From a virus: DNA of 64,000 nt. The translations under genes and the position numbers were made by a program. Where the stretch lies: positions 1 to 64,000 of IMG/VR virus record IMGVR_UViG_3300025151_000018, one strand, 5' to 3'. A model generated the notes under the pieces. That model saw only the letters and a list, made by a program, of their open reading frames with translations, ran no database searches and had not been told where the DNA came from. Each line of letters opens with the position of its first letter. Within the stretch, counting starts at the first letter, position 1. This document shows positions 1-64,000 of the stretch, in pieces.

Positions 1-44
1 CACTAAATGTTGCGAGGTCAGGTAATGAAACACATGATTGTGTT

Positions 45-3000
45 ATGCTGACTAATGATATTGATGAAGTCAAAGGCTATCTTGAACACAAATTGACCGA
101 TGAACAATTGGCTCAATTGAAGCCCGGACAATACCATGTGAACACAAACTATGAAGATACATCAGGCAATCAGGTTCTATTTGCGGTATGGCTAACTGAT
201 TATGATATGCCAGACCATGTAATTGAGGCTATCAATGGCTACATTCACTTCAAGAAGTTGCTTGAGCAATCTATTGAATCAAGGAATAATGATGATGATG
301 ACGATCTTGAAGAAGCCGATGAGGGTGAAGATATTATTGAGCCTGTATTGACCGAATTGGAGATTATTGAGTCAGAGTTTGAAGAAGATATATTTGATGA
401 GATTGTTGAAGATATTGAGGCTGATGAAGAAGTAGTTGAAGAGCCTGAAACTGATGAAGAATGCAATCATATTCATTGCGCCTATTGCCATTTGGATAAC
501 TGTTGCACTTGTGAAGAATGCTACATTGAGCCAGAGGTCAAAGAAGAAGAGCCAGAGGCCAAAAGAAGCCGTAAAGATATGGATGATAGAGTAGCAGATC
601 TTGAAAGGGCAGTTAATGCACTATTCTTTGATGACCTTGACATTCAAGGTGTTAATAATCCAGCAAGGATAACTGTATTGATTGCTGATATTGCTAATCA
701 CATGGGTTGCTCTGTTGATACTGTCAAGAGGGTGCTTGAACACATGGCGCATACCATTCACATGAATTTGAATAATTACAATCATCAAAATGGTAATGTG
801 TGGCATGATGATAATGGTGAATGGACTACCATAGAATGGCTACCAGAGCATGAATTAGACTATCAGGATAGAATTGTAGTCAAGTGCCAAAGAAGCCCAA
901 CAGGTCGCTTCAAGAGGCATACAGACATTGAGTTTAGAGTCATGGAGTTTAATCATGAAGTTGGATTGTTAGGTGCTAAAACACTACGAGATTATACCAA
1001 TGCACCTTCAAATGAAATATGGGGTCTTGAATCGATCTATCTTGAGAAGTTTCCACCTATGCCATGTCCTAAATGTGGCGAGAAGTTGAGTCAAGGTTCA
1101 TGGCATATTACTGATAGAGGTCAAGGTAATTCTAAGGCTTCAACCGATGGTAATGAAAGACCATTGCGTAATGATGGACTACAACCATTCATTCAAGTCA
1201 ATGTAGGCATTTCATGCTATAACTATGAATGTGATTATGAAGGATTAACTGCTACTAAGAAAATTGACTTAACCGATGTTATTGAGGCTACAATTCAATC
1301 TCAAGGACATGAAGATTACAAAGTTGTAGGCTACAATCCTGATGACATGGATATGACTCAATTCTATGAGGCTGACAATGGATATACCAGATATGGTAAA
1401 GAGCCTATTACAGAGGATTTAGAGGCTATTACAGAGGATTCTAATGATGCTGATGAGGTTGATATTACTCAATGGTATGAATGTCCTAACTGTAATCGCA
1501 ATACTGCCATACCTGTTGAGAATGGTGTTGATTATTGTAGCCATGATATTTGCTCATGGGTTGAAACTGATTGCTCTGTTTGCTTTGAATCAATGGGTGA
1601 ATGTGTATGCCCTGATGATGATGACGATCATGATGATGATGGAGGCATTACAGAGGATTCTAATGATGATGATGGTGGAGATACACCATCAGGTCTTGAG
1701 CGAATCTTTACGCTCAAAGTTATTGATGATAAATTACATCGCATTGAGGATTCACCAGAGATTGATGATGAATCACCAGAGGCATATCTATTACTTGATT
1801 GGGATAAGAAAATACCATACCAAATCCATAATGCAGGTTGCAACCATAGCAACCTATCCAATAACCATAGAGGTCAAATGGAGATAGTCTGTGAAGGCAC
1901 ATTAGAGGATTGTGTCAAGCATTACTTTGATGTTAATTTCTGTGAGAATGCTGAAACTATGTGGGGTAATGAAGAAGGATTCATGGTTGAGGATTTTGAC
2001 CGATACATGGAGATGACTGTTCAACAATTCAAGAATAGCGATATATGCAAAACTACCGTTCATCTGGGCTATGCACCATGTCTTTCAAGCGATTTCAAAG
2101 CGAGGCTCAAAGTCTTGAAGATCGGTGATGTTAGCGCACAAACATGGCGAGCAACCGCAGTTAGAATAGCAGCGCAAAATAACCCTGTAATTGATGATGA
2201 ATCACCAGAGCCAGAACCTGCTACAAGTGATGAGTATGATTCAAGATACGGTCATTATGCTAAGTGGTCTGTTCTAAGTGCTGATGATTGCACATTTGGT
2301 GTCAAAGCGTGTCGCAGGGTGAACAAGGATGTTGTTGTCATAGGATTATCAGATATAGGCAGCGCAGTATCACTTGAAACTGATGAGGCGGTTCATTACA
2401 TGGTTGCAAAGAATAACAATATGCAATTTGTCATCAATAATCTTGAGGATATGCACATAGACCAAAACGAATGGATCGATGATGATGTATATAGTGAAAA
2501 TAGGCATTGGTTTGGCAAAGTAGTAGCGGTTGGTGGCGATGTAGCAGAGTCTGTATTCAGCAACAAAGGAAGCACATCTATTGCTAAAATAATGGGTGTC
2601 CCGGTTGCTACTATTCATGGAGGATTTCAAGAAACTAATATCTTGAAGGCAACCGCAGCGAATTTAACAAAGACTCATCAAATGTATGACATAGCAAGTG
2701 AAACTGAAACAACCGATGTTATCATTAGACCTATGGCTTGTTCTTTCAATTCTATGCACTATCAATGGGGTCATAACTCCGACCAAAATAATACACTACA
2801 TGACATGGCTAACTTTGATGAAAGAGTATTCAAGAAAATGGTGTCAAACTTGATGAAAGGTGGGAAAAATGCTGGTGATGCTCATGGTTATGATTACTTG
2901 AGGTTCTTTGGCACTATTATTGATGCTAAGTCATTCAAGGAGTTTGCAATCGCATTGAATGGTGCTAAGAGTAATGACTCTGGTGTGTCATTGAGGATTT

Positions 3001-3173
3001 ACAATGCACACTATGATGGTGAATCATCAGGTCATTACTACGGACACAGACTATCTATTGTTGGTAGGAATTGGTCGGCTGACTTCTTCCATCAGGTTAA
3101 GCATAACTCTGTATTGGAGATACCAGAACATAGAGTCTTTGATGCTTCAAATATCTTCTTTGAGGACTGTTGA
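45..3173 (+). CDS. Large acidic multi-module (polyvalent-like) early protein with several Cys/Zn clusters and a probable HTH
   Basis: 1042-aa ORF; D/E-rich linkers; CxxC clusters (CAYC, CPKC, CPNC, CSVC); HTH-like IADIANHMGCSVDTVKRVL; repeated ITEDSND and IDDESPE linkers. Confidence 0.6.
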   Translation: MLTNDIDEVKGYLEHKLTDEQLAQLKPGQYHVNTNYEDTSGNQVLFAVWLTDYDMPDHVIEAINGYIHFKKLLEQSIESRNNDDDDDLEEADEGEDIIEPVLTELEIIESEFEEDIFDEIVEDIEADEEVVEEPETDEECNHIHCAYCHLDNCCTCEECYIEPEVKEEEPEAKRSRKDMDDRVADLERAVNALFFDDLDIQGVNNPARITVLIADIANHMGCSVDTVKRVLEHMAHTIHMNLNNYNHQNGNVWHDDNGEWTTIEWLPEHELDYQDRIVVKCQRSPTGRFKRHTDIEFRVMEFNHEVGLLGAKTLRDYTNAPSNEIWGLESIYLEKFPPMPCPKCGEKLSQGSWHITDRGQGNSKASTDGNERPLRNDGLQPFIQVNVGISCYNYECDYEGLTATKKIDLTDVIEATIQSQGHEDYKVVGYNPDDMDMTQFYEADNGYTRYGKEPITEDLEAITEDSNDADEVDITQWYECPNCNRNTAIPVENGVDYCSHDICSWVETDCSVCFESMGECVCPDDDDDHDDDGGITEDSNDDDGGDTPSGLERIFTLKVIDDKLHRIEDSPEIDDESPEAYLLLDWDKKIPYQIHNAGCNHSNLSNNHRGQMEIVCEGTLEDCVKHYFDVNFCENAETMWGNEEGFMVEDFDRYMEMTVQQFKNSDICKTTVHLGYAPCLSSDFKARLKVLKIGDVSAQTWRATAVRIAAQNNPVIDDESPEPEPATSDEYDSRYGHYAKWSVLSADDCTFGVKACRRVNKDVVVIGLSDIGSAVSLETDEAVHYMVAKNNNMQFVINNLEDMHIDQNEWIDDDVYSENRHWFGKVVAVGGDVAESVFSNKGSTSIAKIMGVPVATIHGGFQETNILKATAANLTKTHQMYDIASETETTDVIIRPMACSFNSMHYQWGHNSDQNNTLHDMANFDERVFKKMVSNLMKGGKNAGDAHGYDYLRFFGTIIDAKSFKEFAIALNGAKSNDSGVSLRIYNAHYDGESSGHYYGHRLSIVGRNWSADFFHQVKHNSVLEIPEHRVFDASNIFFEDC
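1428..1668 (+). repeat. 22-bp direct repeat ATTACAGAGGATTCTAATGATG at 1428-1449 and 1647-1668, partial copy at 1407-1419
   Basis: Read directly; spacing 219 nt (in frame), brackets a Cys-rich module. Confidence 0.9.
1761..2210 (+). repeat. 21-bp direct repeat ATTGATGATGAATCACCAGAG at 1761-1781 and 2190-2210
   Basis: Read directly; spacing 429 nt (in frame). Confidence 0.9.
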
Positions 3174-3204
3174 AGCACATCAATAGCAACATGGTGTATA
3201 GGAT

Positions 3205-3248
3205 AGGGGATAGAGGCGTGAATACAAATAGTCAAGCCTCTATCCCCT
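3205..3248. repeat. 13-bp perfect inverted repeat (hairpin)
   Basis: AGGGGATAGAGGC (3205-3217) and GCCTCTATCCCCT (3236-3248). Confidence 0.9.
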
Positions 3249-3267
3249 TCATACAGGGGAGATTCAA

Positions 3268-3495
3268 ATGGGTGTAAAGGATTGGATATTTGGCAACAAA
3301 GAGCCAGATCTCGCACCCATTACAATTCAGCAGTTTGAGCAATTGCTGATGAAACGCAGGGGTAATACAGGTAATGTCATTCTAAGGATAGGTGATGAAG
3401 AATATGCCCTGCTCAAGAAACAGGATTATCAGGACATCAAAGATCTCTTGACGATCCTAAGAAATCAATTCAAACTCACGGAGGATAGCCGATAA
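3268..3495 (+). CDS. Small protein with Phd/YefM antitoxin-like pattern
   Basis: ITIQQFEQLL...GNVILRIGDEEYALLKKQDYQDIKDLLTIL resembles the Phd/YefM consensus (PVIITRxGxxxAVLLSxEDYExLxETL); GGGGAG RBS upstream. Confidence 0.45.
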   Translation: MGVKDWIFGNKEPDLAPITIQQFEQLLMKRRGNTGNVILRIGDEEYALLKKQDYQDIKDLLTILRNQFKLTEDSR

Positions 3496-3550
3496 TGTTC
3501 TCATCATCCCTCAAATTCGGTTCTCAACAACCGGGTATCGGCTATCCTCC
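3480..3550. repeat. 15-bp perfect inverted repeat spanning the stop of the Phd-like gene
   Basis: GGAGGATAGCCGATA (3480-3494) and TATCGGCTATCCTCC (3536-3550), followed by ACTTTT. Confidence 0.9.
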
Positions 3551-3566
3551 ACTTTTACATTCATCA

Positions 3567-3625
3567 GCGTTTCAGCATGAAACGCATAGAAACTTTATAT
3601 GTTAGCATACCATCTGGGTATGGAG
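3567..3625 (+). promoter_or_regulatory. Archaeal BRE/TATA promoter flanked by two palindromes
   Basis: GAAACTTTATAT at 3589-3600; GCGTTTCA-gca-TGAAACGC at 3567-3585; CATACC-atctg-GGTATG at 3606-3622. Confidence 0.55.
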
Positions 3626-3718
3626 GTCGGAGTTATGCGACCCTATCCGATAGAAGTATTCATATAGACATACTCCTTCGGAACGACTAAGGCGCAGAGC
3701 GCATAAGACAAAGAGGTT

Positions 3719-5467
3719 ATGAAAATGAGCGAGATAATAATGGAGAACAATGAAGGTAATGAGGCTACAAACAAAGACATAGTAGTGGTGGGTAATATCC
3801 ATGCACTATCACAAACCCAGATGTGGGTTGTCTATGATACAGGTGCAACACAACAGGTAATCAAGGCTAACAGAGCAGATATTGGTGCATCAGGATCTCA
3901 AGGTATCGCATTACCTAATGGAGAAGGAAACGAATTGGCATTCTCATTCAAAGCGTGTGAATGTCCTAAGTGTCAAAACAACAACGACAATGTGCAAGAT
4001 GGCATGAATGATGAGGATTTAGATGCTATCAATGCAAGAAGGGTCAAGGTTGATGACGGAGATGACAAATCACACTTCTTCAAATGTTCAATGTGTAATG
4101 GTAAAGGTTCTATTACACAATTACCATCAGGTATGAATCCATTATACCCTGTTGAATTTGATGATATTGTTCAGAGCCTTGCTGATGGTGTAGTGCCAGA
4201 AGCAAGTCAAGTTATGTTCCCTTCTATGCTATCAGGTGGCAGGGCTAATACTGTTGATAATTGGAATGTTCCTATCAAGAGGGTTGATTTAACTGCGCCA
4301 TGTCCGATGACAGGCGAATCAATACCTGTATCACCAGCAATTGTAATGCACTTCAATGAATTGTATGCAAGTGAAACTATGCCTCATGGTATGCAAATTG
4401 GTAAAGCCAGAACAGGTGTATATCGCACAGTCCAACATCAAACTGTTATCATGCCTTGGATTGAGATATGTGAGCGTAATGGCTTAGATTACTCCATCTA
4501 TGGTGCTAATTTCGGTCAAGATGCTATCATGCAAATCAAACTCGTTGAAGGCTCTGATACTACAAAGGCTGACCTAATCAATTCTCTAAAGGCAGAGGGC
4601 ATCTATATGTCATCTGTTGATGAAGAAGGCAACCGAATACCACTATCACAAGACCCACGATCTGTGCTATCCTTTGGTATTCAAATCAAGTCCACATTTG
4701 ATGGTGCTATTACCTTTACAGGTGTCTGTGAAAGGCTTGCTTGCACTAATGGTATGATTGCTAAAGAAATGATGGCTCTCGCTGCTATTAACCACAAGAA
4801 TGGCTCTATTGACAAGATTAACTTTGGTGCTATGGCTAAGATTGTCCTTGATGCTGCTATGGCTCTATGGGATGAAATGTTCATGGTTGAGCAAATGAAT
4901 TTCATCAGTCTAACAGACAATGATGTTGAAAGAATTGCTTTACTCCTTGAAGCCGAGAAACTACTTGTAATGCCTAAACTCGGCAAGCAAGGTCAATTGA
5001 CAGGTGGCAGAGTATTCAGGGCTATGGTTGAAGGTTGGGCGCACCCAGAGCGTGAATTTGTAGCAGTTGGTGGCGACAACCCCGGTGAAATCAAATCCTT
5101 GAATCACCTATACAATGTCTATACAGGTATCTATACTCATCAGCAAGGCACTAATGATAAGTTTGGCTCTGTAAGTGGTGGTAAAGCCATTGGACTTGAT
5201 GCTACTACTAAGAATCTCAAGAAGGTTCATTCAGTCCTTAGAGATGTTCAACAATCAGCAATTACCGCATACAACAACAGATCTCAAGATGAGCAATCTA
5301 TGACTCTGAAAGAATATGTCGCAGCATTCGGTATTCCTATGCTTGAAGAAATGCCTCAATTAGATGAGGGCGGTTGGTTGCCAACAATCCACTACCTTGA
5401 TACTGATGGAAACGCAGAGAAGAGCCACAAATTGAATATGCACTACCATGCACCATTGGTGGCTTGA
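3719..5467 (+). CDS. DUF932-family protein with N-terminal Zn-binding insert
   Basis: STFDG...ERLACTNGMI matches the DUF932 hallmark (SHDG...RxxCxNG); CPKC and CSMC pairs near the N-terminus. Confidence 0.7.
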   Translation: MKMSEIIMENNEGNEATNKDIVVVGNIHALSQTQMWVVYDTGATQQVIKANRADIGASGSQGIALPNGEGNELAFSFKACECPKCQNNNDNVQDGMNDEDLDAINARRVKVDDGDDKSHFFKCSMCNGKGSITQLPSGMNPLYPVEFDDIVQSLADGVVPEASQVMFPSMLSGGRANTVDNWNVPIKRVDLTAPCPMTGESIPVSPAIVMHFNELYASETMPHGMQIGKARTGVYRTVQHQTVIMPWIEICERNGLDYSIYGANFGQDAIMQIKLVEGSDTTKADLINSLKAEGIYMSSVDEEGNRIPLSQDPRSVLSFGIQIKSTFDGAITFTGVCERLACTNGMIAKEMMALAAINHKNGSIDKINFGAMAKIVLDAAMALWDEMFMVEQMNFISLTDNDVERIALLLEAEKLLVMPKLGKQGQLTGGRVFRAMVEGWAHPEREFVAVGGDNPGEIKSLNHLYNVYTGIYTHQQGTNDKFGSVSGGKAIGLDATTKNLKKVHSVLRDVQQSAITAYNNRSQDEQSMTLKEYVAAFGIPMLEEMPQLDEGGWLPTIHYLDTDGNAEKSHKLNMHYHAPLVA

Positions 5468-5498
5468 ACGGGCTTAGAGGTCAAAGGAGAAGGTAATT

Positions 5499-6035
5499 AT
5501 GGCTATATCTAATGAAGAGCCGAGAATCCCTGTGGAGGTAGTATTCCGCATAGGTGAGAATCCTATGCGTGGTGCTATCACAGGTATGATTGCTCAAAGA
5601 ATTGAAGATAGTTTAGTTGATCCTGTGTATGCAATTATGCCATACTCTGATATTACTAATGCTGGTTGGAAACAGGCTGACATGGTTAGATGCTTTATTG
5701 CTGATGAGAATGGCATTGAAGAAGTGGCGGTTGAATGGACTACAATAGTGCGTGATACTACCCCTGCTACCCCAGAGCAATATGCTGGCTTAGAAGGCTA
5801 TCTTAGAGAGCATGGATGGGATATTACACCTATCAATGCTAATCAAGTCGATCATGCTACTCGCAAGATGGTTAAGAAAAAGAATCCTCAACCAGATAAT
5901 AATTTATTCAGCGATTCATCACAAAATGTTGAGGTAATCACAGAGGAATTTGAGATTACTCTTGATATTGTCAATGATGATATTGATTCTCAATCTGGCA
6001 TTGATAGTGATAAATTCAAGGAGGATTGGGCTTGA
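5499..6035 (+). CDS. Hypothetical protein
   Basis: 178-aa ORF with RBS, in operon. Confidence 0.7.
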   Translation: MAISNEEPRIPVEVVFRIGENPMRGAITGMIAQRIEDSLVDPVYAIMPYSDITNAGWKQADMVRCFIADENGIEEVAVEWTTIVRDTTPATPEQYAGLEGYLREHGWDITPINANQVDHATRKMVKKKNPQPDNNLFSDSSQNVEVITEEFEITLDIVNDDIDSQSGIDSDKFKEDWA

Positions 6036-6232
6036 GCAGCAGGGCAGACCACAGAACAGGTAAAACCACCTTTAGACAAAGAGATGGTATTTCACAGGTG
6101 TTTTGTTATGAATGTAGCACATTATTCAAGTCGCTTGATGGTTCACCATTAGGTCATACAGTTAGAACCTGCTTGAGATGTGGTGCTGAAACCAGCCATG
6201 AGATCCCAGAGGGCTTAGGTGAGGAAGAATGA
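6026..6232 (+). CDS. Zn-ribbon microprotein
   Basis: CYEC...CLRC; TTG start after GGAGG. Confidence 0.6.
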   Translation: MGLSSRADHRTGKTTFRQRDGISQVFCYECSTLFKSLDGSPLGHTVRTCLRCGAETSHEIPEGLGEEE

Positions 6233-6489
6233 TTACCTATCAATCAGTTAATCAGGTATTGCTTAACGAGGATAACCCTCTTTATGATATGTTCAACGAG
6301 GAACAATTGTGGTTAGATTTACAGGTTAAAGATGGACTAATTGTTATCATAAGCAATTATCCACACCCTGAAATATCATCATCACAGGCGAGAAAACTCA
6401 AGCAATATCTTGAGCCTCATATTGATTCAATGCCTATTTATTTACCCGGTGGGTTGATTGATCACTACATAGAAGGTGAAGAAAAATGA
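6229..6489 (+). CDS. Hypothetical protein
   Basis: ATGA-coupled ORF. Confidence 0.6.
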   Translation: MITYQSVNQVLLNEDNPLYDMFNEEQLWLDLQVKDGLIVIISNYPHPEISSSQARKLKQYLEPHIDSMPIYLPGGLIDHYIEGEEK

Positions 6490-6626
6490 GTCGTTCCTTG
6501 GTATGTGGAGATTGTGATACACACATGGATTTAATTCATGGAGGCCACATGATGGTTAAGAGCATCTATCATTACTGTTGCCCTGATTGCAAGAAATGGA
6601 CTACGCTTGAAGAAGGTGATGAATAA
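6486..6626 (+). CDS. Zn-ribbon microprotein, 46 aa (not in ORF track)
   Basis: MSRSLVCGDCDTHMD...YCCPDCKKWTTLEEGDE; overlaps both neighbours at stop/start. Confidence 0.7.
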   Translation: MSRSLVCGDCDTHMDLIHGGHMMVKSIYHYCCPDCKKWTTLEEGDE

Positions 6627-6901
6627 TGTCATCAGGCTTCAATGGTATAGTATTCACTAAGAAGCCACAGAAGCGCAAAGCAAAGGCTCTGTGGAATACT
6701 GTAAGGAGAGTATCAGGTATGCCACCTTCTATGATGGAATACAGACCACCTAACCGATGGCATATTGATGATGATGGAAACAAGATCTGGCGTAAAACTG
6801 CTGAATGGGTGATTCATCATGAAATGGGGAGATTTCTATTCAAGGGTTCAGCCCAGAAAGTAGCAGAGCAAATAGAAACAGAAGGGTTAGAATTAAATTG
6901 A
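6626..6901 (+). CDS. Hypothetical protein
   Basis: TAATG-coupled ORF. Confidence 0.6.
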   Translation: MSSGFNGIVFTKKPQKRKAKALWNTVRRVSGMPPSMMEYRPPNRWHIDDDGNKIWRKTAEWVIHHEMGRFLFKGSAQKVAEQIETEGLELN

Positions 6902-6933
6902 CTAACTCCTTCGGTTGGTTTGGCGGAATTGCT

Positions 6934-7500
6934 ATGAATATCTTTGTATTATCATTAAGTCCTATCTTGGCTTCAAGGTATATGTGTAATATCCATGTAG
7001 TCAAAATGACTCTTGAGTATATGCAAATGCTCGCTACTGTATTGTATCTGTTAGGTTTTACTGCTGACGATCTCAAGAATGCTGGTATTGTCAATAAGTC
7101 TGGTAATGCCTATTCTAAGACCCATCAGCATCACCCTTGTGTCAAGTGGCTATTAGAATCAGGTGCTAACCGTTTATGGCTCTGTGAGGCTGCTATTGAG
7201 GCAGCAAAGGAGTATGAGCGAAGGAGAGGTAAAGTCCATGCTTGTTATGCACCTATCACTAAAGCAGCGCACTTTATGATCGTCAATGACTTGTTAGAGT
7301 CAGGCGAGCCGACTCCATTTGCTCAAGCCATGCCAGATGAATACAAAGTCAATACAGGTAATCTTGATGATGCAGTTAAGGCATACCGGGCATTCTATGT
7401 TGCCGAGAAGTCTAATCTCAAAGGAAAACCATCTGAATGGTCGTCTATTACAGACCATAAGGTGTCTAAACCTAATTGGTATATGGAGGCTTTAGTATGA
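6934..7500 (+). CDS. Pyrimidine-dimer DNA glycosylase (DenV/Pyr_excise-like)
   Basis: MNIFVL...HVVKMxLEYxQML...THQHHPCVKW...TPFAQAMPDEYK...AYRAFY family signature. Confidence 0.8.
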   Translation: MNIFVLSLSPILASRYMCNIHVVKMTLEYMQMLATVLYLLGFTADDLKNAGIVNKSGNAYSKTHQHHPCVKWLLESGANRLWLCEAAIEAAKEYERRRGKVHACYAPITKAAHFMIVNDLLESGEPTPFAQAMPDEYKVNTGNLDDAVKAYRAFYVAEKSNLKGKPSEWSSITDHKVSKPNWYMEALV

Positions 7501-7685
7501 AGGACACATTAAATAGACAAGAGGGTGTCGGAGGCATCATGGCGAAGCCAAAGAAATTGAAATGGTCTGGCAAGAACTGTCCGACTTGTGGTAATAAGAC
7601 TGTAATGTTTCACATTGTTGAAGATGGTATTGAAATGATAGAATGGCATTGCGGTCATCAAAGAGGAATGGGGCGACCTGTATGA
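7497..7685 (+). CDS. Small Zn-finger-like protein
   Basis: CPTCG...WHCGH. Confidence 0.5.
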   Translation: MKDTLNRQEGVGGIMAKPKKLKWSGKNCPTCGNKTVMFHIVEDGIEMIEWHCGHQRGMGRPV

Positions 7686-9136
7686 GTAAAATAGAGTTAT
7701 ACAATTGGCAAATTGAAGCAGGTGATGCTATTCAAGATAGTATCGATCAAGGTGATGATGGTGCTGCCGTAGCAGCCATCACCGGGTCTGGTAAAACTAT
7801 GGTTGCTATTGAGGATATGAAGAAGTGGGAATTTAGACATCCAACAATTCATTGTCGCTTTACTGTTGTTGTTCCGACAAAGGCTTTGGCTATCCAATGG
7901 CGAGATGAAATGATTGAGCATGGTGTTGCTCAACCAGAAGAAATTGGTCGCATTGGTGGAGGCTCTATCAAAGGGTGGAAAGAAGGAATTAAGCATAAGG
8001 TCAATATCACTACTATTCAATCACTACAAAGAGGAAAGGGTAAATTGCTACAAATACACAATGATGATTATCACTATGTCATTGTTGATGAATGCCACAA
8101 TCTTAGAGGGGCTAAGAATAGAACCGCTTTAGCAGGTATTCGCACAGACTTTGTATTGGGTCTTAGTGCTACTCCACACCCTAATGATGAAGCAAGACAG
8201 ATCGTTGAGCAGGTAATTGGTAAAATTGTTTATTCATATCGTTATGCTCAAGCATTGGCTGACGGTGTTATTCCGCCTTTCGTGCTAAACTGTGTGAGAG
8301 TTAAGATGGATAGTGAGGAAACCAAAGAGGTTGAAAGGCTATCCAGATCTATCAAAAGATGTATGCAAGATGCTGAATACAATACCAGAGAAGAGAGGAA
8401 TAGACTTCATGCTATTGCTCGCAATCTGGGTTCACAAAGAAAGAGGATTCTTAACCGTGTCAAATCCCGTTCCCACATGGCATTGAGGATTATGGCTCAT
8501 CATGGTGATGTTCCCACCTTACTATTCCATGAGTCCACAGAAGATGTTGATAGGTTATCACAAATGACTCCGCATTTGAATGCAGCAGTATATCATAGTA
8601 ATCACCCTTCTAAGGATTCAGAGTTAGAGAGATTCAAGAATAAGGAAACAAACCATCTATACTCATGCCATGCTTTAACAGAGGGCTTCAATGTTCCCTT
8701 TGTTCAAGTGTCTGTAATGATGTCTGGCTCAAATGCACCACTAAGGAGAATACAAACTCTGGGGCGTTCCCTCCGTGGTAAAAGTGATGAGCCTAATCAA
8801 GTGTATTTCCTTTACATCGATCACAGAAAGGACATTGAAGGATTGCACAATCTAATTGAAACTGCTGACCTGCCACCAGAGGTAATCAAGCACTATGAGA
8901 TGACAGAGGATTGGATGAAGGAATTGCCACCACTACCGAGAAGAGAGAAGTGGATTCCTATTTCACCTAAGAATGGTGATGAAAGACCTAAGTGTGATAA
9001 GTGCGGAAGAACCTTCAAAGGTCAGGTTGGATTAAATACTCATCATTGTGTGCCATCCAGAAAGGGTTGGAATTGGGAGAAGAGTCTTGAAGAAGTTAAG
9101 GATATGACTTTTGATGAGTTTATGAGAGGTTTTTGA
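7682..9136 (+). CDS. Superfamily 2 DExH helicase (XPB/Rad25/UvsW-like) with C-terminal C2H2 finger
   Basis: TGSGKT, DECH, LSAT, EGFNVP, QTLGRSLR; CDKCGRTFKGQVGLNTHH. Confidence 0.9.
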   Translation: MSKIELYNWQIEAGDAIQDSIDQGDDGAAVAAITGSGKTMVAIEDMKKWEFRHPTIHCRFTVVVPTKALAIQWRDEMIEHGVAQPEEIGRIGGGSIKGWKEGIKHKVNITTIQSLQRGKGKLLQIHNDDYHYVIVDECHNLRGAKNRTALAGIRTDFVLGLSATPHPNDEARQIVEQVIGKIVYSYRYAQALADGVIPPFVLNCVRVKMDSEETKEVERLSRSIKRCMQDAEYNTREERNRLHAIARNLGSQRKRILNRVKSRSHMALRIMAHHGDVPTLLFHESTEDVDRLSQMTPHLNAAVYHSNHPSKDSELERFKNKETNHLYSCHALTEGFNVPFVQVSVMMSGSNAPLRRIQTLGRSLRGKSDEPNQVYFLYIDHRKDIEGLHNLIETADLPPEVIKHYEMTEDWMKELPPLPRREKWIPISPKNGDERPKCDKCGRTFKGQVGLNTHHCVPSRKGWNWEKSLEEVKDMTFDEFMRGF

Positions 9137-9137
9137 T

Positions 9138-9326
9138 ATGGTATATACTAATGAAAAATGCAGGTTCGGGCATAAGAAATGCACAGGTAAAGCGGAGATA
9201 AAGAACAAACATGGCGTTTATATGTGTAAGGTATGCCATGAAATATGGGTAAAACAACCACCGATTAAAAGAGATAGGCATGGTAATGCTATGCCTGAAT
9301 TTAGAATACACCATTTTAGTTTCTAA
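9138..9326 (+). CDS. Cys-rich microprotein
   Basis: CRFGHKKC...CKVCH. Confidence 0.55.
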   Translation: MVYTNEKCRFGHKKCTGKAEIKNKHGVYMCKVCHEIWVKQPPIKRDRHGNAMPEFRIHHFSF

Positions 9327-9367
9327 TTGAGCGTGGCATCATATACTCAAACCACTATCGGTTAATC

Positions 9368-9781
9368 ATGGCGAACAAAATTAACATGGCTAAACTTGAG
9401 AGTCTTGTGAAGAAATACAAGAAAAACACCACAGTATGGAAACATTACAGAGGATCTGGCGGAACAAAAGCAAATGTGCTTTTGGCTTGTGAGGCTCTTA
9501 GAAAGGACTTTACTGCTAAAGATTCTATTGAGGCAAATCCACCTAACTTCGTTAAAGTTGCTAAGAAGGTATTGAACAATCAGGCTATGCCAGATGTTCA
9601 CAAACTTCGTGATAAAGTGCTGGTAAAGATTCAACAGGCTGATAACTTGCAACAAGATCTTGCTAAGAGGTTAGCAGCAGCGCAGGTTGAAAAGAAGGCT
9701 CAACAAGAGAAGTTGAAGGAGATAGAATCATTCTTATCATCGCCACAGGCTAAGAAAATTTCAAAGTGGCTTTCTGAATAG
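9368..9781 (+). CDS. Basic coiled-coil hypothetical protein
   Basis: 137-aa Lys-rich ORF. Confidence 0.7.
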   Translation: MANKINMAKLESLVKKYKKNTTVWKHYRGSGGTKANVLLACEALRKDFTAKDSIEANPPNFVKVAKKVLNNQAMPDVHKLRDKVLVKIQQADNLQQDLAKRLAAAQVEKKAQQEKLKEIESFLSSPQAKKISKWLSE

Positions 9782-9791
9782 GTGTTTCGGG

Positions 9792-10142
9792 ATGAGTAGC
9801 AAGTTATACTTAGCCTCATACCGGGGCAGGTTCATGGAACAAGAACGGCAGTATAGATACAGAGCCGAATCATGGAAAGAGGTAATGAGAGAGGTAGTCA
9901 TAGACAGAGGCACACTTCTGGGTAGTGCCGAGTTTGAGGAAATGTCTGGTGTTGAAAGAGCCGACAAACTATCTAAGATCGATGATGCACTATCACTATG
10001 CTATGATAACATTCAGAGGTTGGCAAAGAATAGAGATATTGCTATCCCGGTCAAGAGAGGATTCAAGTATCGTTGCAAGAGGATTAGAGAAAAGGTATCT
10101 TCTATGACAGACGATGAGTTAGGAAAGGCAGGTGCTGAATAA
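9792..10142 (+). CDS. Hypothetical protein
   Basis: ORF with RBS, coupled to next gene. Confidence 0.65.
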   Translation: MSSKLYLASYRGRFMEQERQYRYRAESWKEVMREVVIDRGTLLGSAEFEEMSGVERADKLSKIDDALSLCYDNIQRLAKNRDIAIPVKRGFKYRCKRIREKVSSMTDDELGKAGAE

Positions 10143-10432
10143 TGTCGCTTCAACATGGAGTATTATGGGAGGGTGAACATAGTAGGTTCATCATGTCTGT
10201 ATCTGATCCTTATCATTCAGGTTGGTATGATGTATTGATTGAAATTTATGGTGATGAAGCCGATGCTAAGGAACAAGCCGTCAATATACTAAAAGAGGCG
10301 GGATTTTACAGACCGCATGACAATTGGCGAGATTGGGAGAGAGTTGAAGCGACATACATGAAAACACAGGCGGTTTATCATCAAATTAAGGTTAGAAATG
10401 ATACTAAAGTAAAAGGAGATGAAGAGGAATGA
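10142..10432 (+). CDS. Hypothetical protein
   Basis: TAATG-coupled ORF. Confidence 0.65.
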   Translation: MSLQHGVLWEGEHSRFIMSVSDPYHSGWYDVLIEIYGDEADAKEQAVNILKEAGFYRPHDNWRDWERVEATYMKTQAVYHQIKVRNDTKVKGDEEE

Positions 10433-10566
10433 GCGAAGATACAATCCCCTGTCCTGATTGTAGTAATGTAATGGTGGAATGGCTTGAAGGAAAGCATCCA
10501 TCTGGTGAAGTAAAGAGGCGAGTTAGATGCAAACAATGTCGGAGATGGAAGTGGTTAGATGAGTAA
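10429..10566 (+). CDS. Zn-ribbon microprotein, 45 aa (not in ORF track)
   Basis: MSEDTIPCPDC...RCKQCRRWKWLDE; ATGA overlap. Confidence 0.7.
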   Translation: MSEDTIPCPDCSNVMVEWLEGKHPSGEVKRRVRCKQCRRWKWLDE

Positions 10567-11239
10567 TGAAATAGAATTGGACTTAGGTAATTTACCACCA
10601 CCGAATGAGCAAGATATTATGTGGGCGTGGCGACTTTGGAATACGCTCGCTATCAAAAGCACAGATGGCGCATTTCACGGTCTAAATAGTGAAGGCGGTA
10701 TATGGGATATGCCCGGTGTTGGTAGGTATAGAAGGACAGGTGCAACAGAATTGACCTTGACTGAAATCCATGCTTCACAAGATACTAATGAGTTAGGTAT
10801 TACAATGTGGAATAGGCATGATTGGATTGTTTTGCTTGCACACCAGATAGGTTGGGTTGTCATATCCGATCAAGTGCAAAAGGCTGATACAGAAGAGGTA
10901 TCACCAGACCAAGACGAGCCACCACTTGCACATATTGGTAATGTGTATGCTTGTCCTTGTGGCATGATTTACTCATTACTCGGTGCAGATCCTGATAGGT
11001 TGCGAATCAAAGTGAATGATGATGGCGATTGTCTAAATCCTCATTGTGATGTGATTGTTCCTTATCCTCATGCGGGTGTTCTAAACTCTGTTGATGATAG
11101 AGCAGTTATTGCTAAGATGCAAGCGCAAGAAGCGATAGTGTCATACGATGAAGAAGAAGGTGCAATCCCTATTCCTATACCAGCAACAGATGATGAAATA
11201 CCCATAGTTGATATTACATTGACATCAGAAGAAGAATAA
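10559..11239 (+). CDS. Hypothetical protein with Zn ribbon and acidic tail
   Basis: CPCG...CLNPHC. Confidence 0.7.
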   Translation: MSNEIELDLGNLPPPNEQDIMWAWRLWNTLAIKSTDGAFHGLNSEGGIWDMPGVGRYRRTGATELTLTEIHASQDTNELGITMWNRHDWIVLLAHQIGWVVISDQVQKADTEEVSPDQDEPPLAHIGNVYACPCGMIYSLLGADPDRLRIKVNDDGDCLNPHCDVIVPYPHAGVLNSVDDRAVIAKMQAQEAIVSYDEEEGAIPIPIPATDDEIPIVDITLTSEEE

Positions 11240-11242
11240 CCG

Positions 11243-11256
11243 TAGTTTAATATAGG
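11243..11256 (+). promoter_or_regulatory. Putative TATA box
   Basis: GTTTAATATAGG about 25 nt upstream of ATG 11278. Confidence 0.45.
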
Positions 11257-11277
11257 CTACCCTCTGTGGCTATTGAT

Positions 11278-12075
11278 ATGAGCAAGGCAGATATGACTAC
11301 TTATGTTGAAGGTTTGAATGATGAAGAAATTATGGCATTGGCTGGTGTCGGTTCAGCACTAAAGGTGTTTGGCACAGTCCTTGAAGCGGAATTTGAGAAG
11401 CGTAATGGTGTTCTATTAGATTCCGATAGTCGCAAAGAAAATGATGGCAAACCAAGTCATACTGCCAATCCTGTAATTGATATTGATATTCCCGGTGTGT
11501 CGTCTTTCATGCTAAGACCGACTACATCTAACAACAAAGCCAGAGGCAACGGTTGGGCTAAAGATGTTGGACTATCAGACAAAGTAAAGACAGGCAATGT
11601 GCCTCCGACTTTACTTGCATCTATTCTTGTTGATAAGATTGCTACTATGTTAGGTGGCAACATCAAAGACAGAGCATTGATTGATATTCAAGAGGCTCTT
11701 GCTTCTTGTATGACTATTACTGATGGTAAATTCAAGTTTGATAAGAAGCAAGCCCCGCCATTGAATCACCCTGTTGAGGTTGCTGAATGGTTGGATAAAC
11801 TATCTATGAATTTCATTGGCACTACTGCTGGCGCAAACCATGTCAGCATGGAGGTCATACCTATCCCTCAAGAAACACATTCCCCTGTTGAAGCCCCTGT
11901 TGGTGAAACTGATGAACCAGACCTTTCGTTGGCATCCCATCCCGTCAATGATCATCATGTTGCAGAGGCTACTAACGACCCAGAGGAAGAAAGCCCAGAT
12001 TCACCATCTGGCACTTCCTTCATGGATGCTCAAGTAAATATGCTTCTATTCGGTGGTTATGGTGGTGGAGAATGA
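11278..12075 (+). CDS. Hypothetical protein
   Basis: 265-aa ORF downstream of a TATA-like element. Confidence 0.7.
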   Translation: MSKADMTTYVEGLNDEEIMALAGVGSALKVFGTVLEAEFEKRNGVLLDSDSRKENDGKPSHTANPVIDIDIPGVSSFMLRPTTSNNKARGNGWAKDVGLSDKVKTGNVPPTLLASILVDKIATMLGGNIKDRALIDIQEALASCMTITDGKFKFDKKQAPPLNHPVEVAEWLDKLSMNFIGTTAGANHVSMEVIPIPQETHSPVEAPVGETDEPDLSLASHPVNDHHVAEATNDPEEESPDSPSGTSFMDAQVNMLLFGGYGGGE

Positions 12076-12242
12076 CTAAGTTGATGTGTGCTTGTTGTGG
12101 TGAACCGCACAGGTTTATTGATGAAGATACTCCCGTTGGGTCAAGACCTTTCTGTTCAGAGAAATGTTGGGCTGAATATAACGGTATGGAGATCAAACCA
12201 GAAGGCTACTATGGGTTTATTCAAAACTTTAGGGGTGCGTGA
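12072..12242 (+). CDS. FCS/YacG-like Zn-finger microprotein, 56 aa (not in ORF track)
   Basis: MTKLMCACCGEPHRFIDEDTPVGSRPFCSEKCWAEY...; ATGA overlap with upstream gene; stop just before the PC4-like start. Confidence 0.7.
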   Translation: MTKLMCACCGEPHRFIDEDTPVGSRPFCSEKCWAEYNGMEIKPEGYYGFIQNFRGA

Positions 12243-12243
12243 A

Positions 12244-12552
12244 ATGACCGATGCTAAATACAATCAAGCCCTTCATAGGAAATTAGATACTTCATTCACA
12301 CCGGGTGAAGAATTGCACCTTTTGACACAAGATGCTTACGGCCAGCGTGTGCTGAATATCAGGATATTTAGGGTCGCACCTTCAAGAAGCGGTCATACAG
12401 GTTATACTCAAAGAGGCTTCTATCTAACTAAAGAAGAAGCCACATTACTACGAGATCATCTAAATGATGTATTAGAAATGGATGAAGCATTTGAGCCGAC
12501 CCCATCAGGCATGAAGCCTGTGGGTGATACTCTCAAAGGTGGTGGCGAATGA
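12244..12552 (+). CDS. PC4/YdbC-like ssDNA-binding protein
   Basis: VLNIRIFR...GYTQRGFYLTKEEATLL matches the PC4 pattern; start moved to the ATG after GGGGTG. Confidence 0.65.
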   Translation: MTDAKYNQALHRKLDTSFTPGEELHLLTQDAYGQRVLNIRIFRVAPSRSGHTGYTQRGFYLTKEEATLLRDHLNDVLEMDEAFEPTPSGMKPVGDTLKGGGE

Positions 12553-12971
12553 TGAGCGATATACCAAGGGCTGGCACTATTGCATGGTATGAATACTATG
12601 CAGGTAAAATCGTTGAGTTAGGCGACCACATAGAATTACCAGAAGAAGTAGTCAATGACGCAATAGAATTGTGGGAAGAAGCGATAGGAACATCACGATC
12701 TCCATTACCATTGGTTGTTGATTGTCTGTATATTTGTGCTAAACTGTCTGGTAATAGAATTAGTATCAAAGCCATGAAGAGGCACACTAAGGAATTGTGG
12801 AGTAAGAGGATTGAGGTATTACCACTTGACAGGCGAAGGAATGAGCGAAGATGGGTATGGAAATTCAAAGACTTCATCATGTCGCTATATCCTGATGAAG
12901 CAGCGTGGGAGGATTTTACCGAAGCGTGGCAAGATAAAGTTGTGGATCCCGAATACTTCAATGAAGAGTAG
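12549..12971 (+). CDS. Stand-alone TFB/TFIIB cyclin-repeat-like protein
   Basis: LGDHIELPEEVVNDAIELW...SRSPLPLVVDCLYICAKLSG resembles a TFB repeat (LxLP..A..IY...GRS..AAxLYIAC); no Zn ribbon. Confidence 0.55.
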   Translation: MMSDIPRAGTIAWYEYYAGKIVELGDHIELPEEVVNDAIELWEEAIGTSRSPLPLVVDCLYICAKLSGNRISIKAMKRHTKELWSKRIEVLPLDRRRNERRWVWKFKDFIMSLYPDEAAWEDFTEAWQDKVVDPEYFNEE

Positions 12972-12980
12972 TGAAAGGAG

Positions 12981-14432
12981 ATGCAGGTATTGATTGCTAA
13001 GTCCACAGACTTCTCGCACATCGCTGCGAGTTGCCGACAGGCATACAACGGTATCAGGCGACCTGCGATTGTTCTTGAGTCATGTTTCAACATGAACCGC
13101 ACAGAAATGGTTGAATATATACAATTCTTCTATGAAGATGATAGAGTTGAATACAGATTAACCGATGAGGATTTGAGGGAAATCTTCTATCTATTGACAG
13201 ATGTATATCCCGAAGAAGTTGAAGATGATCCTGACTTAGTGCAAATCATATCTAATCTATCAAGAGTAAATGAAACAAAGAGTCCATTTAGTCGCATACA
13301 TTCTCTAATGAAAGGCATACTTGATGCTGATGATAACAGGATAAGAGCCATGCAAATGCGTTCTGTCCTAACCAGACTAACCGCAAGAGATGCCTATTGG
13401 GTCATATTGCGGTTGCAGCGTAAAGCCAATCCATTCAAGCGGAGAGATGTAATAATGGCATTGGCTAATGTATTCAATTTACCAACAACCAGATTACAAA
13501 GAGCATCGGCTTTTATGCAGTTGCCGATGTTAGCGAAGTATTTGATAGAAGGAAAGGAGATACCTTCAACCCCTGCTATTGGTGATAAAATGCTGATGCC
13601 TTTACCTGTTAGGTGGGCTGATGCCAATTTGCCATATACAGATACCTATCTTGAGGTAATCAGGGGCGAGAGGCTAACTTTGCATATTGAGGAAAACCAT
13701 GCTATGCTAAGAGATCCTAATGGTGATGAGGTTGATGAGGACTTAGGAGTATTCACCACAGACTCATTCCCTGATGGTATCTATGTTGTTGAAAGGGTAG
13801 CAGCAGATGATTTCCCAATTAGTGTAGTGGATTATATTCTATCAAAGGACAACATACAGGACTTGACATTTGAGAAGAGAAGAGAGTATCTTGAGGAAAA
13901 CATACCAGATATGTTCATCAAATCTATATCCCATGTCCGTAATCCGTCAGAGATGAAGAGAAAGTGTCCTAAAAATGGCATTGTTCTGTTGCATAATGGT
14001 AGTCAAGTAGTTGATTATACCAATCCCCGTTCAAGTATTGTGCGTTTCAGCACAAAAGCCACAGGAGATGTGTTTAGGCTCATTGGTGGTGTCTGGTTGC
14101 ATATTGAAGGTCGTGGGCTATGCCTTGCAGGTTGGAGAGTCGCAGCGAGAGATGGTGTTGATGGATATTATGAAGTCGGCACAATTAGAGCCGAGCCTGA
14201 TCTTGAAAAGAAGTTAGGTAAAATGACTAAAGATGCTAAGGCGTTAGAAGGAGAGGTAGCACTAATGAAGGGTGCTACATTTGTTCAAGTTGATGTTCAC
14301 TTTACAGATTATGATGATAGAGGTATTGTCATTCAAGGTGTTATTACAGACATAATTGATGATGCAGGTATATCAGATGTAGTGCCTGTTGAAGAAGTTG
14401 AATGGTTGGTGGGTGATGATGGAGAAAGATGA
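12981..14432 (+). CDS. ATP-dependent DNA ligase-fold protein with degenerate catalytic motifs
   Basis: DBD-adenylation-OB layout; motif I reads EVIRGERLTLH instead of ExKxDGxR; LTFEKRREYLE; YYEVGTI. Confidence 0.7.
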   Translation: MQVLIAKSTDFSHIAASCRQAYNGIRRPAIVLESCFNMNRTEMVEYIQFFYEDDRVEYRLTDEDLREIFYLLTDVYPEEVEDDPDLVQIISNLSRVNETKSPFSRIHSLMKGILDADDNRIRAMQMRSVLTRLTARDAYWVILRLQRKANPFKRRDVIMALANVFNLPTTRLQRASAFMQLPMLAKYLIEGKEIPSTPAIGDKMLMPLPVRWADANLPYTDTYLEVIRGERLTLHIEENHAMLRDPNGDEVDEDLGVFTTDSFPDGIYVVERVAADDFPISVVDYILSKDNIQDLTFEKRREYLEENIPDMFIKSISHVRNPSEMKRKCPKNGIVLLHNGSQVVDYTNPRSSIVRFSTKATGDVFRLIGGVWLHIEGRGLCLAGWRVAARDGVDGYYEVGTIRAEPDLEKKLGKMTKDAKALEGEVALMKGATFVQVDVHFTDYDDRGIVIQGVITDIIDDAGISDVVPVEEVEWLVGDDGER

Positions 14433-14781
14433 TTTGACATTGTTGCTTATCGCACAGAATGCTCGCATGAGGATTGCTGCGAGGCTCACAACAAAGCACA
14501 AGACCGGGTATCAAATAAGACCTGAATGTGATTTGTTTGGTCGCAATAAGATACCAGAAGATGCAGTTGAGTTTTTGGCTCGGCAGGGGCTACCAGCACA
14601 GAATAGATATACACAAACCCCACACTTAAACAGGCTATTGCGATTACTCAAACCATATCAGCACTTCACTAAAGATCCGCAGGGATTAAATGATGTGGCT
14701 AATCACATCGGTAGTCTGCGTTCTGTGAAGAACCATGAAGATGTGAAGAAAGTATTGGAGGAATTAGATGCCGTTATTTGA
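14419..14781 (+). CDS. Degenerate single-motif LAGLIDADG-like protein
   Basis: KHKTGYQIRPECDL and LLKPY resemble the I-CreI-type fold; first helix lacks the acidic catalytic residue. Confidence 0.5.
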   Translation: MEKDDLTLLLIAQNARMRIAARLTTKHKTGYQIRPECDLFGRNKIPEDAVEFLARQGLPAQNRYTQTPHLNRLLRLLKPYQHFTKDPQGLNDVANHIGSLRSVKNHEDVKKVLEELDAVI

Positions 14782-15340
14782 TGTAGTCAAGGAGGATATT
14801 GATTTCTTTGAGGCGTGTCCTAATGCAGATCCATATCTTGATAGCGATGAAAAACTAAACTCATTCCATGTCGCCAGAATGTATCTAAAAGAAAGGGATA
14901 GAGTTAGGGTATCTCATGCCATTAACAATGCGAGCATGGGAATGAAGTTTTACATGACTCTCCTAATGAATACGGTTGAGCCACAATATCAGCAGGGAGT
15001 CATGTTCGCAGCGAGAGAGTTGTATAAGAAAGTGCCAGAGGATTTACTATCCTCCGTAATAGCATTCTCACACCCCGGTGGTAGCCATGCAAGAATCAAA
15101 TTCCCAGAGAAATATGACAAAATACCCACGAAACTGTTGGGTGATTTGGGGTTAAGGTCTGATCAATTAAGTTGGTTTTACAGGTTGAGAGAGAACGAAG
15201 CCTTCATTCGGCTGATGGCAGGGAACATTGAACCAAAGCATAGAAAACATATCCCCCTATTTGATACCACACTACTCAAAACTAAGGCTAAAAGCAATAC
15301 TGAAAGCCTGTTTAGTAAGAAATGGGAGGCTAATCAATGA
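14768..15340 (+). CDS. Hypothetical protein, possibly clamp-loader accessory subunit (RFC-L C-terminal-like)
   Basis: Helical protein directly upstream of RFC; position only. Confidence 0.35.
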   Translation: MPLFDVVKEDIDFFEACPNADPYLDSDEKLNSFHVARMYLKERDRVRVSHAINNASMGMKFYMTLLMNTVEPQYQQGVMFAARELYKKVPEDLLSSVIAFSHPGGSHARIKFPEKYDKIPTKLLGDLGLRSDQLSWFYRLRENEAFIRLMAGNIEPKHRKHIPLFDTTLLKTKAKSNTESLFSKKWEANQ

Positions 15341-15345
15341 TGCCG

Positions 15346-15360
15346 AACCTTTTATACACT
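15346..15360 (+). promoter_or_regulatory. Putative TATA box for the replication operon
   Basis: AACCTTTTATAC upstream of RFC. Confidence 0.45.
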
Positions 15361-15398
15361 ACTCCCTATTGGCATAGGTGCAAGCGGAGGAATTTGTT

Positions 15399-16358
15399 AT
15401 GAGTCAGTTATGGATTAAACATAGACCAGATACCCTATCACACATGGTGGGGTTAGATAACCTAAAGAAAGATGTTCCCGGTTGGATTGTCTATGAAAAG
15501 AATAACTTTGTCTTGCGTTGTGGTGGTGTTATCTTTTCAGGTAAGCCGGGAACAGGTAAAACAAGTGCAGCGAGAGCGATAGGTAAAGATGCTCTTGGAT
15601 CTGCGTTTGAGGCAAACTACCATGTATTCAATGCCTCTGACGATAGAGGAATACAATTCATTAGAGATAGGCTGAAAGGTTTAGCACAACAGAAGGCTAT
15701 TAACTCCACATTCAAAATTATTAACTTAGATGAAGCCGATGGTTTGACTAAAGATGCACAAGATGCTTTGCGACAAATCATAGAAGAAACTTCATCACAT
15801 ACCCTATGGATTCTAACTTGTAATAGGGTGTCAAAGATTATCCCTGCCTTGAGATCAAGGCTACCGACATACAGTTTCAATCCTCTTGATGAAGATGAAT
15901 CAGAGGCTTTCCTTGCAAGTGTCATTGAAGAAGAAGGGCTACCAGCAAAGTGGGTTGAGGATTTACCTGCTCTTGTTTCTAAGTGCAAGGGTGATATGAG
16001 AGCGTGTCTAAAGACATTACAGATATGCAATCCTGATGAAGATGATGGTCTTAAATCACATCTTAGAGAGGATAATGCACTAATACATGATTTACATCAA
16101 ACGCTAATTCAACAAGACTATGAAAGTAGTCTGTCTATTGCAAATGACATTGTGAAGTCAGGGTTGAACCGTGAAGATATAATTACAGTTTTACATAATT
16201 CATTGTTATTTGAATTTCAAGATGGTGGTTTAGGTATTGCCATTGTATTGAAACGCCTGTTGATATTAGGTCAATGGGCTGCTAAGTCGCCAGATTGGAC
16301 TTCTGGCGATCTCCTATTCCTCCATGCAATGATTGGAGATTATCACAACAGAGGTTGA
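15399..16358 (+). CDS. rfcS: Replication factor C small subunit (clamp loader)
   Basis: WIKHRP, GKPGTGKT, NASDDRGI, LDEADGLT, LRSR, GDMR. Confidence 0.92.
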   Translation: MSQLWIKHRPDTLSHMVGLDNLKKDVPGWIVYEKNNFVLRCGGVIFSGKPGTGKTSAARAIGKDALGSAFEANYHVFNASDDRGIQFIRDRLKGLAQQKAINSTFKIINLDEADGLTKDAQDALRQIIEETSSHTLWILTCNRVSKIIPALRSRLPTYSFNPLDEDESEAFLASVIEEEGLPAKWVEDLPALVSKCKGDMRACLKTLQICNPDEDDGLKSHLREDNALIHDLHQTLIQQDYESSLSIANDIVKSGLNREDIITVLHNSLLFEFQDGGLGIAIVLKRLLILGQWAAKSPDWTSGDLLFLHAMIGDYHNRG

Positions 16359-16362
16359 TTAA

Positions 16363-17709
16363 ATGAGTAATAGAGATACAGGAAACGAATGTTTAGAAGA
16401 AGCCAAATCCATTCTTGGGTTTGAAGAGATTGACGAAGCAAGCCTTGCATTTGGCTCGTGGATGAAAGAGAATTTCCCAGAGATGTGGGAAGAAGCGGGT
16501 AATACTGCTGCTAACCTTGACGATGAGGATTTCAACCACTTTGCTGATATGTTTGTATGTTCAATTGGAAGAAGCGCAGGTGGATCAGGTGGCGGTAGTG
16601 GCACAGAATGGTCTGGTATGGTTATTGGCTTTGAGCGCAGATTTGACATGATGGAGAAGAAGCGCAACATGGCTATTGATGTGGCTACGGCTGACATAGG
16701 TATGGCTATCAAAAACGGTTTCAATTACAATGGCAAGAAGTGGGGCATTGGGCGTGTCTATCCAGAAGATGGTGTTTGGAAAGTTGAACATTCTCAAGGC
16801 ACATTCATTTCTAAGGAGAAAGCCGATAGTAGTCCTAATTGGCTAATCCCTCTCAACGAGAGAGTTAAGATTGCAATTCTAAAACCAGACAATACTCCCG
16901 GTATGGCGTATGGTGTCAAGTCCGTATGGGTATTTCATGGTAATACACAGGAGAAGTTTTTGTCCGAAGGGCCGAGAACAGTTATCCTTGAAGGTTCATG
17001 GGAGGCAGCAAAGACTGACTTCGATCTATGGCGACCTATCACGGTGCGTGGAGAGATTGATGAAGAAGGTTGGAATGGCTCTGGTGCTACGCTAACAGTT
17101 AGCAATCCAAATGTGGTCTATGGATATGAATGGATCCCAGAAGGAAAGAAGCGAGAAGCAGCAAAGGCACTATTTGCACCAGAACAGTATTTGGCTACAA
17201 CAGGTGATGCTTGTATCAATCTAAAAGATGTCATTGACTACCACGAGGATAACAAGAAACCTGCTTATGTGGATAAGAATGGAGTCCAAAGATACAATGG
17301 TGCATTGGTCTGTGTTGTTGGTGGTGTAATGGATATTAACCACGAGGGTAAAGAAACCCAATGGGATTCAACAGGCAGGGATTTCTATCTATCAATTAGT
17401 AATCAGGTATTGCGAAGGGAAAACCCCAATGCAAGAGTCGGTGTCAAAGTTAGTGGCGTATTGCATGACGACCACCATGCTATGGAGATGAAGAAGAACG
17501 GTGAATGGGTCAAGTTTGCTCGTGGTTCTCGTGTCTGGGTAGTTGGTCGCACTAATGTCTATCAAACCACAGACGGTGAAACAAGAGCCAATGTTGAGGC
17601 AGTTGGTATCTATGCCGTTCCTAAGAAATCTATTCCGTATCAAGAGCCATCGGCTGACTCTAATGATTTAGGCAACCTAAATGGCTTCGGTGTCGGGGGT
17701 GATTATTGA
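16363..17709 (+). CDS. Probable multi-OB-fold ssDNA-binding protein (RPA-like)
   Basis: Beta-rich, GSRVWVVGRT OB-like pattern; lies between RFC and the recombinase. Confidence 0.5.
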   Translation: MSNRDTGNECLEEAKSILGFEEIDEASLAFGSWMKENFPEMWEEAGNTAANLDDEDFNHFADMFVCSIGRSAGGSGGGSGTEWSGMVIGFERRFDMMEKKRNMAIDVATADIGMAIKNGFNYNGKKWGIGRVYPEDGVWKVEHSQGTFISKEKADSSPNWLIPLNERVKIAILKPDNTPGMAYGVKSVWVFHGNTQEKFLSEGPRTVILEGSWEAAKTDFDLWRPITVRGEIDEEGWNGSGATLTVSNPNVVYGYEWIPEGKKREAAKALFAPEQYLATTGDACINLKDVIDYHEDNKKPAYVDKNGVQRYNGALVCVVGGVMDINHEGKETQWDSTGRDFYLSISNQVLRRENPNARVGVKVSGVLHDDHHAMEMKKNGEWVKFARGSRVWVVGRTNVYQTTDGETRANVEAVGIYAVPKKSIPYQEPSADSNDLGNLNGFGVGGDY

Positions 17710-18908
17710 TGGGAACAGGATTCTTAGACGGATTTGAGCCAAAGAAGGGTAATTTTGAACCAGAGCCAAAGGGCAAAGGAAAGAAGGCTTCTAAGGCTAA
17801 GACAAAGCCAAATACCACTAAGGTAGTTGAAGAGCCTGTTGTTCAAGGAACACAGGTTGTTGATGATTCATTTGATGCTGACAATGCAAGAGAAGCAAAA
17901 GCCTTGCAACCAGATCCTATCGTTGAAGAACCTAAGCAACAAAAGACTCAAGCATTACCTAATGCTAATTCCGCTATTCAGCGTATGATTGCATCAGCAA
18001 GAGTCCAAATGCCAGCAAAGCACAATTATGTCCTTGCAGGTATCGCTGGCCCACCTAAGTCTGGTAAAAGCGGTGGTGTCCTTGATAGCCGAACCAAAGA
18101 GGAAATCAAGAACGGTGCTGAAATAGCACACCTTGACTTTGATATGGGTGGTCTATCAACAGTAGCAGCGCACCATAGCGACAGTCCGGGCATTCTTGTA
18201 TTCAACCCTTGGGAGTTTAATTATGACTCTGAAACAAATGATTCTTATGATTTCCCTGCTACATACACAAAGACAATCAATCTATTGAAAGGTCTGTTAG
18301 AGCAGGTTGAGTATCAAAGAGCATACTATTCCGAACATGGTAAAATGCCTAAGCCTTATCTCAAAACTGTGGTGTTTGATGGTGCAGATCAATGGTTGCA
18401 CATCTGTGAAACAGTAATGAAGATTGAGGACTTAGAGTTGGGTGCTGATGGTCTTGATGCAGCAGTATATCTCCGTCAGCATGAGAAGGGTGATGCTAAG
18501 AAAAAGAGCGTTAGCCGATTCAATTGGAATCTAAGGACTATCAGATACCAAACTGCCATTCACCTATTGCGTGAGTTGTGCCGATTGGGTGTGCATTGTT
18601 ATGTTATCACACACATGAAACCCGGTTATGACTCATCAGGTAATGAGGTCGCAGGTGCTGATAAACCTAAGTGGCATTCCGATACAGAGGGTCAATTACA
18701 ACAGGTCATCTATACCGAATTAGAAGAAGAGCGTAATGAATTGGGCGAATTAACAGGTGTTGTCAAAGCATACGGTGTTGTTGTTGCTAACCGCACCAGC
18801 CTTGCATCACCAGAGCGTTTCCTTATCTTTGAGCGTAATTCCGATGGTGGAGTATGGCATGGTTGGCCGGGTATTGCAGAGGGCGACTTTACAGGGGGTG
18901 TTGAATGA
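17706..18908 (+). CDS. RecA-superfamily ATPase (RadA/Sak4/AAA_24-like)
   Basis: GPPKSGKS, LDFD, VVFDG, ITHMK. Confidence 0.75.
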   Translation: MMGTGFLDGFEPKKGNFEPEPKGKGKKASKAKTKPNTTKVVEEPVVQGTQVVDDSFDADNAREAKALQPDPIVEEPKQQKTQALPNANSAIQRMIASARVQMPAKHNYVLAGIAGPPKSGKSGGVLDSRTKEEIKNGAEIAHLDFDMGGLSTVAAHHSDSPGILVFNPWEFNYDSETNDSYDFPATYTKTINLLKGLLEQVEYQRAYYSEHGKMPKPYLKTVVFDGADQWLHICETVMKIEDLELGADGLDAAVYLRQHEKGDAKKKSVSRFNWNLRTIRYQTAIHLLRELCRLGVHCYVITHMKPGYDSSGNEVAGADKPKWHSDTEGQLQQVIYTELEEERNELGELTGVVKAYGVVVANRTSLASPERFLIFERNSDGGVWHGWPGIAEGDFTGGVE

Positions 18909-19699
18909 TGACTAAGATGAGCGTAAATCAAGGTCTATTCCTAAACTTCCTTAGAGGCTTCGCAGGTATGGAGGATATTGTCATTACAGTATCAGAAGAA
19001 GGCTATCGTGCATCAGGCACTATGGAACGATCATACTATGTTGAAAAGTGGGTTGAATACAGAGATGGTGAATCTTGTGATGAAGCAGGTAGTATTACTA
19101 TCGGTCAATTAGAATTGTTCAAAGCACTTGTAGCAAGTTGTGGCACAGGCATTATGTCTATTTCACAAGATTATGATACTATCCGTGTCCGTAGCGAAGA
19201 AGCCGACTTTACCATTCCGACAATAGCGGAGGCTAACTCTCAACAGGGTGTTGAAGTTGTAGCCGATATGGTAAAACTGTCAAGTGCTGACAATTGGGAT
19301 AAGTTTGGCGAAGCCGACATTCAATTCAATTCAACCTATGAAGCGGATAAGTTTCAGCAATTGAAGAATGCAGGTAAAGCAATCCAAACAGGTGCATTGT
19401 ATTCCGTTGAAATACAACAGGACAATACATTGTTGCTAACTGTTGTTCGTGATCAGATACGCTTCTCGGTGGATTTAGATGCCGATGAATTTTCAGTCTT
19501 TGAAGCAGGGGAGAATGTAATCCTCTGGTTCGGAAAGTGGCTTATGGATGCTCTCAAGGCTATGCCGGGTAAGGGAACAGTCCGTGTGCTTGGTGGTGCT
19601 GATGCACCATTGATAATCAAGCATGAAGCCCCAGACAATGAAGCATGGGGAACACTATGCGTCATTGCACCCCGGCAAGAGTCGGGGGATAATGCGTGA
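18905..19699 (+). CDS. pcn: DNA polymerase sliding clamp (PCNA-like)
   Basis: 264 aa, acidic; C-terminal DAPLII...CVIAPR typical of PCNA; between recombinase and PolB. Confidence 0.75.
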   Translation: MMTKMSVNQGLFLNFLRGFAGMEDIVITVSEEGYRASGTMERSYYVEKWVEYRDGESCDEAGSITIGQLELFKALVASCGTGIMSISQDYDTIRVRSEEADFTIPTIAEANSQQGVEVVADMVKLSSADNWDKFGEADIQFNSTYEADKFQQLKNAGKAIQTGALYSVEIQQDNTLLLTVVRDQIRFSVDLDADEFSVFEAGENVILWFGKWLMDALKAMPGKGTVRVLGGADAPLIIKHEAPDNEAWGTLCVIAPRQESGDNA

Positions 19700-22044
19700 T
19701 TATTGAGGCACTTGAACAAGATACATCAATGGATATTTTTCTCCGCTTTCGTGATGAAACGGGGAATGTGATGGAGAAAATTGTTGAGAAGGTTGAACCG
19801 TATTTCTATGTCCGTATGGAGGACATTGATGACATATTGCAGAGGTTTGAAACATCAGGATTGCAATATGGAGTTGGTTATGAAACAGGTGGCTATTGGG
19901 CTTTCAATCCCGATGACCCTGAAAACCCTATTGAATTGATGATGATTACTTGCAGTAAAACTTCTGATGTTAGAAGGCTGCGAGATTTGGCTATGGAATC
20001 ATGGGAGGCTGATGTTGATTTCAAGGACAGGTATCTTATTGACAATGTTCCCTTAGAAGATATGCCAAATTGGTATGACTACATGGTTAGAGCAGGTGGC
20101 TTCGATCTTGAATGGAATAGAGATGAAGAAATAACTGCTATGGGTTTCACCACAAATGGTGAACAAGTCCATCAATGGGCTTGGCATCCTAATTTACCAC
20201 AAATCAATCGGTCATGGATTCAACCATATTGCTTCTTCTTTGAAAATGAAAAAGAAATGCTCATTCATTTTGCTGATTACTTCTCGGACTTAGATCCAGA
20301 CATCATCACAACATGGGCGGGTAATCGTGCTGATTGGCCTATGATATACAAGCGATACAGGTTTCATGAATTAGATTTGGATTGGTTATCTTCAATACCT
20401 AACAGACAATCTGGTATGACTCCACCAATGAAGCCATTACCGAGAGATGGTTCATATCAAGAAGGCACACAAGTTGTGTTAGGTCGCTTAACATTAGATT
20501 TGGCTGACAGGAATCATGGCTTTGAGCGTGTATGGAAAGATAGTGGCAACGGTCAATTAGGAGATAGAAGATTGGGTTCTGTTGCTAAAGAAGCATTCCC
20601 CGATAATCCCGAATGGTGGAAAGTGGATTTTGAGAATGACCCAGAGTTAGAAGGTAAATGCGATAACCACCACGATCTATGGCTACACCACTTCAACAAA
20701 TTCCTTCAATACCATAGGGGAGATGTGCTACTAACAGATAGGTTAGACCGAGCATATCATGTTGGGAGATTCTTTAGTGCTTTACAGGCGGTTTGTGGCG
20801 TATCATACAAATCTGTATTTACAGTTAGTAAATTCGCCAGAGGTCAATTGCGAAGGCGAGCCAAATACAAAGCCCCATCAGCAAATTACAATTTACAGAA
20901 GCAAGGCTATCCCGGTGGCTTTGTATCAAAACCAAAAGGTGGTCGGCATCACAATGTAGCGGTTCTTGATTACAGAGCCATGTATGCTGAAATACAGAGG
21001 GGAGGAAATATCAGTCCTGAAACAAGAAGGAATGCACCGGGCAAAGACATCAAGCAATTACCCAACGGAACATATTGGTATCAAGGTAAAGTCGGCATAT
21101 TGCCACAGTTGCAAATGGATTTAGCCGATGCTCGCAATAAAGCGAAGGCGGAGATGAAGAAGCATGAGGCAAGTAGCAACGAGTATGCAGGTTTCAATGC
21201 TTTGCAGTTGGCGTATAAGAGAGCAGCAGCGAGTTGCTATGGTCTGATGGGTATGGAGGGCAACGGTGAATCCGATATGGTAGTTGCATCAACAATCACA
21301 TTCATGGGGCGTAGCCTTGTTGAGAGGTTAATGGAAATATGCGGTGAAATGGGTTATGAGCCACTTGCGGGTCATACGGATAGCGCATACATCGGCATAG
21401 GCGATGCTGACGGTGATAAAATTGCTAAGGAATTAACCAAGCGCATACAAGAGGAATATGACTCTGATCGGTTCGTTGTTGAGTTTGAGAAACTAATGAG
21501 GTCATGGGTCGCAGCGAATGATAAGAAGAATAGAAACTTCGGTTGGTGCATACACCCAAAAGAAGGATTACATTGCACAGGTTTTGAATTGAAGAAAAGT
21601 AATGCAGCATCCATCACAAAGCGTGTGCAAGAAGAAGCATTCATTTCATTGTGTCGTGATGATGGCGACAGAAAAGCGATTGATGATATTGTATTCGGTG
21701 CTATTGATGAAGTGAAGAATGGCAACATTAGCGTTGATGAAATCACAATGTGGGGCAGGTTAAGTAAAGATCCAGAGAAGTATGGTAATGGAAACTTCTG
21801 GGGTGCAGCAGCCAAATACAACAAAAGGAATGATAACAAATTCAAATCGGGTGATAGCGTTCCTCACATTTACACCACAAAAGGCATAGAAGCATATCAA
21901 ACAGATGAAGATGCTAAGAAATTGCGAGTTGATTGGACTACTGTTATATCTAATCAAATTATAGCCCCTGTTGCGCTCATTTACGATGCAATGGGATGGT
22001 CGCAACCAGACGCATCGGGGGCGAGAGCCAAGCCATTATTTTAG
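19696..22044 (+). CDS. polB: Family B DNA polymerase
   Basis: ExoI FDLE, ExoII WAGNRADW, ExoIII YHRGD; polymerase motifs DYRAMY, KRAAASCYG, GHTDS. Confidence 0.95.
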   Translation: MIIEALEQDTSMDIFLRFRDETGNVMEKIVEKVEPYFYVRMEDIDDILQRFETSGLQYGVGYETGGYWAFNPDDPENPIELMMITCSKTSDVRRLRDLAMESWEADVDFKDRYLIDNVPLEDMPNWYDYMVRAGGFDLEWNRDEEITAMGFTTNGEQVHQWAWHPNLPQINRSWIQPYCFFFENEKEMLIHFADYFSDLDPDIITTWAGNRADWPMIYKRYRFHELDLDWLSSIPNRQSGMTPPMKPLPRDGSYQEGTQVVLGRLTLDLADRNHGFERVWKDSGNGQLGDRRLGSVAKEAFPDNPEWWKVDFENDPELEGKCDNHHDLWLHHFNKFLQYHRGDVLLTDRLDRAYHVGRFFSALQAVCGVSYKSVFTVSKFARGQLRRRAKYKAPSANYNLQKQGYPGGFVSKPKGGRHHNVAVLDYRAMYAEIQRGGNISPETRRNAPGKDIKQLPNGTYWYQGKVGILPQLQMDLADARNKAKAEMKKHEASSNEYAGFNALQLAYKRAAASCYGLMGMEGNGESDMVVASTITFMGRSLVERLMEICGEMGYEPLAGHTDSAYIGIGDADGDKIAKELTKRIQEEYDSDRFVVEFEKLMRSWVAANDKKNRNFGWCIHPKEGLHCTGFELKKSNAASITKRVQEEAFISLCRDDGDRKAIDDIVFGAIDEVKNGNISVDEITMWGRLSKDPEKYGNGNFWGAAAKYNKRNDNKFKSGDSVPHIYTTKGIEAYQTDEDAKKLRVDWTTVISNQIIAPVALIYDAMGWSQPDASGARAKPLF

Positions 22045-22052
22045 GTGATATT

Positions 22053-22991
22053 ATGATTACACACAAGCCTCCGAAAGCATATCCAATACCAAACCATGAG
22101 GGTCTATTCTCATGTTATGATTGGCATCCAGACATGGCTGACAATATACTACCCAGAATGAGCAAATCATCTGTTATGTCGGACTTCGGCTTCTGTCAGC
22201 AACAGTATGGAATCAAGAGAATCATTGGTATGAAAGAGCCACAGAACGATGCTATGATTAGAGGAACGAATGTTCACGACTCGCTTGAGTATTTCTATGA
22301 TAATGTGGATATTGAGAAGGCTTCTGATATGGATCAAGAACAGTTGCGGATTTACTTCAAGAGTTGCTTTGGCAAACCAGAAAACGCAAGAGAGCCACAG
22401 GAAATGTGGCATTTAGATGAGGACTTGCATATTGACAGGTTATGTGAAGCAGAGGTTCAGCGTTTCATGGTATGCGACCCACAATACTTCTTGCCAACGG
22501 GCAACGAGTTAGAAGTGGATTTGGTTCACGAGATAGAAGTGGATGGCATACCACAAAAGATACATTTCAACGGATTTATTGACAGAGTATTCACTAATCC
22601 TGATGGGTCGCTTCATATCCATGAATTGAAAACAGGTAAATGGCTCAAGAATGGTAAAGTCAGCAAAATCAAAGAGGAAACTATGCGAAAGGAAATGGCG
22701 TTCTATGTTTGGCTTCTAAACAAGACCGACCCATCATTGAGGATTACTCATTGGGGTTGGGATCATACAGGTGGTGATGAGATATTCCGCCATGTTGAAC
22801 CATGCAGGGTTGAAGAAATCCAGAAGATGATTGCACAAATGCAAGACTGTGTTAGAAAGCATAGGAAATACAAGGGAGATGGCGACCTTTCACCGTTCAA
22901 CCTGTTAAATCCGGGCGCACAGTTTAGGATATGCGATCCTTGGTGTGCGGTCAAAGAGTTTTGTCCGAGATATGCGGAGGCTGAAATATGA
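22053..22991 (+). CDS. Cas4-like PD-(D/E)xK exonuclease with Fe-S cysteines
   Basis: FCQQQY, RGTNVH, GFIDRV...IHELKTGK, CDPWCAVKEFCP. Confidence 0.85.
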   Translation: MITHKPPKAYPIPNHEGLFSCYDWHPDMADNILPRMSKSSVMSDFGFCQQQYGIKRIIGMKEPQNDAMIRGTNVHDSLEYFYDNVDIEKASDMDQEQLRIYFKSCFGKPENAREPQEMWHLDEDLHIDRLCEAEVQRFMVCDPQYFLPTGNELEVDLVHEIEVDGIPQKIHFNGFIDRVFTNPDGSLHIHELKTGKWLKNGKVSKIKEETMRKEMAFYVWLLNKTDPSLRITHWGWDHTGGDEIFRHVEPCRVEEIQKMIAQMQDCVRKHRKYKGDGDLSPFNLLNPGAQFRICDPWCAVKEFCPRYAEAEI

Positions 22992-24301
22992 AGGATTTGC
23001 AGGTTTTGATTGGAGATTGTAAGGAAACGCTAAGGCAGTTGCCAGACAAAAGCGTTCACACTTGTATAACATCACCACCGTATTACGGATTAAGGGATTA
23101 CGGAACGGCTGAATGGGAGGGTGGAGATCCTGATTGCGAGCATTCAATCAGCCACTTTACAGACCCAAAGAAGCCAAATGTGGATAGGCCATCACGAAAG
23201 CCAGAGGATAGGAAGGTTTGCAACAAGTGTGGTGCTATCAGAACCGACAGTCAAATTGGTTTAGAAGATACCCCAGAGGAATTTATTGAAAACTTAGTTG
23301 AAGTATTCCGAGAGGTTAAGCGTGTATTGCGTGATGATGGCACACTATGGTTGAATTTAGGCGATACCTATTGGGGCGGTAAAGGCGCAAGCGGTCAAAT
23401 ATCAGCCGATAAGCAAGAAGCCAGAACAAATACAATAAGCACAAAGCATTCTCATGTCGGTGGTTCTAAACAAACAAGGCCGACAGATAGGACACACGGT
23501 ATCATCAAACCGAAGGATTTGATTGGCATACCTTGGATGGTTGCCCTTGCACTAAGGGCTGATGGTTGGTATTTGCGACAGGATATAATCTGGCAAAAAC
23601 CAAACCCCATGCCTGAATCTGTTAAAGATAGATGCACAAAGGCACATGAATACATTTTCTTACTATCCAAATCTAAGAAATACTACTACGATCATGAAGC
23701 AGTAAAACAGAGGACACAAGATACGGTTCAAGGTAAAAGAGGTCAAACGACATTCAGAAACAAAACCGAATCTATGCTAAAAGACAGGACTTGGGAACAT
23801 CATTACTCCGTATTTGGGAAACGCAATAGGCATTCAGTATGGAAAGTGCCTGTTAGACCGTTTAAGGAGGCACACTTTGCAGTATATCCACCAGAATTGA
23901 TTGAGCCTTGCATACTCGCTGGAACATCAGCAAAGGGTTGTTGTTCCGAATGTGGAGAACCATATAAGAGGTTGATTGAAACTAAGCGACCACCGACAAG
24001 ACAGGTAAATGCAAGGGATGTTCCCGGTCAAGAAAGGCATGGTTCTCTCGGTGTTGAAAGATTTGACGAGCCTATCAAGACTACAACAATTGGTTGGGAA
24101 TTAAGTTGTGATTGTAATGCTGATATTGTGCCATGCACAGTTTTAGATCCGTTTGGTGGCTCTGGAACAACCGCAGCAGTTGCACTAAAACACCAGCGAC
24201 AAGCGATATTGTGTGAGTTAAATGAAGATTATGTTGATATTCAACCATTAAGAATTGAAAAGATTAGTGGCAGAGTTGAGGGGCAACAGACATTGTTTTG
24301 A
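22988..24301 (+). CDS. Beta-class N4-C/N6-A DNA methyltransferase
   Basis: TSPPY, HFAVYP, DPFGGSGTT; Cys-rich inserts; ends QQTLF. Confidence 0.93.
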   Translation: MKDLQVLIGDCKETLRQLPDKSVHTCITSPPYYGLRDYGTAEWEGGDPDCEHSISHFTDPKKPNVDRPSRKPEDRKVCNKCGAIRTDSQIGLEDTPEEFIENLVEVFREVKRVLRDDGTLWLNLGDTYWGGKGASGQISADKQEARTNTISTKHSHVGGSKQTRPTDRTHGIIKPKDLIGIPWMVALALRADGWYLRQDIIWQKPNPMPESVKDRCTKAHEYIFLLSKSKKYYYDHEAVKQRTQDTVQGKRGQTTFRNKTESMLKDRTWEHHYSVFGKRNRHSVWKVPVRPFKEAHFAVYPPELIEPCILAGTSAKGCCSECGEPYKRLIETKRPPTRQVNARDVPGQERHGSLGVERFDEPIKTTTIGWELSCDCNADIVPCTVLDPFGGSGTTAAVALKHQRQAILCELNEDYVDIQPLRIEKISGRVEGQQTLF

Positions 24302-24310
24302 GGGGTAATT

Positions 24311-24553
24311 ATGGCGAGAGAATTTGCAGACGATGTGTATAACCCACAATTCTCCTATGATAGATCATGGGCGAGTATTGAGGATATGCTTGAAAAAGCC
24401 GAGAGAAAACAGAATAAACATTACATGGCTATGCAGGGTTGTAAAAAGAGCGAGCGTATGTTTCACATGAGAAACTACAAGGCTCTTGAGGGCGTTGTCA
24501 AGTCATTGAGATGGGTGCTTGGAGATAAAGACATAGAACATCCGTTGGAGTAG
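24311..24553 (+). CDS. Hypothetical helical protein
   Basis: 80-aa ORF with RBS. Confidence 0.65.
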   Translation: MAREFADDVYNPQFSYDRSWASIEDMLEKAERKQNKHYMAMQGCKKSERMFHMRNYKALEGVVKSLRWVLGDKDIEHPLE

Positions 24554-24560
24554 TGATAGA

Positions 24561-25715
24561 ATGACATACGAATTGATACATGGCGATTGCATCAAGGTTC
24601 TCCGTGAAATGGAGGACAATAGTGTTGATGCAGTTGCCAGCGACCCTCCGTATGGCATTGAGTTTATGGCTAAGAAATGGGATTATGATGTGCCTTCTGT
24701 TGAAATGTGGAAAGAATGCTTTAGGGTATTAAAGCCCGGAGGCTATTTACTATCCTTTGCGGGTTCACGCACATATCACCGTATGGCGGTGAACATTGAA
24801 GATGCAGGGTTTGAAATCCGTGATCAGATAATGTGGATTTACGGGTCTGGTTTTCCGAAAAGCCTCAATCTCAAAGATGATTGGGAGGGTTGGGGAACGG
24901 CTCTTAAACCAGCGCACGAGCCTATTGTAGTCGCTCGCAAGCCCTTCAAGGGAACAGTAGCCGAGAATGTGCTTGAGCATGGAACAGGGGCTTTGAACAT
25001 TGACGGTTGCAGAGTTGGTAATTTGGTTCAAGATACTTCAAGGAACGGGCGTAGTAAAGAAGTCCATGCTACTACTGTGTTTCAGGCTCGTTTGGGTGAA
25101 GAAGTTGATGGCAAAATTACAGTTGGTCGCTGGCCTTCTAACATTATTTTTGATGAAGAAGCGGGTGCTATGCTTGACGAACAAAGTGGAACGAGCAAAT
25201 CAACCGTTAGGCCACCAACAGGTAAAGGAATACTTGACCCAGATAAAGGTTGGAATAACAATTCAATGACAGACAAAACCATACGGGGCTTCAACGATTC
25301 TGGGGGCGCATCACGATTCTTTTACTGTGCTAAAGCGAGCAAACAGGAGAGAGATTTGGGCTTAGAATCATTTGAAGATGGCAAATCAAGAAAGTGGCGT
25401 GATGATAAGGGTATGAAATATACAGGTAGCGGTAATTTACGAGATGAAACAGGGAAAAACATACACCCAACAGTCAAGCCTGTTGCCTTGATGAAATACC
25501 TATGCCGACTCATCACACCACCTAACGGTGTTGTCCTTGACCCATTCATGGGATCTGGCACAACGGGCATAGCAGCAGCCACAGAAGGTTTCAATTTTAT
25601 TGGTATAGAGCGTGAAGAAGAATACATTGAGATTGCTCGCCATAGAATAGCACATTGGGTTGAAGAAAAAGAAGAAGTCCTTAGAGAAAAGAGAAGGCAA
25701 ACTACACTATTTTGA
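24561..25715 (+). CDS. Beta-class N6-A/N4-C DNA methyltransferase
   Basis: SDPPY, HPTVKP, DPFMGSGTT; ends QTTLF. Confidence 0.93.
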   Translation: MTYELIHGDCIKVLREMEDNSVDAVASDPPYGIEFMAKKWDYDVPSVEMWKECFRVLKPGGYLLSFAGSRTYHRMAVNIEDAGFEIRDQIMWIYGSGFPKSLNLKDDWEGWGTALKPAHEPIVVARKPFKGTVAENVLEHGTGALNIDGCRVGNLVQDTSRNGRSKEVHATTVFQARLGEEVDGKITVGRWPSNIIFDEEAGAMLDEQSGTSKSTVRPPTGKGILDPDKGWNNNSMTDKTIRGFNDSGGASRFFYCAKASKQERDLGLESFEDGKSRKWRDDKGMKYTGSGNLRDETGKNIHPTVKPVALMKYLCRLITPPNGVVLDPFMGSGTTGIAAATEGFNFIGIEREEEYIEIARHRIAHWVEEKEEVLREKRRQTTLF

Positions 25716-25724
25716 GGCGATAAC

Positions 25725-26789
25725 ATGACGGCACACATCTTTAGGCATTTTCCCAGAGAAGTGGATATGCGTAAGCGTAAGGTGGTGCATTCAATGGAGG
25801 AATTGCAGCAGTATGTTTCCGCTACCAATGGCGGTGATAATCTAACTACTACTGTGTATGGGTTTAGAGATCTCAAGCCAAGCGGTCATAGAGGCGAATA
25901 CAATACCGCAATCATACCGCACTTTGTCATAGACATGGATTATGAGAGGGCTATGTCAAACCGCACAATGGAGGAAGCGGGAGAAAGAACCCTCCATGAA
26001 GTGAACATGGTTCATCAGCATTTGTTGTCAAACGATTGGAAACACGCCATGTTCTTTACAGGTGGCGGGGTGCATATCTGGGTCAATCTTGACAGGACAT
26101 ACTACCCTGTTGGTTCAGAGATGTCCGACATATTGGTTGCGGGTCGCAAGATGATAACCAAGTGGGTCAAACAATGGGATTTGACTACATTAGACCCCGT
26201 TGTGTCGTTTAGACCAGACAGGCACATTCGCATTCCTAACACATTCAATTTCAAGCGTGGGCTATGGGGTATGCCTCTATCCACAGAGGACTTGACAGGC
26301 GGTTGGAAAACCATCATCAAGAGGGCTAATCACCCACATGGAGGCATGAAGATATATGGGTCAAACGGGCTTGAGATGGAGGTATTGAAGCGTGATCCGA
26401 GCAAGCCGTTTGAAGCAGAGGAAATAGACTTGAAGATGGAAAAGGTTGGCTCTATCTCTGTTTTACCATGTCTTGCTAACGCAGCCTGTGAAGTGGGTGG
26501 CAACCCACCGCATGAGGCTCGTGTGTATCTAACAATGTATCTTCAAGATAGGCTACGGTCATTCGCAAGACCGCCATCATCTTCATCGGTATCTAAAGAT
26601 AGTATCAAGAAATCAATTATTGCATTCATTAGAGATTTGAATTGGTCTGATTTTAATGACGAAACCACCACAAATCAAGTCAATCATGCAGTTGATAGGC
26701 AATACCTATCACCGTCATGTCGGACTCTTTATGAGAAGGGTTATTGTCTGGGGAAATGTCCTATGTATGATGGAAGCGGGGGTGTCTAA
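25725..26789 (+). CDS. Archaeo-eukaryotic primase, PriS catalytic domain fused to PriL C-terminal Fe-S domain
   Basis: IDMD, FTGGGVH, RHIRIPNT; LPCL...PPHEAR...SPSC...GYCLGKC. Confidence 0.88.
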   Translation: MTAHIFRHFPREVDMRKRKVVHSMEELQQYVSATNGGDNLTTTVYGFRDLKPSGHRGEYNTAIIPHFVIDMDYERAMSNRTMEEAGERTLHEVNMVHQHLLSNDWKHAMFFTGGGVHIWVNLDRTYYPVGSEMSDILVAGRKMITKWVKQWDLTTLDPVVSFRPDRHIRIPNTFNFKRGLWGMPLSTEDLTGGWKTIIKRANHPHGGMKIYGSNGLEMEVLKRDPSKPFEAEEIDLKMEKVGSISVLPCLANAACEVGGNPPHEARVYLTMYLQDRLRSFARPPSSSSVSKDSIKKSIIAFIRDLNWSDFNDETTTNQVNHAVDRQYLSPSCRTLYEKGYCLGKCPMYDGSGGV

Positions 26790-26796
26790 TTATGAG

Positions 26797-26875
26797 TAAA
26801 AAATCCAATTGGAAAATCAATTTTTCAATTGAAAAAATCATTGTCAATGGAAATGAAAATCCAATTGAAAAAACA
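26797..26875. repeat. AT-rich array of CAATTG-centred palindromes (candidate replication origin)
   Basis: TCCAATTGGA 26804-26813; TTTTTCAATTGAAAAA 26821-26836; CATTGtCAATG 26839-26849; CCAATTGAAAAAA 26861-26873. Confidence 0.6.
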
Positions 26876-26886
26876 CAGGTGATAAA

Positions 26887-27006
26887 ATGCGATTGACTAT
26901 AACTTTTTGCCAGAAGAAGGGGTGTAATAACATCATTAGATCAGGATTTAGATTTTGCCACAAGGCTAATTGTGGCAAGACAGAAGAAGTATCGGAGGAA
27001 GAATAG
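26887..27006 (+). CDS. Cys-rich microprotein, 39 aa
   Basis: MRLTITFCQKKGCNN...FCHKANCG; AGGTGA RBS. Confidence 0.55.
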   Translation: MRLTITFCQKKGCNNIIRSGFRFCHKANCGKTEEVSEEE

Positions 27007-27324
27007 ATGACAGATGAATTAGAGAAAATAAGGGCAGAGAAATTAGCAGCGTTGGGTCAAAAGATTAACGATGTTGAGAAGGACTTTGAAGATATACAGG
27101 CGTTGAAGAATGAATTTACATGGGCTGACTTTGGCTATGACGAACCCGAATGGGGCGTTAGAGAAAGTCAAGATGTTCCTAACGCATTTGAAGTATGTCA
27201 AAAGCGACAGGTGGTTGCATTGACACAATCCCTTGAATGGGGTATGTTGGTGTCTGATCTGCTTAACAGGGCTAAACTTGAGGAATTGATTATGACAAGG
27301 GGGGCTAACAATGACGAAAACTGA
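27007..27324 (+). CDS. Hypothetical protein
   Basis: ORF with GGAGG RBS. Confidence 0.7.
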   Translation: MTDELEKIRAEKLAALGQKINDVEKDFEDIQALKNEFTWADFGYDEPEWGVRESQDVPNAFEVCQKRQVVALTQSLEWGMLVSDLLNRAKLEELIMTRGANNDEN

Positions 27325-27676
27325 ACCAGATACATGGGTATTCACTTGTCCTGACGGCAACGAGTATCATGTTGGCGACATCATACCTATGCACAGAGCA
27401 GCCGAAGGTATCATCTTCGGTGAAGAAGTTGTTAGAATAGCCTGTCCGGGTTTTCCCGGTGCTACCGTAATCAATGAAATTACAGGTGAGAGTATAGAAA
27501 TACCTGCCATACCCCCAAGTAAAGATTGCTTCTTTGTTGGCCCTGAATCACAGGGTTGGCGTTGGCAGTATGCAAGAAGTGCAATCATGCACCACAAAGC
27601 GCATGAGGCATTTGAACAGAAGCAGTTGTTGAAGGCTCTGGGTAATTTAGATGAGGAAGGTGTGCAAGATGAATAA
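27311..27676 (+). CDS. Hypothetical protein
   Basis: Overlap-coupled ORF. Confidence 0.65.
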   Translation: MTKTEPDTWVFTCPDGNEYHVGDIIPMHRAAEGIIFGEEVVRIACPGFPGATVINEITGESIEIPAIPPSKDCFFVGPESQGWRWQYARSAIMHHKAHEAFEQKQLLKALGNLDEEGVQDE

Positions 27677-28373
27677 GATTCTATTTATTGATAACAGAGA
27701 ACGGTCTGGTCTTGAGGCTTTGGTGAAGAAACACGCAGAAAAGGCTAAGATTGAATGGGAAACCAAACAGAACCTAATCACAGACTATTGCTACGGTCAG
27801 GTTGCTATTGAAGCAAAGACCATGCAAGATTACTTTCAATCACTACAAAGCGGTCATTTACAATCACAATTAGAGAACATGGATGATAACTTCAACCATG
27901 TAATCTTGGTTATTCACGGAACAATAGACAAGTATGTGCGTCAAATGCGAAAGCGGGGTAATAGGACACCATACTCAAGGATTGAAGCCATGTTCATCGG
28001 CTCGTTAGCCAGATTTGATGTGGACTTTGACATTACTATCATGCACTTTGATACTACTTCGGCAGCAGCCCGATGGATTGTCAAGCGTTGTGAGAAAGAC
28101 GGCACACTTGGTAGCGCATCAACCTTTAGGCGCATGAGGCGAACCACAAGCGAAGATCTAAGAATTGATGGTCTAAGGGCTATGGGTTGCAGCGAGGCTA
28201 TTGCTAAGAAACTGATTGCTGAATTTGGCTCTCTTATGGAGATAGGTTCGGCTTCTGTCAAGGAATTGATGAAGATAGAAGGCGTTGGTAAAATAAGAGC
28301 GAAGGCAATCACAGAGGCACTAAATAGTGAGAGTCCTGTGATAAAGGAGAAGGTAAAGATCACATCAGCATAA
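27669..28373 (+). CDS. ERCC4/XPF (Hef-like) structure-specific nuclease with HhH tail
   Basis: IDNRE, TDY, IEAKTMQDY, KIEGVGKIRA. Confidence 0.88.
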   Translation: MNKILFIDNRERSGLEALVKKHAEKAKIEWETKQNLITDYCYGQVAIEAKTMQDYFQSLQSGHLQSQLENMDDNFNHVILVIHGTIDKYVRQMRKRGNRTPYSRIEAMFIGSLARFDVDFDITIMHFDTTSAAARWIVKRCEKDGTLGSASTFRRMRRTTSEDLRIDGLRAMGCSEAIAKKLIAEFGSLMEIGSASVKELMKIEGVGKIRAKAITEALNSESPVIKEKVKITSA

Positions 28374-28418
28374 ATGCTTATGTAAAGGAATATGTTGGGT
28401 AAAAATCCGAGGGGTGAA

Positions 28419-29987
28419 ATGATGGCAATAGAGATGAATGCGGGGTTAAATAGTATAACAAACACACAGAGAAAATGGTCTGATTATGCAGTTGTGAACG
28501 GTAATCAAACAGGTTCACAATTCATTAGAGGCTACATTGAGCGATTCAATACGGTATCATTTTTCAATGAATACGCAGGGCTTCTATCATACTTCTTTGC
28601 TATGGGTCAATTGGCTGCGCCATTTGTCCGTATTCCTATTCACGGAACATACATAGATTGCAGGGTTCACACATATTGGATTCAGCAATCAAGGACAGGT
28701 AAATCAATCGCATGGGAATTTACAGACAGACTGTTAGAGAAACTTGACATCTCTTCTGACTCATTTACGGCAGGTTCAGACGCAAGACTAATCGGAACAA
28801 TAGACAGGCAACCTGTTTTAGATGACAATGGGCGACCAACAGGTGAATACAATGACATTGTTGTTGAGGGGCTTCTAAATGGCTACAAAACACTACTGTT
28901 TGACGAGGCTTCTATTCTATTGAATGATGCAAAGGCACACTTCTCGGATAAGATTCTATACTTGCAACAGGCTATGGCCCCGTTAGGGTCAAGAACCAAT
29001 GTATTGGTTAAGCACTTGGTTGGTGGTTCTGTTAGGACTCCTTCTGGTGTTTCATTGTGGATGACTACATTCCCACCAAAAGACATTATGGATCATGTGC
29101 TTGACAAAGGTTTCTTTCAGCGTGTATTCCTATTTCAAAACGATGTATCTCTTGAGCAAAGACAGACAACAAGCGAACACCGTATGTCTGGTGCATACCG
29201 AAGGGTGTCAAACACTATCATGGATTATGAAACACTTGCCGATTATATGCAAGAATGTGTTGATTTGGTTAGAGAGCGACTATGGGATGCTATGGGGCTT
29301 GAAGTGGAACATGAAGAAGTTAGAGAGCGAAATGAAGATGGTGAATTAACAGGACAGATTATCACCGTTCCTGTATCAAGAGAAGTCCAATGGAATAACA
29401 TGAGCGCAGGGGCAAAAGAAGATGCTGCTATGGAACACGCTTATGATATATTCTCGGTATCACCGGGTTATGAGGCAGCCGTTCTAAATGCGGTTGATGA
29501 TTACTATGGTTTAGTCCATAGTGTATCAAGCGAAACCATTAGAGAAACCGCTATGACATTCGTTCCTAACATTGAAAACTACACACTTATCTTCTCTAAC
29601 TTGATTGCCATTACAATGAAATCATCTGTAATCACAGAGGATCATGTGATGATGGCAAGTGAAATCATCTATGATAATATGCACAATCTAATCATCTGGC
29701 TTGAACAGAAACAGAATTTCAAGGACAAAAAGCGACTTGCTGGTGAAAGAGCAGCATGGATGCAAGCATTCAACCAATTACAGAAGTTTGTTGATGAAAA
29801 AGACGGAAAGGAGAAGGTTAAGCAAACCGAGTTGTTAGCGACATACGCAGCACAACAAAGTATTGCCAACATTACGGCACAGAGGCGATTCAAAGCCCTT
29901 AGAGATGGGGGTCAGGCTATCGTTAGTCGTGCAGGTAGCGAGAACGGTGGTTGGAGAAACTATGTTATGTTCACATGGGGTGGTTAA
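28419..29987 (+). CDS. MCM-like AAA+ replicative helicase (divergent)
   Basis: Walker A SRTGKS, SDARLIG, Walker B LLFDEAS, Arg finger GFFQR; winged-helix-like C-terminus. Confidence 0.7.
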   Translation: MMAIEMNAGLNSITNTQRKWSDYAVVNGNQTGSQFIRGYIERFNTVSFFNEYAGLLSYFFAMGQLAAPFVRIPIHGTYIDCRVHTYWIQQSRTGKSIAWEFTDRLLEKLDISSDSFTAGSDARLIGTIDRQPVLDDNGRPTGEYNDIVVEGLLNGYKTLLFDEASILLNDAKAHFSDKILYLQQAMAPLGSRTNVLVKHLVGGSVRTPSGVSLWMTTFPPKDIMDHVLDKGFFQRVFLFQNDVSLEQRQTTSEHRMSGAYRRVSNTIMDYETLADYMQECVDLVRERLWDAMGLEVEHEEVRERNEDGELTGQIITVPVSREVQWNNMSAGAKEDAAMEHAYDIFSVSPGYEAAVLNAVDDYYGLVHSVSSETIRETAMTFVPNIENYTLIFSNLIAITMKSSVITEDHVMMASEIIYDNMHNLIIWLEQKQNFKDKKRLAGERAAWMQAFNQLQKFVDEKDGKEKVKQTELLATYAAQQSIANITAQRRFKALRDGGQAIVSRAGSENGGWRNYVMFTWGG

Positions 29988-30155
29988 GTGGGAATAAATT
30001 GCTGGTTTTGTGGTGGTAAAATGATATGGCAATCAGATGCAAATTATGATGAGGTATTTGCCGAAGGTGATGGGGTAGTAGCATTTCTAACCTGTTCATC
30101 ATGTAATGCCGAAGCAACATTTTCATTGAAGGAAGGAGATGAAGGTAATGATTAA
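29988..30155 (+). CDS. Zn-ribbon microprotein, 55 aa
   Basis: CWFCGG...CSSCNA; GTG start. Confidence 0.6.
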   Translation: MGINCWFCGGKMIWQSDANYDEVFAEGDGVVAFLTCSSCNAEATFSLKEGDEGND

Positions 30156-30738
30156 AGGAATAGCAGTAATTTACAATACAGACATAAACGATGAGTTTGA
30201 TGTTGAGCGAAAGATAAGAATGATAGCAGTATGTAATGATAGAAATGATGTTATGTTGTTTGCTGACTTTGATGAAGAATTAGGTGCTATCAACCGAAAG
30301 ACTGTTGGTTGTCATGTTTATGATCTTGGTGAATGCCAATGGAAAGATGAGTTTGGTAATGCCGATATATCAACACTAATTGGTTATGATTTGCATGATA
30401 CTCTAAACGGCAACACCTTTGACATTCTCCATGAGGTTAAGAAAGTTAGTGCCGATTATTTACAAAACAACGGCAAAAGGTTTGCACTTGAGGATTTACT
30501 TAGGTGGAATGGGATAAGAAGCAAGCCTATGATGTTGCTTGATAACATTAGAAAGGAAATGGCATACAAGAAAGGTGCTTTACACAAGGTAGCCAAAGTA
30601 GCAATCAATGAAGCAAAGATGTGCCTCAAATTATATCAGAAAGTAATCAAGACCAAGAAAGTTAGGTTTTTAGACGCTAATACAGGAAAGAAACCAGCCT
30701 GTGTTGTCAGTTGGGGTGAGTTTGGTGAGGAAGAATGA
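30139..30738 (+). CDS. Degenerate RNase H-like/DEDD exonuclease-fold protein
   Basis: LIGYD...FDIL...RFALEDL...KLYQ layout of YprB/RNase_H_2-like proteins; catalytic acids missing. Confidence 0.45.
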   Translation: MKVMIKGIAVIYNTDINDEFDVERKIRMIAVCNDRNDVMLFADFDEELGAINRKTVGCHVYDLGECQWKDEFGNADISTLIGYDLHDTLNGNTFDILHEVKKVSADYLQNNGKRFALEDLLRWNGIRSKPMMLLDNIRKEMAYKKGALHKVAKVAINEAKMCLKLYQKVIKTKKVRFLDANTGKKPACVVSWGEFGEEE

Positions 30739-30905
30739 GCAAACCAGACAAGGGAGTCGGACAAGTCCGAAAAATGTTCATACCATGTCCTTATTGCGAC
30801 AAGTGGGCTTGTGTCAGACATCTCGTTTGCCATCATTGCGAAACCCCCTTGCTACCAAAGGACTTGGATCCATACAGAGAAGAAGTCAGCACCAGAAGGT
30901 GGTAA
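30735..30905 (+). CDS. Zn-ribbon microprotein, 56 aa
   Basis: CPYC...CHHC; ATGA overlap. Confidence 0.6.
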   Translation: MSKPDKGVGQVRKMFIPCPYCDKWACVRHLVCHHCETPLLPKDLDPYREEVSTRRW

Positions 30906-30906
30906 A

Positions 30907-31044
30907 ATGAGTATGTGCAAGGAATGCGGTCATGCGATTAGTGTGAGGAATACAAGAACATCAAGAAGCAAAAGAGAAAGCATTTGCGGTAAATGTTATC
31001 TGCATCGTAAGGCGAAAGAGAGAAAACTCAAGGGTTTGGCTTAG
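30907..31044 (+). CDS. Zn-finger microprotein, last gene of the + strand block
   Basis: CKECG...CGKCY. Confidence 0.6.
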   Translation: MSMCKECGHAISVRNTRTSRSKRESICGKCYLHRKAKERKLKGLA

Positions 31045-32285
31045 AATAGCCTTCTTTGCATTTCCGACATATCAACAGTATTTGGGAAATTTCTCAAACC
31101 AATCATCTCAACCTTTGCTTCTTTGTTGCCTTTTGGTTTCCTAAGCCAAGGGTGTATTGTCATATCAGCATCTTGTGCAGCATCTATGAGATTATACATA
31201 GGTTCACCGTCTTTGTCATACATATAGTTGGAATAAATGACCGGGCCTTCTAACTCTGACGCTATACGCAGGGTATCTCTTTGCAAATCATCAAAGGTCT
31301 TGCCCTGCAATTGCTCTGCCGAACCGCCATAAGAAATATCTCTCCCCTGATATGGTGGATCTAGATAGGTAGTGTGCTGCGGTGTCAAAAACTCTGATGT
31401 TTGTCTTAAATCACCTGTGTGTATATCAACATCTTTCAATCTGGCAGCATAAGGGTCAAGGTTGATTGAGCCAACATCGTGTGGCATATATCTAACGCTT
31501 GAACTTCTAAATGAGCCTTCTGCATTAGGTATCTTGATTTTCCCCTCTGTGTATGGAACGGCAGGTTTTTCACCCCAATCTTCATAGGAAAACATACCAT
31601 CTCTGTATTGAAGGTTTGAACCAACCAGCAAATGAGCAAGCCTCATCAAATCATCATCGTCTAATTTTTCACCCATCACATCTCTCCGATAGCGTATTTC
31701 ATTCAATTCATTCATCATACGCACTTGATCATCATAATCTTGGGCTATATTCACATCACCCATGCCCTGTTGTAGTTGTGTCATAAGATTCGTCATATCT
31801 GGGTTAATATCGCCATATAGACCCCTCCCCTGATTCATTCCCAAAATGTATGAACCACTACCACCGAATAATTCAGCAGGTATCTTATCTTTACCAGCCA
31901 TTTGTGATAAGGCTCTCAATTGTGGTGCTATTTGCGTTTTGCCACCAATCCAATTGACTACCGTTGGCAACATCTCGGTTTCAGGGTTTGTAAAACCGGG
32001 TAAAGATGCAAAGATTTTGTTGTAATCTCCACCCGCCTTTCTCGCTCTCGCCATTTCAGCCCACGGCTTACCCCTTCTTTTGCCACCATCACCAAAATTT
32101 AACTCTGGTAAAATACCCGTAGTTGAAGTTTTGTTGGCCTTTGCGCTATTGTATCGTTCTAAAATATCCTTAATCATGGGGTCTATCTCGTCAATACTCT
32201 CGTATTCTTTCCCTCTGAAACTAATACTTTTCATCAGATCCCACGCATGTTGGGCTGCACGATCATGGGATATAACACCACGCAC
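31041..32285 (-). CDS. dam: Dam-like (alpha/D12 class) N6-adenine DNA methyltransferase with N-terminal extension
   Basis: NWIGGKT, ELFGGSGS, DIN, YLDPPY; likely GTG start at 32285 after GGAGG (ORF is open to 32333); ends QRRLF. Confidence 0.85.
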   Translation of the reverse strand: MRGVISHDRAAQHAWDLMKSISFRGKEYESIDEIDPMIKDILERYNSAKANKTSTTGILPELNFGDGGKRRGKPWAEMARARKAGGDYNKIFASLPGFTNPETEMLPTVVNWIGGKTQIAPQLRALSQMAGKDKIPAELFGGSGSYILGMNQGRGLYGDINPDMTNLMTQLQQGMGDVNIAQDYDDQVRMMNELNEIRYRRDVMGEKLDDDDLMRLAHLLVGSNLQYRDGMFSYEDWGEKPAVPYTEGKIKIPNAEGSFRSSSVRYMPHDVGSINLDPYAARLKDVDIHTGDLRQTSEFLTPQHTTYLDPPYQGRDISYGGSAEQLQGKTFDDLQRDTLRIASELEGPVIYSNYMYDKDGEPMYNLIDAAQDADMTIHPWLRKPKGNKEAKVEMIGLRNFPNTVDMSEMQRRLF

Positions 32286-32286
32286 A

Positions 32287-32475
32287 TTATTCCCTCCGAT
32301 GCCAATGCCGTGATAGACCACCATGCTCGGCATCCATCATTAAGTCCATATCGTTCTCAATAGGCTCTATGTCCTCCGAAAAATCAAACTTAATGGTTAG
32401 TGCATAAAGGTATAATGCAACCGAAAAGATTATAATACATATAAGCACCGAGAGCGCACCGAAAATTGAAATCAT
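32287..32475 (-). CDS. Small membrane protein
   Basis: N-terminal hydrophobic helix. Confidence 0.55.
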   Translation of the reverse strand: MISIFGALSVLICIIIFSVALYLYALTIKFDFSEDIEPIENDMDLMMDAEHGGLSRHWHRRE

Positions 32476-32747
32476 CTGCTTCTCGCCACCCTTTTACCAC
32501 CTGCACCTAACTGCCTCCGCATCTTAGGTCTTGCACCAGAGCCACTACCCCTGACTTTAGATCGTTTGTATCTGTTAGCGGTTCGCTTACTCTTGTTCTT
32601 GCGTGATACTCCCCACGCCCTACGCTTGGCTTGACGCTCGGCTCTCCCTGCTAAGTTGTTCTTAGTGTAGCCTCTAAATTCGCCCTTCAATACTCCCCAA
32701 CCCGCAGCGATTGCTCGCTCTTCAACTTGGGTCGGGCTTTGCGCCAT
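32472..32747 (-). CDS. Arg/Lys-rich basic protein, possible DNA-condensing virion core protein
   Basis: Very basic composition; AAGWGVLK motif. Confidence 0.55.
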   Translation of the reverse strand: MAQSPTQVEERAIAAGWGVLKGEFRGYTKNNLAGRAERQAKRRAWGVSRKNKSKRTANRYKRSKVRGSGSGARPKMRRQLGAGGKRVARSR

Positions 32748-32914
32748 ATACTACCGCAAGACGGACATTCCCATAAAAATATCCTTTCCCTACTACCCGC
32801 ATAGAAGCCATTTATGCGTAAAGCAAGGACATCCGACTTGCAACTCGGACATGATTGCTCAACCTTGTCTTGATACTTCTTGCTCTTCAAACCAATCAAA
32901 TCTAAATCAGTCAT
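32687..32914 (-). CDS. Zn-ribbon protein (TFIIS/RpoM-like pattern)
   Basis: CPSCK...WECPSCGSIWR. Confidence 0.6.
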   Translation of the reverse strand: MTDLDLIGLKSKKYQDKVEQSCPSCKSDVLALRINGFYAGSRERIFLWECPSCGSIWRKARPKLKSEQSLRVGEY

Positions 32915-32915
32915 A

Positions 32916-34118
32916 TCAGAACCCCGAATGCGTGTAATAAAACCTAACATGACCGGGTGGATTGATGGGTGCTGCTGGATTAACATAGGGATTAGTCTTT
33001 GTTGTAGCCAAATCAATCATGGTGATTACATTTCCAGCGACTGTAAAATCAACACCCTCATATAAATTTACACTAACATCCATTCCAGAGTCAAACCATG
33101 TCGCCACGATTAGGTGTGCTGAACCCGCAACAGGGTTTATTGGATCAGGAACTTCTGTCGGTAGTGGTTGAAAGTGTAGTTGTATCGGACCCGGTCCTGC
33201 ATAGGGATAGGTTTCTATTGATTGACGGTGAACAGGTGTCAATTGATATGCACCACCTGCCCCCGCACCTACTGCTGCATCTGATTGATAGAATAGATGT
33301 GTTTGACCTTCACCGTGATGTATGCCACTTGTAGCCACTATCGCAGGGCTATACCCTTCAGGGTTTCTTGTATAGAATATACCCAACCCAGATGTGGGTA
33401 ATGAACCCGCACCCAAAGCAGGGCTTGTGATTAGATTGTTAATTGGGTCTGTTCCATCACCAGAAGCATTTACCATAGCGGTCAATGGGTATGGCCCGCC
33501 ACGCATGAATACTCTCTTGTCCTCAACAGAGGCTACAACGGGTGCTGAACCACCATAGGTGATTCTCATAGCAGCAAGGATAACAGATTGTTTCACTAAC
33601 TGTGATGATGGCATTTGTGGGTATTGCCCTCCGCCTGTATTGACCTTTTGACCGCATACCAATCCAATGTTATTTGTCGCTGCACCCAACTCTGGATCGA
33701 CTATAACAAGCACCCAACATTCCTCATTCAATGCACTTGGCAATCCCGCAACACCCAAAGGATTGAAGCGAGCGTTGTATAATCCAGCAGTATCAACATC
33801 AAGTGATGATGCCGAGCCTACTGTGTAATACATTCCATCTAATGCTACTATACCTGCATCAACAAAGAATGATTTTGTGCCACTTGTGTTCTTTCTCACA
33901 CAACAATTACCAGAGATAGGGTTATTACGATCAGAACCACCAGAGTCCTGTGAATAGTTATTCAAGTTTAGGGGTATGACACCATTCAACAACCCTCTTT
34001 CTGTAAAGTTGGTTAATGTTGCCGTTGAGAGAACATCACTATCACGCAATCCATCGGATTGCCATGTAGCACCTGTCGCAGTTTTCTCATGCCCTTCATT
34101 TAGTCCTGTTGTTCCCAT
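32916..34118 (-). CDS. Virion structural protein (tail tip/fibre-associated)
   Basis: G/S/P-rich beta protein at the end of the tail cluster. Confidence 0.55.
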   Translation of the reverse strand: MGTTGLNEGHEKTATGATWQSDGLRDSDVLSTATLTNFTERGLLNGVIPLNLNNYSQDSGGSDRNNPISGNCCVRKNTSGTKSFFVDAGIVALDGMYYTVGSASSLDVDTAGLYNARFNPLGVAGLPSALNEECWVLVIVDPELGAATNNIGLVCGQKVNTGGGQYPQMPSSQLVKQSVILAAMRITYGGSAPVVASVEDKRVFMRGGPYPLTAMVNASGDGTDPINNLITSPALGAGSLPTSGLGIFYTRNPEGYSPAIVATSGIHHGEGQTHLFYQSDAAVGAGAGGAYQLTPVHRQSIETYPYAGPGPIQLHFQPLPTEVPDPINPVAGSAHLIVATWFDSGMDVSVNLYEGVDFTVAGNVITMIDLATTKTNPYVNPAAPINPPGHVRFYYTHSGF

Positions 34119-34459
34119 TACCGTATCTCCATTACAATATCCACACGCACTTCATTGGTTGCATTCTTGCTAATCGGGTGAAATGAAGTCCGATAGGCAG
34201 GGCTATCCAATATGGTAGCCCCATGCACCGACACTTCTTTGATGTCCTTTGCACTAATTAAACTTGTATCAAATGTAGCACTAATTGAGATGGTTCTGTC
34301 ATCTATTCTCTGTATGATTGGTGTTGTTGTCATAGCAGCAGCACCAACACCACCGTCTTTGCTTGATGCCGAACCACCTGTTGTGCCGAGAGTCATTTGT
34401 TTTACAAGTGTTTGAAGGTGTGTAGCCAACTGTGCTTTTATTCCATCCAAAACAGGCAT
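34118..34459 (-). CDS. Small tail/baseplate protein
   Basis: MTLGTTG...KEVSV...ISKNATNEVRVD pattern seen in tail-fibre collar-like proteins. Confidence 0.5.
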   Translation of the reverse strand: MPVLDGIKAQLATHLQTLVKQMTLGTTGGSASSKDGGVGAAAMTTTPIIQRIDDRTISISATFDTSLISAKDIKEVSVHGATILDSPAYRTSFHPISKNATNEVRVDIVMEIR

Positions 34460-37400
34460 CTAACTCACCCCGTAAAATACGGACTTTGATTGCCCTACGG
34501 GTTGCCCCCTCTTATGGATAACCCTTATTTCAGCACCATTCGGCACTAATACTGCGTTGTTCGCAATGAGCGTGATAGTATTTGCTGACAATGCACCCGG
34601 TCCAACCACACCAACATGAAGCCATTGATCGTAATCTGTCGCAGCACCTGATGATGTAGTGGCAGCGACCCTAACCTCTATGGAGTCGCCATTTGCAATA
34701 CGGTATCTTGAGTCAAGCGTTCCTACCGCTATTGTGGTGGTGCTACCTGCGGGGTGATCTGCGGTTGAATATACTCCTGTGCGACCACCGCTAACACCTA
34801 TGTTTCCTAACGGGCGACCCAGATTTGTAGTGGCATTGGTTCTCCAACCCGCCCCCAGAGCCATGCTACTGTTGTTATTCATTCTAACAACAACACGAGA
34901 TGATGCAAGCACCCGCACAGGTGCGGAGAAAATCAAATCAATCAAGTCCTCAAGTGTGGTGGCATCTGTGCTACTTGTTTCTGCTGATGCTGATTGCAGG
35001 TCAGCGATTAAACCCTCTATGCCCTTATCATATTGACCTATCACCAGATTTGTTAGACCTGTTGTGAAATTGGTGTATGTTTCAAAGACGGCAAACTCTC
35101 CCTTGATGCCCTCCATGACAAAATCAACACCGATAATATCACCCGGCTCAATATCCTGTGCTTTTGCCAGCCCTTCAACACGAAGTATAGAAGAACCTTG
35201 TTCAGTCCTTCTCATCAATCTCTTTGCAAGTTTCAATCCTTCTTTCTTGCTCTTTAAGCCCGGTAGCGTTTGTATTAGTGTGCGCTCTAAGCCTTCTCCG
35301 CCCTTGCCACCCATCTTTTTGATGTGTTCCATGTCTTTGACTTCGGCTATCACAGTTTCATTCTCGGCAACTGTGTCGCCATGTATGATAATGTGGTTTG
35401 CCCTCTCCATCATAGCACTAACTTCAATCAACTGTGGTGCGCTACTTGAACCGACCCTACGATCAGAGAGGGAGAATGCTTCTTCTGTGTAAAGAAGGAC
35501 TCCACCATCACCAATTACTAATTGGCGACCATCCATTTGTGAAAAGTGTCTTAACAAGTCCATGATAAACAGACCCTTGCCTGTCCTATTGACGAATGAA
35601 TCACTATGTTGCATTGTGTTATGGAGAGATGGGTGTCCTCCGAGCATTGACAATAGAGATGTTTTACCATAAGGCTCAAAGCCCATAGAAATAAAGATTG
35701 GATCGGGGTGTATTACTTCAACCGCTTCTTTGTATGTTTCATAATTCACCAAATCAGCACCAGATATATTGTGCGTAATGTCGTTAAGCAACATCAAAGC
35801 AGCGTCAGTAGTCCTAACACCGACAGAAATGTTGTGTCCTAACCTTATCCCCTCAATAGTCATACCAGAATTGGATAGTGTGTTTTGTTGAAGGTTTCTA
35901 AAAATCAAGTTGTTGTTTTTATCTTTACCAGCAATTCTCCACTTCTTATTTTTACCATCATACAAGTAATGTGGCGTAGTAGCATCTTTAATTGTATTGC
36001 CATCAACATAGACTTCATTCAAACCACCCGTTCCGGGTTTGTTGATGTATGACAGACTACCCCCTGTTTCACCGTCTGTTATGGTGTAGCGTTGGGCTGA
36101 AAGCATACTAAAATCACTTGGATCATAATGCCCTAATCCCCGATAGGAGATATTAGGTGCATACTCAACACTATCATTAGGTGATGTGCCATCCCATTTG
36201 TCTGTATGATAAGATGCAACGGTCATAGCATTATCAACAAGAGAAGGAACAATCACCAACTTCTGTGATACCGAATGGATATTGTTTTTGGTTGATTTGT
36301 ATGTGTTATCCGTTCCCCTTAGCATTGTGTCTTGGGCTATTTCAATTAAAACCGTAGCGGAGAATCTAATTGAAGTGGGTGAGGGGAATGCTACAATCGT
36401 TCCGACTACCCCGTTCCTTGTGCGTATGACTTCGCCAATAGAGAATACTTCGCTTGGGAATTGTTGTCCTACATTCGGTGTTCCCGAACCTGACGACCAA
36501 TTTGCACCAACACCTGTTAGTGTATCTGTTGAACCTGCTGCTACGGTTGCACCTGCATATATTGAAACCCCTGTTCCCATATTTTTACCCGGTCTAACTG
36601 TCATGCCAACAAGATCAGTATCTAATGACAAATCCCCTGTTGCTGGTGGTGCGCTTGGATTAAGATAGAATGTGGTTCTCGTTTTATTACTGTATGTGAA
36701 TTGCCCTGACTTGCCTATAACAATTAGTGTTCCCGAAGGAGGGAAACCGCTTGTATCTTCAACTTCAATGTAGCCACCAAAAGGCGAAAGTGGTGGTTGC
36801 GGTGCTGACTTGACAATCTTGCTACTAACACCTAACACAGTCAATGCAGTTGGGGTTTGCTTCTTGATTGCTACATTATTCTTTGCTGCCATAGCAAACG
36901 GTCTTGTAATCTCTGCGTGATTTGCTTCACTTTGCGATACTTCTTCGCCACCGCCCGGATGTGTTGATTGAGAATACCTTGCATCTGTATCAGCGTGTAT
37001 TATTCCTTGCCCGTCAGTCCGTGAAGCATCGGATTTGAAATGTTGTAGCATATTCGCTGATGGTATTAGATGCCAAACCACATCACGGTTGTTTGCATCA
37101 GGCCAATCAATTCTAACACCGCCCGAATTTAGGCTACTTATTGGAATCATAGGCGAAGTGCGTTCCTCATTCAACTCAAATATACCATATCTGTTATCCC
37201 TATGGAAATGCCCTGCATTGCCAACCTTAGCATTCGGGCCTAACAACCAGCCATCTGGGTGCTGGATCGAATTGCTCTGCCCTCCTGAAAATGCAGTTAT
37301 CTTTAACGGTCTAACCGCCCTAACAACATAGTCCACATATTTTCTAACATTTTGACCTGCCTCTGATGACAAAGGATCGAATGAATGATGTTGGCTCAAG

Positions 37401-40400
37401 GCTTGTGAATCATAATCATCACGGTTAAGATATGTTTTACGGAGAATAAATACACCACCCCACGCTGGTAAATCACCGCTACCACGAACCGCCCATGTAT
37501 CTATCATGGTATAATCTGGATTGTTTAGCATCTTTGACACTTCTCCACCAGCCAAAGCCCCATGACTTGAAGTTGTATGTAAATTGAAAATTGGTTTGTG
37601 AACAGGTTGATTTATCAAATTCCGCCCATAGGGTTGGTCGCTAATTGATGTGCCATACACATCTGTTGCAGTTGTCGCTACTGCATCATACGGTTTTCTT
37701 GATTCATTGAATTTGGTTTTCCTGTATTTGCTGACATAAGACGGGAGAACGGGGAATTGCTGACCTACAATCAAATCTGTATGTAAAGAAGCAGCCTTTG
37801 TGCTTGTAATGATATACTCTTTCTCTTGCCCTGTCCTTTTCATTGAATGGGGTTCTGTTATTAGCCCCAATCTTGGCGACATATCCGATTGCACTTGTCT
37901 ATGATCAGCAATTTCTGATAATGGTATAGGGAATACCCCTCTAACTGTTGCCGATGTAGTATCTTTCATATCAATTTCTCGCCCCCAACCATGAGATGGG
38001 AAATGGTGTTGCCTGTCATCATGTATGAAATCTGTATTTGTTGATGAGGGTAGTGTAGTGCCTGTGAAAACATCAACAGGGTGTGCGTTTAGGTGCAGGT
38101 TATTCCCTTTCTGGTGAATGAAGTTAGTCGCTGGACTCGCTGAAAACTGTGTAGTTTGTGTCAAAGCATCAACAGAATCCTTTGCTTTCACCGCATCACC
38201 TGTATGGTGATTCAAATCAACAATTGGGTCAGAACCTTTGTTCAATGTCTTAGCAGTAAGCAAAGGTGCGTTTGTTTCCGTTGGCGAAATGCTTGTGAAA
38301 TCGGTCTTAACAGACTCCACTACCCCTGCTGGCATAGCCTTATGACTAACCAGACCTATACTCTCATCTTGTAATACTCTCCCCATTCCTACTTCCTTTT
38401 CACCTTTAGCCCAAGGTTCATTAGAGAGTCTTAGGTAATCCTCACCTGCTGAATGGCTTGTCAATACCATACCAACAGGGGTAGTCCTTTCAACACCCGC
38501 ATAACCTCTCGGCCATAGCCAATCAGCACCATCGTCAATTGTCGGTAGTTTTTGCATGGTATCATGCACACCACCATCAAAGCGAGCAGATCTGGTGATA
38601 GCCTGTTGTGCGGTGTTGCTTGCTGCTGATTGTGCAGGGTCGCCAGCGAGCATATTCAAAGCATCACTTGCCCCTCTCATACCCCATGCTCTAACAGGTA
38701 GCCTACGGCTGAAATCTATTGCCGACATTGGTGATGTAATAGTATAAATCATGTCATAAATTCGGTTAGAAGCATTCTGGTGCAACACAACTTCTTCATA
38801 ACCTACTGTTGGTGTCAAACCATCTCCTATTCCCTCTCCCCTTGATAGCCTCTCAATAGGTATTCCTAACAACGGTATTTGATATTTACTTGGTAGCCTT
38901 AGTGTTCCGTGTGCCTCTCTAACAGTAGTATGCCCCATCAATACAGAACCTGCTGCTCTTAGGCCATGTGTTGTGCCATGACCCCCTGCGTTTAGCCCAT
39001 TGTAGCCATACTGTTGAAGCCATTGGAATACATACATTCTTTCAAATGGTAATGACTTTTCATCTCCATCACTATATCCAATTGTTGTGTGTGATACCTT
39101 TGCATTTCTCAACAACAAGTCCTTAGTAGCGGGGTAATTTGTTGCACCCGGCATACCTGACGCTCGGTATCTCATAGTCATGTATTGCTCACGGCTCGTG
39201 CCGAGTAATGCAGGGTGTGAATACTCGGCTAACCATGTGCAAAGGAAAGCGTCAGGCATTGCGTTTGAGTTGGTATCTTCTGCCTTTGCTAAAGCCAAAT
39301 CTTTGTTTGGCATTAGTAATGGACTACCCTCAAAGTCGGAGGCTGCTGATAACGCACCACCATGAATTGGTTTAGGCGCACTTGCCTTGTTGGTTAATTG
39401 AGGATCGTGCGATAGTAATGGTGGTGTTGTTGCCAATTCTGTCGCAACTCTGGGTTGAGTCCAACCCTGTGGCATACCCTTTGTTGCTAAATATGTATGA
39501 GCAGCAGTAATTGTTCCTAAATACTGTGTCGGATATGGCCGACCACCCATTAGTTTGTATTGACCTATGAAGAAACCGTTTATTGCAAATTCTTCACCTG
39601 CGTTATATGCCCCATTGACGATTTTGTTGCTCGCCAAATCAAATGCAACAGGCGCACCATGACCTGAAAGCGGTGTTGAATATGTTGCAACATCATCCAT
39701 GCCGAGTAAAGATGGTTTGTATGTTGTTGCGTCAGCATCAACAAAGTGCGATTGTTCATAACTGCCAAATGGCATAGTATGCTCTTGACCCGGTGCAAAT
39801 AGTATTTCTGGCTCTTGTCTTGGTCTGCCTGAATAAAATTCATGGTGGAAAGCGTTTGAACCATAGGCTACTTCTTCACAAGGGAATCCGTCAGCCGAGA
39901 ATGAGCCTGTTGAATGGTTGTAAGCATTCAATTTTGTTTCAAGTGTATCAAGATAATATCTGGTTGTAGTTTGAGATGGCTCAAGGTTTTGGAAACCCCA
40001 ATGCTTATGCTCTGTTTCAGCCTCAAACATGAGGGAATACGCTGACCCATGTGAACGGTGTAATTGTCGCCTCAAGGACTTCGGTGTTCCTCTCATAGTC
40101 ATGGGAGATACAAATGAATGCCCCTGCCTACCAAATCTAATCCTATGATGTGGTATTATGGTGGCTGATGGCATACCGTTTGTAGTTTCAGTAAGCACAG
40201 AACCCCGTTCAACATGATCAGACAGACGGTGCGCTGCGAACAGTCTGGTTGTTCCGCTTGGCACAGAACCTACTGTGTTATTCAAGTCCAAACCAAACTG
40301 TGATTCTAATGTGTCATGCAAAATACGCACAGGATGGAAATGTAATACTCTGTCATGTGTGTCAAATTGCGTGGCTTCACCCGGATTACTATCTAATGTG

Positions 40401-43400
40401 GTGTCAAGGTTCTGTTCAACTATTCCGTTCTTTTGCATATTCGGTGCAGTTAAGCCACCCATACCCCATGTTGTATTTCTAAACGCTTGCACCCGATCAT
40501 GACCGCTTCGCACCAAAATGTTGCCCGGTATTTCATCGGCACTTGGTAATGAAATGCGGAGATTTGGGGATAAACCGCTACCAGCATAAGATGGCTCGGT
40601 AGTTTCTAATCCTGTTTCGGGATCTAAACGATTTGAAGGCATCGTGTAATCTTTAATTACTGTGCCAAACGGAGAACCCCCCTCTAAAATCAAGGCGTTG
40701 CCGTTGTCATCAACGACTTCTAAATTATCCCAAACCCTTTCTTCATTGCTTATTGTTAGACCAGATACCCTCTCTGTGTTGTAATTTCTAACCGTTCTAT
40801 ATCCTCTTGCCATTGTGGTTATATCAGTTGCTGAACCTGCGGTTGCATACTGTGCGATTGCGTTATTCAAATCGGTTGTGCCATTATCTATCTCTGTGAT
40901 TTGTGCCAAATGACTGATAGGTGCGCCACCATGTGCAATTTCATAGATTTCATTTGGCTGATATTCAGCGAACCTTGTGGTCGCTCGCATACCATTTTCA
41001 AACGCTATATCCCATTTGTTTTCTGATGGTGCATAGAATAACTCATCACCGTTGTTTAATTGAACGGCATTGTTAGCCGTCAAGGTGATAGTTGTAGCCG
41101 ATCTTGCTAACTTTTCAGCAGCAGGGATAGTTGTTCCAGCAAAACTAATGAATTGAAATCCATCATCAAACATTTTCCCGTAGCCGTAGTATGTTCCATC
41201 AGAACCATACAAATTAAGCCCAAACCATTGGGTATATGGGCTTGCGTATGCGAATAACTCTTGCGCTGCGGTGGCTTTTGTCGCCATAGCCTCAAAACCA
41301 TGTATGCTTATGGATTTAGCAAAGGTGTTGTCAGGCGTTCCCGTTCCATCAGCAAAGACCTGTGCGGATTCGGGGTCATTCACCCGAACATTGTGTGGTG
41401 CGGGAGAGTTTGCATCAACAAAGGTTAATTTTTGCCCTGCGTCAAAGTCGGCTTGGGTGTAATCAGAATAATTTGATGTTGAGCCATTGAAAAGACCACT
41501 TCCGGGTCTTGAAGAATCGCTTTCCCTTCGGACAAATAGCGCAACCTCTCCACCATCAATAGATTGTCCTGTATTCCCTGCAAACGCATTACCGGGTGTA
41601 TCAAATCTAATTGCTTTGGGAGATAATGTCTTTGCAGCCATTACAAAAGGCGTTGTGGGTATTGTTGGCGCACCACCACTAATATCAACCTTAATTGTAT
41701 TAGCCTCGTTATCAATTTCTGAAATGAATTTGCCCGTTCCTACTCCTATTCCACCGCTAAAATACGCCAATTCATCTCCAACGACTAAGAATCTTGAGGG
41801 TGCGTCATCTAATGTTAATACACCGTCTGTGAAGAAGGTCGCATCATTTGTGCAATTAAGGGCAACACCCGGATGTGAAGTGCTTGTAAATGCGTTTGCA
41901 TCAGTAAAGTCTGGTCTAAGACATTTGACATAAGGTGTTGATGCAACTGTGCCTATTTCCGTATCACCATCAGTTTGATAGTATATCTTATCTCCAAGCA
42001 CGAGTTTTTGTGATGGGTCGCCACTTGTAATCTCAAGGAAACCTGCACCATATTGAACGGCTGACCCGTTCCTTGTGTATGTTAGTCCACACGACCTCAA
42101 TCTCGGTCCGTTTGCCAATATACTGAAATTGTTAGCCGAAGGATTATGCGCTGCGCCATTGGGTGTTAGTTGTTGTAATGTTTGAAATGAAGATACCGTT
42201 CCAACTTCTTGTTTGTTGCTATTGTATATTTTGCTACCTACTTCAAAATTCAAACCAAAGTCTGTATCTGGTGTCAAAACCTTAACAGTAGTAGTAGTGC
42301 CAGCACCTTCATTACCACCCGTAAATACATTAGAACCAGATTGTGATGCACCTTGATCAGAAGTGATAAAGCACCCAGATTCGTATGGCCCCATTCCATC
42401 TAATTCTGTTCCATGTTCAACACTTTCAACAGGCATGAGTTTTGTTGCGTCTGTATATCTGTTTGACTTTTCAGGGGCTACATTACTCATTACGCTCGGT
42501 CCATCAAACACCATATCGGGCGGTGGCATTGGTTGTATTAAGCAAGAGTTTAGTCCTTCAATAGAAAAACGAGAAAAGCCACGATTTTTAGAAAAACTAC
42601 TACCTGTTGTAGCATCTTTCTTTGGCTTGCCCCCTCGTGATTCGTGATTAAGCGCAGGTAATCCCATGTTGCCACCATCCATAGGCTTTGCAGTTAGATA
42701 CCATGTCGGCAAGTCCACACCAAGACCTTGAATGATAGGGCCACCATTTGCTGACCCCCAATAACCACCGTTAGAAGGAACATCACCCTCCCATGATACA
42801 ACTACTGTGTGTTGTTCTTCTGTTTCGTTTTGAATAGTGATGATTTCATTTACCGCAATATCTCCACTACTTGCACTATCCGCAGTAATGGTGAAGTCCA
42901 CAAAATATGTAGCAGATCCTAAGATGTTTTCTCCGACAACCTTGTAGCCATCGTATTCTAACACCCTTACCACAGAGCCATTGTCGTAATGCAATATACC
43001 TTTCTTTGGTATATCAGTTGGGTGATGGTGCAAACAATGACCGCCTGTTGTATTACCAGAATGCGGTGCGCTGAAATCGCTCGCCATCATCAACCTAACA
43101 AAAGGGTGTCCTGTCAATGGATAAGTCCAATCACCGACTCCCGCATTGAGAACAGAATACACTTTACCTTGATAGGTCTTAGCCCCAGACATTTTCACAT
43201 ACCTTGCTTTGAGATACCTGTTTCTCCCATGTAGCCCGATTTGGTGATCTCGGCTTGAGTTAATTGCTGATGCAATCATTCTTGTCGCTTCTTCTGTGCC
43301 TAAATCGTATGTCAAGATAGGCAAAGTCGGAACGGTAATCCTTGATTGAATGTTAGCCTGTGCTGCCCTTTTCAAATCCACGACTACAAAGTTAGTGCCA

Positions 43401-43633
43401 TCGGCAGGTGTAATAGATGTAGCATCACCTGCCTGTGGTGTTCTAATTAGCAGGTGAAAACCTTGCTGGCCTCCACCAGCAGCCCATGTGCTATCAACCG
43501 CATCTTCATAGGCGGTGTCTGGATAGGTAAAGTGCATACTAAAATAGCCACTTTTTGGCTTGCCCTGATCTGTGCCGAGAGCGACATTAGCCGAAGCAAA
43601 TCTTTGTTGAGGGAAAACTGTCTTACTAACCAT
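34460..43633 (-). CDS. Giant tail-tip/adhesin protein (3057 aa) with C-terminal baseplate-hub-like region
   Basis: Uninterrupted ORF; ANHIIIHG...IEPGDIIGVD hub-like segment; repeated small beta modules. Confidence 0.65.
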   Translation of the reverse strand: MVSKTVFPQQRFASANVALGTDQGKPKSGYFSMHFTYPDTAYEDAVDSTWAAGGGQQGFHLLIRTPQAGDATSITPADGTNFVVVDLKRAAQANIQSRITVPTLPILTYDLGTEEATRMIASAINSSRDHQIGLHGRNRYLKARYVKMSGAKTYQGKVYSVLNAGVGDWTYPLTGHPFVRLMMASDFSAPHSGNTTGGHCLHHHPTDIPKKGILHYDNGSVVRVLEYDGYKVVGENILGSATYFVDFTITADSASSGDIAVNEIITIQNETEEQHTVVVSWEGDVPSNGGYWGSANGGPIIQGLGVDLPTWYLTAKPMDGGNMGLPALNHESRGGKPKKDATTGSSFSKNRGFSRFSIEGLNSCLIQPMPPPDMVFDGPSVMSNVAPEKSNRYTDATKLMPVESVEHGTELDGMGPYESGCFITSDQGASQSGSNVFTGGNEGAGTTTTVKVLTPDTDFGLNFEVGSKIYNSNKQEVGTVSSFQTLQQLTPNGAAHNPSANNFSILANGPRLRSCGLTYTRNGSAVQYGAGFLEITSGDPSQKLVLGDKIYYQTDGDTEIGTVASTPYVKCLRPDFTDANAFTSTSHPGVALNCTNDATFFTDGVLTLDDAPSRFLVVGDELAYFSGGIGVGTGKFISEIDNEANTIKVDISGGAPTIPTTPFVMAAKTLSPKAIRFDTPGNAFAGNTGQSIDGGEVALFVRRESDSSRPGSGLFNGSTSNYSDYTQADFDAGQKLTFVDANSPAPHNVRVNDPESAQVFADGTGTPDNTFAKSISIHGFEAMATKATAAQELFAYASPYTQWFGLNLYGSDGTYYGYGKMFDDGFQFISFAGTTIPAAEKLARSATTITLTANNAVQLNNGDELFYAPSENKWDIAFENGMRATTRFAEYQPNEIYEIAHGGAPISHLAQITEIDNGTTDLNNAIAQYATAGSATDITTMARGYRTVRNYNTERVSGLTISNEERVWDNLEVVDDNGNALILEGGSPFGTVIKDYTMPSNRLDPETGLETTEPSYAGSGLSPNLRISLPSADEIPGNILVRSGHDRVQAFRNTTWGMGGLTAPNMQKNGIVEQNLDTTLDSNPGEATQFDTHDRVLHFHPVRILHDTLESQFGLDLNNTVGSVPSGTTRLFAAHRLSDHVERGSVLTETTNGMPSATIIPHHRIRFGRQGHSFVSPMTMRGTPKSLRRQLHRSHGSAYSLMFEAETEHKHWGFQNLEPSQTTTRYYLDTLETKLNAYNHSTGSFSADGFPCEEVAYGSNAFHHEFYSGRPRQEPEILFAPGQEHTMPFGSYEQSHFVDADATTYKPSLLGMDDVATYSTPLSGHGAPVAFDLASNKIVNGAYNAGEEFAINGFFIGQYKLMGGRPYPTQYLGTITAAHTYLATKGMPQGWTQPRVATELATTPPLLSHDPQLTNKASAPKPIHGGALSAASDFEGSPLLMPNKDLALAKAEDTNSNAMPDAFLCTWLAEYSHPALLGTSREQYMTMRYRASGMPGATNYPATKDLLLRNAKVSHTTIGYSDGDEKSLPFERMYVFQWLQQYGYNGLNAGGHGTTHGLRAAGSVLMGHTTVREAHGTLRLPSKYQIPLLGIPIERLSRGEGIGDGLTPTVGYEEVVLHQNASNRIYDMIYTITSPMSAIDFSRRLPVRAWGMRGASDALNMLAGDPAQSAASNTAQQAITRSARFDGGVHDTMQKLPTIDDGADWLWPRGYAGVERTTPVGMVLTSHSAGEDYLRLSNEPWAKGEKEVGMGRVLQDESIGLVSHKAMPAGVVESVKTDFTSISPTETNAPLLTAKTLNKGSDPIVDLNHHTGDAVKAKDSVDALTQTTQFSASPATNFIHQKGNNLHLNAHPVDVFTGTTLPSSTNTDFIHDDRQHHFPSHGWGREIDMKDTTSATVRGVFPIPLSEIADHRQVQSDMSPRLGLITEPHSMKRTGQEKEYIITSTKAASLHTDLIVGQQFPVLPSYVSKYRKTKFNESRKPYDAVATTATDVYGTSISDQPYGRNLINQPVHKPIFNLHTTSSHGALAGGEVSKMLNNPDYTMIDTWAVRGSGDLPAWGGVFILRKTYLNRDDYDSQALSQHHSFDPLSSEAGQNVRKYVDYVVRAVRPLKITAFSGGQSNSIQHPDGWLLGPNAKVGNAGHFHRDNRYGIFELNEERTSPMIPISSLNSGGVRIDWPDANNRDVVWHLIPSANMLQHFKSDASRTDGQGIIHADTDARYSQSTHPGGGEEVSQSEANHAEITRPFAMAAKNNVAIKKQTPTALTVLGVSSKIVKSAPQPPLSPFGGYIEVEDTSGFPPSGTLIVIGKSGQFTYSNKTRTTFYLNPSAPPATGDLSLDTDLVGMTVRPGKNMGTGVSIYAGATVAAGSTDTLTGVGANWSSGSGTPNVGQQFPSEVFSIGEVIRTRNGVVGTIVAFPSPTSIRFSATVLIEIAQDTMLRGTDNTYKSTKNNIHSVSQKLVIVPSLVDNAMTVASYHTDKWDGTSPNDSVEYAPNISYRGLGHYDPSDFSMLSAQRYTITDGETGGSLSYINKPGTGGLNEVYVDGNTIKDATTPHYLYDGKNKKWRIAGKDKNNNLIFRNLQQNTLSNSGMTIEGIRLGHNISVGVRTTDAALMLLNDITHNISGADLVNYETYKEAVEVIHPDPIFISMGFEPYGKTSLLSMLGGHPSLHNTMQHSDSFVNRTGKGLFIMDLLRHFSQMDGRQLVIGDGGVLLYTEEAFSLSDRRVGSSSAPQLIEVSAMMERANHIIIHGDTVAENETVIAEVKDMEHIKKMGGKGGEGLERTLIQTLPGLKSKKEGLKLAKRLMRRTEQGSSILRVEGLAKAQDIEPGDIIGVDFVMEGIKGEFAVFETYTNFTTGLTNLVIGQYDKGIEGLIADLQSASAETSSTDATTLEDLIDLIFSAPVRVLASSRVVVRMNNNSSMALGAGWRTNATTNLGRPLGNIGVSGGRTGVYSTADHPAGSTTTIAVGTLDSRYRIANGDSIEVRVAATTSSGAATDYDQWLHVGVVGPGALSANTITLIANNAVLVPNGAEIRVIHKRGQPVGQSKSVFYGVS

Positions 43634-46600
43634 TCAAACCCCCCAATTTTTCTGTCCTATTGTCATGGCTTCTTCAACCGATAGAGCCTTCACCCATAAT
43701 CCTAACTCTGCTAACTGCCCCTTGAAATAGGTTCTTGCACGAGATGTTAATGAACCAGCCGTCTGTGAACCACCTTGACTGTTTAGATTGTTGTTGCCGT
43801 ATTGTAATTGTGCAACAGTCCAAAAACCTCCCTGTATTGTAGTGTTATCCGCCAATTCTTTGATTGAACCCCATAGGCCACTTGGTGATATTACCATTGG
43901 CACACCATGCAGGGCAGCACCGATTACAATTTGCCCTTGATACCTACCATAATATGTGCTTCCACTTGCTAACGGATTTGCATTCGTTCCTGTTCCAAGA
44001 CCTTTAGCGAGTCTTGGCATTCCTACTTGACCCCCCAAATATGTTGCATCATTGTTAAGTGGGTATGTGTTAAACGATCCACCGTATAGATAATCACCTG
44101 CGGTTTCTGTGTTTGGCATAGGCACACCATTGTCATAGATAATAGGTGTTCCATCAAGTGGTTTAACCACAGTAATTTGCCTCCAAGCATCTTTTACTGC
44201 CACACCATTCGCCCATGTCGCATGATATTCTCCTGACGCAGCACTATTCTTATGATGGACTACAATTCTATAATCAAATTGTGCATTAGCATCACCAACT
44301 GCCGTCATACCATATTGCCTTGATAAAATTGACACACCCCAAGGTGCGCCATTGTTGTCAATACCATGCAATACAGGCCCGTTTCCATATCCCGATAGTT
44401 GCCATGTGGTATCGGTTGCGTTTGATGGTTTGAAACAGAAGGTGATACTCCAAGGCCCTTGAGCAAGAATATCCCCTGCTCTTGGGGGTATAGTCGGAAC
44501 AGGGTATGACATGGCAGAGGACTTTGTTGGTATTTTTGATAGCGATATTGCCTTATGACCCGAACCGCCCATATCCCAATGAATACCTCTTGCTGATATG
44601 TCGCCTTCTGGCTCTGTTCCAGAGCCTTTGTATAGTGGCTTACCAACTGCCGATGCCTCATTATCCCCTAATAGTATAGAAAAACCTAATGTGCCATTAT
44701 TGAGCAAATCATTTGTAAAATCACCAATCATACCCAATTGCAATCCATATTTGTTTTCAACAGGGCGCATCACAGGTAAAGAACCGGGTGGATCATCTCC
44801 ATAATCAGGCCCACCGTTGCCATCGGGGTCGCCAATGTATGGCAATCCATCATTGTTGAAACGGACATAGGCAATACAATCATCATCTTTGTAGTGCATT
44901 CCCGCATAGGAGTTTGCCTTCGCAGTATCTTGATTGTTTAATTTTGTGAAGTCTAAAACTGCTGCTGATTTTTGTATTTCCTCAACATTTTGCAACCCGC
45001 TATATCCTGTTGGCCCTTTAGAATAATGGTGTGTATAGAAGTCAGAATAATCATTGTCTGTTCCATCACTAACATCAAATGTGATACCTGTATGTCCTCC
45101 ACCAAAGAATAAGATGCCATGAGCGTCAATCATTGGCGATAGTAGTTGGATTTCAACACGCTGATACCTACCATCTTTGTCATAAAACAAATCCTTGAAT
45201 TTTTCTTTGAGTTTTGAGTCATAAGGCTGAACATCCTCTAACGCAGCACAAGCACCCGGTCCAGATACTTTGCAAAATGGTGCGCTAAATGTGCTTACGC
45301 CACCAAAAGTTGCAAGGTGCTTGCCATCAACAAGAATTAGTCCACGCCTATCAAATTGGTTAATGTGGTTCGCTCGGTTCAGCATTTCTAAAATATCCCT
45401 ATCCACCCAAAGCGTAGCCTGTGTATCAGGATCGTAGTCTGGTAGTAATTCAGCCGATGCAGTTGGATTTATTGCATTGTATCTTGGGTTCTTTACTGTA
45501 AAGAATGTCAATTCTTGCCCTATTCCCTCATACAACCGTAGTTTGTTGTCTTGCGTTTCAACAGAACCAACAACCGCACCTGTAAATGTGGTAATAGGAA
45601 CATGAGTTTCACCGTCAGCACCTATTGGTAGTGGTGCAGGGAATGAATTGATTTGATAGGAACGGCTATTTGTAGTCAGCAGCCCACCGCTACCAATTGC
45701 CTGTTGCGGTCTATACCCATAGGGGCTATTGTTGTTGAACCATATAGCGAAGTTTCGTGATGAAGCACCGGGTATTGTGCTATGAATAACGATAGTCATT
45801 CCCGATTCACCATCTCTGCTTTCCACTTCTTTACCCTCAAATGCTCTAACATAGCCCATGTGTGAACCTGTATCTGTGCTTGATGTAGCATAGAAATCAT
45901 CATTTGGCATGGCACTATACGATTGAGCAAATAGTGCAGGTGGATTGAAAGCACTACCTCCATTTGTGTTAGTAGCATTAGGGTGCGCTGCTTGATTGAT
46001 TAGCCTAATGACTTCATTTATGCCTTGATTGAAATCATCAACATTTGTTGCTACTTCACCAAAGTTAATGTGCATTTTTTGCACATGGTCTAAAGTTAGG
46101 TTATCGTTCTTCTTGCCCTTTAGACCAAGATAACTCGGTATCAATTCAATGGGCGGTCTTAATGGCATATCGTCAGCACCGTAGTAGTAGTGCATAGGGT
46201 CTAACTGCATACCCTCCATGCTCGGCCCATCTTTGATTAGTATTGTATTAGAGTCTTTAGGATCGAGCATGACTCTGGCTTTGCCATCGTTGCCAAGCCT
46301 CATGCCAAATAACATCTCAACACTTCTCCCAATTTTCTTCACCAAAGACAGAGCATCGGTTGTGCCAACATCAAATCTCAAATCATCTAAATTCCATGCC
46401 GTTTGCGCCCCTGTTTGAAATGAAGCACCTGTCAGCCACCCGCCCATGACAACAGGCAATCCACTTGAAATGAAATGACCGACAAAGTTTGATTGCGTTG
46501 GATCGGCTGATGATGTATTGTCTAATGGATTGTGAAATGCACCATAATAGAGTCTGTGTGAATTACCAACAATAGCAACCTTGTGTATGAAAAGGCGTAT

Positions 46601-49549
46601 GCCCCAATCACCGAGTATTCCTTCGCCTACGGTCACAATAAACCCTTTACCATCTGGTTCAGGAACGAGAGATGGGTTCTGTGTCAAAGTCCATTCGGCA
46701 TCACCACCATTGTATTCCAAGCCCCCTGCGACCTGCAACGGGTCTTGAAATGCGGGTGATGTGATTGAATAAGAACCGCCTCCTGTCGGTGTTGTGTATT
46801 TTTGACCGCCTTCTTGAATAAACGGCAAGACACTATCAACTTCAATATAGGAAAGGCCGTTTTGCCAATCTGTAATGTTTGCAGATCCAGCAGCCACAGT
46901 TGATTCGGTTGCCGACCAAGACGCTGACGGTTTAGTGTATGTTGCTGCGTTTTCTCTAAAGCATCTAAATGCCTTGATGCCCTTGTTTGTCTGTGCAATG
47001 TAATCATTAACTCTAATTGCCGATATATTGGAGTCAAGCCCCCAATCTATCGCATATTTACTCTCTTGATGTTGCATCTGTGGGCGATTAGCAGCCGTCA
47101 TAGTAGCATCAATAACCATCTCAAGTGCATTTGAAGCAGGGAGAGGGCTATTCTTGTTTTTACTACTAATCAACCGTTTTTGTGTATCAAAAAACATAGA
47201 TGGGAATATGGGAATCTCAACCAATGCACGAGTTGAGGCATAATAGGTTGAAGTTTGCTTGTCATTTCTAACCGATGGGTTGTTTGCGCTCATTATCACA
47301 TCTTTCCAACCAGAAAGGTGCGGGTTTTCCTTGCGTATGGCTTTAATGTCAATGCCACCTTGCCCTAAACCACCCATTGTTAGGCTAACAACAGGGCTAC
47401 CTATGTCGCCAATCTCTTTCATTGGTGAACCTTCGGCTAAATTGAAATCACGATTAGAAACAGAGTCAGCAATATCTCTAACCAGAGATCTGCCACGCAA
47501 TAAGACACCATTTACCTCTCCTTCTTCACCGCCTGTCGGCACTATTTCCTCAACTCTGCCACGCAACATCATCAATTCAACATTACAACGGTGATATTTT
47601 GTTGGTTCATCTTCCTTAGATTTCAATGTTGATAGTGTGTTGGTTCGGCTTCTTTGTTTAGGGTGAATTAGTAGTAAATGTCTGTCATTCATCACCAAAT
47701 TGTCAATAACATCAAACTGTTCTAACACAACAGGCTCAACATTCGGCAATGTTTTTCTAACAGGTTGCCCCCATTGATTATCCACCATTGTCGGTGTTGT
47801 TGCCTTTCCTTCTTTCTGTTTGATGTCAATACTTAGAGTATGATATGCCCCTTCACTTTGCTTAACGGGGCTTCTGGTGTTAGATAGTGCAATTGGCAAC
47901 CCCATAGGTCGGTTGCTTTCAAGTCCTTCTCCTGTGTATGATGCCAATTGACCTCCAAATGCAACCCCTCTTGGTGTTGATTCTATGTTAATGAATGGTG
48001 ATTGTGTAGTTTCTCCTGTTGGGTTGATTAGCAACTCGTTTGATTGTATTGGCTTGTTTATGTCCTTTGTTGGTATAGAAATAAGACCACCGGGTGCGTT
48101 AATCTTCAACGGTGAAGGCTGCGCCCCCGGTAAGGCTGAATTTCCGTATGGCTTTCTTAACCAATCCGCCAAACTTCTTAGCGTTCCGTCTGGATCATAA
48201 TAGAATGTATTTGCATCGGGCATTGTCTTTTCAACTACAAGCCACCCAGACCCATCAAACTCCCATTGTTCGGAGTTTGGACTATTAAAAGACATTTCAG
48301 ACCATTTGTTCTGTGCAGTATCTGTTAAACCATCATGGCTTCCTACACCAGACCCTTTTCTTGTTCCGCCCATCACTTCTCCTGTTAAGTCAATGGCATT
48401 GTAATAGACTAAAACCTTAGACGGACCACCTGCTTGTTGAAGAATAAACGGTGTTTCTATGGTGGCAATTCTGGATTCTTTTTCGGGAGATAAATGTCTA
48501 ATGTAATTCCTGTTGGTGGGTCTAATGCCATTTGTATAATCAAAATGGGCTTCATGCTCTAAATCCAATCCTTTAAGCGCAAACGGTCTAATGTCATCAA
48601 CCCTAATTGATATTATCGTTTCAGCCATAGAACCATCATTGTCAGCAAGAATAACTTTACTGTATGATTTGCCCTGTTGAGATATGATTGCACTTACCTT
48701 ATTTGTAGTCGCCAAATCTTCATATTGACTAATTGTTGATTGTGTTATGGTTTGTAGCCCTTCTCCTTGATACACCGTTTGAGTTATGTCGGCTTTATCA
48801 TTAGTTTCAACCAAACTCCCTACTCCCATATCCTCAAACTTAGCCTCAAACCGATCAGAAATACCTTGCACCGTTTTTGATACATTACTCTCTATTGGGT
48901 TTGGTAATTTTTTGAGGAAGAAGTGTCCTTCAACCTTATTGTATGATGTGAAACCGCACATTGAGGGGTATATTGTATCTGGCTCAAGTAGCATATTTTG
49001 ATTAGCATACGCATTCATTCCAACATAAGATGCTTGTGGGCCTGTTCCCGGTGCAGGGCCAGCAGGTGCGCCACCACCACCACCGCCACCACTTGGAGTA
49101 TATACTCCCGTATTGATTGCAATATCAAATTCATTTGCAGTAAATCCAAATATCTGTTCTAAATGCGCTACATTCCAATTGGCTTTACTAACACAACCTG
49201 TTCCACCCCACCATGTTGGATCCCAAGCCTGTCCTGTTGAAGCATAATTTACTTCATCGGGCTGACATAGGAATGAAGATTGCCCTATACAATATCTTTC
49301 AATGAACATTTGGATTTGACCCGGTGGCAATCCCAAGCCATTAAACATATACGCAATCATTGCCCCTATACAATCTCCCAACTCTTGCCAAGTGTTAGTA
49401 ATGTGAGGATGTCCTATTGCGTTCCAATCAATTGGTGTGGCATAACCAGAACCTACAAACAAAAAGGCTCTGGGGGCGTAATCTATTTGCATTTGAAATG
49501 CAGTTGGCCCTATCGCAATCAATTCAGCCTCGGTAATAGCCGACATCAA
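43634..49549 (-). CDS. Large tail protein (1971 aa) with C-terminal LamG/concanavalin-like domain
   Basis: WSITFCFKP...WRQITVV...IYDNG...FKGQLAELGLWVKALS. Confidence 0.65.
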   Translation of the reverse strand: MMSAITEAELIAIGPTAFQMQIDYAPRAFLFVGSGYATPIDWNAIGHPHITNTWQELGDCIGAMIAYMFNGLGLPPGQIQMFIERYCIGQSSFLCQPDEVNYASTGQAWDPTWWGGTGCVSKANWNVAHLEQIFGFTANEFDIAINTGVYTPSGGGGGGGAPAGPAPGTGPQASYVGMNAYANQNMLLEPDTIYPSMCGFTSYNKVEGHFFLKKLPNPIESNVSKTVQGISDRFEAKFEDMGVGSLVETNDKADITQTVYQGEGLQTITQSTISQYEDLATTNKVSAIISQQGKSYSKVILADNDGSMAETIISIRVDDIRPFALKGLDLEHEAHFDYTNGIRPTNRNYIRHLSPEKESRIATIETPFILQQAGGPSKVLVYYNAIDLTGEVMGGTRKGSGVGSHDGLTDTAQNKWSEMSFNSPNSEQWEFDGSGWLVVEKTMPDANTFYYDPDGTLRSLADWLRKPYGNSALPGAQPSPLKINAPGGLISIPTKDINKPIQSNELLINPTGETTQSPFINIESTPRGVAFGGQLASYTGEGLESNRPMGLPIALSNTRSPVKQSEGAYHTLSIDIKQKEGKATTPTMVDNQWGQPVRKTLPNVEPVVLEQFDVIDNLVMNDRHLLLIHPKQRSRTNTLSTLKSKEDEPTKYHRCNVELMMLRGRVEEIVPTGGEEGEVNGVLLRGRSLVRDIADSVSNRDFNLAEGSPMKEIGDIGSPVVSLTMGGLGQGGIDIKAIRKENPHLSGWKDVIMSANNPSVRNDKQTSTYYASTRALVEIPIFPSMFFDTQKRLISSKNKNSPLPASNALEMVIDATMTAANRPQMQHQESKYAIDWGLDSNISAIRVNDYIAQTNKGIKAFRCFRENAATYTKPSASWSATESTVAAGSANITDWQNGLSYIEVDSVLPFIQEGGQKYTTPTGGGSYSITSPAFQDPLQVAGGLEYNGGDAEWTLTQNPSLVPEPDGKGFIVTVGEGILGDWGIRLFIHKVAIVGNSHRLYYGAFHNPLDNTSSADPTQSNFVGHFISSGLPVVMGGWLTGASFQTGAQTAWNLDDLRFDVGTTDALSLVKKIGRSVEMLFGMRLGNDGKARVMLDPKDSNTILIKDGPSMEGMQLDPMHYYYGADDMPLRPPIELIPSYLGLKGKKNDNLTLDHVQKMHINFGEVATNVDDFNQGINEVIRLINQAAHPNATNTNGGSAFNPPALFAQSYSAMPNDDFYATSSTDTGSHMGYVRAFEGKEVESRDGESGMTIVIHSTIPGASSRNFAIWFNNNSPYGYRPQQAIGSGGLLTTNSRSYQINSFPAPLPIGADGETHVPITTFTGAVVGSVETQDNKLRLYEGIGQELTFFTVKNPRYNAINPTASAELLPDYDPDTQATLWVDRDILEMLNRANHINQFDRRGLILVDGKHLATFGGVSTFSAPFCKVSGPGACAALEDVQPYDSKLKEKFKDLFYDKDGRYQRVEIQLLSPMIDAHGILFFGGGHTGITFDVSDGTDNDYSDFYTHHYSKGPTGYSGLQNVEEIQKSAAVLDFTKLNNQDTAKANSYAGMHYKDDDCIAYVRFNNDGLPYIGDPDGNGGPDYGDDPPGSLPVMRPVENKYGLQLGMIGDFTNDLLNNGTLGFSILLGDNEASAVGKPLYKGSGTEPEGDISARGIHWDMGGSGHKAISLSKIPTKSSAMSYPVPTIPPRAGDILAQGPWSITFCFKPSNATDTTWQLSGYGNGPVLHGIDNNGAPWGVSILSRQYGMTAVGDANAQFDYRIVVHHKNSAASGEYHATWANGVAVKDAWRQITVVKPLDGTPIIYDNGVPMPNTETAGDYLYGGSFNTYPLNNDATYLGGQVGMPRLAKGLGTGTNANPLASGSTYYGRYQGQIVIGAALHGVPMVISPSGLWGSIKELADNTTIQGGFWTVAQLQYGNNNLNSQGGSQTAGSLTSRARTYFKGQLAELGLWVKALSVEEAMTIGQKNWGV

Positions 49550-52353
49550 ATATCAACTCCGTATTTATCTTCAAGGTGTTGTAGCACTATTTCATCTTGC
49601 TGATCTGTCATGCGTTTAGGGAATACCATAATCTCATGCACTATGAAACCGGGCGGTGCTAAGTCTGTCAAGGTCGGTGTCGGACCGGAATGTAGCATTT
49701 TACCAAACATTTCAAATCCAGAATCTATTGGATTCGCATGATCGAACATCAATGGCGAAGTTGGTGTATATCCGTTTATGTTAGTATGTCCTTTAGCAAA
49801 GGAAAGACCCGATTTGAACATACCATATTCAATCATGTTATTGCTCTGGTCTATTCTAATTGACAGTATATGAGGGTCGCCTTCTGTTGGTTTTACACTT
49901 GCGATAGGGCTACCTATGCCATCAACATCAACTGAAAACTGTGTGCCAGCCGTATTGATTCTAATGTCTATGTTTTGATTACCTGCACTATGAAGAAGCG
50001 GGAAAGAGTTTGACCCATCATACTTTGGAGTTATGACATAATAGAAAGTCCAATTACCATCAGTAGCATCTTCACCATTTATTGTTGAAATAGGCGAACC
50101 TGTGCTTGGGTCTAAGTTGAATGGCATTGGAGTTATCCCATTTACCGTTGGGATTCTAACTGTTGTTCCATTTACAAACGATGAGCCACCATAATAGAAT
50201 TGCCCTGCTGGATAACTCGGTGCTACTGTCGGTGATGAAATTGTCGGTGAACCACCCGGCAAGTTTGACGGCCCATGAGTTTGATACAGACTTCTAATGG
50301 CTTCTAACCCCGATCTGCCTCTAACATTATCGCACACCTTCTTGAATTTCCAACCATCTCCCCAACCAAATAACGCATAATTTTCGTCAGATGTTAATTG
50401 TGTTGATGGTGCTTTATTTCTCCACCAATGAACAACCATTCCATCAAATTTAGCGATTTGACCGTTTGCTTGGTATAATGTATTGAAGTCATTTGCATCA
50501 TACCATAATGCCAAATCCTCAACAAACGGTGGTTGTTCAGCCAATGACTGTGATGGTTGCCCCTGTGCAAACATATTGTTGGCTAATCGTGATTTGGGTG
50601 CAAACCAATAGGCATGGTTGCCATTACCACTAACATCACTAAATCTTTGCGATTGCGTGAACCTTGCCCTTGTGTATTGTCCTCTTGGTCTTGTTAATTG
50701 CCCTGCGACAGAGGCATCGGTTTGCTCTGTGCCGGGGTCTATCGTTAAATCTCCATTTCCTAACACAAACCACACAGGAGTATCATCGGGGTGTTCAAAC
50801 AAGAACCCCTGTGTTTTAGGCTCATTTGCTACTAAACCTGTTGCGGGGTCAGATGATAGAATTGTGCTTTGTATGACGACACATGGTGGCCTATTGACAT
50901 AGCCACCTAACACATCACCAGCATTGTATGACTCATTGAAATTAAATTCTGGCCCTAAACCATAACCACCCGCCAAACCACCCTTGAAATCTATTGCTAC
51001 AATACGGACTCTTTCTATTGGGTTAGACATAGGATCTAAGTTAATCGCACCTGCGGTGTAAATGTCGTCATTCACCGTATCTGTCTGTGAAGCAAGAGGG
51101 CTTCTGTGTGTTCCTGTTATTGGGGATGTTCCTGATGCGTTAATTACTGCGTTTAATGGTGAAATGTGGATAGCCTTGTCAAAGTATGATGCCTTTGTCA
51201 ATTCATTTGACAAATCAAGAATACCAGACTCCCACCACGATTGCAACGGCAATTCTTCAACAGGGATATTTAGAAGATAAGATGCTAATTTTTCATAAGC
51301 CGAAGGTTGCCTTGGGTCAATAGGACTTTCTAAAGAATCTCTGATTCTAAACCAACCATATTGATTACCTGCTGATAATGTTAGTGGATCAGCAGCACCT
51401 GCAACGGTAGCACCCGATGGTGCTATGCTATTGAAGTCATAACCCAAACAAACCATAGGTAAAGGCATCAACCCCTCTGATTTTTCACGCACCGCACCAT
51501 CTTTACCAGATGATGGGTGCAATGGGTTTTTGTTGTTATAGAAATACACTTCTGGTATATCTATTTCATCTTCAAAATTCCATAGACCTGCGGTTTCGCT
51601 TGTTTTTGTTAGTGGTCTTAGCATTGGATCTATGACTCCCCTACTAACCCTAACGCTTTCTATTACGCCTCTAAATTCTCCACCCATGCCACCTATGAAT
51701 ACATCAGATGAAAATGAACGGACAATCCTATCCTCTCCGCCAAAATCAATTTCGCCAACTAAATCCATGTTAATGTATATTCTCATTTTTTGGCGGGTGA
51801 ATTGTGCATTTACATACAACAATTCTCTTTGAGGGAGAGTCAAATCCTCTGGTCTATACTTTGAATATGATTCATTCATCCCATCTATAACCATAGCACC
51901 TGAATATACATCATATTTATTGGCATTGGTGCTACCGAATGCGGGGTATGATGTGGTTGAAACAACCCTCTGGCTTTCTTCTTCTCCGTTTGGTGATAAA
52001 GTATGCACATCAAAGATGGCTCGCCCTTTATTTCTAACATCACCCACCTTCAAGGTATAGCAATTGGGTTTGTGTAATACAACACCACCCATGTCAGGAA
52101 TAATGTATGCTTCAATAGTGAATGCACCTATCATGTTATTCAATGTATTACCCTCATTAGGAATGTGATACATACCTATTTTGGTTTGATTGCTCTCATA
52201 ACTCTGTGTTGCATTTGCAGCCCCTGTTTTTTCTGGGTGATCAGGTGAAAACATATCAACACCAGACTCTGCAAAAGAGCCTGTTGGCACTACCATCCCA
52301 TCAGTATAACCATTTAGGCGAACCGCTTGTGAAAAATGAGAGCGAATAGGCAA
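49546..52353 (-). CDS. Tail protein with LamG-like domains
   Basis: FTIEAYI...FRGVIESVRVS; LALWYDAND...IVHEIMVFPKRMT. Confidence 0.7.
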   Translation of the reverse strand: MPIRSHFSQAVRLNGYTDGMVVPTGSFAESGVDMFSPDHPEKTGAANATQSYESNQTKIGMYHIPNEGNTLNNMIGAFTIEAYIIPDMGGVVLHKPNCYTLKVGDVRNKGRAIFDVHTLSPNGEEESQRVVSTTSYPAFGSTNANKYDVYSGAMVIDGMNESYSKYRPEDLTLPQRELLYVNAQFTRQKMRIYINMDLVGEIDFGGEDRIVRSFSSDVFIGGMGGEFRGVIESVRVSRGVIDPMLRPLTKTSETAGLWNFEDEIDIPEVYFYNNKNPLHPSSGKDGAVREKSEGLMPLPMVCLGYDFNSIAPSGATVAGAADPLTLSAGNQYGWFRIRDSLESPIDPRQPSAYEKLASYLLNIPVEELPLQSWWESGILDLSNELTKASYFDKAIHISPLNAVINASGTSPITGTHRSPLASQTDTVNDDIYTAGAINLDPMSNPIERVRIVAIDFKGGLAGGYGLGPEFNFNESYNAGDVLGGYVNRPPCVVIQSTILSSDPATGLVANEPKTQGFLFEHPDDTPVWFVLGNGDLTIDPGTEQTDASVAGQLTRPRGQYTRARFTQSQRFSDVSGNGNHAYWFAPKSRLANNMFAQGQPSQSLAEQPPFVEDLALWYDANDFNTLYQANGQIAKFDGMVVHWWRNKAPSTQLTSDENYALFGWGDGWKFKKVCDNVRGRSGLEAIRSLYQTHGPSNLPGGSPTISSPTVAPSYPAGQFYYGGSSFVNGTTVRIPTVNGITPMPFNLDPSTGSPISTINGEDATDGNWTFYYVITPKYDGSNSFPLLHSAGNQNIDIRINTAGTQFSVDVDGIGSPIASVKPTEGDPHILSIRIDQSNNMIEYGMFKSGLSFAKGHTNINGYTPTSPLMFDHANPIDSGFEMFGKMLHSGPTPTLTDLAPPGFIVHEIMVFPKRMTDQQDEIVLQHLEDKYGVDI

Positions 52354-52357
52354 TGTA

Positions 52358-53614
52358 TCACAATCCTATGAGTTGTTCACAACAATTGAACCCTAAACTG
52401 TAAGTCCAAACAGAATCACCCGCTTGGTATGCAGGTTCAAATGTTTGAATTACACCAGATATAGCCACACCTTGCCGTAAGAACGGGTTAGGTCGGCTAA
52501 CATCACCGTTGCTATCAATCTCAACAGGGTCAAACGGTTCTAAATTGCTTTCCGATGGCATACTAACTCCCGGTCCTGATGGTATGATGAATTGCCTAAT
52601 TACTTCATCAGCACCCGTTGCCGTAATCATTGACTCATACGGTATTCTCATACCAACAATGTATTTTCTAACCGACTCCGCACCATCAATTCGTAGTAAT
52701 TTAGACAAATCAAAAGATGATAGTGCATCGGGCAACTCAATCAAGTCGCCTGTGAATGACTGTGGTGAAAAGAATCCACCCCCTGCTGAAACATTGACTG
52801 TCATATCAATTAGGTCTTGCAGTTTATCGCCCTTGCTTTTACGGCTACCTTCAACTCCCCCTGTGAAGTTTGAAATGAAGAACGGATTAGTCCAATCTCC
52901 TGTTGTTAGGTTTCCATGTCCTGACTTTACAATCCTAACATTACCATCGGCACTTCTTGTTATGTTTTCAAGAATTAGTTTCTCGTTCATTGGTGTGCCT
53001 ATGCCTTGTGATAGCGCACTTGTTGTTGCTGATCCTGTTGTTAATGTAATGTTAAAAAGTGATGTTGTCGCTTCTGTTGAAGAATTAACTCGGACAAGTG
53101 CAGCAGAGAAAGCGTTGTTAATTTGGGTCGCTATATCCCCTGTATGGTTAATTGTTCCTGTCAAATTGACGGGAATTATACTCTGTGCTGCTACTGTGGC
53201 TGCTGGCGGTGCGCTTTGGGAGTAAAAGATAAGCGTAATGTCCTCCCCAAGACCTGCTGATACCTGACCTGCTGATTGAAATTTGATAGTTTTACCATGT
53301 AATGCTGATACAATCTTTGCTATTGTGTCATTACCTATTGCCTTCTGTTGTTCAAACCAATTGGTAGCAATTGTAGTGGCACGAGATAGGTCTAACGCTG
53401 CTGACGCACCTGCTGCACCAGAGATATTGTCGTCATCTGTTAAAATGCCATTAACACCAATACTAACCATTGCTGCGTTTGTATCAAAACCGAGTCGCAT
53501 ACCCGCTAACGGAGGCGACCACACCGATGCACTTCTTGTGATAGAGAAGTTAATCGTTTCAGCCTCTAATTCAATAACCTGTCCGTCTTTGCGAATCAAC
53601 TGTATCATTGGCAT
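52358..53614 (-). CDS. Distal tail (Dit)-like protein with insertion
   Basis: Immediately follows the tape measure; GVIQTFEPAY...WTYSLGF end. Confidence 0.5.
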   Translation of the reverse strand: MPMIQLIRKDGQVIELEAETINFSITRSASVWSPPLAGMRLGFDTNAAMVSIGVNGILTDDDNISGAAGASAALDLSRATTIATNWFEQQKAIGNDTIAKIVSALHGKTIKFQSAGQVSAGLGEDITLIFYSQSAPPAATVAAQSIIPVNLTGTINHTGDIATQINNAFSAALVRVNSSTEATTSLFNITLTTGSATTSALSQGIGTPMNEKLILENITRSADGNVRIVKSGHGNLTTGDWTNPFFISNFTGGVEGSRKSKGDKLQDLIDMTVNVSAGGGFFSPQSFTGDLIELPDALSSFDLSKLLRIDGAESVRKYIVGMRIPYESMITATGADEVIRQFIIPSGPGVSMPSESNLEPFDPVEIDSNGDVSRPNPFLRQGVAISGVIQTFEPAYQAGDSVWTYSLGFNCCEQLIGL

Positions 53615-53617
53615 TCA

Positions 53618-55348
53618 TTAGACCCCCCTTGTATAACTGCCACCACGAGATCGTGTTCGCATGACCCTCGCAACTTCTTCTGAAATCTGTCTTGCTAACT
53701 TGCGACCATCACCGTTAGCACCATTAACTGTGATATTGATGTTGGTGTCGCCACCACCCCCGCCAGCCATACCCTTCATTACCACAGGAATACTGCGACC
53801 ATCAGGCAATGGCACTATCGCTTCTGTGCCATGCAATTCAACAGGGTAGCCAGACTGTGGCCCTGATGCAATACCACCCTTCTTGAATTTCCATGATTTG
53901 TAATTGATTGTTGGTATATTAACACCGGGTATCTTGTTTGCTAATTTGATACCTGCGTTGATACCTTTCCATAGTGGTGATGTGAAATCAATCAAAGCAT
54001 TGACGGCTTTCGCTGCAAATCCTTTCATTCTATCCCAACCTTTACCCCACATGCCGACAATACCATTCCACAATTCTTTCGCTTTCTCTGTATTTCCTGT
54101 CAAAAGAGCCATAACTATTCTTGATACTCTGATAACAGTCCTAACGATTAGCAAGATCGGTGTTAGAATAAAGCCAAGTGCGTTTAGCAAATACATCCAA
54201 TACGGTTTGATATATGGATAAATCCAACCTATTATCTTGATTACAATACCTATGATGAATCCAGCGACATGAAGTATAACACCGATAAATTCACCAGCCC
54301 ACGCAATTAACTCGCCTAAGAACTCAAATATACCAGAACTAACCAAGAAGTCAAGCAGTATATTCCACCATTCCATAATTTCATTCACTATATCATCAAA
54401 GGTCACGCCCATATCATCAAATGCACCTGTTATGTTGTCAAATACGGCAACAACGCCATCCCAAATAGACATAACTGCATCAACTATTGCTTGCACTATA
54501 CCTGCTTCAACAATAGCGGTAATCAAACCAAATATCATCTCATAAATCATATTGTAGTATGTGAAGAACAATTCAACAACTGCGGTCATGCCATCAGTAA
54601 TGCCACCAAAGAATGATTCAGAGTCAATTTCTGGTAGCACTACATTTGCCTTGAGAGTTTCCCAAAGACCAGACATTCTTCCGGTTTGGTTGTCAAATAA
54701 ATCTCCCATACCTGTCGTTGCTGCTGAAAACACCGGGCCAAATGTTTCGCTTGCTTTAGTGCCAATACTACCTAAGCCACCCTTTATCTTATCAAACGGT
54801 ATTTTGTCTAAAGCACCCTTTACCTTATCAACGGCTGATTGAACAAAGCCAAAGGCATCACCAACCACAGGTAAATCTTCAAGCCAAGCCCGAAGTTTCC
54901 CACCCCCTTGATCTAACGATGCAACAAGAATCATCAACACCGCACTAAATGAAAATATCAAACCAACCATCGTCAATACTGTGCCAACAATGCCCGTTAG
55001 CAGTTTTTTGAACATACCAGCAGTAGCCACAACAGGGGTCAAGACCGCACCAAAAACACCAACAGTCTTTACAAAAGTGTTGAGGGTTTTATCAGCAGCA
55101 CCGCTTTTCTTGTCAAGATGTTCCATTGATTGCACACCAGCATCACCCGATGAGATAAATTTGCTCTTTACGCTCTCTAATGAGAACCCTAATTTGATGT
55201 ATGTATCATACAAAGGACCGAGAAACTTCATCATTACACGATGCTTATCTGGTAATATGGTTAATTGATCGCCATACTGTTGCAGGGTCTTGATATGTTC
55301 AGCGAACTGATAGTCCATACCAGCAATAGTTTTGCCACCCTTAGCCAT
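53618..55348 (-). CDS. Tail tape measure protein
   Basis: Amphipathic W/F-spaced helices; C-terminal KKGGIASGP...ELHGTEAIVPL...NINITVNG. Confidence 0.85.
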   Translation of the reverse strand: MAKGGKTIAGMDYQFAEHIKTLQQYGDQLTILPDKHRVMMKFLGPLYDTYIKLGFSLESVKSKFISSGDAGVQSMEHLDKKSGAADKTLNTFVKTVGVFGAVLTPVVATAGMFKKLLTGIVGTVLTMVGLIFSFSAVLMILVASLDQGGGKLRAWLEDLPVVGDAFGFVQSAVDKVKGALDKIPFDKIKGGLGSIGTKASETFGPVFSAATTGMGDLFDNQTGRMSGLWETLKANVVLPEIDSESFFGGITDGMTAVVELFFTYYNMIYEMIFGLITAIVEAGIVQAIVDAVMSIWDGVVAVFDNITGAFDDMGVTFDDIVNEIMEWWNILLDFLVSSGIFEFLGELIAWAGEFIGVILHVAGFIIGIVIKIIGWIYPYIKPYWMYLLNALGFILTPILLIVRTVIRVSRIVMALLTGNTEKAKELWNGIVGMWGKGWDRMKGFAAKAVNALIDFTSPLWKGINAGIKLANKIPGVNIPTINYKSWKFKKGGIASGPQSGYPVELHGTEAIVPLPDGRSIPVVMKGMAGGGGGDTNINITVNGANGDGRKLARQISEEVARVMRTRSRGGSYTRGV

Positions 55349-55685
55349 TATCTTTCAACCTCGCATTCATCTTCTCAAAGAAATCAGTATCGCTTGTAGT
55401 CTTAACTGCTCTCCCCTTTGTAGCACCCATATCTTGTTCACGCTTCAATTTATCCAACATTTCAGCCTCTTTTTCCCGATATGCGGTCATCATTAGATAA
55501 TCCAAGATGACCCGTTCAGGGGGTTGGCTATCCCAAGCGTGGGGAGGACACTTGAAAAACTGTCCTAAGAAAAATGTGATAATAGACTGACCTAAGTATG
55601 TTGCTTTGCCTATGGGTATGTCTATATCGCCCTCTCCGTCATAGGAAATGAATGCTTCTATGTCGTCAAGGGTTATGCCAAAGGG
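55341..55685 (-). CDS. Tail assembly chaperone C-terminal extension (gpT-like), reached by -1 frameshift
   Basis: 115 codons including the stop, no early start codon: PFGITLDDIEAF...CPPHAWDSQPPERVILDY...NARLKDNG*; begins at the slippery site. Confidence 0.8.
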   Translation of the reverse strand, partial: PFGITLDDIEAFISYDGEGDIDIPIGKATYLGQSIITFFLGQFFKCPPHAWDSQPPERVILDYLMMTAYREKEAEMLDKLKREQDMGATKGRAVKTTSDTDFFEKMNARLKDNG

Positions 55686-56050
55686 CCTGTAATTCCACCT
55701 TGCATTCCCTCCATGAGAGTATCAAACGATGGCAACAATTTCTGTATTTCCTGTGCAATCTCTGGTTTTAGAGTCAGCAATTGCTTTGCGGTTAGAGATG
55801 GTTCTGACTTAGTGATGCACTTAGTGAATACAAACTTCCAAAATCCACCAAAATCAATTTGGGGAATCATATTACCATCACCGTCATTCTTCAAACCGAC
55901 AAATTGACTTAGTGCCTCTTGCCTTTCAATCCAAGTTAGATCCTTTATCCATACGGATAATTCACCAAACTCGGTGTCAATAGTGTGTTGCTCTGAATTA
56001 TTGTCAATTAGTAAATCATTCACTTGTGCTTTCTCCGCCATTACCTTCAC
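55673..56050 (-). CDS. Tail assembly chaperone (gpG-like)
   Basis: Position between tail tube and tape measure; IKDLTWIERQ; slippery end. Confidence 0.75.
   Translation of the reverse strand: MKVMAEKAQVNDLLIDNNSEQHTIDTEFGELSVWIKDLTWIERQEALSQFVGLKNDGDGNMIPQIDFGGFWKFVFTKCITKSEPSLTAKQLLTLKPEIAQEIQKLLPSFDTLMEGMQGGITGPLA
55679..55685 (-). promoter_or_regulatory. -1 programmed ribosomal frameshift heptamer C CCU UUG
   Basis: X XXY YYZ in the correct phase, one codon before the chaperone stop. Confidence 0.8.
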
Positions 56051-56402
56051 CTTCTTCTGTGGTTGGCTCTGCTACTGCTTCTTCAACCACTTCAACCTCT
56101 GGTGCGGTTAAGCGAGCCAACAGGTCAGCCTTTGTGCCTGTTGTCGCTAAACCTCTTGTGCTGCATTCAACTTGCAATTCTGTCTTATTCATGTCCTCAA
56201 AGGACTTTGGTTCAACAGGTGCGGGTGCATCCACAGGTGTTTCAGGTGTCGGGGTCGGAGAAGGCTCAAGGATTGCTTCACGGACAACAACAATACCTGC
56301 ACTACTTAGTCCAGCACCTTCAATAATGCCTTTCTCTGTAATAGTCCAATCTAATGCTGCTCTTGTTCCGTTAATTTCCACATGCCCTGTTAGCCTTGCC
56401 AT
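56016..56402 (-). CDS. SAP-domain protein
   Basis: FEDMNKTELQVECSTRGLATTGTKADLLARL is a canonical SAP motif. Confidence 0.8.
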   Translation of the reverse strand: MARLTGHVEINGTRAALDWTITEKGIIEGAGLSSAGIVVVREAILEPSPTPTPETPVDAPAPVEPKSFEDMNKTELQVECSTRGLATTGTKADLLARLTAPEVEVVEEAVAEPTTEEGEGNGGESTSE

Positions 56403-56449
56403 TCATATCACCCCTGTCATCTATATCTAATAAACTTAATTCACTAATT

Positions 56450-56902
56450 CTAATTCCATACCGTTGATTCGCCATCTTCATCATAAGACCAACCGGGTTC
56501 ATTCCAACATTCTTGGCATAGACCATTACGGCATTCCGCCTGTTGTTCACAGTCATTACACCAATCATCTTCAATTTCCCATTTTAAGGCTTCTTCCGGC
56601 CAGCCATCTTCATCATCATCTGGCTCTCGTAGCATATCCGCACCCGGTCCTGCTTTCATGCGTTGTGATAATTCTTCGTAGTTATCCATCCATGAACCAA
56701 CGATAGCCTGTGCTTCTCGCTTATCAATACCTATTTTTTCCAATTCCATTGGCGCACCGAACATATTGATGCGCCCAGATGCTTGCAGATCAAAGAGAAG
56801 TTGATACCATCTATCCCATTCAGGGTTAATAGGTGTGTTTTTCAAAATAGACCACCCACGAGAAAGTGCCTTCTTCAAAACATCTGTGTCTTTCATCATC
56901 AA
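56450..56902 (-). CDS. Hypothetical protein with DUF5049-like core and C-terminal Cys cluster
   Basis: LQASGRINMFGA...WM; GWSILK near the N-terminus; CNDC...CQEC. Confidence 0.55.
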   Translation of the reverse strand: MMMKDTDVLKKALSRGWSILKNTPINPEWDRWYQLLFDLQASGRINMFGAPMELEKIGIDKREAQAIVGSWMDNYEELSQRMKAGPGADMLREPDDDEDGWPEEALKWEIEDDWCNDCEQQAECRNGLCQECWNEPGWSYDEDGESTVWN

Positions 56903-56906
56903 TCCC

Positions 56907-59159
56907 TCAATAAATAAAGTATGGGCTTGTTTCTGTCGCCTTCATGTGCCTAATTGCAAACTCAACCTCTGCGGTCACAGGCCCTTTGTCATCGGGCAAC
57001 GGGTGATTAGCCTTCAATACAGTATAGTCCTCAATTGTGATGAGAGCATTCTGGCGTGTGCTTGCCGAACCCGGTTTGAATAGTGTCATAGTAATGTCGT
57101 TAGTGTTGATGTGGTGCTTTCTCTGTCGCAATTCATCAAACCATCGGCTATCTTCAACTAATGCACTAAACTTGAATGTGTATTCTCTTGCTGCCTCTGT
57201 GATTTCAGAAGAGTATTGTGTTGCAGCCTCTTGCACCTGATCGCCAGCAGCATAACTGCCGTCTGTTCCTTTGATATACCATCGGGCGGTGTTAGAGTTG
57301 CTAATACCCAATTCAGCACTAATAGCCCTTAGCAAAGGTGCGCCAAAGGCTTGCATACTCACATGCTGAAACAAATACGGCTTCTCGCCATTTACTGCGA
57401 TACCAGACACCCTGCGATTTACATGGGTGTTTGCAGTATTTTCAAACATACGGTGCGGATTGATGAATGTATCTTGAGTATCACTATACATTCGCCCTGC
57501 TTCATAATCTCCGCTAATCTTTACTTCACCTTCGCTATCGGCTTTGAATGTGAAAGCATTGATTTTACAACCAGAATACACCCTTAGCATTTGATTAGCA
57601 CCGGGTGTAGTGTCTGTGGATCTAAATGATTGCTCAATACTAAATGTTGGCAAGTATGAATAGCCAAAGAAGTTATGCTCAACACCATACTTCAACTCGT
57701 TTGTAGTGTCAATGATGGCAGGTGAACCTCTCTCCCATGTTGTTCCGTTGGTGGTGTCATAGGTGTATGCCATTCTTTCAACACCACATGATGTAGCGGT
57801 GTGTCCGAATAGGAATGGTTCTTCAACATAAACATAAGCAGCATCACCGCCAGCAGCCGTTCCAACCGCCAAAATCCTACGGATTTCATGCTTGTTTAGT
57901 GTTGGTGCGCTAACATCAGCACCGGGAATTTGAACGGTATCTTTGTCAAAGATTTGTATGTATTCCCCTGCGGTAAATTTGGCTGCGATTGTTGCGCCCA
58001 AGTTTATTCTCAAATCACCTGCAACTACATCGGCAGCAGGGCCAGCGAGAATGTGAATAGGAACATTGACTGTTTGCGCTCTTGCTAATGCGCCAGAATC
58101 TATGTCTGTGCAACCTGTAAATTCAGCAGCACCGCCATAAGCACCGTAATGTCCGAGCAATGGTAGCCCATCTGTTGAAAGAACCTTGAATATGCCACCA
58201 CCTGTCGCTACGACATCAAAGTTAGCGGTTGCAGTATCTGTGGTTGTAATTGCTAATAGTGTATCAGCAACGCTCAAAGAACCTATCAATACATCTTTAT
58301 CAACTGTGCTACCCAATCCTGTAAGTGTTGAAAATCCTGTTGGTGAATCATTTGTTGTTGTTGTAATGGTGGTATCAATTGTGTTTGTTCCAAATTCCTG
58401 TGCTGCAAGGTTTTTACTTGTTTGACCGTCTTTCAAGTTTAATGGTAAAGCACCCAAGATTGTATTGGCTGATGAAACATGAGAGTATTCACCCATGCCC
58501 TTTGCAGTATGTCCTCCAAGAGCGTATTTCATAAATCTCAAAGAATGTGCGTTTAGATCGTATGCACCACCACCAAGTGTTTCCTTGCCACTTGTTAGGA
58601 CATTGACATCACGCCCCATGCCTACAATGTGTTGCTTTCTAACATCAATCTCGGACTCTGGTAATGAGAATGAGTTAAGCAATCCTAAGAATTGGTCGGC
58701 TTTGATTCGCTCGCTTGTGCCAGCAGCACAGTCAGAGTCAAAGGTTGGCATACGCAATCCATTGATTACAAAGTAATCGTCAGCGTGTCCGGGGTTGTCA
58801 GCCGATACAAGTCTTGGTTGAATTGTAATTGTTGTGTCATCATTTGCCGTGATAGTGAAACTTCTGTATGTTGAAGCGTAATTATCATTTGCATGGTTTT
58901 GGGAAGCATAAAAGCGAAGTGAAGCACCAACAAGCATATTGTTTGGCACTTTCATCTTTCCATCGGTATGAACCCAATACATACCTTCACCGATTGTGAT
59001 TGTTGATGTGTTTGCGGTTGGCCCTACTTTGGTAGTTTTCCACCCATCGGTTGCGGTTGTTCCATCAACCCATGTTCCTGTTCCTTGTCCTACTAATCCT
59101 GTTTCCTTCGCCATAGAAACTTCGGCTAAATCTCCCTTGAATACTTGGTTTGTCGGCAT
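56907..59159 (-). CDS. Major tail tube protein with large decorating insertion
   Basis: MPTNQVFKGDLAEV; PTFSIEQSF...RVYSGCKINAFTF tube-like segment; upstream of the chaperone. Confidence 0.7.
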   Translation of the reverse strand: MPTNQVFKGDLAEVSMAKETGLVGQGTGTWVDGTTATDGWKTTKVGPTANTSTITIGEGMYWVHTDGKMKVPNNMLVGASLRFYASQNHANDNYASTYRSFTITANDDTTITIQPRLVSADNPGHADDYFVINGLRMPTFDSDCAAGTSERIKADQFLGLLNSFSLPESEIDVRKQHIVGMGRDVNVLTSGKETLGGGAYDLNAHSLRFMKYALGGHTAKGMGEYSHVSSANTILGALPLNLKDGQTSKNLAAQEFGTNTIDTTITTTTNDSPTGFSTLTGLGSTVDKDVLIGSLSVADTLLAITTTDTATANFDVVATGGGIFKVLSTDGLPLLGHYGAYGGAAEFTGCTDIDSGALARAQTVNVPIHILAGPAADVVAGDLRINLGATIAAKFTAGEYIQIFDKDTVQIPGADVSAPTLNKHEIRRILAVGTAAGGDAAYVYVEEPFLFGHTATSCGVERMAYTYDTTNGTTWERGSPAIIDTTNELKYGVEHNFFGYSYLPTFSIEQSFRSTDTTPGANQMLRVYSGCKINAFTFKADSEGEVKISGDYEAGRMYSDTQDTFINPHRMFENTANTHVNRRVSGIAVNGEKPYLFQHVSMQAFGAPLLRAISAELGISNSNTARWYIKGTDGSYAAGDQVQEAATQYSSEITEAAREYTFKFSALVEDSRWFDELRQRKHHINTNDITMTLFKPGSASTRQNALITIEDYTVLKANHPLPDDKGPVTAEVEFAIRHMKATETSPYFIY

Positions 59160-59170
59160 CTTTCATCATC

Positions 59171-59602
59171 TCATATTGCGGGGAGGGGTTGTGCAAAAAT
59201 CACTATTTCGGCTTGCATTGTGTAGCGGAATAGCCTCTTACTACGGTCAGACAAGTCGGTTCGGGTCTTGAAGATTGCCCTATCAAAGTTAGATCCATCA
59301 CCCTTTCTGTGCTTGTGCAGTATTCTCCGCACTTCATCACGAAGCGCACTTAGACGGCTTCTCCCCTTCACCGTTCTAATATCAATTGTTAGATTGACAT
59401 GGATATTGACAAAATCAAATAGCAACTCTGGTTGTGCTTCATTGTGTGCAGTTTCAAAGACTCGGATAATGTCATGATCTTGCAAACGGGTTCGCTTTCC
59501 TTCGCCAGACTCTAATGTTGCTATGTCTAAAATTGAGGGTTTTGGAGATACATTCCATTCCCTGTTAAGCAAATTAACAATAGAATCAATTGCATCAGTC
59601 AT
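59171..59602 (-). CDS. Tail terminator/head-tail joining protein
   Basis: Size and position; TIDIRT...EVRRIL. Confidence 0.55.
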   Translation of the reverse strand: MTDAIDSIVNLLNREWNVSPKPSILDIATLESGEGKRTRLQDHDIIRVFETAHNEAQPELLFDFVNIHVNLTIDIRTVKGRSRLSALRDEVRRILHKHRKGDGSNFDRAIFKTRTDLSDRSKRLFRYTMQAEIVIFAQPLPAI

Positions 59603-59868
59603 TCTTTGAAAACCCCCGTTAATTTTGCTTGCGCTTGCGCTACATCTAATGCGAAGGGGCTATTCTCTTTATGCTTATTCATTATTTCGGCTAATTCACC
59701 CTCATCAAGAGGTATGTTATCTTCCTCTGCCATATTTTGCTCTTGAATCATAAGAGCCTCTAAGTGATTTGGTTCTGCGTCTTGTTGCTTGGCTACTGCT
59801 GCTTTGTATTCCTCAAGTGCCTTTGTCTTAGACTCAAAGACTTTCAACACTTCTGGTATATCCATCAT
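59599..59868 (-). CDS. Hypothetical protein
   Basis: Overlap-coupled ORF. Confidence 0.6.
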   Translation of the reverse strand: MMDIPEVLKVFESKTKALEEYKAAVAKQQDAEPNHLEALMIQEQNMAEEDNIPLDEGELAEIMNKHKENSPFALDVAQAQAKLTGVFKE

Positions 59869-60050
59869 TTGTCGCCTCTCATTTCCTCTATTCCAGCATC
59901 AACGGCTCGCTTTTTGCCATCACAATCACGGCAAAACTGTCCTGTTGATTTAGAACCAGACCAAATAACACCGTATTTGTCGCAATCGCTACAATGATCT
60001 ATGATTTTACCTGATGGTAATTGTTGTCTTTGTGGTGCTTTCTCAACCAT
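59865..60050 (-). CDS. Zn-finger microprotein
   Basis: CSDC...CRDC. Confidence 0.55.
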   Translation of the reverse strand: MVEKAPQRQQLPSGKIIDHCSDCDKYGVIWSGSKSTGQFCRDCDGKKRAVDAGIEEMRGDK

Positions 60051-60054
60051 TTTA

Positions 60055-61671
60055 TCAGCCTCCCATTCCCGCTACTACAATGCTCTCTTGAAACGGCACG
60101 AGAAGTTTGGCAACCTCTGCCTCTAACTTCTGGTGCTTAGATGCCAAGTCCACATTTTGTGTTCCTTCGGGGAATAATACAGAATAATCATCGGACATGA
60201 GAATATCCATGACTACCAATTTAGTGCAAGCATCTTCAATGCTCTTATCAACATACCTTTCACCGTAAATGTAAGCCATTCTTAGCGAATGGTTCTCAAA
60301 GAATGGATATTCATTGTTAAACAGTATTTGACCGTTCTCTTCAATAGACCACCACGATCTTTGTCGCTCTTCATCATCAATATCACACAAAAAGCGAACC
60401 TGCTTCAAAGTAGCACCTATGGTTAGTGATGTGGTAAAACTCCCTTCTTCATCACTAATCACGGTGAAAGTGTTGCCGACTCGGTTGCATAGCGCAATCC
60501 TGTTTGTAGTGCCATCTTGAATAAATACCAGACCATATCCATTGGTAAAGTGGCTGGCGTTATTAACCGTAAATGATGTAATAGGCGTTCCTGTTGTGCC
60601 ATCAACAGTCGCTTCGCAAGTAGTATGAAGATTCTTAATGAAATTGATAGCACCGTTATCACTAATTGCTATTGTTGCATTCTTTCCACCCTCTGTGCTA
60701 CGCATAGATGAAACCTCAACCACACCATCACCCATATCGCTATTGCCAAGTGCCATAAACTCGTGATTAACATTTAGTGTTGCTGATGACGATGTTGCAG
60801 TTTCAACGGTCAAACTGCCTATCTGTATTGCTGATTTATTAAAATCAGGGTCTTGGTTGATTAGTGCTGCGATATTTTCAGCCGTTGATTTGTGATCAAA
60901 CTGCGACCTCCACTTAGTTTGAGCGTCATCTCCCTCTGTCAATTTAGCCACACCATTTGCACCCGGACATAGGTAAATGCTCTTGCCACTTAATGCGGTA
61001 TGATCCATGATGCGGAATGCAGCACGAGCAGCAGCCATTTCACGGTAGTAATCACCTTGCCATGCACCCATCTTTAGAATGCGTTGAATAGCCCCATGCT
61101 TGACAAATACTGCACCAACATAGTCGGTATAGTATCGCCTTCGGTATGGTTTGAATGTTGTGAAGTTTAGGTATTCCTCTGATACAAGTCGTGGTCGCCA
61201 AGCGTGTCGGGTCACGGTATCAATGTAATCTTGCCTAATCTTGATTAAATGCTCAACATGACTCTTTTTGACACCACGCTCATTACTGTTAGTAAATGCT
61301 GATTTGTGTTGAATGTATGCGTTATTTGCAGTAGTAAATGACTCCGAACCTTCTTTTGCTGCGATAAGATATATTTGACCTGCCGACCCTACTGATGCCG
61401 TTGATGTGATTGTGTATGTCTTGCCAATAGCATCGGCATCATCATACACCAATATGTTATCAGTAGCCTCATAGCCCCATCTCCTAAAGTCAGCACCAGA
61501 TATGGGGAATTTAATATCACTACCATCAATTACACTATCACCTGCTAATGTGATAGGATCGGGTAATGGTAATTGAAGATACTCGCTAACCTTTTGCACC
61601 GTTGTATAAACCAATTCATCAGGGTATAACGGTGCATTTGGTCTATGTCCGGGTGAGAATGTGCGTGGCAT
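60055..61671 (-). CDS. Head-tail adaptor protein with large insertions
   Basis: YTTVQKVSEYL...DYIDTVTRHAW...YIYG...IEDACTKLV adaptor-like pattern. Confidence 0.6.
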   Translation of the reverse strand: MPRTFSPGHRPNAPLYPDELVYTTVQKVSEYLQLPLPDPITLAGDSVIDGSDIKFPISGADFRRWGYEATDNILVYDDADAIGKTYTITSTASVGSAGQIYLIAAKEGSESFTTANNAYIQHKSAFTNSNERGVKKSHVEHLIKIRQDYIDTVTRHAWRPRLVSEEYLNFTTFKPYRRRYYTDYVGAVFVKHGAIQRILKMGAWQGDYYREMAAARAAFRIMDHTALSGKSIYLCPGANGVAKLTEGDDAQTKWRSQFDHKSTAENIAALINQDPDFNKSAIQIGSLTVETATSSSATLNVNHEFMALGNSDMGDGVVEVSSMRSTEGGKNATIAISDNGAINFIKNLHTTCEATVDGTTGTPITSFTVNNASHFTNGYGLVFIQDGTTNRIALCNRVGNTFTVISDEEGSFTTSLTIGATLKQVRFLCDIDDEERQRSWWSIEENGQILFNNEYPFFENHSLRMAYIYGERYVDKSIEDACTKLVVMDILMSDDYSVLFPEGTQNVDLASKHQKLEAEVAKLLVPFQESIVVAGMGG

Positions 61672-61997
61672 TAGCGACCACCCCTGCTATGTGAGCCGAG
61701 ATTGTAGTGCATAGCATCACCACACACGCCACACTTTGGAGTCCAACAGAAATGCAAAGCACCACAGGATAGGCATCTTGTGCCAGCACCTATGTTTTGT
61801 ATGTTCTTTCGCTCGCTCTTTCGCATTCGCACCCTTGTTTTTGTAGCGTTCTTCATGTTCTCCTTAGAAAACGGAGAATCATCTTCGGCTATTGAAGATT
61901 GACGGGCGTTTGCAATTTCCGCCATTCGGACTTTGCGCCTTCTTTGAATGTCATAAGACTCTTCAAAGTCAAGATTTTCAACTTTCATCCGAGCCAT
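61671..61997 (-). CDS. Basic protein with Zn ribbon
   Basis: CLSCG...CGVCG. Confidence 0.65.
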   Translation of the reverse strand: MARMKVENLDFEESYDIQRRRKVRMAEIANARQSSIAEDDSPFSKENMKNATKTRVRMRKSERKNIQNIGAGTRCLSCGALHFCWTPKCGVCGDAMHYNLGSHSRGGR

Positions 61998-62024
61998 TTA
62001 TTGCCACCCCGTAAGGCGACAACC

Positions 62025-62354
62025 TCATGCCCTGCGCCCAACTACTGTTAGGTAAATTGTGTGTGTTGAAAGGTTTGTTCCATCACCAACGGCATCCAGA
62101 GCAGCACCATCAGCACCTGCTTCAAAAGCCAATAGCAACTCATTATCTCGGTCATATTGCCAAACATATCCTGTTCCGCCACCGTCAAGTGTGATTGTTT
62201 CCATGATTGGGATTGAGCATAATTCACTTAGTTTCAAATCTTCACCTGCTGCCAGCCATGAGTCGTCTGGGGTGATCTTGAATGTTGCGGTGATACGGCT
62301 ACCTTGAACCGAGTTTCTTCCTTCTTGTGATACTGTCAATGCCATGTCGCTCAT
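62025..62354 (-). CDS. Probable minor capsid/decoration protein
   Basis: Small beta-rich ORF in the head module. Confidence 0.45.
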   Translation of the reverse strand: MSDMALTVSQEGRNSVQGSRITATFKITPDDSWLAAGEDLKLSELCSIPIMETITLDGGGTGYVWQYDRDNELLLAFEAGADGAALDAVGDGTNLSTHTIYLTVVGRRA

Positions 62355-62388
62355 TCCCTGTGTATGTGTCCTTATTCATAAGTATTGC

Positions 62389-62976
62389 TCAAGAATACAA
62401 AATTGTTAGCCTAATTTTACCTGTGTCAGCAGCCCATGCGGTTGAAGTTTCTAACTTGAAATTGACTGTTCCACAAACTCTTCCGGTCCAAGGTTGATTC
62501 TTATCAATTGGTATTTGAGTGTTTGATGGATCGCCAATCTTTGGTGTGGCTGGTGTTGAATGTGAACTTCGCCCTACGCTAACTGATAGCGAATGTTCCA
62601 TACTACCCGCACCTTCTTGGGTTGCGCCTTCGGTTGTTTGAAATTGATAGAAGCCTCTTCCGCCAGATTTGTTTGTAAAATCTAACTCGGTAATTGGGTT
62701 GCAGTAATTTATTGGATCTCCGCCCAATTTACCGTAATCTCCACATTGTATCGCCAAAGACCCATGTGTAGTTTGGGTGTCTGTGTTTGTTGCCAATTTA
62801 CTAATAGATGTATCTAACCAGACATTGTGAATTTCGCCATTCATTTGAATTGCTGCGGTTATTTGAGTTTGACCTGCAAGATCAGCAGCGTCATACTCAA
62901 ACACAATGCGATTAACTCTGGTGCGTGAACCGTATCGGCCTTCACCATCTTCAATGCTATGTGCTATGATAGGCAT
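62389..62976 (-). CDS. Virion structural protein (hypothetical)
   Basis: Beta-rich ORF in the head module. Confidence 0.5.
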   Translation of the reverse strand: MPIIAHSIEDGEGRYGSRTRVNRIVFEYDAADLAGQTQITAAIQMNGEIHNVWLDTSISKLATNTDTQTTHGSLAIQCGDYGKLGGDPINYCNPITELDFTNKSGGRGFYQFQTTEGATQEGAGSMEHSLSVSVGRSSHSTPATPKIGDPSNTQIPIDKNQPWTGRVCGTVNFKLETSTAWAADTGKIRLTILYS

Positions 62977-63413
62977 TATTGTTCACCCTCGCCACTATCT
63001 TCGGTAGCGGGGTTCATCAAAGCCTCTGCTCTTGCAGTTAGTGAAGCCTTAGTTGCGGTGCGTGGCACACTTTCGCCACGAGCCTTGAACCACTTTACCA
63101 TTTCATTACGAGTCCAATTAGGGTCAAATGCAACTTCTTCAACAGTTTCCTCAACCACTTCTGGTGCAGGTTCTTCAACAACTACTTCTTCAACAACAGG
63201 TTCTTCAATGGCTTTTGCCATTTCTTTTGCCTGTGCCACAGGTTTGTCATCAAGGACAACCCAAATCTTAGAAGTGTCATTCTTGAACATCTCAACCAGA
63301 TCTGCTGGTATGTCATGTTGAATCCTTTGCCGAGTCCAGCCGTATCGCACACCGTTAATGCTTGATGTGTATTCAACATAAGACCTGTTGCCTACATATT
63401 GAATGCTAACCAT
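62976..63413 (-). CDS. Protein with C-terminal HeH/LEM-like motif
   Basis: WTRNEMVKWFKARGESVPRTATKASL after an acidic linker. Confidence 0.55.
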   Translation of the reverse strand: MVSIQYVGNRSYVEYTSSINGVRYGWTRQRIQHDIPADLVEMFKNDTSKIWVVLDDKPVAQAKEMAKAIEEPVVEEVVVEEPAPEVVEETVEEVAFDPNWTRNEMVKWFKARGESVPRTATKASLTARAEALMNPATEDSGEGEQ

Positions 63414-63426
63414 TCAGTTAGCCCCC

Positions 63427-63810
63427 TCAATTGTATAGCAAGGTCAATCGGAATGTGTCTGTGTTTGTTCCGCCCGGTGAAGTGAAAATGACTCGTGGCC
63501 CTGCATGACGAATGTCAGCAGGTAATTCAAAACCACCAGAGTTGTTCACTACACTAAGGACAGATACTACATTAGAACCTAATACCCCTGCAATCTTTGT
63601 TGCATCAGCCGTATCAGCCAAATCAAGAGTTGTTAGGGTGCTTGCAGCAGTTATTTGAACATCAACTACCAACAGGTTTAGCGCACCTGCTGCTGAATTG
63701 CTACCAATTGGGCTTTGAAGCCAATCTGTGCTTGAAGGGTCAGACCCCGCCCACATTCTTTGATCTAATACTACTGAACATCCTGCTTGTGTCAAATTTC
63801 CGTTTGCCAT
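63427..63810 (-). CDS. Probable capsid decoration protein
   Basis: Directly downstream of the major capsid gene; beta-rich. Confidence 0.45.
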   Translation of the reverse strand: MANGNLTQAGCSVVLDQRMWAGSDPSSTDWLQSPIGSNSAAGALNLLVVDVQITAASTLTTLDLADTADATKIAGVLGSNVVSVLSVVNNSGGFELPADIRHAGPRVIFTSPGGTNTDTFRLTLLYN

Positions 63811-63844
63811 ATTACCACCTACTTACTATCTCCTATTTTAACCC

Positions 63845-64000
63845 TCAACTCAAATCACGGATTTTACCGCTTGCTTTGAAGAAAGCACAAATCAATTCAC
63901 CCATAGTGTGAAACATTCCCATTTGACCTAATCGGTTGATACCGAATGGGTCGCCTGTTTCAATTCCAGACTCGTGATACAATGTTGGTTTAGCCGTTGT
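63845..64000 (-). CDS. Major capsid protein (HK97 fold), C-terminal part; runs off the window
   Basis: TTAKPTLYHESGIETGDPFGINRLGQMGMFHTMGELICAFFKASGKIRDLS* resembles MCP ends of halovirus/magrovirus-type viruses. Confidence 0.75.
   Translation of the reverse strand, partial: TTAKPTLYHESGIETGDPFGINRLGQMGMFHTMGELICAFFKASGKIRDLS

Follow-up and report, generated by a model that had tools for sequence, protein, structure and literature searches.

Overlapping Dam methylation blocks several restriction enzymes, among them ClaI, XbaI, BspHI, BspEI, NruI and Hpy188I (supplier tables). The same holds for TaqI, in agreement with what the sequence-only reading of the present DNA had assumed: TCGATC in Dam+ DNA resists the enzyme, and cleavage is confined to the sister duplex, in which the methyl group lies outside the site (PMC5145175). 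Restriction-site avoidance has been described in prokaryotic viruses generally (PMC6286503), and in the HF1 group of haloarchaeal tailed viruses palindromes are avoided, with GATC and CTAG removed outright (PMC7230728). Archaeal tailed viruses have been reported to follow a 'methylate or avoid' pattern, in which either a phiCh1-type Dam methyltransferase is present and GATC is kept, or there is neither (PMC8651126).

We analysed the genome of an uncultured marine archaeal virus, a magrovirus (G000; 100.9 kb, positions 1–100888), whose first 64,000 nt are referred to as the window, and compared it with these systems. As in the HF1 group and in prokaryotic viruses at large, many 4- to 6-base palindromes are wholly lost, as under host-nuclease selection, and the lost set varies between relatives. 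However, the HF1 study describes no exemption of sites that overlap a methylated one, whereas G000 purges 47 words and keeps GATC. As in the 'methylate or avoid' viruses, a virus-encoded Dam-type enzyme accompanies the retention of GATC, and no homologue of Dam is seen in the 14.8-kb contig of a relative without GATC (L076; 0 copies versus 33 expected). In that scheme the enzyme is tied to its own motif only, whereas here one mark would exempt other, overlapping words too, so that the marked base can be inferred. The likeness to Dam-overlap blocking of TaqI is close, in that GATC and the overlapping site have an adenine in common and a single N6-methyladenine (m6A) inside the site suffices; the difference is that we are dealing with an evolutionary footprint and not an enzyme assay, and that the nucleases are only predicted. 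The split between overlaps that contain the adenine and those that share the cytosine alone, the unshielded closest relative lacking the candidate gene, and the searches on the host side are added here.

The sequence-only reading had listed 13 TCGA sites in the window, all of them in TCGATC or GATCGA, where chance overlap would be about 1 in 8 per site, and had described ACGA, CCGA and GCGA as very common. An exact count returned the identical list, with 6 sites in TCGATC and 7 in GATCGA, and the sister words are abundant (103, 180 and 170 copies, respectively). The computed chance of overlap with GATC is about 0.13 per TCGA, and the probability of 13/13 is about 3e-12. Depending on the model, about 115–170 TCGA are expected in the window (114.9 under a second-order Markov model). 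Under a first-order model, TCGA overlapping GATC was found 13 times versus 18.4 expected, and TCGA outside such overlaps 0 times versus 123, so the k-mer comparison suggested as a check also bore the pattern out. The surviving sites are the following.

1032..1037, TCGA in TCGATC
2474..2479, TCGA (at 2476) in GATCGA
5848..5853, TCGA in TCGATC
7743..7748, TCGA in TCGATC
8817..8822, TCGA in TCGATC
9977..9982, TCGA (at 9979) in GATCGA
17021..17026, TCGA in TCGATC
20102..20107, TCGA in TCGATC
33695..33700, TCGA (at 33697) in GATCGA
37265..37270, TCGA (at 37267) in GATCGA
37375..37380, TCGA (at 37377) in GATCGA
46261..46266, TCGA (at 46263) in GATCGA
49740..49745, TCGA (at 49742) in GATCGA

The remainder of the genome (64001–100888; 36.9 kb) was used as an independent replicate. 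It contains 5 TCGA, all overlapping GATC, which brings the genome to 18/18. The positions of the survivors are not conserved: among 10 sites alignable to the closest relative (G001), just 2 are kept there, one of them at 20102.

We compared the whole genome with a codon-preserving null, in which every protein and the codon usage were kept fixed. TCGA occurs 18 times against 267 expected. The deficit lies outside the GATC overlaps (0 versus 233), while the overlapping sites (18 versus 34.7; ratio 0.52) stand close to the level of GATC overall (0.59). In G000, 47 palindromic words are at <0.1 of this expectation; in the window ACGT, AGCT, CGCG and GTAC have no copies at all. Short palindromes lying this far under a null that keeps both proteins and codons indicate removal by synonymous choice, that is, restriction-site avoidance. 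CTAG has one copy in the window, which is also the only one in the genome and lies in the candidate methyltransferase gene described below:

31358..31364, sole CTAG, as GATCTAG, where the Dam-like gene encodes its YLDPPY catalytic motif

GATC itself is kept, with 226 copies in the genome. Its own deficit could be thought of as collateral loss from purged neighbours, but this is only partly true, as GATC touching none of the purged words is still at 0.66 of the codon-preserving expectation. If the word were fully protected, a level of about one third under expectation would be surprising; the same level is seen in G001 and in host genomes.

Next, we considered which overlaps shield. In G000, purged words that hold the A/T of an overlapping GATC were found 25 times against 49.9 expected, which is the general GATC level. 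Those sharing just the end C:G of GATC were found 2 times against 34.7, and those without any GATC overlap 2 times against 2495. The words CASTG, CCWGG, CGWCG, CGSCG and CTSAG, which overlap by C only, are at 0. Across the clade the words shielded by GATC are TCGA, ATCGAT, TCATGA, TCWGA, TCCGGA and TCGCGA; the shield of the five other than TCGA, which also take the GATC adenine inside the site, is seen both in G000 and in relatives. This set is identical to what we take to be the classic Dam-overlap-sensitive restriction sites of the supplier tables. Thus, in G000 protection is found just where the GATC adenine falls inside the other site, and this restriction favours N6-adenine methylation.

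The same rule does not extend to all relatives. CTAG survivors in the relatives overlap GATC through the C alone in 9/9 distinct cases, and so do 7/8 CGCG survivors outside the G006/G007 group. Such sites occur near full frequency, with 3 CTAG versus 4.7–5.3 expected in G002, G004 and G005, and 5 CGCG versus 8.2 in G003, though these numbers are small. An m6A inside the site gives no account of them. The earlier proposal that the viral DNA carries m6A at GATC is favoured by the in-site-adenine shield of several words and by the scarcity of C-only overlaps in G000, and leaves the CTAG and CGCG survivors of the relatives unexplained. We also observed that TCGA is shielded in G000 and unshielded in G006 and G007, and that in G002, G004 and G005 the base pair by which CTAG is shielded lies beyond the site.

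Four methyltransferases are encoded by G000. Three of them lie in the window:

31041..32333, minus strand, N6-adenine DNA methyltransferase of the D12 class with alpha motif order, a divergent member of the Dam family and best candidate GATC writer (PF02086 and motifs; at most 430 aa)
24561..25715, plus strand, MT2, beta-class N6-adenine-type methyltransferase, second candidate writer (PF01555; SDPPY; CcrM/DpnA-type relatives)
22988..24301, plus strand, MT1, beta-class methyltransferase (TSPPY)

The fourth is an 823-aa protein (genome positions 91137–93605) whose Dam-like N-terminal domain bears canonical Dam motifs, KWAGSK and DPPY (Dam-like/GP88). The product of the gene at 31041–32333 is, by its sequence, a divergent Dam-family enzyme. 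It scores 47.5 bits against PF02086 (cut-off 22), the best stretch being profile positions 1–63 only, and it carries motif I (ELFGGSGSY, residue 156) and motif IV (YLDPPYQG, residue 325), both invariant in 7 homologues. The FxGxG element lies upstream of DPPY, which is the order of the alpha class. With 42.2 bits it falls below the cut-off (114.85) of the NCBIfam dam model (TIGR00571), pointing to a divergent member and not to a standard Dam orthologue. A phmmer search of solved structures gave no match with the single protein; with a profile, the GATC enzyme DpnM was its best relative and the hairpin region aligned. Likewise, relatives in viral contigs were found with an alignment query and not with the single protein. 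The best Foldseek matches of a structural model were E. coli Dam, DpnM and T4 Dam (probability 1.0; TM 0.55–0.60 on the target). The mean pLDDT of this model is 61, and <50 over residues 244–280, the DNA-reading hairpin, where specificity residues are unreadable.

The GATC rule recurs in diverged relatives. In 659 kb of related TCGA-purged contigs, 91/92 distinct TCGA survivors overlap GATC; G003 alone has 41/41, and the L002 contig has 18 GATC-overlapping TCGA against 18.9 expected. TCWGA inside GATC overlaps is found 11, 10 and 6 times in G002, G004 and G005 (10.4, 12.8 and 11.3 expected), and never outside them (70–103 expected). The closest relative, G001, is 94% complete and collinear with G000 at about 70–77% nucleotide identity; the Dam-like gene, MT1 and MT2 are all missing from it. 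It is unshielded. ATCGAT is absent from it both outside (21.1 expected) and inside (14.8 expected) GATC overlaps, and TCATGA was found 0 times outside (17.9 expected) and once inside (7.7 expected). The set of avoided words varies between the two viruses: G001 retains TCGA (174 copies) and CTAG (185 copies), both of which G000 has purged.

The presence of the Dam-like gene tracks the shield. All carriers (G000, G003, G004, G005, G006, G007, G412, G413 and the L002 contig) have a shield index of 0.8–1.5, which for G006 and G007 excludes TCGA, and all 7 lineages that have long contigs carrying the gene are shielded. The index of G002, whose contig stops just short of the Dam slot, is also in this range. 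The two relatives that are ≥90% complete and without the gene have indices of 0.06 (G001) and 0.29 (G410). Two sets of relatives do not fit as simply. In G006 and G007, whose homologue is 61% identical, TCWGA and TCGCGA are shielded, but TCGA is not (1 versus 38 expected); their case requires one to postulate a TCGA nuclease of a second kind. In the shielded G411, L011, L012, L017 and L019, the Dam slot is occupied by a divergent C5-type methyltransferase gene, and no Dam homologue was seen in the sequenced part of G411 (51% complete) or in the incomplete contigs of the other four. The suggestion that the Dam-like gene methylates the viral DNA is thus strengthened by its family and by its tracking of the shield, and is weakened by these two sets and by the three further methyltransferases. 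On this sequence evidence we lean, with modest confidence, towards the gene at 31041–32333 as the writer of the GATC mark.

On the host side, a search of Poseidoniales genomes for TaqI-like systems had been proposed. The TaqI-family nuclease profile PF09573 was found in 0 of 401 genomes, with the Thermus thermophilus control detected. The M.TaqI-type target domain PF12950 was above cut-off in 8 and D12-class genes in 56 of the 401; with D12 genes in so few genomes, a mark written by the host would be unreliable. TCGA is at 1.06–1.15 of expectation in four Poseidoniales genomes (80 kb each), a level that speaks neither for nor against a TCGA system. A PolB alignment had no match among the genome contigs, and so turned up no virus contig binned with a host. 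From the purge and the exemption of GATC overlaps we infer a host TCGA nuclease blocked by m6A at its adenine on one strand. 'TaqI-like' thus holds for its behaviour only; membership in the TaqI family is not supported.

The window or close relatives of it are present in marine metagenomes of several studies (public runs). Contigs from 4 such runs over 20001–40000 gave about 1460 differences; none of the 40 listed creates a purged word, too few for a test. In the same runs the bin 31340–32006, inside the Dam-like gene, has little or no contig cover, and such a gap proves nothing.

A GATC-specific DNA mark, the sole common factor that explains the survivors across the different words, is very probably the cause of the pattern. 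We infer that this mark is methylation and that it is seated on the A, and in G000 m6A is its likely form. The mechanism that we favour is as follows. The virus would mark its own DNA at GATC, most likely with N6-methyladenine, and the most likely writer would be the Dam-family enzyme described above. Its hosts, presumably Marine Group II archaea, would carry many sequence-specific nucleases, one of them reading TCGA, and selection would strip TCGA through synonymous codon choice, GATCGA and TCGATC excepted. In these two contexts the methylated GATC adenine would be the TCGA adenine on one strand, and cutting would be blocked. The shielded sites would carry no extra cost and could persist at the ordinary GATC frequency. 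Taken as a whole, we hold it probable that a mark imposed by the virus, presumably m6A, shields the overlapping sites.

Chance, base composition or mutation bias such as CpG decay is already refuted by the counts. Where G001 has TCGA, the homologous sites of G000 mostly read TCAA or TTGA (52/106), which are CpG transitions and would suit a mutational origin; but a bias without selection does not reach 0 versus 233 under the codon-preserving null, the host genomes are not depleted in TCGA, and the pattern of the window is replicated in the genome remainder and in many relatives. It is also very improbable that no DNA modification is involved, with nucleases averse to GATC flanks, a GATC-binding viral protein occluding the sites, or GATCGA kept for a function of its own. 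The under-representation of GATC would be in line with such accounts. They would have to explain why several unrelated words share GATC as their sole common flank, why G001 purges ATCGAT and TCATGA with no GATC exception, and why survivor positions are so poorly conserved.

If the mark is real, it could sit elsewhere or be written by another enzyme. A mark on the GATC cytosine (N4- or C5-methylcytosine), instead of or besides m6A, would protect TCGA, CTAG and CGCG through the shared C, and we regard it as unlikely. It is supported by the C-only survivors of CTAG and CGCG at about full expected frequency, by the TSPPY motif of MT1, which N4-cytosine enzymes typically carry, and by the C5 methyltransferase that L011 and L019 have at the place of MT2 in other relatives. 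Against it, C-only overlaps in G000 are nearly lost and in-site-A overlaps reach the GATC level in full, CTAG survives in the L002 contig with no MT1 within 32 kb, and the CTAG and CGCG numbers are small. Somewhat less doubtful, though still improbable, is a different writer, namely MT2, the N-terminal domain of the 823-aa protein, or a host Dam, and the shielded G411, L011, L012 and L019, which show no homologue of the 31041 gene, would be accommodated by it. MT2 was attractive at first, as G006 and G007 lack it and leave TCGA unshielded; it has a DPPY motif and CcrM/DpnA-type relatives, and most of the lineages that shield TCGA carry it (G000, G003, the L002 group, L004, L014, L016–L018 and L070). 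We rejected it as the necessary writer, as G002, G004 and G005 are fully shielded without it, TCWGA and TCGCGA are shielded in G006 and G007, and GATC has been purged from L076, which has a homologue of MT2. The 823-aa protein, in spite of its canonical Dam motifs, was rejected because G001 has an 817-aa homologue and no shield, and a host Dam is disfavoured by the scarcity of D12 genes among the Poseidoniales.

In the ocean, Marine Group II archaea and the viruses that infect them are abundant, but as they are uncultured, their defence and counter-defence are not yet open to bench study. The conditional purge predicts that the viral GATC is m6A-methylated, that the gene at 31041–32333 writes the mark, and that a host TCGA nuclease, unrelated to TaqI by homology, is blocked by a single in-site m6A. 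With the overlap rule, genome sequence can be used to assign targets to orphan viral methyltransferases and even to tell which base they modify. A broader reading, which we offer tentatively, is that one virus-written GATC mark is a multi-target shield whose footprint reads out the marked base, dozens of host specificities (47 purged words here) and their sensitivity to methylation; Marine Group II archaea might then possess two or more TCGA nucleases that differ in their biochemistry and lie outside the TaqI family, as well as CTAG or CGCG nucleases that sense either m6A in the flank or another mark, on C. If this were true, such nucleases would represent new families of enzymes that viral sequence alone suffices to predict. 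The contrast among close relatives, which purge, shield or self-methylate, shows a rapid exchange of strategies.

An exact count gave 13 TCGA in the 64-kb window, at positions identical to those listed by the sequence-only reading, and all 13 overlap GATC (6 as TCGATC, 7 as GATCGA). As the chance of such an overlap is 0.13 per site, P is ∼3e-12. The expectation for the window under a second-order Markov model is 115 TCGA; under a first-order model, the overlapping sites were 13 against 18.4 expected and the non-overlapping ones 0 against 123. The window opens a single 100,888-base virus contig (G000), covering its first 64 kb, and in the remaining 36.9 kb, which lay outside that reading's view, 5 of 5 TCGA overlap GATC. 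With every protein sequence and the G000 codon usage held fixed (codon-preserving null), whole G000 has 18 TCGA against 267 expected: 18 against 34.7 overlapping GATC (ratio 0.52) and 0 against 233 non-overlapping. The latter indicates that TCGA was removed through synonymous choice. As 0.52 is near the ratio of GATC in general (0.59), a GATC-overlapping TCGA acts like any other GATC. GATC reaches only ∼0.66 of expectation when sites touching a purged word are set aside, a deficit that the shield does not explain; its level is similar in the unshielded relative G001 and in the genomes of the presumed hosts.

Genes of the window include those for a family B DNA polymerase, an RFC-like clamp loader, the large subunit of primase, a helicase and a tail tube protein. 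In GenBank the nearest viral polymerases, at 23% identity, come from haloarchaeal tailed viruses. These features are consistent with an archaeal tailed virus. In whole G000, 47 palindromic words of 4–6 bases occur at less than 0.1 of the number predicted by the codon-preserving null, and most have no copy at all (the set includes ACGT, AGCT, GTAC, CASTG, CCWGG, CGWCG, CTSAG, GCSGC, GTWAC, AATATT, ATGCAT, GAATTC, GATATC and TTTAAA). AGCT and GTAC have zero copies across ∼1 Mb of relatives.

We compared polymerase-centred loci and whole contigs of relatives with 55–80% polymerase identity, and observed three states. TCGA was purged with every survivor overlapping GATC in G003 (41/41), L002 (15/15), L011 (13/13), L014, L017 and others; it was unpurged in G001, G002 and G410–G413; and it was purged nearly without survivors in G006, G007 and their group (G006 and G007: 1 survivor against 305 and 231 expected). 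When near-identical contexts were collapsed and only sources with the word below a quarter of expectation were pooled, the relatives gave 92 distinct surviving TCGA over 659 kb, of which 91 overlapped GATC, the lone exception lying in a short contig-end stretch that also has two ACGT. Short islands of otherwise purged words occur at L018:7271-7394 (two ACGT and one non-overlapping TCGA) and in G005 at ∼23418-23646 (one ACGT and one CGCG), perhaps through recent acquisition of DNA or chimeric assembly. Survivor positions are mostly unconserved (among G000 sites alignable to G001, only 2 are kept there), so the rule is re-created by selection rather than inherited.

Overlaps were divided into those where the purged word includes the A/T of GATC (in-site A) and those sharing just the end C:G pair (C-only). 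The in-site-A class of G000 is at the general GATC level, and CASTG, CCWGG, CGWCG, CGSCG and CTSAG are each zero in the C-only class.

Strongly purged palindromes of G000, pooled, by overlap with GATC
No overlap: seen 2, expected 2495
In-site A: seen 25, expected 49.9
C-only: seen 2, expected 34.7

Besides TCGA, the in-site-A words ATCGAT, TCATGA, TCWGA, TCCGGA and TCGCGA are shielded clade-wide.

In-site-A words in relatives (seen/expected)
G002, TCWGA: inside overlaps 11/10.4; outside 0/69.5
G004, TCWGA: inside overlaps 10/12.8; outside 0/102.6
G413, ATCGAT: inside overlaps 11/11.9; outside 0/13.7
G412, TCCGGA: inside overlaps 6/5.5; outside 0/19.6

According to supplier tables, these shielded words are sites blocked by overlapping Dam methylation. 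TaqI fails to cut TCGATC in Dam+ DNA, except in the sister duplex with the methyl group outside the site (PMC5145175). The overlap pattern of G000 is consistent with m6A at GATC.

The sole CTAG and the sole CGCG of G000 both abut GATC. The CTAG (window 31358-31364) falls within TAT-CTA-GAT-CC, codons for the catalytic motif YLDPPY in the Dam-like gene, and is at the same motif in the 39–40%-identical homologues of L002 (∼20646), G004 and G005; the CGCG (92546, in GATCGCG) sits within the gene of the 823-aa protein listed below. Among the survivors in relatives, each of 9 distinct CTAG and, outside the G006/G007 group, 7 of 8 CGCG share just the C of GATC, near full frequency (CTAG, 3 against ∼5 in G002, G004 and G005; CGCG, 5 against 8.2 in G003). 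Either the nucleases sense m6A in the adjoining base pair, or these lineages mark C too. A mark on C may hold for some relatives; it fits G000 poorly.

Given the counts and their replication, chance, composition and mutation bias can be ruled out. A nuclease with its own preference for certain flanks also fails as an explanation, on two grounds: several unrelated words have GATC as their sole common context, and these words are purged in G001 with zero exemption. A GATC mark is very likely the shield. In G006 and G007, TCWGA (inside 5/10.8, outside 7/95.9) and TCGCGA (inside 3/1.6, outside 0/13.6) are shielded, so GATC would be marked there too; as TCGA is unshielded despite that mark (1/38.4 inside overlaps), the predicted TCGA nuclease of those hosts must differ. 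CGATCG is purged in most genomes (0/8.8 in G000), TGATCA in G003, G004 and G005, and AGATCT in G006, G007 and G411; these words get no protection from the mark.

Four candidate DNA methyltransferases are encoded in G000:
31041-32333 (-), Dam-like gene: passes PF02086 (47.5 bits, cut-off 22); FGGSG upstream of DPPY
22988-24301, MT1: TSPPY motif, N4-cytosine type
24561-25715, MT2: SDPPY, beta class; CcrM and DpnA-type relatives
91137-93605 of the genome (L047:7137-9605) (-), 823-aa protein: canonical Dam-like N-terminal domain (KWAGSK, DPPY) fused to a GP88 domain

The product of 31041-32333 scores far under the NCBIfam dam cut-off (42 against 115). In profile searches, the best solved relative of its family was DpnM, a GATC m6A enzyme (E 2e-7), followed by E. 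coli Dam, and the DpnM alignment extends through the target-recognition hairpin. The structural model, of modest quality overall (pLDDT 61) and poor over the hairpin, has E. coli Dam, DpnM and T4 Dam as its closest fold matches.

Comparison across relatives is stronger evidence for the writer than these profile and fold data. G001, the closest relative, is collinear with G000 (∼70–77% nucleotide identity) and 94% complete. It is without the Dam-like gene, MT1 and MT2, having two C5-type methyltransferases instead, and is unshielded (ATCGAT 0/21.1 outside and 0/14.8 inside overlaps; TCATGA 0/17.9 and 1/7.7). TCGA and CTAG are near normal frequency there. Since G001 retains an 817-aa homologue of the Dam-like/GP88 protein without a shield, the 823-aa family is ruled out as the writer. 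This protein is two separate ORFs in G004 and G006. MT2 is unnecessary, because G002, G004 and G005 are fully shielded without it, and L076 (IMG/VR, 14.8 kb) contains zero GATC (33 expected) despite its MT2-like and C5-type methyltransferase genes.

Shield index (in-site survivors divided by expectation x GATC ratio, purged words only)
Carriers of a 31041-type gene, G000, G003, G004, G005, G412, G413 and the L002 contig: 0.8–1.5
Carriers G006 and G007, TCGA left out: 0.8–1.5
G002, contig stops just before the gene's slot: 1.1
G001, near-complete, without the gene: 0.06
G410, near-complete, without the gene: 0.29

The close relative L005 has the 3' end of a 31041-type gene at that slot. However, G411 (51% complete; index 0.83) and the short contigs L011, L012, L017 and L019 are shielded though a divergent C5-type gene occupies the slot. 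The association between gene presence and shield comes from few independent lineages, and is suggestive but short of proof. The 31041-32333 gene is the leading candidate, not the sole one, and on balance we lean towards it as the writer.

A 16S probe for Marine Group II retrieved Poseidoniales genomes, in agreement with their record titles. A search for the TaqI endonuclease family (PF09573) gave matches in 0 of 401 of them, while a Thermus control genome matched; the M.TaqI-type target domain was over cut-off in 8 and D12-class methyltransferases in 56. With D12-class enzymes in only 56, a host-written mark would not be reliably present; complete exemption needs a reliable mark, which favours a virus-encoded writer. 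In these presumed host genomes TCGA is not avoided (1.06–1.15), and AGCT, CGCG, CTAG and also GATC (0.51–0.62) are low. From the viral purge we infer a host nuclease that would be TaqI-like in behaviour, its membership of the TaqI family being unsupported. The Dam shielding originally proposed is partly supported: the GATC mark is very likely and its being m6A in G000 likely, the Dam-like gene is the foremost of several candidate writers, and a TaqI homologue was not found in the 401 genomes searched.

HF1-group haloviruses show complete palindrome avoidance (PMC7230728), restriction-site avoidance is a general viral strategy (PMC6286503), and archaeal tailed viruses either have a Dam-type enzyme with GATC kept or lack both (PMC8651126). 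A limited literature search found no description of purged sites exempt only at methylated-word overlaps. The present analysis adds the separation of in-site-A from C-only overlaps, the use of G001 as a natural control, and the searches on the host side.

The three window methyltransferases end in Q-x-x-L-F (QRRLF in 31041-32333, QQTLF in 22988-24301, QTTLF in 24561-25715), and PolB (19696-22044) has KPLF at its C-terminus. Across 7 homologues of the Dam-like gene, positions Q426 and L429 do not vary and the final residue is F or Y. These C-termini are compatible with clamp binding, which, if true, would allow quick re-methylation after replication. Close-strain contigs from other marine metagenomes join across the middle, target-recognition parts of MT1 and MT2 (window ∼23541-24137 and 24815-25320) or diverge at equal length inside them, a pattern in single metagenome contigs that may hint at specificity regions swapped between strains. 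At the place of MT1 and MT2, G001 has a 603-aa C5-cytosine methyltransferase (L020:15235-17043), and at that of the Dam-like gene a divergent C5-type gene with SPPCE and ENP motifs (L021:2427-3563). Together with the near-normal TCGA and CTAG of G001, this looks like cassette swapping between strategies of 'methylate' and 'avoid'.

Follow-up and report, generated by a model that had tools for sequence, protein, structure and literature searches.

The three DNA methyltransferases of a tailed virus assigned to the Magrovirales and its family B DNA polymerase (PolB) all end in a Leu-Phe peptide of the clamp-binding type. The Q-x-x-L-F tails of the methyltransferases are probably minimal C-terminal PIP boxes, with the K-P-L-F end of PolB akin to them, which would dock these enzymes on a sliding clamp and place methylation behind the replication fork. 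A PIP box is a short linear motif by which a protein is held in the hydrophobic pocket of the PCNA clamp, and the binding of family B polymerases to their clamps through the extreme C-terminus is established (T4/RB69 gp43, archaeal PolB).

The window analysed here comprises 64,000 nucleotides (positions 1 to 64,000 of the IMG/VR record IMGVR_UViG_3300025151_000018). The whole record, of 100,888 bp, has a strand switch at ~31 kb and two oppositely transcribed modules, and encodes PolB, an RFC-like protein, a PCNA-fold clamp and a PriL-like domain. This architecture matches the hallmarks of the Magrovirales, which are a tailed-virus genome of 90-100 kb with two opposed transcription modules and an own replication set of PolB, clamp, RFC, AEP primase and MCM-like helicase (PMC10768690, PMC5434244), and on this match the virus is assigned to the magroviruses of Poseidoniales, infecting marine archaea. 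The genome also bears extreme scars of restriction avoidance; GATC, CCGG, GGCC and GCGC are palindromes that survive in it. The TCGA/GATC footprint described in the initial annotation is borne out, with 18 of 18 TCGA sites overlapping GATC.

Four proteins with a common ending

The four proteins and their tails are located as follows:

19696..22044, plus strand: family B DNA polymerase (PolB), with Pfam DNA_pol_B and an exonuclease domain
22024..22041, plus strand: C-terminal tail of PolB, RAKPLF, read from the sequence
22988..24301, plus strand: methyltransferase 1 (MT1), N6_N4 class; Pfam PF01555 (1.5e-43), motif IV SPPY, motif I FGGSG
24281..24298, plus strand: tail of MT1, GQQTLF, a putative truncated PIP box
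24561..25715, plus strand: methyltransferase 2 (MT2), N6_N4 class, M.HindIII-like; Pfam PF01555 (4.1e-37), DPPY and FMGSG
25695..25712, plus strand: tail of MT2, RQTTLF, a putative truncated PIP box
31041..32333, minus strand: Dam-like D12-class adenine methyltransferase; Pfam PF02086, DPPY and FGGSGS
31044..31061, minus strand: tail of the Dam-like enzyme, MQRRLF, a putative truncated PIP box

These tails read exactly as first claimed, and the statement that all three methyltransferases carry one holds for the whole record, since whole-genome Pfam scans gave two PF01555 proteins, one PF02086 protein and no PF00145, which leaves no other DNA methyltransferase. Catalytic motif IV ((D/S)PPY) and the SAM-binding motif I (FxGxG) are present in the three enzymes, with Pfam matches above the cut-offs; MT2 shares 52-53% identity with phage genes that are annotated as hindIIIM, and the Dam-like gene is the final one of the minus-strand (late) block. 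By BLASTP, MT1 and MT2 resemble each other in catalytic motifs IV and I only, neither of them is significantly similar to the Dam-like enzyme, and the three tails are not alignable with one another.

In a greedy set of 94 ORFs from the whole genome, only PolB and the three methyltransferases end in -LF, four being observed against 0.23 expected (P of four or more ~1e-4), and the QxxLF endings number three against 0.01 expected (P ~1.4e-7). Other expected PCNA clients of the genome (a ligase-like protein, an XPF/ERCC4 nuclease and a PD-(D/E)XK nuclease) lack such a tail.

A PCNA-fold clamp and an RFC-like loader encoded by the virus

Two further genes would supply the machinery on which such tails could dock:

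18905..19699, plus strand: PCNA-fold sliding clamp of 264 aa, from an AF2 model and Foldseek
15378..16358, plus strand: RFC-like clamp-loader ATPase; Pfam AAA (2.2e-15), DNA_pol3_delta2 (1.1e-10) and a weak Rep_fac_C

The clamp sequence has no Pfam (E <= 0.01), PHROG or significant PDB-profile match, and falls outside Pfam PCNA_N and PCNA_C. Its AF2 model (pLDDT 87.4, pTM 0.84) has the PCNA-type two-domain processivity fold of ~250-260 residues, and the top Foldseek matches in the PDB are all archaeal or eukaryotic PCNA, with probability 1.00 and TM 0.58-0.73 among the matches listed, in agreement with the putative PCNA of the initial annotation. This protein is a PCNA by its modelled fold only, too divergent for Pfam. 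Its C-terminal A-P-R-Q-E segment shows little or no variation among 17 homologues. The loader lies 2.5 kb upstream of the clamp and is syntenic in all related loci, and the clamp, loader, PolB and methyltransferases are syntenic across the related magrovirus loci.

Truncated motifs in the window and fuller motifs in relatives

The canonical PIP box is Q-x-x-[LIM]-x-x-[FY]-[FYW], where the aromatics at positions 7-8 carry much of the binding. In the window, the Gln of position 1 is found at -5 in MT1, MT2 and the Dam-like enzyme and is absent from the PolB tail, the aliphatic position 4 is Leu in all four tails, and the aromatics of positions 7-8 are missing, all four ending at position 5 (Phe). 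In orthologues, positions 7 and 8 are filled by Trp, Phe or Tyr. The clamp-motif reading originally proposed is thus sound in that the tails are PIP-type and conserved in orthologues, and needs amending in that they are truncated at position 5 and that PolB lacks the Gln. Because the same enzymes carry fuller PIP-like tails in related magroviruses, the QxxLF of the window is best described as a putative truncated C-terminal PIP box, PIP-like rather than canonical. To the bacterial beta-clamp motif QL[SD]LF the pentapeptide bears a resemblance only: the encoded clamp has the PCNA fold instead of that of DnaN, and the viral order concerned infects archaea.

The fuller forms in related magrovirus contigs are QxxLF[DE]W, QxxLxxFF and QxxLxxYW. 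Homologues of MT1 end in EQRTLFDW, TQKTFDDWW, GQIRLSDYW, GQLTLGDF or NQMTLW; orthologues of MT2 in QRSLFEW, QTSLFDW, QPSLLDFLGGSE, QPTLFDFLGGSE or QLSLF; homologues of the Dam-like enzyme in QRKLF, QQKLF, QQKTLF, QQNLDRFFQ, QENLNKYF, KSIFDY or NLFDF; and orthologues of PolB in KPQEWW, VPQDWWN, RPVSLW, PEEW or AKPLF. In the MT2 alignment (A2), Q380 and L383 never change, unlike the linker, which is variable. A search for related loci seeded with the Dam-like protein yielded no relatives, its homologues coming from a protein search. PIP-like tails are also found on C5 methyltransferases (PF00145) and on a PAPS-reductase-like protein of related viruses. The tail is independent of the catalytic fold and recurs on three unrelated methyltransferase classes within the virus family.

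Defined as Q-x-x-aliphatic plus an aromatic within the last 12 residues, the tail is present in 12 of the 13 distinct methyltransferases of the magrovirus loci and in 12 of the 307 other ORFs (Fisher P 1.7e-14), these 12 belonging to replication-module families. Tail enrichment in the methyltransferases of PCNA-encoding viruses was among the checks suggested by the initial annotation. It had also named a lack of conservation among orthologues as grounds for giving up the proposal, which stands on this point since the orthologues keep PIP-type tails.

Two additional proteins of the window have tailed orthologues:

14768..15340, plus strand: replication-module protein of 190 aa, a possible further clamp client in relatives, from orthologue tails
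10559..11239, plus strand: 226-aa protein of unknown family, with QxxLF and then an acidic end in orthologues

Orthologues of the first end in KQDALF, NQGALF or KGATLW and the window copy in ESLFSKKWEANQ; for its function, the Atlas offers an AEP-like primase domain (score 0.91), as a lead only. Those of the second end in QTSLFEEE, QTALFEEE or QQDLFTDSEEE, the motif being lost in the window copy (ITLTSEEE). Neither protein has Pfam or PHROG matches.

Co-folding of each tail with the clamp had been suggested as a check, and was carried out for that of MT2 (residues 351-384), giving a median ipSAE of 0.33 (runs 0.33, 0.59 and 0.25) against 0.02 for the best of 3 controls, with a run agreement of at least 91% of contacts and a partner pLDDT of at least 59. 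In the calibration, the mark is reached by 58 of the 80 solved complexes and by 2 of the 110 mismatched pairs, and scores of 0.60 or below are found for only 7 of those 80 and for both passing mismatches. The result lends weak support to binding, and the pass may reflect memory, given that PCNA-peptide complexes have already been solved. The AF2 model of MT2 itself (alignment A2) is of low confidence, with a mean pLDDT of 30.8.

Tails beyond the magroviruses

The closest cultured-phage homologues stop directly after the final helix, and reading through the listed tails shows the same for roughly half of the representatives of the MT2 cluster. The motif is absent from the homologues of the cultured phages Dickeya JA11, Klebsiella SJM3, E. 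coli BUCT618 and mycobacteriophage Lilizi and of Methanoculleus virus L4768. By this comparison, the tail is an add-on to the methyltransferase fold. The homologue of Pseudomonas phage phiPSA1 has QMDVF nine residues before its end.

Some other viral contigs, apparently of phages, encode MT1 and MT2 homologues that have QLSLF or QLDLF in the same place, which is the consensus for the bacterial clamp. On non-magrovirus contigs that carry tailed methyltransferases, no beta clamp (PF00712), magrovirus-type clamp (A1), PolB (PF00136) or PCNA_N (PF00705) was detected, an absence that is uninformative because the records are only 7-87% complete. A rule of PIP tails in archaeal viruses and QLSLF tails in phages can be taken as a lead only.

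Probable methylation behind the fork

PolB and all three methyltransferases end in the same clamp-type Leu-Phe peptide, so that methylation of the newly made viral DNA probably follows closely on the replication fork. In the mechanism that we favour, the virus would supply its own PCNA-fold clamp and RFC-like loader; the methyltransferases would be recruited by clamps that had been loaded at the ends of primers and stayed on the fresh duplex, and the daughter strands would therefore be methylated just behind the fork, with the presumable benefit of shielding new DNA from host restriction. The tails would bind the clamp, and the viral clamp would be their partner, rather than or alongside that of the host.

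The host clamp is in fact the main alternative, although an unlikely one: the PIP-type tails would dock on the PCNA of the Poseidoniales host and take the methyltransferases wherever DNA is being replicated in the infected cell. It is a possible partner because methyltransferases with canonical PIP tails occur on viral records with no detected clamp gene, three of them consecutively in the record L004, yet these records are only 7-76% complete and the clamp gene may be missing from them. Furthermore, the forms of the tails do not cleanly co-vary with the lineage of the viral clamp, since one related virus (L100) mixes long and short forms (VSLW in PolB, LFDW in MT1 and QQKTLF in the Dam-like enzyme); the idea that the tails of PolB and the methyltransferases strictly follow the clamp lineage was rejected on the same grounds. 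Against the host clamp stand the synteny of clamp, loader, PolB and methyltransferases in the virus family and the same kind of tail in PolB, which is bound to use the replicative clamp. Docking on the viral and on the host clamp are not mutually exclusive.

It is improbable that the peptide serves instead as a degradation tag, a localisation signal or a dock for another hub such as primase, a virion component or helicase. In favour of this, the motif is short and without PIP positions 7-8, and the Dam-like enzyme bears an N-terminal AWDLMK-type tag common to late proteins, so that other targeting signals exist in the genome. However, the tails of relatives match the PIP consensus in register (Q1, L4 and the aromatics 7 and 8), they form the very end of the protein like the PIP boxes of archaeal PCNA clients, the PolB tail is alike, and the QLSLF or QLDLF at the same place in apparent phage homologues is a parallel hard to explain by a role unrelated to clamps.

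Chance, shared methyltransferase ancestry or a DNA-level signal at gene junctions can hardly be credited: MT1 and MT2 do belong to one Pfam family and both finish in TTT TGA GG, overlapping the downstream ribosome-binding site, but chance is excluded at P values of ~1e-4 to 1e-7, the Dam-like and C5 enzymes carry the same tail on unrelated folds or permutations, as the initial annotation had argued in holding common descent alone an unlikely source, and the Dam-like gene has different codons and no downstream gene. In its full form, the junction motif [CT]T[AG]TTTT[AG][AG]GG matches just twice across the genome and never on the minus strand, against 7 to 11 matches for looser forms; as a cause of the LF endings it was discarded, no other plus-strand gene of the replication module ending so. 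Read-through or recoding of TGA after LF in MT1 and MT2 was likewise discarded, TGA being the main stop codon (59 of 94 genes).

Docking of the methyltransferases on the viral clamp would matter for restriction-modification, which is a kinetic race where new or injected DNA needs methylation before the nuclease arrives. If it is true, a clamp-docked methyltransferase would win this race by placement and not by enzyme speed. The case is unusually clean, with the motif on every methyltransferase of the genome and on the polymerase, and with clamp and loader adjoining. It also offers a sequence rule, by which a tail past the last helix of a methyltransferase would predict replication-coupled methylases in metagenomes. 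More tentatively, and with somewhat less than even confidence, clamp-docking C-terminal peptides could be a general and interchangeable accessory of the DNA-modification enzymes of viruses and mobile elements, PIP for PCNA and QL[SD]LF for the beta clamp; this may include N6, N4 and C5 methyltransferases and PAPS-reductase/DndC-like proteins. Replication-coupled methylation is textbook knowledge for eukaryotic DNMT1. Were the accessory general, such coupling would not be a eukaryotic invention (DNMT1-PCNA) but a widespread strategy, closing the interval during which fresh DNA lacks methylation and is exposed to restriction.

Comparison with known systems

A full-text search of the literature, including reviews of clamp partners, found no description of clamp motifs on viral, archaeal or bacterial DNA methyltransferases. 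The archaeal PCNA clients with a C-terminal PIP box are PolB, the RFC large subunit, Fen1, NucS and NreA (PMC4929162). The tails described here resemble theirs in the extreme C-terminal position after a short linker, with Gln and an aliphatic residue at positions 1 and 4 respectively; moreover, magrovirus relatives have the full Q-x-x-L-x-x-aromatic-aromatic and the encoded clamp has the PCNA fold. They differ in that DNA methyltransferases are not among the PIP clients of PMC4929162, that the tails of the window stop after position 5 and that the clamp is virus-encoded and Pfam-divergent. With the bacterial beta-clamp motif QL[SD]LF (PMC11139829) they share an identical five-residue Q-x-x-L-F C-terminal architecture, whereas here the clamp has the PCNA fold in place of DnaN, and position 2 is taken by residues other than Leu. 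The same 2024 review lists no methyltransferases as beta-clamp partners (the string 'methyl' is absent from it). The use of a clamp as a mobile platform through short terminal motifs has viral precedents in phage T4, whose clamp gp45 is a hub for the non-polymerase clients gp33 and gp55 (PMC2988020, PMC9690074), and in phage Mu, whose MuC uses the host clamp (PMC12867686). Their clients are transcription factors, in contrast with the DNA-modification enzymes found here.

A functional parallel is DNMT1, a large C5 maintenance enzyme with its PIP box in the N-terminal region. According to PMC9690074, which cites Iida et al. 2002, DNMT1 binds PCNA through a motif of its own and prefers newly replicated DNA with PCNA on it as a substrate. 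The likeness lies in a DNA methyltransferase with a PCNA-binding motif, here a predicted one. The differences are that an archaeal virus has small prokaryote-type N6/N4 and D12 enzymes with a C-terminal mini-motif, and that their role is likely anti-restriction instead of epigenetic inheritance. Altogether, the feature is real, and it would add to the known PCNA clients as an analogue of DNMT1-PCNA.

The viral replication module and its clamp

The IMG/VR virus record measures 100,888 bp (estimated to be 95% complete), and its first 64 kb make up the window, in which the coding strand switches from plus to minus at ~31 kb. Pfam-based gene assignment identifies the plus-strand block as a replication module.

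Genes of the plus-strand block and the final gene of the minus-strand block
Plus-strand replication module: SNF2/ResIII helicase
15378-16358, plus strand, replication module: RFC-like clamp-loader ATPase
18905-19699, plus strand, replication module: 264-aa protein (the clamp)
19696-22044, plus strand, replication module: family B DNA polymerase (PolB)
Plus-strand replication module: PD-(D/E)XK nuclease
22988-24301 and 24561-25715, plus strand: two N6_N4 DNA methyltransferases (MT1 and MT2)
Plus-strand replication module: protein with a primase large-subunit domain
Plus-strand replication module: XPF/ERCC4-HhH nuclease
31041-32333, minus strand: D12 (Dam-class) methyltransferase (the Dam-like enzyme), final gene in the minus-strand block

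The size, two-module layout and gene set agree with those of published magroviruses (order Magrovirales), which infect marine Poseidoniales archaea (PMC10768690, PMC5434244). A 483-aa ORF (12981-14432) matched neither Pfam nor PHROG at the search thresholds and carries no clamp-type tail. Many replication-module proteins (plus-strand genes, 6026-30738) have Glu-rich ends (GEEE, DEEE, SEEE, GGGE, FGEEE), several of which fall at GAATGA, where the stop overlaps the next start codon (ATGA), and therefore seem to arise at the DNA level, not as a peptide signal.

Searches of Pfam, PHROG and PDB profiles returned nothing for the 264-aa clamp, which had been proposed to be a viral PCNA. Its structural model, built on an alignment including 16 homologues, is confident (pLDDT 87.4, pTM 0.84) and agrees with that proposal, since among the matches listed the best solved structures are all archaeal and eukaryotic PCNAs (probability 1.00, TM 0.58-0.73), many of them in complex with PIP peptides. 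The clamp family shows little or no variation in a C-terminal A-P-R-Q-E segment; in human PCNA the segment A-P-K-I-E pairs with PIP peptides, and the viral segment may resemble it.

A shared tail on all methyltransferases

Re-reading of the sequence returned the four C-termini of the initial annotation: RAKPLF in PolB, GQQTLF in MT1, RQTTLF in MT2 and MQRRLF in the Dam-like enzyme. Among the 94 ORFs of the whole genome these alone end in -LF, with 0.23 such ends expected from the genome's amino-acid composition (P(>=4) ~1e-4), and the three QxxLF ends compare with 0.01 expected (P ~1.4e-7); the shared tail is genuine and exceeds by far what chance would give. Scanning the complete 100,888-bp record with profiles turned up no further DNA methyltransferase, so the statement that all three are tailed extends to every methyltransferase of the virus. 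Common descent, which the initial annotation had already doubted as the source of the shared tail, does not account for it either, as MT1 and MT2 are similar only in catalytic motifs IV and I and the Dam-like enzyme cannot be aligned to them. Two DNA-level causes were rejected: the motif TTTTGAGG, a candidate junction signal found after MT1 and MT2, is rare and missing at the Dam-like gene, and TGA is an ordinary stop here (59 of 94 genes).

Conservation of the tail in related magroviruses

Clamp alignment identified 34 related loci, the complete ones showing the gene order RFC, clamp, PolB, nuclease, (methyltransferases), primase, XPF and helicase-like. PIP-type ends, whose loss among orthologues would have spoken against the proposal, are kept on the relatives of all four proteins: PolB (KPQEWW, VPQDWWN, RPVSLW, PEEW, and AKPLF in the closest relative, L082), MT2 (AQRSLFEW, AQTSLFDW, AQKSLFDW), MT1 (EQRTLFDW, TQKTFDDWW, SLEQITDW) and the Dam-like enzyme (LQQRLF, AQRTLF). 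More distant enzymes carry canonical PIP boxes, in full on the Dam type (QQNLDRFFQ, QENLNKYF) and likewise on the MT1 type (GQIRLSDYW, GQLTLGDF) and MT2 type (KQPSLLDFLGGSE, KQPTLFDFLGGSE). All aligned MT2 sequences have Gln380 and Leu383, with a variable linker before these residues. These longer tails and invariant residues indicate that the QxxLF of the window corresponds to PIP box positions 1-5, which in relatives are followed by [DE]-W or x-x-aromatic-aromatic. Since one virus (L100) holds both forms (PolB ...VSLW, MT1 ...LFDW, Dam-like ...QQKTLF), short and long tails are most readily read as alternatives for a single pocket instead of lineage-specific co-variation. The Dam-like enzyme has homologues that start directly with AF-x-x-(A/G)-W-(D/E)-L-M-K, the counterpart of which lies in the N-terminal region of the window's enzyme (32230-32270, minus strand); with its QxxLF end, this enzyme is thus tagged at both termini.

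The tail does not depend on the catalytic fold either. The nuclease-primase slot of related viruses, or slots next to it, may house C5 cytosine methyltransferases (PF00145) ending in KQKTLW, GQRTLFEW, QHTQMRLW or EQKSIFDF. When a tail was defined as Q-x-x-aliphatic plus an aromatic within the last 12 residues, it occurred in 12 of the 13 distinct methyltransferases of magrovirus loci (N6_N4 8/9, D12 1/1, C5 3/3) versus 12 of 307 other ORFs (120 aa or longer; Fisher P 1.7e-14), an enrichment that the tethering proposal had suggested testing. These 12 non-methyltransferase ORFs fall into two small families of the replication module, homologous to 10559-11239 and 14768-15340. Tails on N6_N4, D12 and C5 enzymes and on these families mark the tail as a portable add-on of replication-module proteins, chiefly DNA-modification enzymes. 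Two related magroviruses encode, between PolB and nuclease, a PAPS-reductase-like (PP-loop) protein (L084:6708-7670, L086:13078-14037), absent from the window, whose PKEWW or PKELW end is close to that of PolB in these genomes; it may represent another DNA-modification enzyme tethered to the clamp. An 80-kb viral contig (L004) encodes three consecutive methyltransferases (6736-11461), each with a canonical PIP box: C5 (EQKSIFDF), MT2-type (KQPSLLDFLGGSE) and MT1-type (GQIRLSDYW). Neither a clamp nor a PolB gene was found in this 76%-complete record.

Tails beyond the magroviruses

Clamp-type tails occur in 69 of the best 120 MT1 cluster representatives (including EQLSLF, TQLDLF and many ...APLF...) and in 41 of 150 MT2 representatives at 50% identity (QLSLF, QLDLF and QPSLFD recur), and IMG/VR loci have LF within the last 12 residues in 33 of 70 distinct MT1/MT2 homologues versus 10 of 669 other ORFs, all of these counts being phylogenetically non-independent. 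By inspection of the listed tails, about half of the MT2 representatives stop directly behind the final helix of the fold, and six cultured-phage homologues mostly have no tail. Because bacterial beta clamps are bound through the consensus QL[SD]LF (PMC11139829), the motif type is suggested to track the clamp type of the host, a lead from sequence comparison. No clamp genes were found on the non-magrovirus contigs with tailed methyltransferases, which are incomplete.

The restriction footprint

The whole genome is strongly depleted of 4-bp palindromes; GATC, CCGG, GGCC and GCGC are just ~two-fold below expectation.

Palindromes in the whole genome, observed and expected (Markov)
ACGT: 0 observed, 112 expected
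AGCT: 0 observed, 322 expected
GTAC: 0 observed, 238 expected
CTAG: 1 observed, 266 expected
CGCG: 1 observed, 116 expected
TCGA: 18 observed, 188 expected

The TCGA/GATC footprint already described holds throughout, as 18 of 18 TCGA sites overlap GATC (GATCGA or TCGATC): 13 in the window (1032, 2476, 5848, 7743, 8817, 9979, 17021, 20102, 33697, 37267, 37377, 46263, 49742) and five beyond it. Overlapping Dam methylation blocks TaqI-type cleavage, and the footprint fits a model in which adenine methylation at GATC protects the only tolerated TCGA sites from a TaqI-like enzyme. The palindrome purge and the GATC-overlapped TCGA sites argue for a virus under strong restriction pressure that combines site avoidance with methylation, and under such pressure a fast methylation coupled to the fork is plausible. 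Phage genes annotated as M.HindIII (AAGCTT) are 52-53% identical to MT2; AGCT, hence AAGCTT, occurs 0 times in the genome, and MT2 either has another specificity or lacks targets on the viral DNA.

Proposed docking on the clamp

Co-folding of the tails with the clamp, as initially proposed, was carried out for one tail of the four, using the clamp alignment, MT2 residues 351-384 and three controls. The median ipSAE was 0.33 (runs 0.33, 0.59, 0.25) versus 0.02 for the best control, with at least 91% of contacts agreeing between runs and a partner pLDDT of at least 59, which weakly favours binding. In calibration, the mark of the tool was reached by 58 of 80 solved complexes and 2 of 110 mismatched pairs, and only 7 of those 80, plus both passing mismatches, scored 0.60 or less. 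Because many PCNA-peptide complexes are already solved, the pass may come from similarity to known structures and not from binding by this copy.

Altogether, QxxLF ends would be minimal C-terminal PIP-type peptides that probably dock all the viral DNA methyltransferases, like PolB, on a PCNA clamp, most simply the virus-encoded one, so that methylation would be coupled to replication. We infer the tail-clamp binding, the viral versus host clamp as partner and the anti-restriction benefit.

Comparison with known systems

The openly available full-text literature yielded no viral, archaeal or bacterial DNA methyltransferase described as carrying a clamp motif; the string 'methyl' is absent from a 2024 beta-clamp review (PMC11139829), and the magrovirus papers make no mention of methyltransferases. 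The nearest hint comes from Pyrococcus abyssi, where an adenine methyltransferase co-purifies with NucS, PCNA and RFC. Clamps are also used by the T4 and Mu transcription factors (PMC2988020, PMC9690074; PMC12867686), and archaeal PCNA clients with a C-terminal PIP are established (PMC4929162), a known kind that the tailed methyltransferases of this virus would join. The functional analogue of the proposed tail-clamp methylation is the coupling of DNMT1 to PCNA in eukaryotes (PMC9690074).
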